Positions 1-64,000 are shown, counted from the first letter of the stretch. The stretch is 64,000 nt of DNA from Andalucia godoyi And28 (GCA_009859145.1 VRVR01000027.1:1-64000), one strand, 5' to 3'. Notes: generated by a model not told the origin, from the sequence alone. Numbers and translations: made by a program.

Positions 1-2134
1 TCGGAGGAATCGCTCGACGTCCATCGGAGCAGAATATGCCCGAAGACTTCCCGCGCAGTGCATACTGGCGGGATGACACTCGTGTTGTGTTGCGTCTGCC
101 GCGGAGCAGACGTCCAATGGGTTCTGAAGAGGTGAAAGCACCGGTTACTATGCCACGCAGCAACAAGAGCACAGCCACAGAAGCTCCAAGCGTGCCAAAA
201 CTGAAGAACTTGGTCGCATCAACATGAATATTCTTAGAACAACCCGAACCAAGGGCAACGTCTGGAGAAGTCATGATCTGCCAGAAATTGAACTTATCAA
301 ACTCAGACGCCATACCGAGAACAGTTCCGGACAGGAGTGTAAGGCTCACATACCCAAACATAAGTGCGCAAACCTCTGGGATCTGCGGACTCATTTCAGA
401 GACGAATCTCGGAATTTCTTCAAGTACGCCTGAAGAGGAGAGGGCACAGAAGGAAGAGCAACAGAGGGACGCCCAACAAGAGGAAAATTCATGCTACTGA
501 CGTATTCCAGAACCATTTCAAGTAAAAACAGGAAAATTGCGAAACTTTTATTGGCTTCTGCGGACATCACGTTCAATCGATTCGTGAGTTTCGTGATTCT
601 GATCTAAGAATCTCAACTTTCTGATGATCGATCAAGTTCTGTTCTCTGGGAGTTTTCGTTTAGTCGGTAACCAAACTGGTCTTCCTGCTGTCTCACGATA
701 CGAATTTCGCATATGAAATCTTCCGCTGCCGGAAATCTGCAATGATGGCATTCCTGGAAGAGGCGACAAAAACCGGAAGAATATCGCTTCGAAACAGAAG
801 GCTTCCAGTGCCTGAAAACCAGATTTCAGCGAATCCTCTGGGGTATCTCGGATCTGGCGGAATTGTTACAATCAAATTCACAGTTGAAATGCGAGGTGGC
901 TCGGGAAACATGATCTCTCCGCGATTTCCGAGAATGGCATGAAAGCAACGAATTGCTTTGCAACTGGAAGGATTCTCTGCTGGTGTTCAAGTAGGCCGAA
1001 GGTATCAGCAAAACCCATGGAGGTTTCAACGTTGTTTGTAACAAACAGTCCTCGAAAAATGCGCGGGGAAACACATGGAACCCCAGAGAAAAGGATAGGA
1101 CATTCAACATTGTGGACAATCGAAAGACTGCACTGCAAGGCAGTATCAAGAAGCTGAATTGCTGCTTTTCTAGCGCCATTGGTGCAGATGCTGGTGAACG
1201 AAGCAGCAGACAATGGAGTCGGATAGAAAGGAAAGATAGGGACTGCCAGAAGAATGTCGAGGATTTTCAGGCATTTTCAAGACACCCAAACTCCGAATGG
1301 TACTGACATGCCAAGAGTAAATGAATTCTGATGAAGAGACAGCATCCTACAACTGCATCAAAAGATCGGTCAGATACACGTGGAGCTCTTCAAACTCATT
1401 CCGGCACATCACTTTCAACGAAGGCATTCTATGAACAAGCCTCTGCGGCACACTTCATAAATCGCTATCCTAGGCAGTCCGAGACAACTGCAACAAGACT
1501 TGCAGGACATTGAATTAGAATCTATTTCGTTGAGACGTTGGAACACTTTCTGAACCTGAGTCAACGCCAGCATGCAGGCGAACATTCTCATGTTACGTCT
1601 GATGCAAACTTGAATCGTCGAAATCGATTCCGGCCAGCATGTTCTTTTGTTGATAACATTTTGTTAAAAAAGAGGAAAAAGACACCGGGCCATTCGGCGA
1701 AAACTCCGATCCATGGAAAACTAAAATTGATTATTATTTTCCAGACCTCCGGGAATATGAGAAACGAGCATCAGAAGAAGAAAACCAACAATGCCGGAGG
1801 TGTAGAAACAGCCGAATACTGTGTACAGGCTGACTGACAATACAATGCAGGAGTACTGACAGTCAAAGTCACTTCTCTTTGATTCGCATTTCTGGACAAA
1901 GGTCCATTTCCATACACACAAATGCGAATACCGTTGCTGCTTCCTGCAAAGGACATGAAATGTAGAGAATGTTTGAAGCGCCCTCAAAGCAAAGCAGCCT
2001 ACCAAAGATGGTCTGCTGTAATTTTTTATTCGGCACCTAGGCAACATCTTGTCTGTCCCCGATGTTGATGCACTTCAACCACCCACACGTTTCTATTCGC
2101 AAAGCATCTTCGAAGGAGCGGAGACAACGACGAA

Positions 2135-2986
2135 TTATGCATCAGAGACATCACGAACAATGATACTTCGTGTTTCGAAACGTTTGGCTGCTTTGTCATG
2201 TAGACGAGCCATCACGCGACGAGCCAAGCTGACCGTTAGCACCTCTGCTTTCCCGGCATTTGGATGCAAAACAGTTCCCGCGGAGGGGTGAAACAAGCAC
2301 ATCCATTTCCAAAGTAAAATCTCCTCAGGATTTGTGATCACTTCGAATGTGAGATCATCCACAAAGTCTCCTTCTTCTTCTTGGATCTCTTTGATTGCTC
2401 GACGAAACCACGATTCCTCAATTCTCATGCTTTCGTGAAATAACACAAGATCGTCTTTCAAGACGAACAGAGACTCCTTCCAACGATACACGGGCAGTTC
2501 ATCCAGGGAAGCAGTTGTGGAAACCGTATGTGGAGCATGAGTGCAAGCCCAATGGAACAAAACACTCATGAGGAAGAGACGAAAATCCTCCTTTGAAGAT
2601 TGAGAATTCACTCTCCATCGCAGCAGATGATGATGCACTGTATTGGCTTGAATACCATAGGGACGCAGAAATTCGAAACAAGCGGAGGGGAAAGACTTAT
2701 GCACACAGCGGCTGAGAATCTGAATGAGTGTACTCTCGAGAAGGCTGTCACTCAAAAGAGGGATTTGATTGAAAATCTCGTCAACAGAAAATGCGGTGAG
2801 AGACGTGTCGTCAAAAAAGACGTCAGTTTCCTGTTGATCGACGGCAGCCAAATCACGCACTTCGTGAGACACTATTGTTGGAATCAAACGTCGTTTCATT
2901 CTCAAGCTGTTATTTGAGAAGGAAACAGAAATGGAACTTTTCCAAACCTCGGAGAAAATGGAAGAACTGCCATTCATCATTTCCAC
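2135..2986 (-). CDS. Hypothetical protein (283 aa ORF, possibly 5'-incomplete)
   Basis: Long ORF with globular-looking composition; no recognisable motif. Start uncertain. Confidence 0.4.
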   Translation of the reverse strand: MEMMNGSSSIFSEVWKSSISVSFSNNSLRMKRRLIPTIVSHEVRDLAAVDQQETDVFFDDTSLTAFSVDEIFNQIPLLSDSLLESTLIQILSRCVHKSFPSACFEFLRPYGIQANTVHHHLLRWRVNSQSSKEDFRLFLMSVLFHWACTHAPHTVSTTASLDELPVYRWKESLFVLKDDLVLFHESMRIEESWFRRAIKEIQEEEGDFVDDLTFEVITNPEEILLWKWMCLFHPSAGTVLHPNAGKAEVLTVSLARRVMARLHDKAAKRFETRSIIVRDVSDA

Positions 2987-5095
2987 CGATTCGCATGAAG
3001 TCTGGAAAATCCGAATCTAATGGAGAGTCTCGTAGAAGTAAGAGTTTTCCGAAAGCGTCACAACCATCCATTCTGGTGACACATGGAAATTAATCCAACA
3101 TCTTGTAATTTCCGAGAGAGCCGTTTCAAGAACATCACACATGAGTGTAGGTTGATTGCTGGCGATGTGTCTTCAAACTTTACAGTGCCATTCTGCGGAT
3201 TAAGAAGCGTGCTGCCTACTGATCGTCCAAAACTCTGTTTCGCGTTATGAGTGCCAAATTGAGGATTATGAGATTGTGCAGAAAGCGAATCGTCTGCTCT
3301 GAACCATTTTTGAAGCCGATCGAGAGTTTTATTCAAGAAATTTCCGTCCGAAGAGTCTAGTTACACTCAAATTGCATCTGAAACCGCATGTGCACAGAAG
3401 AGAACCAAATAGCGTTGTGCCGACAAATCACGGCAAACAACATCTTATCTGATGCGAGAAAAGAAAAGAGAGAAAGTCGTCGAAGAAACGATCACACAAT
3501 GATCGTTACAATGAACATTGAACAAGAAAACCTGCGCAAGATAGATTAGGATGTCAAGAATCAACAGAGATGAGAAACTGTGGATAACGTACTCAAGAGA
3601 GATACAACACATCAATACAGTCTAAGAAATGTGTGATGATGGTTGGAATGAGATGGCACTTCGTCAATTAAAACTTGATCACTAATCAACACTCTGAAGC
3701 ATAGCTGGTTTCTTGAAGAACGGCATTCATGAAAAGCGACTAGAGGGAGAACCAACAGAATTGCGACTCGCCTGCCAGTTTTGCAAGCTGCAAACTGTGA
3801 ACGTCTCAATCCGATGCCACTCGCATTCAATAATAATAATATGATCGTTTCCATTTATGAGCTGTTCACATCTGTAAAACGAAGCCAATTGATCCTTCTG
3901 AAAGTGATTCTCAGACATCCGTTGATTACGGTGCTCAGCGCAGATGAAACTCTTTGCAGAGGAATGAGAAATACAACCCGTTGTCGTGATGAAAGGGCTC
4001 TCTGTCACTGAACGATCCAATCCGGTAAAAAGCGAGTGCAGCAATCCAGGTGTTGAATGACGATCTTCCAACATTGGTAATATCGACGGAATCGTGTGTT
4101 GGAGAGCGTCTAAACTGGAAGAGGTCTTCTGAGAGCTCTGGACAATTTTCCGAAGAATCGATTTTATCTGAGCCATCTGCCACAACGAAGTGACCGACGA
4201 ATACAACACTGCAGCAATCATTGCAAATGCGAGTCGAGAATGCATCCAAACAGTTTCTTCCGATAACTGCTGGATTGCAGCGCCCTTGAAGTAGAAAATC
4301 CAATGACCACAAAAAAATAAGAAAATCGAATCCCGGGACTGCCGTCTCGGTGTAACAAGCATCGATCGTTCGGTACTATTCGAGACGTTCAAAAGTATCA
4401 AATCAGGAAAACCAGAAATCCGTCGTCCCTCGCTGCGTATTCCGCATTCACAATTTCACTTTCAAATAAAACTTTGAAAAATCTCATTTTCCTGAACTCT
4501 GTAGTGTCCTCATGATATAAACGATCGCCTGATAGATCCATCAAGAAAGACATGGAAAGTGAGAACCATGCATCATGCTGTGTGAAATGACAGCAAACAG
4601 GTGGAATCGTCGAAAGAGTTGAATCTCAAGAATATGTAGCCACAGAGGCGCAATGGAAGCTGAAAAATCTAACAGAATCGTTGAAAGATTAAAATCGTGG
4701 GAACTCATCACCGGACGGGACGCCGATGAACATGAATCCCGCGAAACAGATGAAGACATCCAACCACCTCTGGGGTGGCCTCAGATCGTCACAAACTGGA
4801 ACACGACAGCTCCTACGAAGTGAACTGGAAGTCGACGAAATGAACACGCCCCAAAGAGACTTCGGCGCATCTCCGGTCCATCCATCGCATCGTGTCCGCG
4901 TCATTTCACTTTTTGCTCACACGGGAAACATAGAGATGGAAAAGATGGATTGTTGGCCGAGGTGCATCATCACACCTTGATCTTGCCTGCCTTCCGGTCG
5001 CTTTCATTGAAATCTGCAAAATGGATTCTCCGCATTTCCTTTCTTCTTTTCCACATTTATTCTTTGCATTTCTTGATGACAACCATCAGTTGCAA

Positions 5096-5431
5096 ATGAA
5101 CACCATTCGGCCTTTCAATGAAAAATCGGCATGCTGCGCCCGCATCTACTGCCTCCTGTGCTGCCTCCCGACTTGTGGGTTTGGCATGCAAAAGTGCTAT
5201 TTGACAGAACTCGACAATCCCAGTTGCTGTGAGCGCGTCACGTGCAATTGCCTTTGTCTGGGCGGTCTCGCAGACTGCTGTTGCAACGCCAACGACATGA
5301 CAAGACAGCACAATGCCCGTGCCCGTGGAAAGCATACGGAAGCGAACCAGCAAGCAATGGTGCACTATATGCAAGCCCAACAGAAACACCAGATGCAAAT
5401 TCCGCCCGTGCATGCTCATCAAATGCAGTAG
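5096..5431 (+). CDS. Small Cys-rich protein with Gln-rich tail (PLAC8/CYSTM-like composition)
   Basis: ATG at 5096: MNTIRPFNEKSACCARIYCLLCCLPTCGFG...CCERVTCNCLCLGGLADCCC followed by a Q/H/M-rich tail. Family is suggested by composition only. Confidence 0.6.
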   Translation: MNTIRPFNEKSACCARIYCLLCCLPTCGFGMQKCYLTELDNPSCCERVTCNCLCLGGLADCCCNANDMTRQHNARARGKHTEANQQAMVHYMQAQQKHQMQIPPVHAHQMQ

Positions 5432-5725
5432 ATACAGCCTAGTAATATCATGGTTCAACAGCAGCAGTCTTCGCGGCAACGGAAGGGCTAAGTGGTATTC
5501 TCTGATTCTACAGTCTGTTTGAGAAAAAAAAGTAAAGCTCTTCAAAAGTGCTCAACTAGTTGTAATCCCTCATCCGACCAAGCGCGATTCTCCGCCAATC
5601 GCCCCAGAACGTCGGTTGGAATTGCTATTTTCTCCGGTCCGTTTCCTTCAAGGTGGTTTCTGATTTTCCCTCTTTCTGTTCTTTTTCCCGCTCCTGACTG
5701 CGCCTACACTTCTTCAGATTGCACC

Positions 5726-6751
5726 ATGCTCTACGGCAACCCTTACGGACCTCCCCCGACTCCCCTGTCGGCACCCTCGTCTGCCGCAGCCTACTTTGTT
5801 GCCAATAACGTTGGAATCAAGGTTTTCGACACAGACCCCACCGGACTTGCGCTGTTGAAGGGCAATCGTCAGGCCTATCGGATCGGCATTGCAGCAAAGA
5901 TCGGGTCATTGCTTGCGGTTGTGGCGTTCGCCATACTCTCAGCCACTGTCAGCGACTACTCGTCCTTGTTTGCGTATCACGTGAACAATTCTGAGGACTT
6001 CAATCCAGATGTGCAAACCTTTGCCTTTGGAAATGCCACCATTCCTGGCTTGAACATCACGTATGCAGCGTATGGATTCCAGAAAACGAATGTGTTTATG
6101 CCAGCCGCCTGCATGCAGGCTCTCGATCCAAAGGAGTTCGCCGCGGGAAAATCAGTCTCTCGCAAGGCACTGGTTGCATTCTTGAATGCTGGCACTAATT
6201 CAGGATGGGTGCTGCCGGACTTGGCGTTGTATCGCGATTCTCTCCGCATCGCATTCGGTCTCATCGCAGGGACAGTCGTTGAAATCTTTCTTGCGGTTCT
6301 CGATTGGAAAGAGTTCAAGAAAACCCAGTACCTCATCAGGAACAAGCTGAATGCGAAACAGATTTTGAGTCTTTTGATTGGAATTGCGATACCGCCGCTT
6401 CTGGGAGCGTCGCTGCTCATCATCGTGACCAATCTCCCCATGAACGCATTCTTCTTGCAGCCGGAGAAATCTGTGACCTTTGACAACAAGTATTGCACAG
6501 CAAAATCCGCAATTGCGAACACGACCAATGCTCACTTGTTGGAGGTTCAGCAATTCGCATCGATCATGGCGGGGATCGTTGCTGGTGCATTCCTATTCTT
6601 GGTTGTGAACGTCTTCGTTGCACTGCGTCAGGCAAGCAACATCGGGGCGTGGAAACGTGACAACGGCTTTACACTGAGTTTCTTCGACAAGATGTGCATG
6701 AAATTTTGCTGCTGCCGACCAATCAAGACGAAAGAACCTGGAAAACAGTGA
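5726..6751 (+). CDS. Four-TM membrane protein with Cys-rich cytoplasmic tail (341 aa)
   Basis: ATG at 5726 (MLYGNPYGPPP). Four hydrophobic segments (IGSLLAVVAFAILSATV; IAFGLIAGTVVEIFLAVL; ILSLLIGIAIPPLLGASLLIIV; IMAGIVAGAFLFLVVNVFVAL), N-glycosylation sequons in the loops, C-terminal CMKFCCCRP. Confidence 0.75.
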   Translation: MLYGNPYGPPPTPLSAPSSAAAYFVANNVGIKVFDTDPTGLALLKGNRQAYRIGIAAKIGSLLAVVAFAILSATVSDYSSLFAYHVNNSEDFNPDVQTFAFGNATIPGLNITYAAYGFQKTNVFMPAACMQALDPKEFAAGKSVSRKALVAFLNAGTNSGWVLPDLALYRDSLRIAFGLIAGTVVEIFLAVLDWKEFKKTQYLIRNKLNAKQILSLLIGIAIPPLLGASLLIIVTNLPMNAFFLQPEKSVTFDNKYCTAKSAIANTTNAHLLEVQQFASIMAGIVAGAFLFLVVNVFVALRQASNIGAWKRDNGFTLSFFDKMCMKFCCCRPIKTKEPGKQ

Positions 6752-7444
6752 TCTCGTATGCTAAGTCGCTCTCGAGAGGAAATCTGAGCTTTGAAAGTAC
6801 ATCGTAAACGACTTGCATTCTAAGGAAGCTCATTTATTCTGACACTGCTGCTTCTTGACCTGGGACTCTAGCGACAAATCGGGGGGGCAGGACGGAACTA
6901 ATAATATTTATTACATACTCACATGCATAGCATCAGAAGAAAAGAAGGCTGGTCAACAGAACGAGAAACGGAATGTCAAGCCAGGCTGTTTAACGACTTT
7001 TTCCATTCCTACGAGTATCCACTTCGTCAGCGCGAAGGAAGCATTTAGGATCCACAACATCCAACATGTCAACCACACACAACAGTACATAACAAAATTC
7101 AACTGACTGTGCGAGTAGCTGTCCAGTCTTTGCCATCCAATCCTGTTGTACAAGTGCCGCAGAGTCGCAGACCCCGTTCCTGCCGATAACCCTGCTCCTA
7201 GAAATGGTCGCGCAAAAAACAACACCAGCTCCTGCTCCGGTGCTGTCCACACCCCAGAGCACTGTTGTGAAGGGTATCAGCAAAGTCTCCGGGATGGGAT
7301 ATGGAAAGCAAAATTCAACAGAATCCCAAACGGGTTCACACAGCCGCTATCTTCAGCAGTTCCTGGGAAAATGATTCAACCGCTGCTCTTTCTCTTCTTC
7401 TCAGTTCTTTGTTTCCCTATTCCGACGAACTTTTTTGAGTAACT

Positions 7445-7957
7445 ATGTGGTCACCGTTCTACGGCGCGCTGTGTATCTTTGTGGTGGGATTGCTCGGGGT
7501 CTCAGCAGCCTTTGTTCCTCAGACTTTGTCAGCGTTCATGGCCAAAGTTCCTTGTGGACAGAAAGCTTGCTGAGGGCTGCGATCAGGTAGTTCGTTTGTT
7601 GATCCGCAGTACCGTTCCGTTTCATGCAACGGCAATGTCGTGTCCTACACAGGAATCTCTGTGGACCTCACGCCATTCGCCTCCACAGTGTTTTCATCTA
7701 ATAGCACCCTGTATGCTTGGAACGCTGGACAAATCACTCCAGATTTCGTGAGAGTTGTTCTGACATTCAACAACGCCCAGTTCGACGTTGTAACGAATGT
7801 GTTTGTGCAGTCCGCATTGAACAGTTCGTCGCAAGGATTTGTGTCTGGGGCAGAGATTGCCATGTGTACTGGAGGCCCTGTCACCGGTGGTGTCGCTTCC
7901 GGCTCTGTTGCGCTCCTTGCTGCTTGTATTACTTCTGTAGTGTTGCTCTGGTGGTGA
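7445..7957 (+). pseudogene. Secreted/GPI-type small surface protein interrupted by in-frame TGA (7571-7573)
   Basis: MWSPFYGALCIFVVGLLGVSAA signal peptide, ...GQKAC*GLRSGSS..., then the same frame continues into the 7640-7957 ORF, ending in a hydrophobic C-terminus (VALLAACITSVVLLWW). Confidence 0.55.
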
Positions 7958-10135
7958 CCAATAAACGAATCTGGGCTCATAGTGAAGAATTTCTTGAAAC
8001 GTCATCTGCGGTTTTATTGTAGCTAAGGGAGAAATTACAGATAAATGAAATCAATCGTAATTGGCAAAAAAAGTGATAAGATACAAATGTCTCCTCGGAA
8101 CTGACAGGAATACTACAACACAAAAGAAGTTGCTCTCCCGTCATAGGGTCCAACCATAATAATCATCAGAAGCGAGCAAATGCGGCAAAGACACCAGGAA
8201 TCACCTTGTATTACCAGTGGAACCCCAGAGGAAAGTCACAACCCGAAGCAGCTTGCATTCCAATCACTGAGAAAGCTGGAACTTGAATCTGAAAGCGTGA
8301 GATTTGGAAGATGCAAGCAAAAGAAGCATACGACGAGGAATCATGAATCCTGAGACATAGGCGTGTGGTAGCCTCTGTGTGCTGAGAGCACAGAAGAGTG
8401 TCCTTCCTCAAGACTGGGTCCGACCGAATCGTAACTTTGCATGTTTCTGTTGAAACCAAAAACATTTTCTTTCGTCGTTTAATCTTCTTCCAATGACATT
8501 TTAGCAAATGAGAACTTCTGCTATTCTGTTAGTCATCTGGTTCATCACAAATTCATCGGCTGCGTAGAGTGACGAGATACCCGTTGTCTCGTCGGGAGAC
8601 ATTTTAAAGGTGTAAACGATTCTGGATGACAATGAAGTCATCTTCGTTAACTCCTAGATGCCGACAGTCGATCACTCGAGGACCAATTCATTTGTTATGG
8701 CCACTCGAAAGATTTTCGCTTCACAAAAAACTTCTACACTCTCCAATTTCGCAATAATGATTCCACCCTCTTTGAATGGATCTCATATCTGATGAATCTA
8801 CAAACAGTGTTCGATTTATGGAGACATTCGATCCATGAAGAGAGTTTTGTGGAATCGAGGATCTGGCTTCCTTTGCCGCCATATTGAAGGGCTGGATTCG
8901 CAGCGTCAGCTTATCCTTCGATCAGCTATGAACGCTTTTTGAGCAGATAAAGTTCTTCAAAGACATCCACAACCTTCTCCAACAAAATGACACTGCTCTT
9001 CGAGCTATGGACCAGCTCGTTGGCCAGAACTTGTTCCAAACAGATCGAAAGCAATTTTTTTTGCAGCTGGATGCCACTCACTTCATCGAATATGTCCATG
9101 AAAGAAGTCTGGATCAGAAAACTGTGAAATCGACTGATGCTCTTCGGTTTCCTGGATGGAAACTGTTGTGATTCCACAAGAAACACAATTGATGAATCAT
9201 ACAGTAGAGCTCGATTATCTACGAAGACGTGGGTTGTTGATCGAGGAATTCATAAAAACGAAAGTTCCCCTGTTGCGCAGACACTTCATTGGTGGGTTTT
9301 GCTGGTGTGTTTCTGACATCGCTGGTCGTGCTACGAGTTACACAGGTCACGTGGAGTCCTGATTCTTGGTGTTCGATCCGGAAAGTGGACCGACAATTTC
9401 AAGTCATTGTCCCGTGTGTTCTGTCAGCGATTGCGAAAGCATTTCGGCATCCAGAGCGAGGCATTTTATTCTTGTAAAAAACTAACTTCACAACAACGCC
9501 AATGAAGCATCGGGACGTCTCAAAGCACATACGCTCGCGGTGGGAAGGTGCAATGTCTTTTGATGCTGGCGGCGGCGAAGACGCAAAAAATCACGGTGGG
9601 AATGCAGGAACGATGCAGATCCAGGAAGACGTTGTCCACGTGTCGGAAGGCTCCATGAAAATCGGTGCAGGAAACAGCATACCAAAAGGCATTTCCGGGT
9701 ATGTCCTCGACGCAGTTCGGTTTCTGACAGCAATAAAGATTCTTCCGCAACACTTGATGTGCGCTACCGTCTTGTTGCACTACTCCAAATGCAATTGCGC
9801 TGAATTTGTGAGAGACAACGCTTGTAAAACGAGATTTGAGCAAGTCAGTCGAATAACCAGAATCAGAGGCAGATGGAGAATGAACTGGTAGATTCACATT
9901 CCGGCCATCTGTTCGGACGTGTCCATCAGCAGAGGAGAGTTCCGGTCACGTCCGGACGGCACTGCATGCTGACCAATGTGACCCAATTTTGCCAGCCGGC
10001 AATCGGCCATCCCGAAAATCCGGGGATGATTCGATTGAAAACCAAGGTACAGAAATTCATGTGATCCACAACATTTTCTGGCAATCTCTCTTTCCATCCC
10101 CTCACCCATCTTTTGATTCATTTGAAACAGAAGAA

Positions 10136-13048
10136 ATGCAAGGCAAAAGCGTGCCCTTTGCACCGGTTTCTTTGCTAATCGTGTTGACATGGCTTCTTTG
10201 TGCACCCTCTTTCTGCAACGCTCAGTGCAACGCTTGCAAGTGGAAAGTGCCACTGGGAACCTCAAGTTTTACCACTTATGACGGTTCCATATTTCTTGAT
10301 TCTGTGCGAAACGTTCTATACCTTCCGACAGGATACGAGTATGGAATGGCCTCTGTGCGAGCCTTGAACGCATCTACTGGTTCGGTATTGTGGACATTCC
10401 CGGGAAATTCGACTTTCAACAAGATTGTTGCAAATGACAAGAGAGTTTTTGTGGGGAACAACGACGGCTTCATATATGCCCTGAACGCGGTTGATGGAAC
10501 TGTGAAATGGAACATCTCGAATGGTTGCTCCAGGATGATGAATCTGCAACCGTTGCTCGTCAATGATACGCTAATCTTTATGGACAATTCTCTGTTTACA
10601 AACATTTGGGCAGTATGGGAGAGAAACGGGACGGTGAAATGGAAAGCATCCTATAACGAGTGGGGATACAGCTATTCAGCAAGTGATATGGAGTATGATT
10701 CCTTTGCCAATACCCTTATTATTGGTTGTGATGACTCCAAACTGTACCGCGTGAATGCCACAGATGGACGTCTGGTTTCTACCATTCTCTTGGGAGGTGA
10801 CGTTCGGGGTTTTCCGCTTGTCAGCAATATCAGCGGAATCCCATCGGTGTATGTCGGTGCCGAAGATGGCTTCTTTTATGCGATTGCCATAGACGCTCCC
10901 AATGGGGCAATGTCAGTTTTGTGGAAAGCCGACATAGGACCTTGGGTCTCGTACTACACAATGAAAACAAAAGCTGCGGTTTCAAAGATCGATGGGTCGA
11001 TCATTGTTGGCTCATCCTTCACCACTCGAACAAATGCAGGACGGTTATGGTCTTTGAATTCGTCATCAGGTGGCGTGTTGTGGTTCCGAGATGCCAATGC
11101 CGACTTCGGAAGTCCACTGGTTTCCGAAGGAATGGTTTATGTTGGTACGGGATTTTCTCTACGTTCTATCTTGGCTTTCAATTTGTCAACAGGTGTCGAC
11201 ATTTTCAGGTTTGGAGGCCCAAGCACGATGAACAATGGAATGCTTTTCAAATCAAACGGCCTCCTTTACGCTGCTTCTGTCTTCAGTTTTGCATTTGCAA
11301 TTAACATCTCAGCGGCGCCAGAATCATGCAATAGGAACGGATTTTGCAATTACAACAATTCGTGTTCCTGCAACGATGCATGGTACGGCCCGACTTGTAA
11401 CGTTTTCTGCAACGCTTCCGAGACTTGCTCAGGCAAGGGCTCCTGTTGGTACAAGGATGGAAGCTGCAGGTGTTCTAGAGATTGGACCGGTCAAACCTGT
11501 AACTGTAGTCGAACGGAAACGTGCAATGGACGAGGCGCTTGCAATCCAAATGGCACCTGTGCATGCAACAGCGGAGCATTTGGTCCGTTTTGCAACCTCA
11601 GTCGTCTTGTTTGCAACGAAACAACATGCTCTGGCCACGGTGTCTGCAATCCCGACAACAGCTGCACATGTGACAGCGGCTGGATGAACAGCATCTGCAG
11701 TTTCAGAATCCCGTGCTCCTCTTCATCGCAATGCTCTGGTCATGGAAGCTGCGGGACCGATCATACATGTCATTGTTCCCCTGGATGGACAGGCTGGAAT
11801 TGCAATACCACTTTGTCGTGTGATCGTCCCACAACATGTTTCAATCACGGAGCCTGCGCTAGTGATGGTGGTTGCCTCTGCGACGGCGGCTGGAGCGGTC
11901 CGAGATGCAACATCTCTGTGGTGCAAACCACGAACATCTCCTGCACTGCTGCGCTCAACTGCTCGTCGCACGGTGCGTGTTCTGCCAACGGAAGTTGCGT
12001 TTGCCATGATGGCTGGAGCGGTCCGAGATGCAACATCTCTGTGGTGCAAACCACGAATGTCTCGTGCACTGCTGTGGCCAACTGCTCGTCGCACGGTGCA
12101 TGTTCTGCCAACGGAAGTTGCGTTTGCGATGACGGCTGGAGCGGTTCAAGATGCAGTTTCTCAACATTGCCGGCCGGGAACCATTCATGCATCGCGAACA
12201 GTACTTGTTCAGGTCATGGATCTTGCAAGGATAACAACGCTTGTCAGTGTGACTCTGGATGGACGGGTCTCAGTTGCAACATGACGTCGCTGCCAAGCGA
12301 GGAATGCTCGAACAACACAACATGCTCGTCGCACGGTGTTTGTTCTTCCAATAGCAGTTGTCTCTGCGACAGTGGTTGGGCTGGTGAGCATTGCAACGTC
12401 AGCGCGTCACTAACGGCGAATTCTTCGTGCATCGCAAACAGCACGTGCTCTGGTCACGGTCTCTGCAGCGACAATAATACTTGTGTCTGTGACGACAAAT
12501 GGATCGGTCCCGCCTGCAACATATCGTCGATTCCAAGGGAATTATGCTTCAACAACACAACATGTTCAGGAAGAGGCAACTGTTCAGCCAATGGCAGTTG
12601 CCTTTGTAATGGGGGTTGGAGTGGTCCAAGGTGCAACATTTCAGTGGCGCAGATCACGAACAGTTCGTGCACCTCCGCCATCAACTGTTCATCGCACGGA
12701 GTCTGCACAGCAAATGGAAGTTGCAACTGCACGAGCGGATGGACTGGAGAGCAATGCAACATTTCATCACCCCCAGATCCCAGTGTTTCATGCAATCCGA
12801 GCATTACGTGTTCCGGCCACGGTCAATGCGACAACAACAACACGTGTGTGTGCGATTCTGACTGGTATGGTTCTCAATGCGACTTCTTTTGCAACGAAGG
12901 TGATGCCCAGTGTCAGTGCTTGAAACAATCCTCAATTGCTGCCGTGAAATGTCAAACATCAGGCCTCGATGAATTCCATCGTGGGCAAGGCATCGACACT
13001 CTGTTGTGCCAAACAGCGACTCTGATCGGTTGGTGGATGTTCTTTTAA
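10136..13048 (+). CDS. Surface glycoprotein: signal peptide + PQQ/BamB-like beta-propeller + 14 tenascin-type EGF repeats + short hydrophobic C-terminus
   Basis: Signal MQGKSVPFAPVSLLIVLTWLLCAPSFCNA; propeller blades such as ALNASTGSVLWTF, ALNAVDGTVKWNI, SLNSSSGGVLWFR; 14 counted repeats of C(S)xHGxCxxxxxCxCxxGWxGxxC; many N-x-S/T sequons. Confidence 0.9.
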   Translation: MQGKSVPFAPVSLLIVLTWLLCAPSFCNAQCNACKWKVPLGTSSFTTYDGSIFLDSVRNVLYLPTGYEYGMASVRALNASTGSVLWTFPGNSTFNKIVANDKRVFVGNNDGFIYALNAVDGTVKWNISNGCSRMMNLQPLLVNDTLIFMDNSLFTNIWAVWERNGTVKWKASYNEWGYSYSASDMEYDSFANTLIIGCDDSKLYRVNATDGRLVSTILLGGDVRGFPLVSNISGIPSVYVGAEDGFFYAIAIDAPNGAMSVLWKADIGPWVSYYTMKTKAAVSKIDGSIIVGSSFTTRTNAGRLWSLNSSSGGVLWFRDANADFGSPLVSEGMVYVGTGFSLRSILAFNLSTGVDIFRFGGPSTMNNGMLFKSNGLLYAASVFSFAFAINISAAPESCNRNGFCNYNNSCSCNDAWYGPTCNVFCNASETCSGKGSCWYKDGSCRCSRDWTGQTCNCSRTETCNGRGACNPNGTCACNSGAFGPFCNLSRLVCNETTCSGHGVCNPDNSCTCDSGWMNSICSFRIPCSSSSQCSGHGSCGTDHTCHCSPGWTGWNCNTTLSCDRPTTCFNHGACASDGGCLCDGGWSGPRCNISVVQTTNISCTAALNCSSHGACSANGSCVCHDGWSGPRCNISVVQTTNVSCTAVANCSSHGACSANGSCVCDDGWSGSRCSFSTLPAGNHSCIANSTCSGHGSCKDNNACQCDSGWTGLSCNMTSLPSEECSNNTTCSSHGVCSSNSSCLCDSGWAGEHCNVSASLTANSSCIANSTCSGHGLCSDNNTCVCDDKWIGPACNISSIPRELCFNNTTCSGRGNCSANGSCLCNGGWSGPRCNISVAQITNSSCTSAINCSSHGVCTANGSCNCTSGWTGEQCNISSPPDPSVSCNPSITCSGHGQCDNNNTCVCDSDWYGSQCDFFCNEGDAQCQCLKQSSIAAVKCQTSGLDEFHRGQGIDTLLCQTATLIGWWMFF
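11888..12133 (+). repeat. Near-identical 123-bp (41-aa) tandem duplication of an EGF repeat unit
   Basis: ggctggagcggtccgagatgcaacatctctgtggtgcaaaccacgaa begins at both 11888 and 12011. Confidence 0.9.
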
Positions 13049-13665
13049 GGAAAACCACTTCCAAGAGACGAACCTGCAAATCGTTCGTTACCCGGATACG
13101 TACGTCATCATGAGGACATTACGCGCGAGTGTTCGCAGGTCTCGGAGCGTGTGGAGATGGTAAAACAGACTCACATGCCGTCACTAGGAGTTCAGATGAA
13201 TGATCCGATCGACACTGTCGAAGTTCAACAAGTATCATTCCAGTGTCAGAATGCACATTCTGTGCCACTGCATTGGACGCTTCCGATTTTAACAGTTCGA
13301 TTATCTTGAGGAATACTTATCCAAATCAGCATGATTAAGATGCAGCCTTTCATCGATCACGAGAGAGCAGCTGAGGACATGAGAGGGTAGACTGAGGGTT
13401 GCATAATAAACGAATCTGATGAAGAACTCGCATTGCATGTATTTCGCCCAAAGATGAGCCATGACAAGGTCAAGAAAATCTTTGAAACGGATACTCGCGA
13501 CACGCATCAGGTCGCAATGCAATAAAAATGCAATCATGGAGATAAAAGCCAATAGAAAAGAGCTAATTCCCTCTGAAATATGAATTTTTGACGATCCATG
13601 ACAAAATGATTCGGGCTCTGAACAAAATGTGGATAGTGCGCAATGTTGAAATACGAACTGCGCCA

Positions 13666-13787
13666 TGTTGGAAATGCACGTTTTCGCATTCCACGGGTAG
13701 TTTGCAAACCGTTTGCCGCAGTTGGTATTCTTTTACGCCAAACGGATTGCTAACAATCTATTTACTGCTGAACATGCATTTCCAACA
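13666..13787. mobile_element. 122-bp element with 13-bp terminal inverted repeats (MITE- or solo-LTR-like)
   Basis: TGTTGGAAATGCA at 13666-13678 and TGCATTTCCAACA at 13775-13787. No convincing 4-8 bp target-site duplication. Confidence 0.5.
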
Positions 13788-14249
13788 CAGATTGAATTCT
13801 GAACCGTGAATTGTTGAAACGGGCGTTTTCAACAGCAATTCAGCCTCCAGGAATTATTGTAATATACCGTAAAGATATAGAGTCAGGGATTACTTAGATA
13901 GTATTTTTGGGTTACATTATTATAGAAGAATAAAACAAACACATAAAACACATACACAGCTCTTAAATACAAACTCAGAGCCTGTTCTCCTATAACAACA
14001 TACAGTACGTCATCTAAACGTAAACTGTATATCATGCAGACATCACATATACATCATGTGTATGTCTACTGTAGTTGACTACATTCGTTAAGACACTGTA
14101 ACTCAACACACACATGAACCCACACGTCATTACATGAAACGACACGTCATTCCCACTACTGAAGACACAACTTGAAGTTGTCCAATAAATCAGCTGTACT
14201 CGACTACAGCGACTCATACGTGACTGGACATCTCAACAGTCGATCACAC

Positions 14250-14313
14250 TGTTGGAAATGCACGTATCGCATTCCACAGGTAGCTTGCAAACCTTTTGCC
14301 GCAGTTGGTATTT
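14250..14313 (+). repeat. Second, partial copy (~64 bp) of the left part of the 13666 element
   Basis: tgttggaaatgcacgtatcgcattccacaggtagcttgcaaaccttttgccgcagttggtattt matches 13666-13730 with few differences. Confidence 0.85.
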
Positions 14314-14918
14314 CAATACACACAAATCGCACCCCAACCCTTTCTTGTGATGAAAGTGGCTGGTGACAAAGCGGATGTGCCGCGTGTTCTCTTTGAATGC
14401 CCACTGATCCAACGATCAAATGAAACGGAACTTCCTGGGTCCCCTTGGATGACAAGACTCTTCCTTTCGTAGCGGGAGGTGGAGAAACTGAGATTCGACC
14501 CTTTTCAGGCTCCAAAATCGCCTTCAACAGCTTCAATGTTTCGCACATTGCCTTTGTTAGCCTCCACACATACCCGTATGCTGATTGGATACAGCGTGAC
14601 TGGAGGTGTCTGTATGTTGTATTTACACTGTGCAAAGAGACGGGGAAGGAACAACCAAATTTTCCAGTCTTTCCCCAATCTGGCATCTCCGAAACGTCTT
14701 TGGACCACGACGCATCACTCATTCTTGTGAGAAGGTGAGTCTTGCGTTCATTCTTCTGCTCCATCGTTCCAGCTGGACTTGCAGTGAACTGAATGCAATC
14801 ATCGACGTGCATTTCCGCGAACATCGTCATCGCCACTTCTTCAAGTCTGATCGGCCTCCAGCATCCGTTGCTCGACAGCCGTCATTTCATCGCGGACCCG
14901 ACTCACATCGACCACGAG

Positions 14919-17077
14919 CTACGGTCGGCACTTCGCATCCGACAGCGCGGTAGTCCATTTCTGCTTTTCGGCCTCCGAATCCACGACAAACAGCAACGAC
15001 CACTTGTCGTTGCCTTGTGTTTCGAGATAGAGCGCGAGGTCTTCATTCTGATTCTGCAGGTTCAGTTTCAAATCCTCGTTGGCATGATGATCATACGGCG
15101 CGATGCAAGAAATGGAGGCGACAGGACGACGCGGATCGGCGGCTGTCCCACCGCAGTCGCATACCAGAAATGGTCCGCATCGAGGTGTGCGACTCGCTGT
15201 TTCCAGTTCTTGACTTTGTGTCCCTGCTTGGTTATCGACCCCTCGCATGGTAGGCGGTGATCCAGCGTCGACAGATCCAACTGCAACGCAGTGTGTCGCA
15301 CTTGAAGTGCACGCAACTGCTCGGCCAGAGACACAAACATCTTGCTGCGAGCCTCGCGCTCAAGGATGCGAGGCACGTGCGACCGACACGAGGCGCAGCA
15401 CCATTGCATCATCTCCGGGTCCCACGAAAATGTTTGGAAGAACCCAGCAGCACGCAGCGACTCTAGAAGTTCGTCTTGCTCGACCGAGGTCATCAGTGCA
15501 CCGCCATGATTTTCTTGCAGCTGACGGCACATGGTTGCGAACTCGCCGTCACTTGGCGCCTTGAGCTTCTGATAGATGCTCGCAATGGAAGTCATGGCAT
15601 GAGCGGCCGATGCCGTCGCAAGCGAGACAGCAAGCGAGAGCGACGCCATGCTGACCTTGATCCATTTGCGCCAGTTCGCGGTCCGCACTGCAAAGAGGGG
15701 CACTGCGTCGTCGCCAAACAAGCAACACTCGCGGAGGTCTGAAAAATCAGCCGCGGTATCGTCGCCGTGACCAGCACGGCCGTTGCATGAGCAGTCGCAA
15801 GAGAAATGAAGCTCGACGGACACGCGGAGAACATTCGCATCACGCACAACGATGCGGCGCGGCACCGGCACGCGGCGGACAAACTCGTCCACTTGCTTGC
15901 GGAGATCCGCGAGTTGTGATTCGAGGATCCCGCGCAGTTCACGAACGTCTTCTTGCTGCAGTTGCTGCGCATCAAGTTCGTTGACATCGCTCTGCACTTG
16001 CGCCAAGTCGATCGCCATTTCGGCAACACGCTCCTTCACCTGTCCGACCTCGTCAGCGAGCGACTGGTGTGCCACACGCTCGGCATCCACTTGTCCGACA
16101 ATCAGTTCGATCGCCGTTCGCATCTCGACCATCTCGCTGCATGACGCCATCAAACCCCCCTCCAACATTTTTTGCATTGTGGTGAGCCGCTCCTCGACCA
16201 TGGCATCGCGGATGGCCAGCTCAACTGGAAGCGAGTGCATCGGCTTCCCCGCCACAACGGTGTCCAGCAGATCCTGGAGCACAATCACCGCATCGAACTC
16301 CACCGCATCCACAGAGTCGCCATTGGCGATCTGGGCGAACGACAGATGCGGCGCCAAGTCCGCGCCCTCCAGTTCAGGCAACGGTGGAAGCACAAAGTCA
16401 TTCGGCGTCAGGGATCTGAAGAGGACGGCAGACGGCCGGTCCGCAACTGCGCCCTCCAAGTCCGCTGGACGCAGAATGGTCGGGAATGCGCTGACGACGC
16501 TGGAGCATATCGACACAACACACTGCCGCAATTGCATCAGGCCGTTCGTGACCGGGGTGCCATGCTTCAGGGCAGTCAACGCAACACGGACAAAGTACGT
16601 TACGTTGTCGAGGCAGGTCTTGCCGATCGCAATGCAGACAATGCACAGCGAGTCGGCGGCGGCAGCTGGAAGGCTTGCCGAGAACAACAGTCCCTCGAAG
16701 AAAGTGCGGTAGGGAACAAGTGCGATCGGCTCGAGGATCGCGATCGAAGAGAGGACACGCATCACCGCCATGACTGCCGACAAATGCGCTGTGCGGAGCA
16801 GAAGCAGTGTTTGTTGGATGTTGGATCCCGGGAGACCCGTCATGGAAGCGATGAACCGCTGCGAGCACAACGGGTGGTCGACCCATCCAACGATAGGAGC
16901 GATCCCAGAGTTGCCTGGGCGAAGTTTCTTTCGCTCTTTTCCAGAAATCAGATGACTCAAACACGGATTCCAGAAGCGAGCAGGTGATCCATCGGCATCT
17001 GCAACAGCAAGACCATCAACAAGCACACCTTTTGGCGGAGGCTGAATGTTGGAAAAGGATGCCTGACCCGGATACAT
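14919..17077 (-). CDS. Helical/coiled-coil protein with a Cys-containing domain and a C-terminal PH domain; frameshift near 15125
   Basis: Coiled coil (LADEVGQVKERVAEMAIDLAQVQSDVNELD). The PH N-half EGSITKQGHKVKNWKQRVAHLD lies in ORF 15068-17170; the PH C-terminal helix DSEAEKQKWTTALSDA lies in the other frame (ORF 14919-15248). Start taken at ATG 17077 (uncertain). Confidence 0.65.
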
Positions 17078-17166
17078 CTGGTTTACGGACTGATAAATGA
17101 AACAAGTCTGGCTCACAATATCAAGAACAAAACCGAGAGTAAACTCTTTGAGTCTTGACTGCTTTA

Positions 17167-18384
17167 TCAACGGCCATCGTCCACCAGTCGATTAATCATC
17201 GTGGTGACGAAGCGAGTGGCGTAGTCAACGGCATTTCGGATGTTCGCATCTCTGTCGTGACCATTGCCGCTGTCGCTGAAGCCCTTGGCAGCAGGCAACA
17301 GCATCGTACAATTGGCTCGTGTCTTCCCAACATTGTCCTCCGCAACAGCCGACCACAGATGCGCAATCTCCATGTCCAAGCATCTCGCTTGATACTCTGT
17401 CAACAAGGCCGCAACTTGCTGCTCATTGTCCGTCGCGGCATTCCCGACCGTTGACAACACACGCGTGGCCTGCTGACGATCATGTGCGTCTCCAGCACGC
17501 CCAACCAATTGTACTCTCCGAACTTTCTCATACTCGCGCCAAGCTTCCGTGGCCGCTGCATGTGCCTGAACAAACAGGACTTCCGACGTATCCTCGACAA
17601 TCGCTTCCGTAATCAGGTACACCGTCGCCACGACACTCGGATGTGTCGATGGCGTGTCTTCTGCCCGACCTGCACAACATCCGACCGTCGTTACATGCGT
17701 CGGCTTAAATGTGCTGATAAGTTGGCGGTACTTGTCGACAGCAGGCTCTCCCATCGTGTACGCCGCAGCAAAGACGATTTTCGATCCATTGTGCGAATAC
17801 TCGATGTATCGCATGGCATCGCCACTGCCAACCGTTCCTCGGTTCACCTTATTCCACCCAACATTGTTAGCGATAGCAGTTGCATATCCCCATTCATGAT
17901 CCTTTGCCACAACGACCAGAATCGTTTTGGTAGCCGGTGGATTCGCACGCTCAAACGTGACCTCGCTGCGAGTAAATACACGGTTCGAGGCAGTGCTAGC
18001 GGCTGCTGATCCTGATCCTCCATGTGCTCCAGATGCACCAGCGATACTTGCTGTATTAACAGGCGTATTCGAGGAGGGAAACAAAATAGCCTTGACATCC
18101 GCCAACACCGTCGGATTCCGAGACAGAAATTCGTAGAAAAGGGGCGCAGCATTTGGACGCATGGGACTAATGACGATCCTTTGCATCCACCGCTTCACAG
18201 CAGCTTCTGGATCGGACATCGCCAGCACGGCATTCGATTGTCCAGGGTCAATGGTGTTCAAGTGGTGAACAGCTGCTTTGAAGACAGCATCATGATGCTG
18301 CACAAAATACTCGAGGAACGCGGACAGGTTCGCATTAAATGCATTTTCCAACTCCTTTTGCGTCCAGGCCGAAGAAGAAGACAT
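17167..18384 (-). CDS. Domain X (CARD-like) + purine nucleoside phosphorylase / MTA-SAH nucleosidase superfamily (PNP_UDP_1-like) effector, 405 aa
   Basis: ATG at 18384: MSSSSAWTQKELENAFNANLSAFLEYF...LADVKAILFP (domain X), a Ser/Ala/Gly linker, then PNP-family motifs ILVVVAKDHE, VTTVGCCAG, CLDME, AAKGFSD. Confidence 0.9.
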   Translation of the reverse strand: MSSSSAWTQKELENAFNANLSAFLEYFVQHHDAVFKAAVHHLNTIDPGQSNAVLAMSDPEAAVKRWMQRIVISPMRPNAAPLFYEFLSRNPTVLADVKAILFPSSNTPVNTASIAGASGAHGGSGSAAASTASNRVFTRSEVTFERANPPATKTILVVVAKDHEWGYATAIANNVGWNKVNRGTVGSGDAMRYIEYSHNGSKIVFAAAYTMGEPAVDKYRQLISTFKPTHVTTVGCCAGRAEDTPSTHPSVVATVYLITEAIVEDTSEVLFVQAHAAATEAWREYEKVRRVQLVGRAGDAHDRQQATRVLSTVGNAATDNEQQVAALLTEYQARCLDMEIAHLWSAVAEDNVGKTRANCTMLLPAAKGFSDSGNGHDRDANIRNAVDYATRFVTTMINRLVDDGR

Positions 18385-18777
18385 GGCGGGGGCGCGATGC
18401 ACAAAGTCACAAGCGGTTGGAAATACTCCCCAAAGGAAAATTCTGGCCAGCAGGAAAGACGAAAAGAATCGGTGGTCCCCAAACGATTCGGGAACTTCAT
18501 CGAGTCGGGAGACTGTTGGCATTCTGAATTTCAGCTTGTCAGGCCGGACATCGCGACTGGAGTTCTCGTTTGGACCTTGGATGCCGTTGATGGGGCATCT
18601 GCAACGACGACAGCTCAGCACCTCAGCTCGCTGTCAGTCTGTCACAGCAAGTCTGCCACACGTGTCATCCCGGCCCAGCCTGGACTGAGAGAATTTGTAT
18701 TTTTGCTCCACCTTCTTTTCAGATGGAATCTTTTCCTTTGCTTCTTCCATTTTTGCATACAATTGTGCAGAAGAAGA
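18385..18777. promoter_or_regulatory. Putative bidirectional promoter between the X-PNP and ROCO-X genes
   Basis: 393-bp gap between two divergent ATGs (18384 minus, 18778 plus), with a pyrimidine-rich tract just before 18778. Function is inferred from position only. Confidence 0.45.
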
Positions 18778-21700
18778 ATGTCGTATTTCCCAGAGTGGGG
18801 GACAAGTAATGGTCTGGTGTTCACTCCATGCGGCCCAGGTACTAACAGGCTGTGCGTGATATCAACGGCAGGGAATGCGGATGACGCGCGGGCTTTCTTG
18901 CGACTGTGGAAGAAGGAGATGCAGCATCGAGTTGTATTTTGGGATTTCTTTCGTTTCCGGAATTCTTTCATCTCGTTTGAAGAGTTTCCATGGTTAAGAG
19001 ATGCGGTCGGCGTTCCTCATCTTGTGTCGTTTTCTCTAGATCAGAGAGCAACTCATGTCACTTTGGATAGTTCCGGAAACTTCAGCATGGAAAGAGATGG
19101 TGTTTCCAGGAACGTTGAGACGGATTTCCCAGGATATTCGCAGTATTGCAAAATGTTTTGGATTTTGCGCTATGCACCGTCAGAATGGGACGCCTTGATT
19201 TTCGGATTGTTTGCGGCCGATTTTCTGCCTGACCTCCTCCACATGGTGCAACACGCAATGGCACAATCCTCAAGAAGAGGCCACACAGTACTCGCCATGG
19301 CTGGTAAGTCTAGTGAACTCAAAAAATCAATACTCTCATCGATTCCAGGATGCCTCTTCCGTGAGCTCTGTTCTATTCTGGCCTTCGATGCCCAACTACC
19401 AAAAAGGTACCTCTGTTTGTTGAATCCGGATGATGCTGATCATTCCAGAAGCCGGATGCTCCAGTTCGTTGAAGATCGCATCTCTTCGGTGTTGGGTGAA
19501 GTTGCCTCTGGTCTATCATTAACCCCACGTCGCAGGAAGTCCATCCACAGATATTTATCCGGATCATTTGTACGCATTTCGATTGCGCGTCAAATGGCGT
19601 CTGCGGAAGACGATGAGGAGGTGACTCTCATACGATTTGTTGCGAGAATAGCTGTCGATTCCTCCGAGACCGTTCCTCAATTCTCATTGGGCCATGTGCT
19701 GTCCTTGCCTCCTGATTCATCGGCATCATTTGGGCTTCATCTTGTTGTTGAGCAGGCAGTGAGCGAGGTGGATCACGATGTATTCGTGCGCTCGTTTGAC
19801 TACATTGTTGACGGTTCTGCAGTTCTGTCGGGTATCACTGTCCCTCACCGCATCTCGTTGATCAACTCGCTTTCCGACAAAGATGTCCATGCGCAACTCG
19901 CGTGCTTGTTGCTCTCCAAGCTTCCTCCAACGTCGGAAGCACCCAAAATTCCATCCAAGACTACCATTCTTTCCTGGGATTTCGGCACGGTATCTGCGAA
20001 ATTGCCGCGTCGTCGAGTTCTGTTCGTGGGAGAAACACGCGCTGGAAAAACGTCAACCATTCAGCTGCTGCGCGGAGTCGGCAAACAGTGCTTCTGCCGT
20101 ACCGAAGCAGGAACAAATGTCGCAGACCAACAAAGCACCGAAGTTGGAGGGGTGCACATGATGGAAATTGCAGTTGGCGTGGATGGCCGCTCGTGGTCAT
20201 ATGATGCATCGGAACGCGGTGCTGCGGCTGGAGCAGTGTCGCTGTTCCTGCGGTCCGCTGCCAAGGCCCACAGCTTCACTGTCTCTCAGTCTCACTTGGT
20301 GCCACCATCTTCTTCACTCTCGGCGATCGGGCCAGGGTCTGAGGACGCCATCATTCCCGATGCTGCGGAAGGCTCGGCTGATGATTCCCAGCTGGTCAGT
20401 GGAATCCAAGAGTCGGCCACGCCCCTTGCGTCGAACGGCGGTATCGATGATGCGCTCGCCGAGATTCGGAATGCTGCCTCGCATATCCAGTCAAGCTGTG
20501 TATCTGTGTTTGATTTCGCTGGTCAAGATCTGTATCGGTGTCTCGATCCTTTGTTTTTCGCGCCATCCAGCATGTATATTTTGGTATTTGATCTGCTCAA
20601 CTTGTGCGACAATGCAGACATTTCAATGGAACTTCTCGCATCTGAGATCGATCGGTGCATCTTGTCGTGGTTGCGACGGATCTCAGGCATGCTCGCAAAT
20701 GCGGGTTCACAGCTATCGCAGCGTTCAGTTGTTGTTCTTGTTGGCACCCGCGGAAGCCAGTTCGAGACGCATGTCTTTGCCAGCCTTGTTCGTGAAGCAG
20801 TGAGTACGAGCATCAATGATTGCCAAGAGTCTTTTGCAAACTTGGACGTGCATATAGGTGTTACCAACCCCAATAGAGCGCGCGGTGATCCAGATGTTCA
20901 TCCCCATCGACCGTTCTACGTCCTAGAGAATAATCCGCATCTCGAGGGCGGCAATGCGTATGACGACGATCGATTGACGTTTATGAAGAGCTTTTCCGCA
21001 TTCATTTTGCGACAATTTGGTGACTTTGTTTCCGCAAGCCGTCCAGTTCCACTCCGATATCTTTTTTTGGAAGCGTTTGTGCTTCAGCGGTCAGAATGGA
21101 GCGCACGAAGTGTGCTATCCGAGCCAGAGATTCTTTCCTACGTTGTTCCTGCTCTGAACCTTGGTTCCGAGGCCGAAGCCCGCGATGCGCTGGGGGCCCT
21201 CATTGAATCCGGGTCGTTTTTCGGCTTTTGTTCTGGCAGTGGGTTGAATCGTTCCGAAGGGATACCGGAAACATCGACAGTGATTGTCATTCGGCCCATG
21301 GAATTTGTGAGGCGCTGTGCAGCCTTGATCAGTCATCAATTTCTGCGTTCATCTGCCAACGGGTACTTGCAACCAAATTCGTCTCTTTACAATGCACTTT
21401 GGCAGCGAATCGGCGCGATACAGGAAGACGAGGTGCGTCGCATCCTCTGTGTGGGTCCAGTGTCCAATGACGGCTTGTGTGATGAAGAGAAGAATTGCTT
21501 GTTCTCCACGCTCTGCATGATGGGCATCCTCATCCCGATCAGAGTCGTGCAAATGCATTTCAAAAGTCATCCTTCCTATTTTTTGTTTACTCCTCGTCTT
21601 CACATCTTGAGGAGGGAAAACGTTGTGAGGGATCACCTCTTGGATGCGGCGCACGTTTCCACTCAGTTCAGAAGCTGTTCTTTGGCAGTCCAAATCCAAA

Positions 21701-22560
21701 CCCTACGTGGGTCTGAAGTACCATCAGTTCCGTCTGTTTCCCTTCACGTATTTTATCGATTTTGCAGTTTTCTGCATGTCGCTGTTCGTTTGACAGCCAG
21801 AGTCTCCTGCATCGGCAACACATTGGATCCACTGGTCGCGGGGTTTCCGATCGCAGAGCGAGAAATGGAGTTGGTCGACGATTCTGGTCACCATCGTGTT
21901 CGCATAGCGATCATGCCGGGTGGAGCGTGCGGCCCATTTTTCGCGGTCCGCTTGCGGCGTCGTGGAGAAGCTGCACCGTTGGATATGATCGCTCTTTTCA
22001 AAAAGTTCGTGAGTACGGACACTGGTATTCCTGCTGGTTCCGAGGTCGTGTTCGGTCATTCCATCCATTTGGGCCGAGAAAACCAGCTTCTTGATTTCGT
22101 TGTTGGTGAAAATTCCAGCTTCGTTCCCTCAGCTCAGGAGTCTGTGTTCCAACAGAGAATGAAGCAGTTTGATGAGTACAAGAAGTTCGAACCGAATGCT
22201 GCAGCGACCTCTTGCTCTGATGCAGGGCCGAAAGAGTGGACCAGGCAGCAACTGTATGATGCAGTGCAAAAGAATCTTGATCCATTCTTGAAGTACTTCT
22301 TTGGTCATTTTGACTCTGTGTTCAAAGCTGTCGTCCATGCATTGAATTCATTTGAATCTGGAACCGCCGATAATGTCTTGGCGATGGTGGATCGGAAGAA
22401 CGCTGTGAAGGTGTGGACAAACGATATTCTGCTGAACCCCATGCTTGTGAAGTCGCAAGTTTCGGAGTCTCCCGTTCAGGAGTTTTGTGCGTTCTTGCGT
22501 GGGCATCCGGAAGTTTTGCGCGAAGTGGCGGACATTCTAAAACTTCCTGTTTTTCCGTAG
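18778..22560 (+). CDS. ROCO protein: uncharacterised N-terminus + Roc GTPase + COR + C-terminal domain X (1260 aa)
   Basis: ATG at 18778 (the ORF track extends upstream antisense to the PNP gene). P-loop VLFVGETRAGKTS, G3 SVFDFAGQDLY, strand SMYILVFDL, G4-like VVLVGTRG; COR-like VPLRYLFLE; domain X WTRQQLYDAVQKNLDPFLKYF...LREVADIL at ~22237-22545. Confidence 0.9.
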   Translation: MSYFPEWGTSNGLVFTPCGPGTNRLCVISTAGNADDARAFLRLWKKEMQHRVVFWDFFRFRNSFISFEEFPWLRDAVGVPHLVSFSLDQRATHVTLDSSGNFSMERDGVSRNVETDFPGYSQYCKMFWILRYAPSEWDALIFGLFAADFLPDLLHMVQHAMAQSSRRGHTVLAMAGKSSELKKSILSSIPGCLFRELCSILAFDAQLPKRYLCLLNPDDADHSRSRMLQFVEDRISSVLGEVASGLSLTPRRRKSIHRYLSGSFVRISIARQMASAEDDEEVTLIRFVARIAVDSSETVPQFSLGHVLSLPPDSSASFGLHLVVEQAVSEVDHDVFVRSFDYIVDGSAVLSGITVPHRISLINSLSDKDVHAQLACLLLSKLPPTSEAPKIPSKTTILSWDFGTVSAKLPRRRVLFVGETRAGKTSTIQLLRGVGKQCFCRTEAGTNVADQQSTEVGGVHMMEIAVGVDGRSWSYDASERGAAAGAVSLFLRSAAKAHSFTVSQSHLVPPSSSLSAIGPGSEDAIIPDAAEGSADDSQLVSGIQESATPLASNGGIDDALAEIRNAASHIQSSCVSVFDFAGQDLYRCLDPLFFAPSSMYILVFDLLNLCDNADISMELLASEIDRCILSWLRRISGMLANAGSQLSQRSVVVLVGTRGSQFETHVFASLVREAVSTSINDCQESFANLDVHIGVTNPNRARGDPDVHPHRPFYVLENNPHLEGGNAYDDDRLTFMKSFSAFILRQFGDFVSASRPVPLRYLFLEAFVLQRSEWSARSVLSEPEILSYVVPALNLGSEAEARDALGALIESGSFFGFCSGSGLNRSEGIPETSTVIVIRPMEFVRRCAALISHQFLRSSANGYLQPNSSLYNALWQRIGAIQEDEVRRILCVGPVSNDGLCDEEKNCLFSTLCMMGILIPIRVVQMHFKSHPSYFLFTPRLHILRRENVVRDHLLDAAHVSTQFRSCSLAVQIQTLRGSEVPSVPSVSLHVFYRFCSFLHVAVRLTARVSCIGNTLDPLVAGFPIAEREMELVDDSGHHRVRIAIMPGGACGPFFAVRLRRRGEAAPLDMIALFKKFVSTDTGIPAGSEVVFGHSIHLGRENQLLDFVVGENSSFVPSAQESVFQQRMKQFDEYKKFEPNAAATSCSDAGPKEWTRQQLYDAVQKNLDPFLKYFFGHFDSVFKAVVHALNSFESGTADNVLAMVDRKNAVKVWTNDILLNPMLVKSQVSESPVQEFCAFLRGHPEVLREVADILKLPVFP

Positions 22561-23256
22561 CAGTGTTTGCAAGTCGTCAGGATTGTTACTCGCTCTATCC
22601 TTCCTTGGTTTCTTCCTCTTGATGGGCATTCAAATAGTCTTGATCCAGGCAGAGGTTTCCTGCACAGACTGCATGTTGCTGGACGGGGTTGAATCCTGCG
22701 GATGTGGCTGAACAGCTACGCAACTCGATAGGTCTCGAGCTTCAGTCAGAGCCAAGTATGACGAGAAAAACGAATCCAGGCTGCACATGCTGTGGTGCTG
22801 CTCTCTTCCATTCTCTCACTACGCAGAACTCGTGGATCTTCCCCAATGTCCATCGACAAATATTCGAAAATCGCAAAGGCTCGAGCGATCGCGAGGGCGA
22901 TTCTCGTCGCCCATTATGGCATCGTCTTTCACCCCACACCCTGGCAGTTCGTTGGAAGGTGTCCCGAATGGTGTTCCCCAGCTCCAGAGTCCAGTGCAGG
23001 TTGCGGTTCGGCGCCTCAACGGTTGCTCATGCTGACGAACTGTGCTTCTATGCACCATCTGCGCGCTGTGCTGACTGCTGGGCCCTGACCGCCTGAGATG
23101 ATGAGTCGCACAGCACAGGACGCATTGGTCTGCTGCGCTCTTCCGTGTTCGTTTCTGTTTCTGATTTCTTGGCGTTTTTACAATCCTCTTCCTGTTCCCA
23201 GCTGTCGACCATTTGTCAAACGGCGGGCACATTTGAGACATGCTTTCGTCCGTTCA

Positions 23257-23800
23257 GATCATTCCATTTGTTTCGGCGACGTTGCTAATCCGATGTTATC
23301 TTGCACAACCGAGCGGGTTTCTCCCAGTTCGATGGGGTGAATTGGATCACTTCTCTTTGTCTTGCTGTGGATGAAGTTCTCACGATTGATAAGGCAATCG
23401 CAACGACTGGCATGATCCATTGTACTTGTTTGCAGCTGAAGAATTTCGAATTCCGAGCCTTTTGTGATCCATGGGTTTCCTGGTTCGTCGAGCCATGTAG
23501 GAAGCGAAGAATTCGTAGGCGGAGCTGCATTCAAAGTGAGCATCATTCTCGATGGGAGCGACGTTCTGTATGTTGAGTATGTCGATGGTGCGTCCATCGA
23601 CAAGGTGTCCGCGATGAAATGGAATGGAGCGTCTTGGACGCATGTTGGGACGCTTTCCACCTGACAGTGCGGACTGGCTTTCCATGTCGCTCTGTACAAA
23701 CTCCATTTGCGCCAGCTTCCAAGACGCCTCGAACGTCAACAAGATTACCGTGACCGAGTTTGTAGCTGGCTCATGAACAGTGGCTGGAAGTTCAGGGAAG
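23257..23800 (+). pseudogene. Decayed gene with repeated beta-propeller-like blades (Y.x.D...KxxxxxxNGxxWxxVG type)
   Basis: Fragments in different frames: HSICFGDVANPMLS / FSQFDGVNW; SIILDGSDVLYVEYVDGASIDKVSAMKWNGASWTHVG; ASFQDASNVNKITVTEFVAGS*TVAG, with TGA at 23774 where Trp is expected. Confidence 0.5.
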
Positions 23801-24377
23801 AATATCAGTCGGAATGCCCAGGTACACGAGCCCGAGCTTGACACGAGATCCAGTCACTCCAAGTCCGGTGGCAATATAGGTCGTCGACAGGTCGTCCGCC
23901 GTTTCTGGTTTTTCTTCCACAGCATATACTTCACAGTCTTCTACGGATTCTTGCTATTCGATGTTCATTTCTATTGGACGCCAGCTCACGGTTCGCGCGT
24001 CGGTCAGGCCAGTCTGGGAGACGTGTCTCGCGTGCCTGACTGGTGTTGTGTATTTCGCCCTCTTTTCGTTTGTGATCATCCTGGTTCTCAAACGCGGTCC
24101 AAGCGGACTGCATATTGATTTTGCCGGGGCAGTGGACCTCGGCCCTTTCGACTATGAAGGCCAGTACTGGTGGATCCACGGCGGGATGATGGTCTTTTTC
24201 GGCCCGGATGCGTGACTCGTCGTTGCCGGTGTACAACTGTGTCTCAAGGCATCACATCCAAGAGCATCTGGGGGAAGGGAAAGACTGGGCGACGAACTGT
24301 GATGACTGGAGCCGACAGCACATGCGATCATACCAATCCGGGGTGCATATGTACTGTCCAGAAGACCGCATTCGTCG

Positions 24378-27116
24378 ATGGTCGATTTGCACCCGGTAAT
24401 GAAAGGCGCAGATGTCGTCACAACGCTTGATGACTCCAACAAACGATTCCCCCAGATTTCAAGCGAACAGGTCCTCAGCGATCTTGTGCAGGTTCATCGC
24501 ACAGAGTCTGCGTATGTGTATCTTGTTCTCGAACCCACGCATTCGGAGCCTCCTGTTCGTCCAACATCTCAAATCGAAGAAGCGTTCCCGAGACACACTC
24601 TTGAGGAGTCTTCCGGGGAGAGAGTGAGTAAGATGGCAGACAATCTGACGACTGACTTTCTCGTTCTCAACGTGCTTGATCACCAGAGGAGAAGTGGTTT
24701 CTTGGCGAGAGCCTGTTGAAGCTATTGCCGGTCACGTGCTGCGAAACCAACTCAAGTGCGGAAAATCCGTCATTGGTCGATATGCTCATGCCGTATGTGG
24801 GAACTGTCGATGAGTACTGGACCGCACTCAACAGTCAGACTGGTGCTTCCGAACAGTGTGCTAAACGCGTGGTTGCTGTCGCACAAGCGTCCAGCAGTGA
24901 AAAAACCCGTCTTTCCTATACTCTTGGGCAAAAGAATGCGCTCGTGATTGTGATTCGCATTCCTATGCAGCTGAGCGAAGAACTTGCCTCGCCCTTGGAG
25001 CAGTGGCAGCGTCATGTGGAGGAAGCTCATAGGATCGACAGAGGAAATCATCCTCGGCATGTGGCTTCGTTTGCAATGACGTGTCTCCGTTTGCTCGTGG
25101 CCACGCATGCGGAGTGGGTTGCCGAAGTCCTGACAGCGCTCTCGGAACGGCAGTGTGGTGCCGAAATTTTCAGAGAAGCCGCACTCCGCTGGGTGCGAAA
25201 TGGTAGTTGAGATCGTGGTGTGCTTTCGCTGTTCAACGAATGTATGCGGTTCTTTTTCCCGGCTGGATATGCTGGCACACAGAACGAGGAGAATATGATG
25301 GATCGTGTGCGAGACGCCGTGAAGGATCACGTTGCTGCTGTGGATAGGCGCCTACACGAAACTGTTGGCACGCAGGAAACCATTGTGATTTCGTACGACG
25401 GAGTTCAGTTCTTGTTTGATGTGCTGTGGAATGTTTTTTATGCGCAACACAAGCAGGATGAGTCACGGGACGCTGGGGCGCCGACTCGATCTGCTTTTCA
25501 TGGATTGACAGCGTTAATGCCGTCGCTGTTGGATGAAGTTGGATGGCGACAGAGCATGTGCGGCACGTCCTTTCAAATCTCGGCCGAAGCTGGTGCCAAG
25601 CTTTCGTCCATTGCTCATCGTGTGCAGTCGTTGTATCACGTGTCCACCATCGCGGTCGATGACATGAAAGCATCGCTGGAGACATTTTTTCCGTTTCCAA
25701 CCGGGCTTCTTTAAACGTGGAGAGGTACGATCGTGTCTACCGTTTTTGCGTGGCCGACCGAAATTCTTTTTTGGACATGCGTGGACAAACTGCATCTGGA
25801 GGGAACTGAGGGCGCGCACGAGTGACACTGAAGGCATTGATGAGCTTGTGCTTCGTGGATTGCGAAAGGCCATCGAGGATTTGAAGCGAGAACGTACTAA
25901 TGACATCCGATCTCTGTGGGTCTTGGACCCACAATTGATTGCCAGCAATCGTAATATAACCACCTCCTTGTTTTGCCAAGAGTTGTATGCGTCGCTGAAG
26001 CTGAGTGGAGGTCGTCTGTCGTCCTCTGGAAAGGATGGCGATGTTGTGCGGCACGGAATATTTGCCTTCCATCCTTCTGCTGGTGTTGATCTTGATTTGC
26101 GCGCTGAGCCAGCGACGGTCCACGCATTGCTGTCCGTTGGCGATGCTCTTGTGTTGGAGTCAGAGCAGCGCGGTTCGCAGGTGGAGGGTCTGTCGAAAAT
26201 GAGAGATGGCGATCCTATTTTGTCTCTGCTTGACAGCTACACCGCCACGGGAGTCATTGCTGGTTTTCATTTCACAACGAACGTGAAGGGAGCTGTGTGG
26301 GAATTGGCCTTTGTGTGGCACATCCTGCGTCTGTGCATCATTCGGCAGAAAGCAAGATGCACACTCACGCTGCACACTCTCTTTTCCCCCCTATGCGCTG
26401 CCAATTCTGTTCTATCGGATGCTCTTCATCAATGGGAAGTCATGGCAGACGAAGGCTTGGACGCCAGCTCCCTGGTAGCCTCAAGAAATGATGATGATGA
26501 TGATGATGATGAACAGCTCGCGCTTTTCCACTCGTTGCTCGCTTGCCGCGCGACGGCGACACGCAGGGTCATGTACAATGTGGACAAGGACGCTGGGGCA
26601 GACGTTTTGTTTCTCGCGACGAAGATCGACAATCGTCAGGAACGGATTCTCGTCAGTGTGCCGTGCAAAGCCGGAAAGAGGAGTTCGCTCCGGGAATGCC
26701 TGCGAAGCAGTTCTCTGGCATGGCAGCTCACAACCGAGCCACAGCGGGCAGCGGGGTTGAGCGGCGTGACAGTCCTTTTGTAGGAAGTGATCACGTGGTA
26801 GACGAGAAAGAGAACTCCTTTTGACAGGACCGGTCGCGCGATGGAGCTCGTCATCGCCAGACAACTGTGGCCCGACCTCGAAGGCGCAGTTCGTCCGCTG
26901 CATCCTCTTGGAATTAGAAAAATCGTCAGCAACAAAATGTCTTGTCCTGTTTCGCTGATGTCCTCGCAAGTAATTCGAGACACCCGTTTTCTTCATCGTG
27001 CATTTCGAAATCGTTGTTGGCGATATTCAAGATCAGGTGCAAGACGTTCGCGAGGATTTGAATGCAAGCGTTTGTATTTCTCAAAGTACACCAAACATCA
27101 AGTAAACAAGGAATGA
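24378..27116 (+). pseudogene. Decayed P-loop NTPase + PD-(D/E)xK nuclease gene (Crinkler/CR-effector-like architecture)
   Basis: Collinear ORF pieces (24378, 24716, 25220, 25746, 26841) broken by frameshifts and stops (TGA 25208, TAA 25712, TAG 26781). Degenerate Walker A VVAVAQASSSEKT, Walker B-like IVISYDGVQFL, LRGRPKFF, REase-like GADVLF...LVSVPCK. Confidence 0.5.
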
Positions 27117-27649
27117 ACGACGAGAAATTGCAGTCGAGGAAACAGTTCGACGGTCCGTATCCTTGTGCGATTTCGAGGAGTACACAGTAACGTCCATTTT
27201 CATGTCTTTATTAACCTGTCCCCTTATTTTTGGTTTAGTTGATTTTGTTTAGGTGTTTTGTTCTGACTTTGTCATCGTCAACATTCGAAATGGATCAGTC
27301 GAATGCATGGCGTAATGGGCTGTTTGCGTCGTCATTCTGTGCCCTTTAGACGCTGTTCCAAGAAGCGATTGAGATGCCGGTTCTCCATGAGCGAATGATC
27401 CATCGACACTCCGGTAGACCACACGAATGTCATTTGCCCCCGGAATTTGGGTGAAAAGCAAAAAAACGTGCGTAAAAGGTGTGGGACTAGCCTCAATCTT
27501 AGCATCATGTGATTCACCTCGCATCCTTGGCCTTCATTGGAGCGATTCGTGCATCCACATTCGTGGTTCCCGCTGGCGGGAATGACTATTCCATGATGAA
27601 GTTCTTTGAGGGCCAGTCTGCATTGAGCAATCCAGAGGTTTGCGAGGTT

Positions 27650-27750
27650 CCTTTCTGTTTGTGCTTTTCTCTTCCCCTCTTCCCCTCTTTCTCTCTTTCT
27701 CTCTTTCTCTCTCTTTCTGTCTTTCTCTCTCACTCCCAACCTCTCACTTC
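27650..27750 (+). promoter_or_regulatory. CT-rich tract upstream of ATG 27755 (similar tract at ~31825-31890 before ATG 31954)
   Basis: Long (CT)n-like pyrimidine runs directly precede inferred start codons throughout the window. Confidence 0.4.
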
Positions 27751-27754
27751 TGTA

Positions 27755-29626
27755 ATGGAAATGTCCGAATTTCTTGAGAGCATTCGGAACGAATCTCATT
27801 TGGAAGAAAATTTAGCGATCTTACGCAATCCACAGGCATCCACTTGCCAGCTCTACATTGCTCATAGATATGTCTCAGCAGCATATTTTTACATCAAAAA
27901 AATTGAAAAACGAAAGGTGGAAGAATCTGATGGCCCATTTCGTTGTTGCTTGTGCAGAAAATGCGATTTCGCTGAGCCTTTCACGAAGCAGTCTCACACA
28001 ATTCCAAACTTTGCTCTGAAGGAATTCATGGGGTTCAAAGGATTAGCTTTGGGCTTTATAGGAGATGCCATAGTGAAGGACGTGAACGATGTTAAGTATC
28101 CACAGCTAATTTGCGATTCTTGCGAAGATCGATTGTCCACAATTGAAAACACATTCTCGCGTTGGATGAAGCCCATCCTCAAAGCACCGTCGAATCCGGA
28201 AATGGGAATCGAGATTCAACAGCATATTCCTTTCGTTGTTTCACTGCTGTTGAGATGTTTCATCGCGTCGCCGTGGGACAAGATTGTTCCCGAGCAAAAT
28301 GTTTCCGAAGTTCTTAAAGTGATGGAACAGTTTCGAGAGTTCCTGGTGCAAAGCTTCAAGCCGAAGAAGAAGAAGAAGAAAGCTGCCGACGAACCTTGGA
28401 AGAAAGTACTGTGGTTTATGTATGTTGAAAATTATGACATCGAAAAATCTCGCTCAGGTTCCGTGATGGATTTACTTTTCAAGGAGAACATGCCTTATTT
28501 TGATGCGTTTCAGCCGGACTGCTGGGTAGTGCCAGATGGAATGTGTGTGCATTTTGGGAAATTCTTCTTCTTTTTCACGTTTCCCACACAAGGTCCGCTA
28601 TACGATCTGGTGTCCAAGTATGCTAATCCTCTCTGCGATTCTCACGAAATGCGCACAATTCCAGTTCTTCCTTTGGAATTTTTTGAGCTTCTCAACAGAC
28701 GCCGGGTGCCGGTGAATCAAATGCATATCGGACATCCCGATCTTCACAGGTTTCTGGACTCACATCCTGGAAAGATTCCTCGAATAACTGACGGGACGAA
28801 ACTTCTTGAACAGTTCGTGAAACAAAACAAGCCAAGGCCTGGAAGTCATACTCCACAGAAATTTTTTGTGGATGGCGATCCGGAAAAACCGTGGGATGAA
28901 TGGATCCTAAAGGATATGGCTTTACGATCACTTACAATGACCATGGCTCTCCAGGCTGAGCAGGCCTGGCAGAAAGGTGATTTCGGGCGGCATGGTCAGC
29001 TTGCAGAAAGCATATGGTTTTTCTGGAAAAATCGAATTCCACAATTCCTGATACCTGGTTCAACAAACTGGATCGACCTGCCGTCGACTATCGAAGATGT
29101 TCCAGTGCATTACTTTATTCTTCGGTTGTTCCAGCAGTATGTCAGAAAACTCTTGATTGATGCACTGAATTTTGAACGACGTGACAGGAATCGCATCCAG
29201 ACGATGATCAAGGAGTTAGATCTGTTCATGCAACAGTACAAATCTATGATCTGCACGAGTCAAGGTGGCTTGCCTGGGCTTACACAAATACAGACCTGGG
29301 AAACCAACCGCCCGATCCTTGGAGTTGTTGCAAGGACGCTGCTGCTTGCAAAATTGGTTGTTCACATCAAGCTGAAGCGAGCACTCTCGAATCGTACGTT
29401 TTCTGTTCACGCAGCAATGTGCCTCCGGAGTTCGTACACCGACGTCTCTTTGGAAAAGGCAAAGGATATCAGAACCTTAATGGCTGATATGATGAAGGAA
29501 TATCAAGCTTTGCTGGAGAGAGATCGTTCATTCCCAGAGATCCATGTCCAAGCATTCAACAGTGCCGGTGCTCCAAGCAATGTTTGGAATTGTGGAAGGA
29601 CATCGTTAGCCTTCAGTACTCGATGA
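27755..29626 (+). CDS. HNH/His-Me-finger-like nuclease-domain protein with long helical C-terminal region
   Basis: CCLCRKC...SHTIPNF...LICDSCEDRLSTIENTF pattern (CxxC...SHxIP...CxxCE). Start taken at ATG 27755, after a CT-rich leader. Confidence 0.75.
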   Translation: MEMSEFLESIRNESHLEENLAILRNPQASTCQLYIAHRYVSAAYFYIKKIEKRKVEESDGPFRCCLCRKCDFAEPFTKQSHTIPNFALKEFMGFKGLALGFIGDAIVKDVNDVKYPQLICDSCEDRLSTIENTFSRWMKPILKAPSNPEMGIEIQQHIPFVVSLLLRCFIASPWDKIVPEQNVSEVLKVMEQFREFLVQSFKPKKKKKKAADEPWKKVLWFMYVENYDIEKSRSGSVMDLLFKENMPYFDAFQPDCWVVPDGMCVHFGKFFFFFTFPTQGPLYDLVSKYANPLCDSHEMRTIPVLPLEFFELLNRRRVPVNQMHIGHPDLHRFLDSHPGKIPRITDGTKLLEQFVKQNKPRPGSHTPQKFFVDGDPEKPWDEWILKDMALRSLTMTMALQAEQAWQKGDFGRHGQLAESIWFFWKNRIPQFLIPGSTNWIDLPSTIEDVPVHYFILRLFQQYVRKLLIDALNFERRDRNRIQTMIKELDLFMQQYKSMICTSQGGLPGLTQIQTWETNRPILGVVARTLLLAKLVVHIKLKRALSNRTFSVHAAMCLRSSYTDVSLEKAKDIRTLMADMMKEYQALLERDRSFPEIHVQAFNSAGAPSNVWNCGRTSLAFSTR

Positions 29627-30339
29627 TTGTCCGTTGCCTCGCTTGCCGCGACGGTTGTTCTTCCCGCGACCGGGTTCGCTGCCGTTGCAACGACTGCTGC
29701 GCGAGGCGGCGCAGCAGTGACAACTTTTCTCAAGGCCGCGAGTCTTGGTCGTAGCATGCTGGCTGGATGGGGACTTCTAACGGGGCTAACCGCAGTTACG
29801 GTTGCAGCTGTCACCAGAGCGCGTTGCCATGCAGACCGCATTCTAGTGTCAAAATGCATGGCAGCCTGCCGCAAGTACTGGTCGGAGCACGGAACCACGA
29901 TTGCCCAGTCGGTGCTTCGGCGCATCAAGAATCCAGAGTCAACTGCTACAAAGGTGGCCGATGCTGTTGCTGCAGGAGCTCGCGACTTTGTTGGAATGCC
30001 CCCCCCGACAAGGACAACATGTACGACGCGTTTGTCGGGTCGTTTCTCGAGCTGCAGTTCCACGGAGAAGGAACACTAGTGATTCCAAAGCACTGGTGCA
30101 TCCACGGATCGTTTGCTCACGGCGTTCCGAATGGAAACGTCTCTATTCACAAAATCGTTGCTGCTACCGAGAACGCGGGGCCCTTCGAAGAGCTCTTGTT
30201 CTCCGGAACACTCGCTTTCGAGCCGACATCTTCTACCGAATCGATCAAGTTCCGCGGATCTGGAAACTGGTTTGGAAATGTTGGAGGTTCTCAAACAATC
30301 ATGTTTTCCGAGAATGCTGTTTCCATGGTTGACAACTGA
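29627..30339 (+). pseudogene. Ala/Gly/Thr-rich hydrophobic region + beta-rich domain, in frame with the preceding gene after TGA; frameshift at a C8 run (29999-30006)
   Basis: No ATG of its own; it continues the 27755 frame after TGA 29624. GMPPP joins DKDNMYDAFVGSFLELQF if the C run is 9 nt rather than 8. Confidence 0.5.
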
Positions 30340-30741
30340 GCAGTCACGGAACCTCGTGATGTTCTCCCTTCTCAGCATGAAAAGGACCCAATCATGGTGG
30401 ATTTGTTGCCGTTAATCGGACCGTTGCATTTTATTCGACGTATGCATGCTTTCTCCAAGACAGGTGTCTGAGGAAGACGACGATTCACTGCAAGTCTGCC
30501 ACCCCGGACCTTGGTGCGAGTTGTTGTGTTCGGTGGTGAGAACAGAAGGCGTCATATTCCTTCAATGAGATGCCGGAGAAGCTCCGTATACCGAATGGCA
30601 GGATCTGGCGATGGAATCTGCAGTTCCAGAGAGTCTGGTGTCTCTGGATGCTTTGATTCGGAAGGCCGGCAATTCGCAACTCTTCTTCTCAACCACATTG
30701 TGCTGTACGCATCGTTCGCAAATTTGCACAGAAGAAAGAAC

Positions 30742-31278
30742 ATGGAGCCATCCGCACAAGTGCGAGACGCTGTTCTGCGCTCCTACATTCAAGAGCGCAC
30801 CTGGAGCATCAACAACGAATTCAAGCTTCTTCAGGCCTTCGTGTCTCGCAACTACAGCGAGTTTCCAGTGGCGTTGCGGCCGGCCACGGACCGAATGACT
30901 CGGTTTCACATCGCCCATCCGTTTCTCGTCGAGTACGAATGGGAGGTAGCAGAGTCTCGAACAGATATGGGCAAGGGCGATCTGGTATTCACTGACGGTG
31001 GTGGACGATTCGCAGTGGTGGAAGTGAAGTTTATTTAAGGAGAAACGATGACCGGCCGAACAGCGTGCACACGCAGGAGACAGAGCCGCCGGGGGCTGCG
31101 CGATCAGGTTTCTCGATATGTGGACGCTTACTTTGAGTTCTGCCTCAGCAAGGGCTTTCCATGCACGTCCGTACAGGATTTTAGTCTGAGTGAAGAGGGA
31201 TTTGTCGAATATGACTGTGGATTCGGAAGCGAGGTCCAGGAAGACAGTTCTCGTAATTTCCGTGTTTATCGTGCGTAA
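30742..31278 (+). pseudogene. PD-(D/E)xK (restriction-endonuclease fold) protein split by in-frame TAA (31036-31038)
   Basis: EYEWEV...GKGDLVF...FAVVEVKFI*GETMTGRTACTRRRQSRRGLRDQVSRY. Both ORFs are in the same frame, and the D...ExK core plus the downstream QxxRY helix are recognisable. Confidence 0.65.
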
Positions 31279-31953
31279 ACTCGCTGTGTTTTGTTGTCTT
31301 CCTCATGTTGCCACTATTGCTAGATGATGACGAATTTTTGTTTTGCACGTAGCTTCATCCGTCGCACGAATCCTTCATGCTTGGACGATTGGGATGCAGC
31401 CAGCTGTGCTGCGGGCAGTCCGAGGTGTGGTCGCCTTTCATCCATGCCGTGTTCTTTTGATTCGCTCCCGCCGAGGGCCGGGCCAGAGCCCTTGGTGTTC
31501 TTGGGAACCGTGTTCGGTCTCCAAGGTCCAAGGCAAGAAGCATGGCTGGCTGCGCAGCGTTCGAAACCTCGGAACTGCTCGTGCATCGAAGGACATCGAA
31601 TCGCGTCAGCGGAATGCAAGCAGAAGCCGATGCGAAACTTTCAGTCTGACCATCTGGGCCTGCGCAACTCCCAAGTCCCGGTGCACATTACAAATTCCGG
31701 ACATCTGCTCGCCTTCCATCCTCTCCGATTTTTTTCTTCTCAGAGCCCCGGAGGGCAGAGAGGCTCCACACTCTCACTGTTCACACTTGAATTTGTGACC
31801 CAGCCGATCTCTTCTCCGCTACGCTTCCCCTTTTTCCTTTCTCTCTTCCCTTTCCTTTCCCCCTTTTCTCACACTCTTCTTCTTCTCTTATCTGTGTGTA
31901 CTGGTTTCAGAAATCTAAAAGCACCCAAATCAACAAGCTTGCCCTTTACGATA

Positions 31954-42932: not shown

Positions 42933-43676
42933 CTATGGAATACGTTGGAATGAGGACAGGTTATCCAACAGCTGAATGAACTCATCCAGAATGCCAGATC
43001 CTTGGTTGTCGAGAAAACGCCAAAATTCGCGAAGTGACTGGTCCGAGATGGATACGCAGTTGTTGACAAACCACTGCGCAGCTTGCGGAGGTGACTCCCC
43101 GAGTTTGTGAGCCAGGACACTGGTCCATCCTTTGGAATGCGCGATTGGGAGGCTGGCAACCGCATCCTTCATCATCTGATCTTGCTGGACCAGATACCCA
43201 TGGATGGACGAGGCATTCTCGTGGTAAATCTGCAAAAACTGTTCTCGAGAAGGAAGATGGGCGATCGAAAAGGATGCATCCTGCGGCCGCAGCGTCTGCG
43301 AGGTGGACGCAGTCCCATGCACTGTGGGTGCTTGAGAAGCAGCACGGGTCGGAATACTCGCAGCAGGCGGAAAGAGAATGGTGTTGACTGTCGCTAGAAC
43401 AGCGGGATACCGAGACAGAAATGCGTGGAAACGCGGAATAGCATCCGGATACTGCTCATTGAGGACGATCCTTTTCATCCATCGCTTCACAGATTTTTCT
43501 CGATCATCCATATCCAGCAAGGCATCCGACGGACCAGGGCTAATGCTGTACAAGGCATGCACTGCATCCTTGAAGACGGTATCGTATTGCTCCTCAAAGT
43601 AAGTGGAAAAAGGCTTCACATTCGCTTGGAAAGCAGCCTTCAATTCGGAAGCTGTCCAAGGAGTAGAGGACGCCAT
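42933..43676 (-). CDS. Tandem domain X-X' adaptor-like protein B (247 aa), paralog of A
   Basis: ATG at 43676. X: WTASELKAAFQANVKPFSTYF...VNTILFP; X': PSREQFLQIYHENASSIHGYLVQQDQMMKDAV...LREFWRFL...ILDEFIQLL. Confidence 0.85.
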   Translation of the reverse strand: MASSTPWTASELKAAFQANVKPFSTYFEEQYDTVFKDAVHALYSISPGPSDALLDMDDREKSVKRWMKRIVLNEQYPDAIPRFHAFLSRYPAVLATVNTILFPPAASIPTRAASQAPTVHGTASTSQTLRPQDASFSIAHLPSREQFLQIYHENASSIHGYLVQQDQMMKDAVASLPIAHSKGWTSVLAHKLGESPPQAAQWFVNNCVSISDQSLREFWRFLDNQGSGILDEFIQLLDNLSSFQRIP

Positions 43677-44236
43677 TTTGGTGCGCAAAAGAGGACCAGT
43701 TGAAACCTCTATTGCACGGGAAACGTGAAATCTGCGGGGGGAAATTGAAAGTTGTGGAGGTTTTGTTCGATTGGTGGAAAAGAGAAAAGGGCAGAAAGAG
43801 TCGCGCCATCTTGGGATTTGGGTGAGCTGCCTGCGTTTTCATTGGGGCTGGCTGGCCGAAAAGGCGTCAGATCCATCTTCCGCACGGAATGAACCTCTGC
43901 TTGCACAACTTGTCCTGAGCTGTCATCTGGGCTGTGTGATCAGACTGTGTTCTTTCGGTGGGGGCGCCTAGCGTCTGCAGCAGCTTGTTGACGTCCAGGA
44001 TGTTCCAAGATGGTTTCCCGCGCAACAGTTGGGGAATGTTCGCATGAGTGATGATGATGACTGCGGCATCTAGGACCAATGTGATAATGACCGATGATTT
44101 TAATGGGAATGTCAGTTTGTTCGTGCAACATTTCGACACCGTTTGGTACAGCTACTGCGGTTCGTTTGTGCGGCAAAAAGTGTGAAGCTTTATGTGACGC
44201 TCGATTTCGGTGCAAAGATTGTGGAAAGCCTCGAAG

Positions 44237-47200
44237 CTAGGGGGCACTGGGAGTAGGGGGAAAGAGAATGGCGCTGACATCCGCAAGCAGGTCCGGGTAC
44301 TTAGAAAGAAAACGGAGGAAACGCCAAACACCATCCTTGTGCATGGGATTCAGAACGATGTGGCTCATCCAGCGATGTACAGCTTCATGTCGATCATCCA
44401 TCGTCAGCACGGATCCTGACAGACCAGGGTTAATATTGTACAAGGCATGCACTGCCTCCTTGAAAACGGAATCATAGTACCTTGCAAAATAGTCGAGAAA
44501 GGGACGAACGTTCGCATTAAAAGCATCTGTTAATTCGTTTCGCGTGCAGGATGACAAAGATGCCACACAAACGGACTCACTCCGAATGACAAGTGTACAT
44601 GAAAGCACGGACCTGGACATCGGATCCTCGCTCAGGAACGCAGTCAACAAGGCAACCAAATCTGGCACATCCGTCTCACCAGGGGAAGACAGAGTATCAA
44701 AATGGAAGATCGACGACGTTCCCTGCTTTCGATCAAGACGGATTCTGCATTGCACGGAGCCATCAGGACGACAAACGATCACATCAAGCCCCAGTGCCGG
44801 GGGAGACTGATCGGAAATTGGAGGATACAGATTTTTCCTTCCCAAGAACGTCATGAACCGCCAGAAGTGCAGATCGGTCACCACACCGTCAATGATCCCA
44901 AACAAGTGTCTAAGACCAACGCACCGCACGGTGCACGAAGAATGCTTGAATCCAGCCTTCTCGGAGCATTCCGTCTTCCAGCGACTATCAAGCGCATCAG
45001 GAGAGTCTCCGAGCGAATCACAATGGCGATGCCACTGTGGGAAAAATACGAATTTGGATTCTGGGTCCATGGGAACCACAACGCCAAGCGTAACGAGCAT
45101 TTCACAAACTTGCTTTGCAACCAACTTATGAGAATCAACAGAGCAAATCCTGTTGGTCCGAAGATGCCCTTCCAGAATCTGTTGAGCAGTTGCAGACGGA
45201 ATGATACTCGCATTCTCCAACAAATACTTGTAGGCAGCCTTTGTCTCGTCAGAAACATGCAGTAGTCCCCCCTTTCCATCCGTCTGCGGAATTAGCTGTG
45301 CACAGGTCTGAATGAACACATCCGGTCGCAGAACGATCATATGCTCATCCGACGAACAGGCGAAGAGACATCCAAGTGCCACCAGATCATCAAAGCATTC
45401 CTTCACCTCGGCATTCGACTTGCACACGCTGGCAATTCCGGGAATCTTATTGCGAATGCGGTCAACTGGGAGAACTACATCTTTGCAATTCTTGCACAAG
45501 CTCTCCACAACAAGGTTACGGAGAAGAACCTTTGGCAACTCAAGGTGAAATCGTCGAATGGCATCTGAAAGCTGTGTCATCATCTTTTCTTGATTCAGTT
45601 TCAGACCACCAATGCGCTGATCAGGGTTATTTTCGACAATCGTAAAATACCCATCATTTTCGACATAAGCATCTTGAAAGAAAACACTCAATTGCGGATT
45701 CTTCAGAAAACATTTCAAACAGGCATTGAGCGCATTCAAAAAGTCTTCCCGTGCTTGAGAAGACTCATTTTCTATGAATCCACCATGTGTTCCAATCAGC
45801 ACCACTTTGGATACTGATTTCTCATTTTCGGACACATTGCAGGCACGGACATTGGCGATGATACGCAGCCATGAAATGACATTCTCCTCAATTGCCTTCT
45901 CCAGGATACCGTTTCCATGGGCATCGTGCAGAACCCGTAAGCTAAACACACAAAAGTACAGAGATTGTTTGCCGAAAAAGAGCGGATCGAACACTCGAAA
46001 CACGTTCTGACCAGCGAAATCAAGAATGCTCACCGATAGCGTTTCTCCCTCCAGTTCTGTCAACACTCGAGAGGTAACATCGATGCGCTCATTCGCAGTC
46101 ACATGCTCGCGAGCAACATTCGGTGATGATTGCGAAGTGGACCTAGATGGCACTTGATTCTCTGTTGTCGCACCCGCTGAATTGTCAACGTGCGCGGAAG
46201 CTGGTGGAGACATTGCATGCTCTTCATTTGCTTGGCCACTAGTCGTATCATCCGTATTTCGAGACTGCATCAACGTCTCTGGCTTCCCTTTTGCAACCTG
46301 CTGCTGCATCAACTGTGACAGCAACGTTGTTCCAGTGTTCATCGTTGTATCCGTCCACGCATGATTTCGTATGGATATCTCCATTGTCTTCACATCGCCC
46401 ACTTCCGTCGAGTTCTCCGTGGGATCAAACTTCTCTCCACCAGACGACAGGTTCTTGATCAAGCTCGTCTTTCCCACTCGCGCATTTCCAACGACCAGCA
46501 AGCGCACGCGCGACGGTCGCACCCAGACGTCATCATCAATCTCGATATCGGAAACATCAATCTTCACTTCTTTGGCACTGGGAACTGGGAATCCTAACGG
46601 ACGCGATGCATCGAGGTCATCCAGCAGGAATCCATTCGACGACAAATTGATTTCTGTTTTCACGGAAGGCACTTCCTTTCTGTCCACCAGATACGTGGCG
46701 GAAGAAAGGCGCACTTGAAAATCAGAGTTTTCAGAAGGCGACACGAGTGCTCGCGCTCGACACTTTGCGCTGATGGTGCATGCTGCACTTGGAACTAGTG
46801 GCAATTCTTCCACAGTGCGCGAGCTTTGGTGCCAACCGCCGACAACCACGATCCGGTTCTGATAATTCACAGCGGCAGAATAACAGCGATCTGACAACAA
46901 TGCGGGGCCTTTGAACCACCGATTCATCCTTGGCTCGTAGATTTCCACATCCCGCCGCTTGGGATAACCTCCGATTGCATAAATCAAGTCGTGAACCACC
47001 GCAGCCGCATGTCCATGCCGGGGTCTCTGCATGTCACAAACACGACGCCACGCTGTGTGATCACGAGGATCGAATCGTTCCACCGTCGACAGTGGGGTTC
47101 CATTGTCGCCAAGGCCACCGATCGCAAAGATGCACCCTTTGGAGGCAAGAGTGCCAGAAGCGAACTCCTGTCGGCCCTCCTTCCAGCTTCCAACTTTCTC

Positions 47201-47743
47201 GGTCCACGCATGCGATTTTGAATTGTAGCTTTCAACAGACAGTAGAGGCAGGTTCTTTGCGACTGCACCTCCGAACACGTATATGTGGCCTGCCAGCGAT
47301 GCTGCACAATGGTGGCTTCGGGGCCTGCTCAGAGAATTGGGCGATACGCTAAACGACGCTGAGGCATCTGGAGAAGCTCTCCACAATTCAACAGAATCCA
47401 AGATTGTTTCATCCGTGCTTTGTCCACCAATCGCAAATATTGTGCCTTCAAGCTCCACGGCAGCAAAATGGCTTCGTGGTAGATGTAGTTCAGTACAGAC
47501 GTCCCACTTCTCTTGCGAACTCCGTGGATTGCAGGTGAACTGTTCCACAGAAGACAGATACCTCCGAAAATATACTTTGCCATCATCATATCCACCGATT
47601 GCGTACACATTGGAGTTGTGGACAACAGCGGACAGCGCATACCGGTTATTTCTTAAGCTCGGCATACGTTTCCACATTCCATCCTCGGGTAAATCATGGT
47701 CCGCTGGCCACTGCAATGGCGCGAGGCTCTGAAGATGTGTCAT
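44237..47743 (-). CDS. Kelch-repeat + Roc + COR + C-terminal domain X protein (1168 aa)
   Basis: Six Kelch repeats (VYAIGGY, IFAIGGQ, IYVFGG, IFAIGG, IYAIGGY, IVVVGGW); P-loop LLVVGNARVGKTS, STEVG, ILDFAGQ, VVLIGTHG; COR; domain X CTRNELTDAFNANVRPFLDYF...LADVSAILFP at ~44258-44548. ATG at 47743. Confidence 0.92.
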   Translation of the reverse strand: MTHLQSLAPLQWPADHDLPEDGMWKRMPSLRNNRYALSAVVHNSNVYAIGGYDDGKVYFRRYLSSVEQFTCNPRSSQEKWDVCTELHLPRSHFAAVELEGTIFAIGGQSTDETILDSVELWRASPDASASFSVSPNSLSRPRSHHCAASLAGHIYVFGGAVAKNLPLLSVESYNSKSHAWTEKVGSWKEGRQEFASGTLASKGCIFAIGGLGDNGTPLSTVERFDPRDHTAWRRVCDMQRPRHGHAAAVVHDLIYAIGGYPKRRDVEIYEPRMNRWFKGPALLSDRCYSAAVNYQNRIVVVGGWHQSSRTVEELPLVPSAACTISAKCRARALVSPSENSDFQVRLSSATYLVDRKEVPSVKTEINLSSNGFLLDDLDASRPLGFPVPSAKEVKIDVSDIEIDDDVWVRPSRVRLLVVGNARVGKTSLIKNLSSGGEKFDPTENSTEVGDVKTMEISIRNHAWTDTTMNTGTTLLSQLMQQQVAKGKPETLMQSRNTDDTTSGQANEEHAMSPPASAHVDNSAGATTENQVPSRSTSQSSPNVAREHVTANERIDVTSRVLTELEGETLSVSILDFAGQNVFRVFDPLFFGKQSLYFCVFSLRVLHDAHGNGILEKAIEENVISWLRIIANVRACNVSENEKSVSKVVLIGTHGGFIENESSQAREDFLNALNACLKCFLKNPQLSVFFQDAYVENDGYFTIVENNPDQRIGGLKLNQEKMMTQLSDAIRRFHLELPKVLLRNLVVESLCKNCKDVVLPVDRIRNKIPGIASVCKSNAEVKECFDDLVALGCLFACSSDEHMIVLRPDVFIQTCAQLIPQTDGKGGLLHVSDETKAAYKYLLENASIIPSATAQQILEGHLRTNRICSVDSHKLVAKQVCEMLVTLGVVVPMDPESKFVFFPQWHRHCDSLGDSPDALDSRWKTECSEKAGFKHSSCTVRCVGLRHLFGIIDGVVTDLHFWRFMTFLGRKNLYPPISDQSPPALGLDVIVCRPDGSVQCRIRLDRKQGTSSIFHFDTLSSPGETDVPDLVALLTAFLSEDPMSRSVLSCTLVIRSESVCVASLSSCTRNELTDAFNANVRPFLDYFARYYDSVFKEAVHALYNINPGLSGSVLTMDDRHEAVHRWMSHIVLNPMHKDGVWRFLRFLSKYPDLLADVSAILFPPTPSAP

Positions 47744-48159
47744 GGAAAAGGGAGGCGGGGGACTTTTTGCAGCTCGAAGGACCCTCAATATCACAGGATA
47801 GAGCAATCTGTTTTCTTCACCAACCTTGCCAACAAAAAAAAACAAACGAAGTTCTCCCTCAATTTTCAAGTAATCACCATTAATCCGGGTCAACTGTCAG
47901 CCCGTTTGCTACAACCGGCGGGAACCGATGCGATCGGGAGACAGCTCTTGCCGAAGGAATGCCGTATTCGAAAAATACCGATTGAGGGAGGCTCAACAGT
48001 GAGATACCGTTCAATGAACATCGCTTTTATGAAATACATCACAACAAGAGCAAACGACGAGGTGAAACACACCATTACAAGGAAACAATCTCTGGGCAAG
48101 CCTGCAGGGTTTTAGAGCCAAGGACAACCGCAAAGACGTGGGGGACAGAAGTGTTTTTG

Positions 48160-51100
48160 TTAGTGAAGAACAAGCAAAAATAGCACAACATTTGTTAGCA
48201 AGCAAGCACAAATCAAGTGAAATGGCGATAACCAGACAAATCTGGAAGGATGGGGATACGTCCTGTCTTGCTCAGCGGTCAGTTCTTTTGCGGCACGGCA
48301 TTGGAGAAGCGTCCGCACTGCCTTGTCATTCTGCGTGCGCTCCGCAGAGTGCAAACCTTGGTTCAGCAAGTCAGGATCGGAGATCAAAGAACGTTGACAC
48401 GTGTCCTTGGAATTGGGCCCAGCAAGCAAGCAAGCCAAATCTGCAATGAACGAGTGCAGGGTCTTATCATCCATGTTGGTTGCAATCGCACAGGCGTGTT
48501 GATAGCAGATCAGCGAACGTGGCCATTCATCTGCGTTTGCGTATCGAATTCCCAGCGCTGCATGCGCACGGCCAAGGAATCGAGGAGAATCTGAATTCTC
48601 TGCCATTTCTAGCGCTTGTTGAGCATAGTCAACAGCCTTCTTTGCATGCAAACTGGCTCGACTCCCGTCCGCATTTTGTCGCTGTCCCTCGAGTTTCGAA
48701 AGGTTAGCGAGCGACAAGTACTGTCCGATGATGTTGTTACACTTCACTGCGTGGTTCAAACTGTTGATGAGTGCTTCCTCTGCTTCCTCATACTTGTTTT
48801 GCAGAAGCAGAAAAGCTGCGTATTCCAGTAGAACGTTGGAAAGATCCGAACAATCAAAAAGCTTCATTTTCTCAATTGCCTGTTCAAAGGAATCTGCAGC
48901 GGACGATGAATCCCCTTCTAATTTCGCACATTGTGCTTTGCGGCACAATACTTCGACCGCGAATATTCTTTCTTCGTCTTTTTGAAGATTATTCTCTTGC
49001 AGAATCTCGATCTCCTTCAGCTTCAACTTCGCATCCTCCAACCTGCCTTCTTCCAAGAACGCATCCACCAGGGTTAGAAGGTAGGCAATGAGAGTTCTTG
49101 GCTTGGACGGATTTTCTCCCTCTTTTCCTCCAATGATACTGACTACCTCGACTTCAAACAGAGAGACTTCTTTAAAATCACGGAAAACACGTAAATTCTC
49201 AATCTTGAGAAGCCGAAACGGATGCATCAGCTCTCCGACACCCAAAGCATCGATTCCTGCTCCCCTCTCCTTCACCAGTGCTTGCACACTCTCATAGTAT
49301 TTCTCAAACTCCTGTCGATCAACTCCGATTAGAGCGCACATTTGCCTTTCGTAGCAGCATAAGACTTCAGGAAGTACTTCATGACTAAGAGGCCCACTTT
49401 CGGAATTAAACAGTTGCATCACTAACATGACCAGTTCTGTTGAAACTGTCTGCTCGTTTCGAGAATCATAGTACCATAAAAGACACTGGAATGTCGAGAG
49501 GAACCCGCCTTTCAGTCGAGTTACGTGCAACTCCAAGACTTTCCACAAGTTTTCCAGATCTGATTGGATCATCCGCGACCCTAGGTTCTTCTTATTAGTA
49601 TCCTGGCTTTGTAGTAGTGACCAATACTTTGTACTGATCTCCGCGTAATGTTCCCGAAAGGCTTCCAGGATGCGGTCCGTCGAATCGTGGTCCGGAACCT
49701 GCGCCGCCAGAAAACACGACGTTACCGGCTGGATGTTCCAAACGTCGAAATCATTTCGGTCGCTGCCCTCGACGAAGACGTATCCCATTACATTGAGCGA
49801 ATATCCTTTTCTAATCAGGCTGCGACGTTGCAGCTGCGCCAACATTTCATCGCACTTCTCCAAATAAGAACCATACTGCCCGTTTGCTTTTGATAACTTT
49901 TTCAGGAAGTCTTTTGGATCAACAATCAACCCATAAAACGGAACCAGTACACGGAGGAACTGCTGACAGACCACATCCAGTTGATCGTACGGTTCTCGAA
50001 GACGACCGACCATGTCTTCCAGAGGAGTATTTGCCATCTTCTTCAACAACGTACCGTATCGAACATGTTGGAGCACAGTCTCTGGTGACTCTGTCTTATT
50101 GAGCTGCCAATATGCTGCAGCAACCTTGATAGAAAGTGGACAACCTCGCAAGGCTTGTATCAGTCGGGGAAGGAAAGGATCCCGCACCCATGACCCTCGA
50201 CCACTCGTGGTGTCGAGCTGCTGAAGAAAAAGCTCTTTTGAGCTGTTGAGATCAAAATGGCACAGATTCAGTGCATTGCCCCCTGGGGCCACTCGCCACA
50301 ACATGTCTTCTTGAGAGGCACCATGCAGTCTGGAACCTATGAGCACAGTAACACACTGGTCCGCTTGAGAGAACGCGGAAGAGTTGAGATCCGTCAACAA
50401 TTCTCTGAAATCCTTCACATCCTGCGCTGTGAGGCAGCAACGACCAACACCATCCGCGTTCAGCACAACCTCAAAGTGGTCGAGAATCAGCACTTTACGA
50501 CGAGCATCCGATGCCAACCACTTTTTGATCTTCGCAGCCCTGACAATGCCCGTCCTAAAATCAATTTCATAGAAAGCTGAAGATGGTTCAGTCGATTTCC
50601 ACCACCAAGTCAAGTACTTCAGAAGTGCCGTCTTTCCAATCCCGACCGAGCCATGAATCACAAAAATGTTTCGTCCTTCTTGTGGACATTTCAGCATCTG
50701 TTCATCAATTTCTGTGAATTCGGGAAGACGACCCACGAGGGAAAGGTGTTCTGAGCACTCTCCAACATCCAAAGGATTCTGCAGATTCCCATCCACTTGC
50801 ACGGTGTCGTTGCTTGACGTACTTTGGAAGGCCTTCGAACTGTTCACGAACACAACTGGTAAGAACCAGTCCTGCAATCCAATCGAATTTTCGTGGTTGG
50901 CAACCTTGGTGTCGCAAGCTCGGAGACTCTTCCGTGCCAGCATCGCAGCATAACCAGGATTGCATGGGTGTCGAAATAAATGTTCGTAAAAGGCCAGCAT
51001 GAATTCTCTTGACGAATCCTCAAGCACAGAATGGGAAAAACCAACTACGAAGGAAGCGTTGTTCGCGATTAAATGAGCTGCCATTGCTTTGGAATTGGAA

Positions 51101-52044
51101 GCGTCAATAATTACAATTGGGATGCGAAACTGGGAAATGAGATTGCCAAACTCGGCTGCACAAACATCATGGATTTCATCGTCGCTGTGGTCGCCGCCGC
51201 TGCTGTCTTCTTTCGACTGCTCGAAACAAAGAACAGATCGTCTGGTTGCGTCGGTGTCTCCACAAACCCTACTGAAACCATCAAAATGAAGAACATGAAA
51301 ACGAGCTCCTGGTTCCCCGAGAGCCCTTTTCAACGCACCCAACGTCCCAGGGCAGATGATTTGCACTTTCCACGGAATCTGTGAATACTGACGCGATAGC
51401 GACACCAACTGAAGCGCATATCGCCGAACGTTCTCACTTGATGCACTGGAATTTGGACGAGGACATATGATGGCAATGCGAAGTTCTGCATCAGCTGCCA
51501 CAGGAAGGAGACGAGCCGAACCAGCATTGTTCGGTACATTCAGTGGAATTTCTCGAACCAGCGGAATGGCCAGTGCAATGGGATCTGGATGATTCGGTTG
51601 CATCAGGGTCTCCCAGTGTAGATCTTGGAACTGCTGCCCGCCAATAATCTTAATCAAACTATCCGAATTATCTTTCAACTCTGCAAATATCTTCGAGAAT
51701 GGTTCGTTTTTGAGCGGCTCGAGTTGTTCAAAAAGACACCTTCCATACCTCTCGATCACCCGAAGGGCAGAAATTTCCATGGACATTCGAAGTGGCATGT
51801 CTGGATAGTCCTCCAAGTACGCTCGAATGGTTTCCTCGTTCCACTCGTCACTCGTCACATCACTCGAATTCACAGCACGGTGAAAAGGATCCCACATTAG
51901 AAATGGACCCCACATTTGAAATGAAGGCTGGTCAACATCGCACGCAGAGCACCAACTTATTCGGACCGTGAAAGTAGGCTTGCCAGTTGCGGAATCAGCA
52001 CCAATAGACCCACATTCGATGCGGAACTCGTTTGACGCAGACAT
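48160..52044 (-). CDS. NLR-like STAND protein: degenerate CHAT (caspase-like) + NB-ARC-like NTPase + TPRs + hydrophobic C-tail (1294 aa)
   Basis: CHAT-like LRIAIICPRP, VLHFDGFS, IVIIDAS, VVGFSHSV...FMLAFYEHL, DWFLPVVF; LVGR, Walker A IHGSVGIGKT, Walker B VLILDHFE, GCPLSI; TPR-like helices; ends ACLLTNVVLFLLVLH. Confidence 0.9.
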   Translation of the reverse strand: MSASNEFRIECGSIGADSATGKPTFTVRISWCSACDVDQPSFQMWGPFLMWDPFHRAVNSSDVTSDEWNEETIRAYLEDYPDMPLRMSMEISALRVIERYGRCLFEQLEPLKNEPFSKIFAELKDNSDSLIKIIGGQQFQDLHWETLMQPNHPDPIALAIPLVREIPLNVPNNAGSARLLPVAADAELRIAIICPRPNSSASSENVRRYALQLVSLSRQYSQIPWKVQIICPGTLGALKRALGEPGARFHVLHFDGFSRVCGDTDATRRSVLCFEQSKEDSSGGDHSDDEIHDVCAAEFGNLISQFRIPIVIIDASNSKAMAAHLIANNASFVVGFSHSVLEDSSREFMLAFYEHLFRHPCNPGYAAMLARKSLRACDTKVANHENSIGLQDWFLPVVFVNSSKAFQSTSSNDTVQVDGNLQNPLDVGECSEHLSLVGRLPEFTEIDEQMLKCPQEGRNIFVIHGSVGIGKTALLKYLTWWWKSTEPSSAFYEIDFRTGIVRAAKIKKWLASDARRKVLILDHFEVVLNADGVGRCCLTAQDVKDFRELLTDLNSSAFSQADQCVTVLIGSRLHGASQEDMLWRVAPGGNALNLCHFDLNSSKELFLQQLDTTSGRGSWVRDPFLPRLIQALRGCPLSIKVAAAYWQLNKTESPETVLQHVRYGTLLKKMANTPLEDMVGRLREPYDQLDVVCQQFLRVLVPFYGLIVDPKDFLKKLSKANGQYGSYLEKCDEMLAQLQRRSLIRKGYSLNVMGYVFVEGSDRNDFDVWNIQPVTSCFLAAQVPDHDSTDRILEAFREHYAEISTKYWSLLQSQDTNKKNLGSRMIQSDLENLWKVLELHVTRLKGGFLSTFQCLLWYYDSRNEQTVSTELVMLVMQLFNSESGPLSHEVLPEVLCCYERQMCALIGVDRQEFEKYYESVQALVKERGAGIDALGVGELMHPFRLLKIENLRVFRDFKEVSLFEVEVVSIIGGKEGENPSKPRTLIAYLLTLVDAFLEEGRLEDAKLKLKEIEILQENNLQKDEERIFAVEVLCRKAQCAKLEGDSSSAADSFEQAIEKMKLFDCSDLSNVLLEYAAFLLLQNKYEEAEEALINSLNHAVKCNNIIGQYLSLANLSKLEGQRQNADGSRASLHAKKAVDYAQQALEMAENSDSPRFLGRAHAALGIRYANADEWPRSLICYQHACAIATNMDDKTLHSFIADLACLLAGPNSKDTCQRSLISDPDLLNQGLHSAERTQNDKAVRTLLQCRAAKELTAEQDRTYPHPSRFVWLSPFHLICACLLTNVVLFLLVLH

Positions 52045-52448
52045 GGGTTCACTGAAATTCGTACGGAACTGTTTGCAAAATGTTAGGGTAATTGGCGATC
52101 TCGTGTTCTGATTTGCAAGGGGTATTTTTCGTGCTGCAAATCAATTATGGAAAAGAAGTCCTCGGGTGATTGACTTGTTCCGCAACCGAAGGTTTGAGCT
52201 CCTCCGCTATGAGTCAGAGTGTTACAAGCACAAAAAAAATCCGTTTTGGAAATTCGCTGCTTTGTGACAGCTGATGGCGTCAGGCATTGACATGGCTGTT
52301 ACACATCATGGCAAGCGCATGACCACAAAAAGTGTGCGGGCAAAAGCTGCCGATGGGGTTCGATGAAGCACTCAAGAGTCAAGACAGTCCAACGGTTGTC
52401 CCCTCCAATATTTCCACAGGGTCTTTTAGAGAACATATTATCCCAGGC

Positions 52449-54080
52449 ATGAAGCGCCCTTTCGCGACTTTGACGTTGCTAGTACTCGCAGTTATTCTGA
52501 TCGAATATGCTTGTTCCGCTGAAAATGGATGTCCGTCGATCGAAGATCTATTGGACCAAGACAAGGTAGAGTTCCAATTCATCTCTGCAAACGAGATTGC
52601 TGTTTCCCTCGAGGAAGAAGATTACGACACTGTGTCTCCCAAGGTTTCCACTGGCGTTTCTCTGATTCCAGGCTTTGAAAACTATTATCTTGGAAACAGT
52701 CGTGTAAATATTAATGGAGTCGCAATGGCCGCAGTTTCCGGTGTTTCCATTAACGCAATACCTGCTCATGCGCGATTCCAAGCAACCTCTACCGCAACCA
52801 GAAGTTACAAGAGACTACCCCCCAGACCTACCTCGATGGGACTCTTGCATGCAGATTGGAATCGCAGCAGCTCCGGAATACGATCCACGGCGAACAAGTT
52901 TCGATTCCAATCTGCGGGCCTTCAGACCTTTTTTGATTCCATGTTGCCACTGATGCGTGCCCATGTTCGGTCCGTTCACCGCCAAATCATCGACCAAGTG
53001 ATCCCTTCGATTGCCGCCTACGCTCCTTCGGAATCGTTTCCGCACGTCACCTTTTCCTCCACCGCAAATTCGGTTTCGGGAGTTCTCAATCTCACACTGG
53101 ATGTGGACACAGATCAATTCACGGTTCCCGAGGCTCCGCGTCAACACTTTTCATCCTACTCAGTGCACTTGGGCCTCCTTTCTGTCATCGAGTACCGTGC
53201 ATCGGATTGCAGCGGTTTCAACAAGACCTTCTCTCCGGATTCGTGCAGTGGGTTTCAAAAGTACGACGTGGCGTATGCGGATTGGAGTCCATTTGCACCG
53301 CACTCGGTTCCGTCGCAATATGGCTTCATTCCGTACGTCTCCACCATTGACATTCCTTCCAAGGGCACCCTGTCGGTGACGTACATCTCATCCCCCGTGA
53401 AGGCACAGTTTCAAAACATCACCTTGGAAGATGACACTGTGTACCTTTTCGTCAATATTACGTCGTGGACCTATTCGTCTGGGAACGAATTGCTTGCATT
53501 CGAAATGGTGATGGTTGGAGAATTTGTGAGTGGCTCTGCGATCGTCAATCAGACACAACTCACCTCGATCTATAACTCAACTGGATCCACACGACCGGCT
53601 GCCAAAGAGTTTTTCCACTTTGATAATGTCATCTCTTCGAGTCAGGGCACCGCGTCCTTTCTGCTTCAACCTCGACCACCTTCGACGAACTTTTCGCTTT
53701 TCACATTGCCAACCTGCGCGGTACCCGAGTGTTCGCTTTGGGACGCCAATGCAACCAAGAGTCTTGTGTACTACTCCATGGTATCTCCAGACCAGTCGGA
53801 TTTCACGTGGGTGGTCACTCTGGACAGTGCAACGCCAGTTGCGGACGCCATTCCCCCTCCTTCCGTTCCACCGCCCCGCTCGCCTGCAAGTTCCGACGAG
53901 AACACCTTGGTTTTCGAGATTCTCTTTGCGCTCGTTGCGTTTGCGTTCATTGCACTGTTGTGGTACTGCTGGGTACTGCGTCGTCGACTGGCTGCGGCGA
54001 TGAAGAATGCAACATCGACGGTTACTGTTCCTCTGGAGTTGCAGAGCTCCTCGGAATACCGGAGGTTTCAAGAAGGATGA
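52449..54080 (+). CDS. Type I membrane glycoprotein of unknown function (543 aa)
   Basis: Signal MKRPFATLTLLVLAVILIEYACSA; sequon-rich ectodomain; Pro-rich stalk; TM VFEILFALVAFAFIALLWYCWVL followed by RRR; short tail ending EYRRFQEG. Confidence 0.85.
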   Translation: MKRPFATLTLLVLAVILIEYACSAENGCPSIEDLLDQDKVEFQFISANEIAVSLEEEDYDTVSPKVSTGVSLIPGFENYYLGNSRVNINGVAMAAVSGVSINAIPAHARFQATSTATRSYKRLPPRPTSMGLLHADWNRSSSGIRSTANKFRFQSAGLQTFFDSMLPLMRAHVRSVHRQIIDQVIPSIAAYAPSESFPHVTFSSTANSVSGVLNLTLDVDTDQFTVPEAPRQHFSSYSVHLGLLSVIEYRASDCSGFNKTFSPDSCSGFQKYDVAYADWSPFAPHSVPSQYGFIPYVSTIDIPSKGTLSVTYISSPVKAQFQNITLEDDTVYLFVNITSWTYSSGNELLAFEMVMVGEFVSGSAIVNQTQLTSIYNSTGSTRPAAKEFFHFDNVISSSQGTASFLLQPRPPSTNFSLFTLPTCAVPECSLWDANATKSLVYYSMVSPDQSDFTWVVTLDSATPVADAIPPPSVPPPRSPASSDENTLVFEILFALVAFAFIALLWYCWVLRRRLAAAMKNATSTVTVPLELQSSSEYRRFQEG

Positions 54081-56446
54081 GCGGACGCCTGCGCGTTTTC
54101 CAGACGTGCTCTGTGACGACGTGCGAAGCTCGTTGCAATAGTCTTTTTCGTGTAAAGTCACTTTTTCGTCGTATCTTTTTGTAATTCTTCCAACCGAAGA
54201 ATGTATGATCGAGAGTGAACTTATGCACTCACCTTGTGCGACCGATCGGTATCTTTATGGCAGCCGTAGAATCTCCTCTCCCCTGTCCCTCAACGCACAA
54301 TGATGCACCATCCACATTCCACTGTGCATGATGCATCGATCAGAAATGGAAAATCCACCGTAGCCTGAGCCCAGACCGCGCCCCAGCCGACGTGTGCTCG
54401 TATGCCGACCTCGGTTGTGCTGCTTACACAGCTCTGCTCGTGCATCCAACCCGTGCAACGCACTCCGAGATCCGAGTTCAAGTCCCTCAGCAGCTTGTCC
54501 ATCATCCCATTCACGGTGAACCCCATCCGCCCGCTGGGGCACCAACGCACGAACCCGGTGGCTCTGTTCTTTCCAATCCCCCCATCTTTCATCCTTGTCG
54601 TCCTATCTTCGCCTGTTGGTCTCTTCGACCATACAGCAATTGACCAAGAATGAAGATGCTCCGAGCATCCAGCGCGATTCTTCTCACGTATGTCTTGCAC
54701 CTTTCTTTGCGAATGTTCAAGACAACTCGGACATTCGCTTGGATCACGACAAGTATTCGCTGTACGACGCACTGAACTGCTCCGACACGCGAACATTCCA
54801 GCGTGCAGTCGCAAAGTGTGCAATGGAAACGGCGTGTTCCAGGTGATCGGCGCTCTCCTGAACATGTCCTGCGTATGCTATGCTTCCGATGCCCCGCGGA
54901 TACTGGGCAGGAGAGTAGTGCGAGAAGTGCGAGAAGTGCCTTCCGGGCTGCGACCCCGCGTCCAACTGCACACAGTGTGCCCGGTATGATGACTGGGTGA
55001 GCATCAAGGCCGTGGTCCAGCAGCTGATTGACGCTGTGCAGATGCTGTCGTCGAATGTTTCCTCGCTTCAGAGTGCAATCGCGGGCAATGCGCACGACAT
55101 TGCTTCTTTGCTGGCCAACGACGGCGTCCTTACAAGGTGGTTCTCCACCGTACTTGGCGCGCCTGCCGAGATTTGGCAAGCGGCAACCACCGGAGAATCA
55201 CTGCAACTCGGCGCCGTCTGCTCCAAGTTTTGCGTCTTGTCGGCATCCCGCACGGCAGCGTATCAAAGCTTCAGGATTCGATTTCACCTGCCGACTGACC
55301 ATAGTTGACGACCAGTGGACTTTGCAATCCTCGAGCAGCGGCCCCAATCTGACGATTGTCTGCGAGTCTCTCTGCTGGACCCTGCCGCAGTTCTAGCACA
55401 TTTTGTCCGAATGCTTTTGGGATCTGTTCGCCTTTGTTGACTTCAAGACATTGAACTAGTTGAAGGGAACTCTCGTTTTTTCTTGTCATGCACTTCAGCG
55501 AAATCACATGTGCTCAGAGTCTTGCATCTCATGTTCACCATTTCCTTTCTATTGTGATGATTAGATGGTAGCGAGTAATCGTCTCGATGCAGTGGTCTCA
55601 TTGTAAAATCCATTCTTCAATGGAGATCCGTCCGCAAGAGCCTCTGTATTCTGTCATCTTGTTTTCCATGATGCAATGAATGCAATAGACGCCCCTTGTT
55701 GCGTTCTAATGTCTGACGACCATGCGTCCATATTGAGAAATTCACTGGTGCAAGTTTGTTCTTGGGTTTGTCACTGTAAACATCACCCTAAACAAGAAGC
55801 TAGCGACCCGATTGTTAGTGCGAAGTCACAGTCAAGCAGATGCCTAGAAGGCCGTGAACATGGATGAGACGGGGTCCAGGGAGACCAGGAATCGAAAATC
55901 CGCCTTCTGAGACACCTCGCGGGACCAGGAGGGTCCAACGAAAGGTCAATCCTGAACGCAACCGCGTCATTATGATCATCTTCATGTCAGCAGATAGCAG
56001 CGCATCCACGTCGATGTTTGCGTCTGATGGAACATAGGCCCCTTCAGCAACATTTGCTCCATCAGAACGTGTGCCACAGCATGAATCACGAGGAGCGCTT
56101 TCGAAGAAGAAGAGGAGTGAAGCCAAGAAGCCGAATTCCAAGGGATGCGCACAAGCCCCATGTGTCGATGTCACATTGCAGTCGCTAGATCGGCAGAGAG
56201 AGGAGAAACGCCAACAGGAAAATGTGAAAAACGAGAAGGCAGCAAAGCGAACGAAGACTAGCGTTGCGACTCATGTCCAAAGCTCCATTCCTGACATCCA
56301 GCAAAGTTAAGAATGATTAGCAAAGCCAAGAATGGTTACAATAAGCGATTTGCAAACAAAATGGGCTCTTTAATCATAATTGAGCAAAACGTGTTCAGAC
56401 CTGGAGAACACACGTTCGTGGAATATTTGCGAGATTTCCAGAATGC

Positions 56447-58534
56447 TCAAACTGGATTATTTTGATCGCCAGCAGTTTCAAAGAACTCTTGCACTCGCTG
56501 AACCAGCCGTTCACTCGCGCTGCTCCGTTTCTTCAATTCAAACAAACTGGGAAACTCTTGATGCAGTCGTCGCAAAAAGGAACGCAACGGGCGCCGCTCC
56601 TGCGTGTCAAGCGCCGGGATCGGAACAGACGGGTCCAGCACATCGTTCAAAATGCCTGATCGAATTTGAAACAAGACGGATTTGTTGGCCACCCGGCTAT
56701 GCGATTCTACACGAGTTGATTCGTTCAAATAAATGGCCACCGGCGGCAGCCACGAGAGGACGTCACCAATCGCAAGATAAAACACTGTGAGCACAGCCTG
56801 CTGCAGACACACATGCAACCGCTGTCCGTCCGTGAGAGCGGTCAGAGAGCGCACAGAGTTCAGCCAATCCGGCGAGAATGCCGCGTGATAATGAAACTCT
56901 CTTTTGTCGCGCTTCTGGATAAACGATGCACCGCCCCAGTCAATCAAACAAATTGGAAACTGAAAGTCACTTCGAACGTCCTCCAAGAGCACCACATTCT
57001 GCGGGCAAATGTCCATGTGATGCACGTCAATCTGGCTGCAAAGCAGGATGATGTTGGTCAATTGTTGCAAGAGCTCTATGCAAAAAGCGAGAGGGCGGTC
57101 CGGGTAACACGATGCAAGTGGCAACGGCACTCCTACAGGAGTTGTGCACAGAATCGCTCCATGATCGGACTGCTCGGAATGCAAGAGAGTAGGCACCCAG
57201 AAATGATGGTGGCCGCAGACGATTTTGGAAAGTGCCTGCAGTGCACCAAGTTCGGTGGTCCATTCCGCTTGCTTCGATACCGGAAAGCACTTGACAACGA
57301 CAGAGGTCGTCGCATCAAGAGTCCCGGTTGCTAGTTCCACTGCATCCATTTTCCCGATTCCATGGACCGGTGCACGCTGCAGCATTCCAGTCAGCTCCAG
57401 TCTCGGTGAAATAGACAGTGAGCTCACGATTTCAGTGGACATTGTAGACACAACTGGTGGCGGCGCACCATCCCACCCACACAGTGCATGTGGATTACTG
57501 GACAGCAGGAAGCAAAGGCCTTTCATACCGTCCTCTTGAAGCGCAATTGGATCTGTTTCCAGCAGCTCGTAGTCCCATCCGGACTCGGAATCGAAAATGC
57601 GCAAGCACAGGAAAACAATGTAATTCCGATTGCACGCAAACCCCCAACACACACGTCGAGAAATACCTGACTCCTGAACAATGTGCGCAAATCGCTGGTA
57701 CACTTGCTGGGTAGCCTCGGAGAGCTTTGTCTTTTTAGTGCCGTCGAGTCGATCGAGTCCCTTGAGTTCTCCAGCAATGCTTGCTCCCGAGTACATGGGC
57801 CGTCGCAGAGCTTGACGGCCGATGCAGAACAGCAAATCGACCCTTTGGTTCTGTCCGTAGAGGCCACTCCGCGAAAAATCCACCAGATGCATGTCGCCGT
57901 GCTTGGAGAGGAATCGAGTGATGAACAGCCGGAACTGCACTTGCAGAAGCGGCTCAGGACAAGAGTCCAAAGGAAGCGTTCCAACCGTCTCGTTCCACAT
58001 TGCTTGGAAATCCTCCCAGAACGGGAGATTGGATGCAATGGAGGGGAAAAGATCGTCAAACGAAGACCTCGTGGCATACAGATTGGTGGTACCGCTGCGA
58101 GACGACGACCCCAAAGCCAGCAAATCCTGCGACAACTTGGAGAGGAAATACTTGATATCGGATACCTTCGCCACCTCTTCGGCAGCAAGTCTTCCTTGAT
58201 GCTCCGCCTCTTTCTCTTGTCTCTCACGATCAAGGGCTATTTGTGTCGACTCTTTCTCCTGTCTTTCTCTCTCTTTCTCAAGACGTTCATGTTCAGCGGC
58301 TGCTTCAGCAATCTCCTTCTCTTGTCTTTCTCTCTCTTTCTCAAGACGTTCATGTTCAGCGGCTGCTTCAGCAATTTTCTTCGCCTTCCTTTCATGTTCA
58401 GCGACTGCTTCAGCAATTTCCTTCGCCTTCAAAGCGTGTTCAGCGACTGCTTCAGCAGCCTCCTTTGCCTGCTTCAACTGCTCGAATTGCTTCAGCAGCT
58501 CCTGAATCTTGTCATTTGGATCGGACGAACTCAT
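56447..58534 (-). CDS. Coiled-coil repeats + REase-like domain + protein kinase (fungal-type/Crinkler-type kinase-like), 695 aa
   Basis: N-terminal EIAEAAAEHERLEKERERQEK repeats; RVDLLF...IAGELKG; kinase VVVKCF, TELGAL, HHMDICPQNV, ICLIDWGGA. Confidence 0.85.
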   Translation of the reverse strand: MSSSDPNDKIQELLKQFEQLKQAKEAAEAVAEHALKAKEIAEAVAEHERKAKKIAEAAAEHERLEKERERQEKEIAEAAAEHERLEKERERQEKESTQIALDRERQEKEAEHQGRLAAEEVAKVSDIKYFLSKLSQDLLALGSSSRSGTTNLYATRSSFDDLFPSIASNLPFWEDFQAMWNETVGTLPLDSCPEPLLQVQFRLFITRFLSKHGDMHLVDFSRSGLYGQNQRVDLLFCIGRQALRRPMYSGASIAGELKGLDRLDGTKKTKLSEATQQVYQRFAHIVQESGISRRVCWGFACNRNYIVFLCLRIFDSESGWDYELLETDPIALQEDGMKGLCFLLSSNPHALCGWDGAPPPVVSTMSTEIVSSLSISPRLELTGMLQRAPVHGIGKMDAVELATGTLDATTSVVVKCFPVSKQAEWTTELGALQALSKIVCGHHHFWVPTLLHSEQSDHGAILCTTPVGVPLPLASCYPDRPLAFCIELLQQLTNIILLCSQIDVHHMDICPQNVVLLEDVRSDFQFPICLIDWGGASFIQKRDKREFHYHAAFSPDWLNSVRSLTALTDGQRLHVCLQQAVLTVFYLAIGDVLSWLPPVAIYLNESTRVESHSRVANKSVLFQIRSGILNDVLDPSVPIPALDTQERRPLRSFLRRLHQEFPSLFELKKRSSASERLVQRVQEFFETAGDQNNPV
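58258..58460. repeat. Coding tandem repeats (63-bp exact duplication plus 33-bp related units)
   Basis: gtctttctctctctttctcaagacgttcatgttcagcggctgcttcagcaat at 58261 and 58324; further ttcagcgactgcttcagca units downstream. Confidence 0.9.
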
Positions 58535-58677
58535 GGGTCAATACAGAAGTGAAATGAAATGAAAATAAAGAATGTGAATACACACAAGAAGAAAGGAAGA
58601 AAGAGAGAAAGAAAAGAGAAGAAATGCAAACGGGAAAAAACAGCATAAATGCGGGGTTTTCCCGGCTGCCCCGATGG

Positions 58678-58756
58678 TATGAGTACAGACATTCCTAGAC
58701 TCGTATCAGTGAATAGCTATTCACTGATATGAGTCTGTACATTTCCCGACTCATAT
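58678..58756. repeat. 40-bp near-perfect palindrome with nested flanking inverted repeats
   Basis: agactcgtatcagtgaatagctattcactgatatgagtct (58697-58736, one mismatch); gtacagac/gtctgtac and tatgagt/actcata also pair. Confidence 0.85.
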
Positions 58757-59603
58757 CATTCAAGGGTTCGGAGATTTTCCAGACTTGTTCCCGGTCCCCT
58801 TTCTTTTTGAGGTTGCTCGGTTGTCCTGTGTTTTTCTTTTCGTTCCGTTTGTTTCTTTCAGAATCGTTTCCGTCCCCAAACTATGGGTAGCCCGGATCAG
58901 CTCCGAGGGAATACAGACATTGCTGGCAGAACATTGTCCAGGAGTCTTACTGCGGTCAAACAGGATCGTCGCATCACTTCCTTGTGAAACCTCGGCGAGG
59001 GATGTCTGTGCATGTTCCAACTGGCCGCATAGTGCACTTCGGCTTCTGGATGTAGACGATAGCACCGACTGCAGGCGTGTTTGATGTCTCTGTTATATGT
59101 ATTTTCTTGTCTTTACTGAAGTTATTCCCCTTATTATCCTCGTCTCAAAGTCGAGATACTGCTGTGCACAATCAACTCGCTTGTCTGGCTATTTCTGTGC
59201 GATCCTGCCGAGGATCGCCCTTCCTTCTATCGACCTCTTTATTTCAAGGCCTGCACTGTTGTTGATACGAAGTCATTTTGAAGATTAGACTGGCTGTCGT
59301 CGAAAACGCTTTAACAATGGGACTGAGGAAACAGCGGAGCACCTGGACTTTGATCTGCAACAGCAAGTTGTCTTCAGCAAGAACTTGGGGTTGTGGTCGC
59401 ATTGCCTTTCGGTATTCTCTTTAATGGTGAAGATCCGTGAGGAGTGGAAAGCGTATGCGCTGTACGTTGTATGGAGCTCTCCAGTGTCCGTCAAGCGATT
59501 CTGAGTCACTGTGTTGCAGCTCAATTCCATGACTTCTTCTTAGAAATCTGGACATCCATAAAGACTTGGCACACGACATGTTTCAAATCAATGGAGAAAA
59601 AGG

Positions 59604-60419
59604 TCACCGGCGGAATCTGGAGGAAAAACATCGAGCTCCATTGCGTCTCATCCCGGACGCACCCCCAGGATTGGGAGATCCACCCGAGTAAGAGGCATGA
59701 CGATGTGGCCTTGCGACAGTCTGTTGCGAAGGTCGTGTTCCGTACGTCATCCTGCTATCTCCAAGATGCCATCGAAACTCTCTTCCCGCGATTCGCTGAT
59801 CCTGACGTTCCTGGACACGAGCAAAGCAATCGGTTGCAAAATGGCCACTCCGACCACAGCGAAAGCAAACAATTACTTCACGAGGATGATGCACCCTCGC
59901 AAAACACTGGGATGAAACATGACCAGTCCGTCCGCACCGGTCGCACTCCACCACCTCCTCTTCACTCTCACTCTCACAGAGAACGGTTCGCGCGTAGCAT
60001 TCATCTGCGCAATGACCAGTGCGACCACATCGTTGACGAGCACGATGAGATGCAGTGGTTCTGCTGGCAAGACGACAATCGTTCGCGAAATGACCGGATT
60101 CACCACACCGCCAACATCGATCGGTCGCAGTGCACAATTCCCGATTCAGAGTCTCGAGTGTTGACGTCGGTAGAACAAGTTGAGAATACGAACCACTACG
60201 GACATTCTCAACACCGTATTGCTGCATGTATATTTTGACATACTTGTCCTCGTCAAATGCATCAGTTCCGGGAATGACCTCCACAACCTCCAATGGTCGA
60301 TACACAGCAGTCCACGCACTTGCCGACCGATCAACGTGATCTTCTATCCGACAGCTCAAATTCGAGGTTTTGCCAACATAGTACTTGCCATACTCGCATC
60401 GAAGAACATACACTGACAT
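59604..60419 (-). CDS. GIY-YIG nuclease + four CCHC zinc knuckles (one degenerate)
   Basis: VYVLRCEYGKYYVGKT...RIEDH...EDKYVKIYM..YG..NVRSG; CWRCGESGHFANDC, RCGRTGHCADEC, CDRCGRTGHVSSQC, CFRCGRSGHFATDC. Confidence 0.9.
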   Translation of the reverse strand: MSVYVLRCEYGKYYVGKTSNLSCRIEDHVDRSASAWTAVYRPLEVVEVIPGTDAFDEDKYVKIYMQQYGVENVRSGSYSQLVLPTSTLETLNRELCTATDRCWRCGESGHFANDCRLASRTTASHRARQRCGRTGHCADECYARTVLCESESEEEVVECDRCGRTGHVSSQCFARVHHPREVIVCFRCGRSGHFATDCFARVQERQDQRIAGREFRWHLGDSRMTYGTRPSQQTVARPHRHASYSGGSPNPGGASGMRRNGARCFSSRFRR

Positions 60420-60630
60420 ACATATCGACATTTAAGCACAATACCTTCGGAAATGAAGAAAGAAGACGCCTTGGAATATGGTAGAGAATTGAAACAACGC
60501 ACTGTTCTGTAAAAGTCTTGGGTCAGCAAGAGGCACAGAGCCCAATGGCAGAATTTCCTGTTTGGAGCACCATCTACGACAGCGGATACTTTACAAGATG
60601 TCAGTTTTCTTGGATCCCATTCTCCGCATG

Positions 60631-61755
60631 TTACAAAGACTGGCGCCCCAGTGCGAGTTCATAAGGTTCCTTTCCAAAAGAATGCACAAAAGGTTTGACG
60701 GCCAACCCTTGCAGCATGATGTCTGGCCGTCCGTGGAGAGGAAACCGTCCGAACAGACGATCCATGAAAAAATCAATCATTTCAGCACAACACTTGGTCT
60801 CATGTTTCCGCCTCTTGCTTAGCTTGTCACGCAGTTGTGCATACACTCGGATGGTGTTGCACATCTTGTCTCGCAATGACGCTCTCCGGTCAAAATCCGG
60901 ACGCCTCTGACACTTTCCATCCATGAAGAATCCATAGGCTGGCTCCAAAAACAAAATCATGCAAAGAAGCGCCCGTTTCTGTGGATCGTTTTTCCACGAT
61001 TCATCGACTGGCGAAAATAATTGGTTTGGATTCGTCGGGTCAAACATATCCCCGTCGCTCTGGGTGTCGAAATGGGTGTTTTCCGCTATCCAGCTCCACT
61101 CGATGGGTTGGAACATATCCTGGGAATGCTCTGCGATTTTCGCAATCTCAACAAGGATGAATGATGGTGGGATGAGCCGTCCGGTCAAATTCGATCTCGA
61201 AGCAGATGCAAACAGCCGGCATACTTTCAACGTCACCTGCGAAGCACAATGCATGATCCAATACTCCTTCATGCCTGTGAATTGTTCACTCGCCAAAAAC
61301 AAAAATTGATATCCTGTTTTCCCTGCAACAACCAGTTGAAAATAATCGGCCGGTTGCTCTCTGTACGGGTCGCATTGCTGGAAAATCGAAAACACGGCTT
61401 GTAGCAATGGTGCATAAGGCTCATTCCATCTCCTTCGATCCTTCACATACTGAGACGTCGCTGGAGCAGCCATGATGGGAAGCAACACTCGTTGTCCCTT
61501 GAGCGGGAATGCAACATTCATCGATACCCACACTTCAGCCATCAATGTCACGGCCAGAAGGGGCGAGATTTCAATGTCGGCCGGCTTGATGTGCGCGATC
61601 CCCGGCACAACCCGAGAAGAAAAGGCCGTCTCGAAAGTCGATGGAGAGAAGCTGGAATCTTCCTTCGCACGGGAAACCTTGGACGGACGGAATGCAGCAG
61701 AGTGAGCAGCTGGAAGAGGGCGAGTCGATCTTGTCGGATATCTGTTTGTTGACAT
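60631..61755 (-). CDS. Hypothetical protein (374 aa) with a low-complexity N-terminus
   Basis: ATG at 61755 after a pyrimidine-rich leader; uninterrupted ORF; no motif recognised. Confidence 0.7.
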   Translation of the reverse strand: MSTNRYPTRSTRPLPAAHSAAFRPSKVSRAKEDSSFSPSTFETAFSSRVVPGIAHIKPADIEISPLLAVTLMAEVWVSMNVAFPLKGQRVLLPIMAAPATSQYVKDRRRWNEPYAPLLQAVFSIFQQCDPYREQPADYFQLVVAGKTGYQFLFLASEQFTGMKEYWIMHCASQVTLKVCRLFASASRSNLTGRLIPPSFILVEIAKIAEHSQDMFQPIEWSWIAENTHFDTQSDGDMFDPTNPNQLFSPVDESWKNDPQKRALLCMILFLEPAYGFFMDGKCQRRPDFDRRASLRDKMCNTIRVYAQLRDKLSKRRKHETKCCAEMIDFFMDRLFGRFPLHGRPDIMLQGLAVKPFVHSFGKEPYELALGRQSL

Positions 61756-62816
61756 TTCCTGGAAGAAAAGTTGAAACCGCGAGGAAAACCTATTGCAGTA
61801 TATTACATGTTGAGAGCTGCGGAATGTTTGCTTTTTTCGCAAAACCCCACGATTGCAGAGGAACAAGGGAAAGGATTGTGACGGTTTTTGAATGGAAATG
61901 TGGATGTTTACAACCGTCACAATGGAGACGCAGCGGTCGATTGATTCCCGATTCTTCCGGTCTGTCGTTGTAGTATCTTCGGCTCGATAAACACCTGTGT
62001 GATGATTCGGCTACGTATCTTTCAGTACGCCCATTTCCATGAATGAACATAGATTTCCATTTATTTGGACGAAGAAGGACATTACATTGGGATTTGTTGG
62101 TATCAAGTGAGAGAAGTGTACTGAAAGAACGTTTGCTGCCCAATTATTGATTTTCTCTGGCTCTTTTCGTCAGGCGGAGAGTTACTCCAGATCTTGGCCA
62201 TTTTGGAGACAGCAGTAACGCTGCCGCCTGAGCCTGAAATTTATGAGACCAAGAATGATAGCTGACGACCACACTAAGGACAGTTCCATCGCCATTGGCA
62301 GCGGCAATCTCCAGTCTCTGGACCCGCTCTTCGTTGGACTCTTTAATCGCCTTCATGCGTGTGTCGTGTCAAGCGGAAAATGCAGCAACATAGATACGTC
62401 AATCAACAGGTTCAGCGATGCGATATATCAACAGAATGATTCGTGCAGGAATTTACCACGAATTCACAAGTAAATAAAGTCCGGCAGAGTGTGATGGAAT
62501 GACACACAACTTGGATCACCTTGCATCCCCCCCGCAGGAAACTCTTTTGGAATTCAATCGCTTCGCCTGCTACGGTCGCTCCTCCTTCCGCGAGGCTCGC
62601 TGGGAAAATCGCACTGCAGGAGGAACCGTTTCGGTCAAAAATAGCTTGACGGTGCTCATACAGTCCATTTTTGCTACAATTGAGAAAGTACTAGTCGCTA
62701 AAAATAATAAATAACGTTCACCCCGTTCTGGTCCTGGTTGCCCTCGTTTGTCCGGCATTTTCACAGCGAGCAGAGTCTATGGTTCGGGCTCTTTTACGGG
62801 GGTTGGAAGTCGGCGT

Positions 62817-62880
62817 ACGTAAAATGCACGTAAAATGCACGTAAAATGCACGTAAAATGCACGTAAAATGACGTAAAACG
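62817..62880 (+). repeat. Tandem 11-bp repeat ACGTAAAATGC (4 full + 2 variant copies), probable hAT subterminal repeats
   Basis: Read directly; lies ~100 bp beyond the transposase stop codon. Confidence 0.85.
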
Positions 62881-62983
62881 CATCATTTTGTCATCGAAAT
62901 AAATGTATTGTCATGTATTAGTGAGTAAACATCGCTGTTCGCATCGTCTTTGGTGGGTGTGGTGGGCCGACATTCTCTGTCGT

Positions 62984-64000: not shown

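Follow-up and report, generated by a model that had tools for sequence, protein, structure and literature searches.

Andalucia godoyi is a free-living unicellular flagellate, and the locus described here raises the question of whether it possesses a signalling pathway of the kind in which one small domain, carried by both sensors and effector, brings the two together. Death-fold adaptors (CARD, PYD, DD and DED) are currently attributed to animals and, as a more recent addition, to bacteria. They are, in the title of one study, "shared by prokaryotes and metazoans" (PMC8195603), and our literature search found no report of a death-fold adaptor from a jakobid or any other excavate. The window, i.e. 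the whole 64 kb stretch analysed (64,000 nucleotides), is nuclear DNA of this jakobid. A preliminary description of it, made from the sequence alone, had proposed that a CARD-like domain links ROCO sensors, tandem adaptors and a nucleoside-phosphorylase (PNP) effector.

Results

Domain X is present in five clustered genes

Five high-significance copies of a domain of ~100 residues, designated X, were found in the 64 kb, one in each of five genes. They are located at 18070-18369 (copy 1, minus strand, residues 6-105 of X-PNP), 22234-22557 (copy 2, plus strand, residues 1153-1260 of ROCO1), 42132-42431 and 43362-43661 (copies 3 and 4, both minus strand, residues 6-105 of small proteins 1 and 2, respectively) and 44252-44551 (copy 5, minus strand, residues 1065-1164 of the Kelch-Roc protein), which agrees with the earlier coordinates within a few bases. 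Two Roc proteins, one PNP protein and two X-X′ proteins carry X, all within 30.6 kb, and the five genes are short and intronless with long intact reading frames. No common motif was found in the regions upstream of the X genes, including the 393 bp between X-PNP and ROCO1-X.

When the copy from the PNP gene was compared with the six-frame translation by phmmer, the other four copies were recovered with domain E-values between 5e-17 and 2e-30. Each of the five scored 140-169 bits against an HMM built from all of them, which had no further match better than E 0.2 in the 64 kb, and all-against-all BLASTP gave E-values of 1e-16 to 1e-33 with identities of 39-55%. Of the seven copies counted previously, these five are strong, while the sixth and seventh (X′, see below) are much weaker and only probable. 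Identity among the X copies is about 39-56%, with a conserved hydrophobic core and a variable surface, indicating that they diverged long ago while purifying selection maintained the fold. The copies from the Kelch-Roc and PNP genes are 51% identical, matching the 51 of 97 identities reported earlier, and copy 2 in ROCO1, which has a 6-residue insert, is the most divergent of the strong copies.

An HMM search beyond this locus had been suggested in the preliminary description. Carried out as a profile search of 1.84 billion (1.84e9) representative proteins, it detected X only in A. godoyi, with the matches at E < 1e-10 falling in five 50%-identity clusters, all from this organism. X genes are paralogously expanded in A. 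godoyi and, as judged from these sequences, X is a lineage-specific domain.

X is predicted to have a CARD-like fold

Copy 1 was used for AF2 modelling, which gave a single model from the 7-sequence alignment (pLDDT 95.7, pTM 0.86). It is a predicted six-helix bundle in which helix 1 is split (residues 4-13 and 15-24), followed by helices at 26-36, 42-49, 54-66, 74-83 and 86-96. A split or kinked helix 1 (H1a and H1b) is a hallmark of CARDs, and the best Foldseek matches of the model in the PDB were CARDs: NLRC4 (TM 0.63/0.68, rmsd 2.8 over 91 columns, probability 0.85), ARC (TM 0.59/0.71) and Apaf-1 (TM 0.63/0.66), with rmsd values of 2.7-3.1 for the three, and further matches to NLRP1, RIP2, ASC, CARD8 and NOD1. 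In a separate viral library (BFVD), the best match was again a CARD protein, E10 from equine herpesvirus 2.

The Foldseek E-values were 1.2 or higher in both libraries. Scanning 8 copies against Pfam detected no CARD, Death, PYD or DED family at E <= 10, and a profile search of PDB sequences with X found no death-fold protein, so the CARD-like call rests on one AF2 model. A CARD-like death fold is predicted for X on this basis: the earlier suggestion gained a confident model and CARDs as the top matches in two independent libraries, but neither a significant structural E-value nor a death-fold profile match.

Two Roc-GTPase proteins carry X at the C-terminus

The ROCO1-X gene (18778-22560, plus strand) encodes 1260 residues (MSYFPEWG...), comprising a 410-residue uncharacterised N-terminal region, a Roc domain with a long insert, a post-Roc region of ~490 residues and the C-terminal X. 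Its start had previously been placed inside the PNP gene; by comparison with the paralogue P0007/ANDGO_00624, from which we inferred the start, it is at 18778, and the two genes are divergent, arranged head-to-head with an intergenic region of 393 bp (18385-18777) that may be a bidirectional promoter. The Kelch-Roc-X gene (44237-47743, minus strand) encodes 1168 residues, identical to P0005, and contains a six-blade Kelch beta-propeller (46808-47632, minus strand; Pfam Kelch_1 E 4e-44 in 6 stretches; PDB KLHL20 E 2.5e-45), a putative ligand-sensing domain.

The Roc GTPase core of ROCO1 extends over 20008-20757 (plus strand), from the G1 motif GETRAGKT through DFAGQ to GTRG, and that of the Kelch-Roc protein over 45779-46513 (minus strand; GNARVGKT, DFAGQ and GTHG). 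Both exceed the Pfam Roc gathering cut-off of 27 bits, with 28.9 bits (E 1.4e-6) and 39.2 bits (E 9e-10), respectively. In a search of the PDB with a Roc profile (A5), the Roc of LRRK2 was the best match (3e-7), ahead of Rab6 (1e-4), and the G4 motif of both proteins, GTHG or GTRG, resembles that of LRRK2. In both domains, G3 is separated from the switch I region by a long insert (~140 residues in the Kelch-Roc protein). From Roc to X the two proteins are 25.6% identical (E 1e-43), and this homology includes the post-Roc region of 400-490 residues. No COR domain was matched in either protein by Pfam at E <= 10, and full-length LRRK2 and bacterial Roco chains matched the two proteins only in Roc. 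Of the "ROCO" sensors described before, Roc was thus found in both and Kelch in one, but COR was undetected.

X-PNP carries a putative nucleosidase domain

The X-PNP gene (17167-18384, minus strand) encodes 405 residues, identical to the predicted protein P0001 in the EukProt A. godoyi set, with an N-terminal X, a Gly/Ser/Ala-rich linker and a C-terminal domain (residues 134-405; 17170-17985, minus strand) that is predicted to have a PNP/MTAN fold by AF2 and Foldseek. This domain was not matched by any Pfam family at E <= 10, including PF01048, nor by any PDB sequence; a structure model was therefore needed for the fold call. The AF2 model was of moderate confidence (pLDDT 59, pTM 0.67) and gave 315 Foldseek matches in the PDB at E <= 0.001, the top 50 of which were MTAN, futalosine hydrolase and PNP structures (best match E 2e-9, probability 1.0; TM 0.52-0.62). 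Entries for D197N and D198N mutants were among the matches.

The motifs DHE, VGCCAG, DME and FSDSG are invariant in three homologues of the domain, and the catalytic-type motifs are unchanged even in a 35%-identical homologue from another eukaryote. In the model, strand 1 is followed by DHE, a helix starts at DME, and SD comes next to the penultimate strand, on its C-terminal side. The catalytic acidic residues of E. coli MTAN are Glu12, Glu174 and Asp197, and the three motifs appear to have the order and positions expected for these. P0001 matched no PADLOC model, its homologue P0003 matched PADLOC PDC-M60C at 7.8e-4, and P0002, P0003 and P0006 had no Pfam match at E <= 1, PF01048 included. 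The domain looks like a PNP/MTAN-fold putative nucleosidase by its model, so that the PNP assignment made earlier holds at the level of predicted structure but cannot be recovered from sequence searches of Pfam or the PDB.

Two small tandem genes encode X-X′ proteins

Small genes 1 (41724-42446, minus strand; 240 residues, identical to P0004) and 2 (42933-43676, minus strand; 247 residues) are tandem duplicates adjoining the Kelch-Roc sensor gene, and their products are 53% identical. Each consists of X, a linker (Ser-rich in small protein 1) and a second domain, X′, at 41727-42038 (minus strand, residues 137-240) and 42936-43265 (minus strand, residues 138-247), respectively; no catalytic domain was found in them by Pfam. 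X′ is 25-28% identical to X and aligns with it end to end and in register. When HMM scores were compared with those of 3000 composition-preserving shuffles each, none of the shuffles reached the score of X′ in small protein 1, and 12 of 3000 did in small protein 2; hhalign gave P = 0.0038 over 90 columns. With an X′ HMM, the best match among real genes outside the small genes was X of the PNP gene, in register, and two short six-frame ORFs scored slightly higher. In the library search with X, the P0004 cluster alone was matched with two stretches. X′ is a probable divergent duplicate of X by these alignments.

X′ was found on no effector or sensor in the window or among the retrieved A. godoyi paralogues and is confined to the two small proteins. 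With X′ on no effector, the small proteins cannot be ASC-style bridges, and the relay imagined earlier, in which X nucleates X-X′ adaptors that recruit X-PNP, is left unsupported. The X-X′ proteins may be amplifiers, cross-linkers or CARD-only inhibitors.

A fusion paralogue and the gene neighbourhood

Elsewhere in the A. godoyi genome, ANDGO_01445 combines Kelch, Roc, X and a PNP-superfamily domain in one protein, which independently bears out the proposed linkage of sensor, X and PNP. Its C-terminal domain matched PADLOC PDC-M60C (4.6e-13) and the CBASS "Effector PN-superfamily" model (3.4e-5), and copy 4 is the copy most similar to its X (66% identity). In ANDGO_01445 the Kelch propeller is ~285 residues short, and the gene model may be truncated or decaying. 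The linkers that follow X are rich in Ser, Ala, Gly and Thr, with small protein 2 and ANDGO_01445 having almost identical ones.

Other neighbours in the window are also of NTPase-plus-effector types, namely a WD40-Roc...DUF4365 gene, an AAA_16/TPR STAND protein and a dynamin-like GTPase. The WD40-Roc gene is split by a frameshift, and transposon remnants are present near the X genes.

Discussion

A candidate sensor-effector circuit and its alternatives

The sharing of X among the five genes, its confinement to A. godoyi, its CARD-like model, its Kelch, Roc and PNP-fold partners, the clustering of the genes and the fusion paralogue form the in silico basis from which we infer X-X binding, oligomerisation, proximity activation, a substrate and a biological role. 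By analogy with metazoan CARD/Death domains and bacterial effector-associated domains (EADs), the balance leans slightly towards X being a homotypic adaptor in a circuit of Roc sensors and a PNP effector that is modulated by the X-X′ proteins. The sensors would be the two Roc-GTPase proteins, one with a Kelch propeller and the other with an uncharacterised N-terminal region, and their ligand- and nucleotide-dependent oligomerisation would cluster the C-terminal X domains. Clustered X would recruit the X of X-PNP, forcing the PNP/MTAN-fold domain into an active oligomer; enzymes of the PNP/MTAN family act as dimers or higher oligomers. The active enzyme would cleave a nucleoside or nucleotide, plausibly ATP, and the cell would stop growing or die in a defence or conflict response. 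The X-X′ proteins would modulate the assembly, either by amplifying and cross-linking it or by capping and inhibiting it as CARD-only proteins do. We know of no pathogens of A. godoyi, which counts against the immune reading.

Within the same assembly, the X-X′ proteins could be negative regulators that set the activation threshold, comparable to CARD-only decoys such as mammalian ICEBERG/COPs and ARC. They would then act on the X of the sensors or of X-PNP by capping or sequestering it, and would not relay a signal. We regard this as unlikely, although it deserves serious attention: with X′ only in the two small proteins there is no X′-bearing partner to bridge to, these proteins are tandem, lack a catalytic domain and adjoin the Kelch-Roc sensor, and ARC, an inhibitor with a CARD, is among the closest structural matches of X. 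On the other side, ASC and other death-fold proteins with two domains are amplifiers, and X′ could polymerise by itself.

It is more doubtful still that X is a generic lineage-specific helical module for dimerisation or localisation in ordinary signalling, with neither an immune or cell-death role nor death-fold polymerisation. In that case the Roc GTPases would regulate the cytoskeleton or trafficking, functions of the kind known from Dictyostelium, and the PNP-like protein would be a regulated salvage enzyme. ROCO proteins have many non-immune roles, and the CARD matches that are not significant by Foldseek E-value, the missing sequence link between X and death-fold families and the lack of a regulatory motif common to the X genes would all fit such a module. 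However, the PNP domain is not a conserved housekeeping orthologue but an orphan that has diverged too far for Pfam to recognise, and that of ANDGO_01445 matches bacterial defence-effector models. The genes are also paralogously expanded, with transposon remnants and further NTPase-effector fusions around them, and having one adaptor on both sensors and effector is a signature of EAD and death-fold systems (PMC8195603).

Finally, the locus could be decaying or neutral, having arisen by recent segmental duplication and shuffling of domains, with X spread by recombination via low-complexity linkers and no working circuit. The Ser/Ala/Gly/Thr-rich linkers (that of small protein 2 being nearly that of ANDGO_01445), the truncated Kelch of ANDGO_01445, the frameshifted WD40-Roc neighbour and the nearby transposon remnants would fit such an origin, but it is very improbable given five intact X genes, X copies that are 39-56% identical with a conserved core, and PNP catalytic-type motifs that are invariant as far as the 35%-identical homologue in another eukaryote.

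Significance

The adaptor circuit proposed here for X resembles a signalling module of the inflammasome type, in an organism far removed from animals. It is a tentative proposal, to which we give somewhat less than an even chance, that a genuine death-fold, CARD-like polymerising pathway exists in this free-living unicellular excavate (Discoba) and that assemblies nucleated by its Roc-GTPase sensors activate a PNP effector that cleaves nucleotides. If it is true, inflammasome-style supramolecular signalling is not confined to animals and bacteria, and is either ancient in eukaryotes or independently reinvented; ROCO-type GTPases could replace NLRs as sensors. The logic of placing the same small domain on sensor and effector would then operate in a deep-branching unicellular eukaryote, adding a protist case to the PNP-family nucleotide-depleting effectors. 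With five short, intronless genes, the system is tractable in E. coli or yeast.

Comparison with known systems

The preliminary description knew of no ROCO-based circuit of this kind, which was too strong a statement, as DAPK1, bacterial AP-GTPase/EAD systems, bDLD3-PNPase fusions, Roc-COR-CHAT and the sponge Death-PNP protein are all precedents.

In the metazoan CARD complexes (NLRC4, Apaf-1, ASC, and the recruitment of caspase-1 and -9), the fold is a six-helix bundle of ~95 residues with a split helix 1, as is also predicted for X. It is terminal in an NTPase sensor that also has a repeat-type ligand domain, N-terminal in an enzyme needing oligomerisation and the only fold in some small proteins, and X is likewise found in the Roc proteins, in X-PNP (where the need for oligomerisation is assumed by analogy) and in the X-X′ proteins. 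Unlike the metazoan CARDs, X has no detectable sequence homology to them. The metazoan sensor is a STAND ATPase and the effector a caspase, whereas in A. godoyi they would be a Roc GTPase and a predicted PNP/MTAN-fold enzyme. In an ASC-type adaptor each domain has a sensor or effector partner, whereas X′ of the small proteins has none, and the metazoan systems are those of animals while X is in a unicellular jakobid (Discoba).

Human DAPK1 has the order kinase-ankyrin-Roc-COR-Death domain, the last at the C-terminus. It resembles Kelch-Roc-X in joining a repeat domain, a Roc GTPase and a C-terminal death-fold domain (predicted in the case of X) in one polypeptide, and its cell-death context is a further likeness to the proposed system. 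However, DAPK1 has its own kinase effector, whereas the candidate A. godoyi effector is a separate X-tagged protein or, in the paralogue, a fused PNP; DAPK1 also has COR and a canonical Death domain, whereas in the X proteins COR was undetected and the CARD-like fold is an orphan in sequence. DAPK has been named as the animal AP-GTPase protein (PMC8195603).

Bacterial conflict systems with EAD or Death-like domains were described by Kaur, Burroughs, Iyer and Aravind (PMC7159879, PMC8195603). In these, the EAD is present on an NTPase (STAND, KAP or AP-GTPase, which is Roc) and again on effectors, with several copies per locus, and bDLD3-PNPase fusions have been described (PMC8195603). X is similarly found on both NTPase and effector, in several copies within one neighbourhood. 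However, the EAD systems are prokaryotic operons and the X genes eukaryotic nuclear genes, the EAD is usually N-terminal to the NTPase while the Roc proteins have X at the C-terminus, and Pfam shows no sequence relationship between X and the described EADs.

With the immune PNP nucleosidases (Cap17, Detocs DtcC, sponge DDAN and fungal NLR PNP), X-PNP shares, on the modelled folds, a PNP-superfamily effector and its pairing with a death fold (10.1101/2023.01.24.525353). The sponge Death-PNP protein, DDAN, is a proven ATP nucleosidase, and the partners listed for eukaryotic PNP proteins include Roc, COR and LRR domains (Fig. 4 legend, 10.1101/2023.01.24.525353). The characteristic reaction of the Cap17/DtcC-like enzymes is cleavage of ATP or dATP into adenine and ribose 5'-triphosphate. 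A difference is that the domain of X-PNP has no PF01048 or PADLOC match, whereas that of ANDGO_01445 matches the CBASS PN-superfamily effector model. In Runella, a Roc-COR-CHAT protease controls a bacterial gasdermin (10.1101/2021.06.07.447441). Unlike the A. godoyi X system, it is bacterial, has its protease effector fused and uses no death-fold adaptor; it does, however, place a Roc-type GTPase upstream in a cell-killing defence pathway, as is proposed here for A. godoyi.

Results

Gene models and source of the sequence

The start of the ROCO1 gene was placed at 18778 because its paralogue, ANDGO_00624, starts with MSYFPEWG. Therefore, the genes for X-PNP (17167-18384 (-), 405 aa) and ROCO1-X (18778-22560 (+), 1260 aa) lie head to head, 393 bp apart. 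The longer ORF at 18022-22560 (+) was rejected as the ROCO1 gene, since the part added at its 5' end is non-coding and runs antisense to X-PNP. This listed frame begins 252 codons too far upstream (18022-18777 (+)), and the BLAST matches between the antisense stretch and antisense ORFs at the other X copies are spurious. The remaining three X genes are in tandem on the minus strand (41724-47743): small protein 1 (41724-42446), small protein 2 (42933-43676) and Kelch-Roc-X (44237-47743, 1168 aa). No common motif was found in the regions upstream of the X genes.

The jakobid flagellate A. godoyi (Discoba) has a compact, mostly intronless nuclear genome of about 20 Mb (PMC7050145), which explains the long unbroken reading frames in a eukaryotic window. 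A bacterial origin or contamination was rejected, because the EukProt set for A. godoyi contains predicted proteins identical to the one encoded at 17167-18384 (-), to the Kelch-Roc protein and to small protein 1, and because EGF/teneurin/DSL, Kelch (KLHL-like) and hAT-type domains are encoded in the same window. Close paralogues of the window proteins also carry ANDGO locus tags.

Copies and spread of domain X

The domain X, of about 100 residues, is real, and the observation that it is shared between these genes was confirmed. With the PNP-gene copy as query, phmmer recovered the four other strong copies at domain E 5e-17 to 2e-30. A five-sequence HMM gave 140-169 bits for each of the five copies in a six-frame translation of the window and, beyond them, no match better than E 0.2. 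The copies are 39-56% identical in pairs (BLASTP, E 1e-16 to 1e-33), and their positions agree within a few bases with those in the preliminary description. Seven copies had been counted there; five are certain, and the two located in the second half of each small protein, X', are only probable. X' aligns end to end with X at 25-28% identity (hhalign, P = 0.0038), and the real X' scores were reached by 0/3000 and 12/3000 shuffles. Outside the small genes, the best real-gene match of an X' HMM was the X of the PNP gene, in register, with two short six-frame ORFs scoring slightly above it.

The HMM of all seven copies had been suggested as a way to list the partner domains in this genome and in other organisms; in a HMMER search of 1.84 billion representative proteins, it returned only five clusters at E < 1e-10. 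All were from A. godoyi: small protein 1 (X-X'), X-PNP, Kelch-Roc-X, the ROCO1 type, with ANDGO_00624 as its representative, and a new architecture, ANDGO_01445. This exhaustive search covers representative proteins, so paralogues with >50% identity to a representative are not listed singly. A word-indexed homology search gave no match with the X alignment and, with concatenated X copies, the two X-PNP paralogues alone, the index evidently missing other A. godoyi proteins. No Pfam family and no PDB sequence matches X. X is a sequence orphan and, as far as current data show, confined to the A. godoyi lineage.

Two weak library matches, P0008 and P0009, were rejected as homologues, being repeat-summed, partial-X matches in unrelated repeat proteins. 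P0009 is a bacterial PAS/histidine-kinase protein of 1459 aa, in which a five-fold repeat, FRRYFREHPEVLRQMVEAIK, resembles the last two X helices, FCAFLRGHPEVLREVADIL, and results in a summed E of 5.8e-5; the likeness is probably due to chance.

Predicted fold of X

The AlphaFold2 model of X, built from a seven-sequence alignment, had a pLDDT of 95.7 and a pTM of 0.86. It is a six-helix bundle with helix 1 split (helices 4-13, 15-24, 26-36, 42-49, 54-66, 74-83 and 86-96), and a split first helix is a hallmark of CARDs. In Foldseek searches of the PDB, CARDs made up 8 of the 11 best-ranked chains, and nearly all matches with TM > 0.4 were death-fold domains. These included the subunit of the NLRC4 CARD filament (probability 0.85; TM 0.63/0.68, with 91 columns at an rmsd of 2.8 A), ARC (TM 0.59/0.71) and Apaf-1 (TM 0.63/0.66), as well as NLRP1, RIP2, ASC, CARD8, caspase-1 and NOD1. 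In an independent viral library, the top match was the CARD protein E10 of equine herpesvirus 2. Because the Foldseek E-values were not significant (1.2 or higher), X is called a predicted CARD-like fold, short of membership of the CARD family; at this level, the CARD-like fold proposed in the preliminary description was borne out. The invariant columns across eight X copies are mostly hydrophobic, as expected of a conserved core and a variable surface. Charge complementarity between the copies was uninformative, as all have a pI of 5.6-6.6.

Roc sensors

Over the stretch from Roc to the end of X, ROCO1-X and Kelch-Roc-X show 25.6% identity (E 1e-43), and they therefore have a Roc-(post-Roc)-X chassis in common, with different N-terminal regions. 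The P-loop segment begins at residue 411 in both, and both GTPase domains, each with an insert of about 140 residues, are above the Pfam Roc threshold. In a profile comparison with the PDB, the Roc domain of LRRK2 was the best match (3e-7; Rab6, 1e-4). There is no doubt about the Kelch propeller (six repeats, Kelch_1 4e-44; KLHL20 2.5e-45). The proteins had been described as ROCO sensors, of which the Kelch and Roc parts hold; neither Pfam (E <= 10) nor a profile search against PDB sequences revealed COR after Roc. "ROCO" is therefore used here for Roc followed by a conserved region of about the size of COR.

PNP-fold effector

For the C-terminal 272 residues of X-PNP, searches of Pfam, PADLOC and PDB sequences gave nothing beyond uL29m, and the PNP fold was identified by the structure model alone. 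The homology search yielded two relatives only: ANDGO_08453, a paralogue with 92% identity, and a protein with 35% identity from a metagenome contig of eukaryotic origin. The model itself is moderate (AF2, three sequences; pLDDT 59, pTM 0.67), and it matched the MTAN / futalosine hydrolase / PNP fold with a best Foldseek E of 2e-9 (probability 1.0; 315 matches at E <= 0.001, MTAN Asp197/198 mutant entries among them), which supports, at the level of a predicted domain, the PNP-fold effector that had been proposed. All three homologues retain DHE behind strand 1, VGCCAG, DME where a helix begins, and FSDSG following the penultimate strand. DHE, DME and FSDSG probably occupy, in the same order, the positions of the catalytic residues Glu12, Glu174 and Asp197 of E. 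coli MTAN. With the fold and the motifs kept in MTAN order, it is plausible that the domain is a catalytically competent N-ribosyl hydrolase or phosphorylase.

The sole PDB-sequence matches of the PNP domain (17170-17985 (-)) were the kinetoplastid mitoribosomal uL29m chains 6hiv_A2 and 7aoi_A2 (E 0.004-0.008), over residues 156-258 via the C-L-D-M-E-I region. This could be chance, or the uL29m extension of kinetoplastids, also members of Discoba, could be derived from a PNP-like domain. The metagenome homologue, P0003 (L001, 10001-11125; ENA contig k141_134142), has a different N-terminus without X and weakly matches PADLOC PDC-M60C (7.8e-4). Its 99-kb contig is eukaryotic, with PRP4, CAF1 and GST as housekeeping neighbours.

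A fusion paralogue

ANDGO_01445 (1303 aa) contains a partial Kelch, Roc, the post-Roc region, X (residues 838-934), a Ser/Ala-rich linker and a 350-residue domain. This last domain matches PADLOC PDC-M60C (4.6e-13) and the CBASS "Effector PN-superfamily" (3.4e-5), and aligned weakly with an MTAN via EME and D-x-AG motifs. From Roc to X, the protein is 65% identical to the window Kelch-Roc protein, and its X and linker are nearest to small protein 2 (66%). The fusion offers independent "Rosetta stone" evidence for joint action of a Roc sensor, X and an effector of the PNP superfamily. In a direct profile comparison of its PNP-type domain with that of X-PNP, only a 22-residue FKPxHVxxxGxCAG motif was aligned, so the two are treated as separate superfamily branches. 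About 285 N-terminal Kelch residues are absent from ANDGO_01445, which may be a truncated gene model or a decaying copy.

Neighbouring genes

The 19 kb between the two groups of X genes, together with the flank, contain more NTPase-plus-effector genes. A third Roc protein, without X, is encoded at 33258-36931 (-), with an N-terminal region, WD40 repeats and Roc (Pfam 1.9e-16). Its post-Roc region contains a CxxC cluster of zinc-ribbon-like type, and its downstream half ends in DUF4365 (1.1e-16), a restriction-endonuclease-like domain. Near 35081-35110, where the coding strand has an A5 run, the reading frame breaks into two that overlap. Either the frameshift is genuine, or it is a homopolymer error of 454 sequencing, which was among the methods used for this genome (PMC7050145).

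A dynamin-like GTPase (37482-41369 (+), 1295 aa; MMR_HSR1 / Dynamin_N) has weak PADLOC LeoA/LeoBC matches. In its C-terminal 300 or so residues, trypsin-like motifs were seen by eye (TAGHV ... HDFAF ... GDSGA), with no Pfam match in their support; if they hold, the protein would be a GTPase-protease fusion. Adjoining the Kelch-Roc gene, a STAND-type protein of 1294 aa (48160-52044 (-)) has an AAA_16 P-loop and C-terminal TPRs. Its N-terminal 400 or so residues give a sub-threshold CHAT match (E 0.12) along almost the entire profile (positions 34-272 of 289). It may be a caspase-like-STAND-TPR protein of the NLR type.

Sequences related to mobile elements flank the gene cluster: a GIY-YIG nuclease domain with three CCHC zinc knuckles behind it (59604-60431 (-)) and a remnant of a hAT-family transposase dimerisation domain (62984-63673 (-)). 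Transposon-related remnants are present in the neighbourhood of the X genes. Two further proteins were observed in the window. The one at 9989-13048 (+) (1019 aa) combines a PQQ/BamB-like beta-propeller with some ten EGF repeats of the teneurin type and a Delta/Serrate/Lag-2 (DSL) domain, so that a jakobid here encodes an extracellular architecture like those of animals. The other (56447-58534 (-), 695 aa) has an N-terminal repetitive coiled coil with AEAVAEHERKAKEIAE-type repeats and, by eye, C-terminal protein-kinase-like motifs (HHMDICPQNVVL ... IDWGGA), with no Pfam match at E <= 0.001.

Discussion

The interpretation in the preliminary description is partly supported: its domain-level predictions hold, and the details of the relay, COR and the claim of novelty are weakened. 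The best-supported reading is by analogy with the adaptor logic of animal death-fold complexes and bacterial effector-associated domains, and its steps past the domain assignments are inferred. An oligomerised sensor would cluster X, and the clustered X could then recruit X-PNP. Members of the PNP-fold family work as oligomers, and it is proposed that induced proximity would assemble the enzyme into its active form. Cleavage of a nucleotide or nucleoside could then lead to cell arrest or death. The neighbourhood looks like a gene island for conflict or immunity; this speaks for a role in defence without proving it.

The relay had been thought to pass through the X-X' proteins as adaptors, and this is unsupported, since X' was found only in the two small proteins. 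Through self-association of X', these might amplify or cross-link the assembly; equally, they could be CARD-only inhibitors.

The design of the X system has precedents. In human DAPK1, Roc and COR are followed by a Death domain at the end of the protein. As a Roc protein ending in a death-fold domain, it is a precedent for the Roc-X design. DAPK has been given as the animal AP-GTPase protein (PMC8195603). In bacteria, Kaur et al. described systems with several copies of one EAD or Death-like domain, found both on a STAND, KAP or AP-GTPase NTPase and on effectors, and reported bDLD3-PNPase fusions (PMC8195603). CARD-like domains are also already known in bacteria (PMC10312443), and a bacterial gasdermin system employs a Roc-COR-CHAT protease (10.1101/2021.06.07.447441). 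For eukaryotes, Rousset et al. showed ATP nucleosidase activity for a Death-PNP protein of a sponge, and in the legend to their Fig. 4 the domains that accompany PNP in eukaryotic proteins include Roc, COR and LRR (10.1101/2023.01.24.525353). The novelty first claimed is weakened by these precedents, and our literature search found no paper describing the A. godoyi system. What is new here is the organism, a unicellular excavate; an orphan domain, X, with a predicted CARD-like fold; the division of sensor and effector between separate proteins, alongside tandem X-X' proteins; and the presence of two divergent PNP-type effectors.
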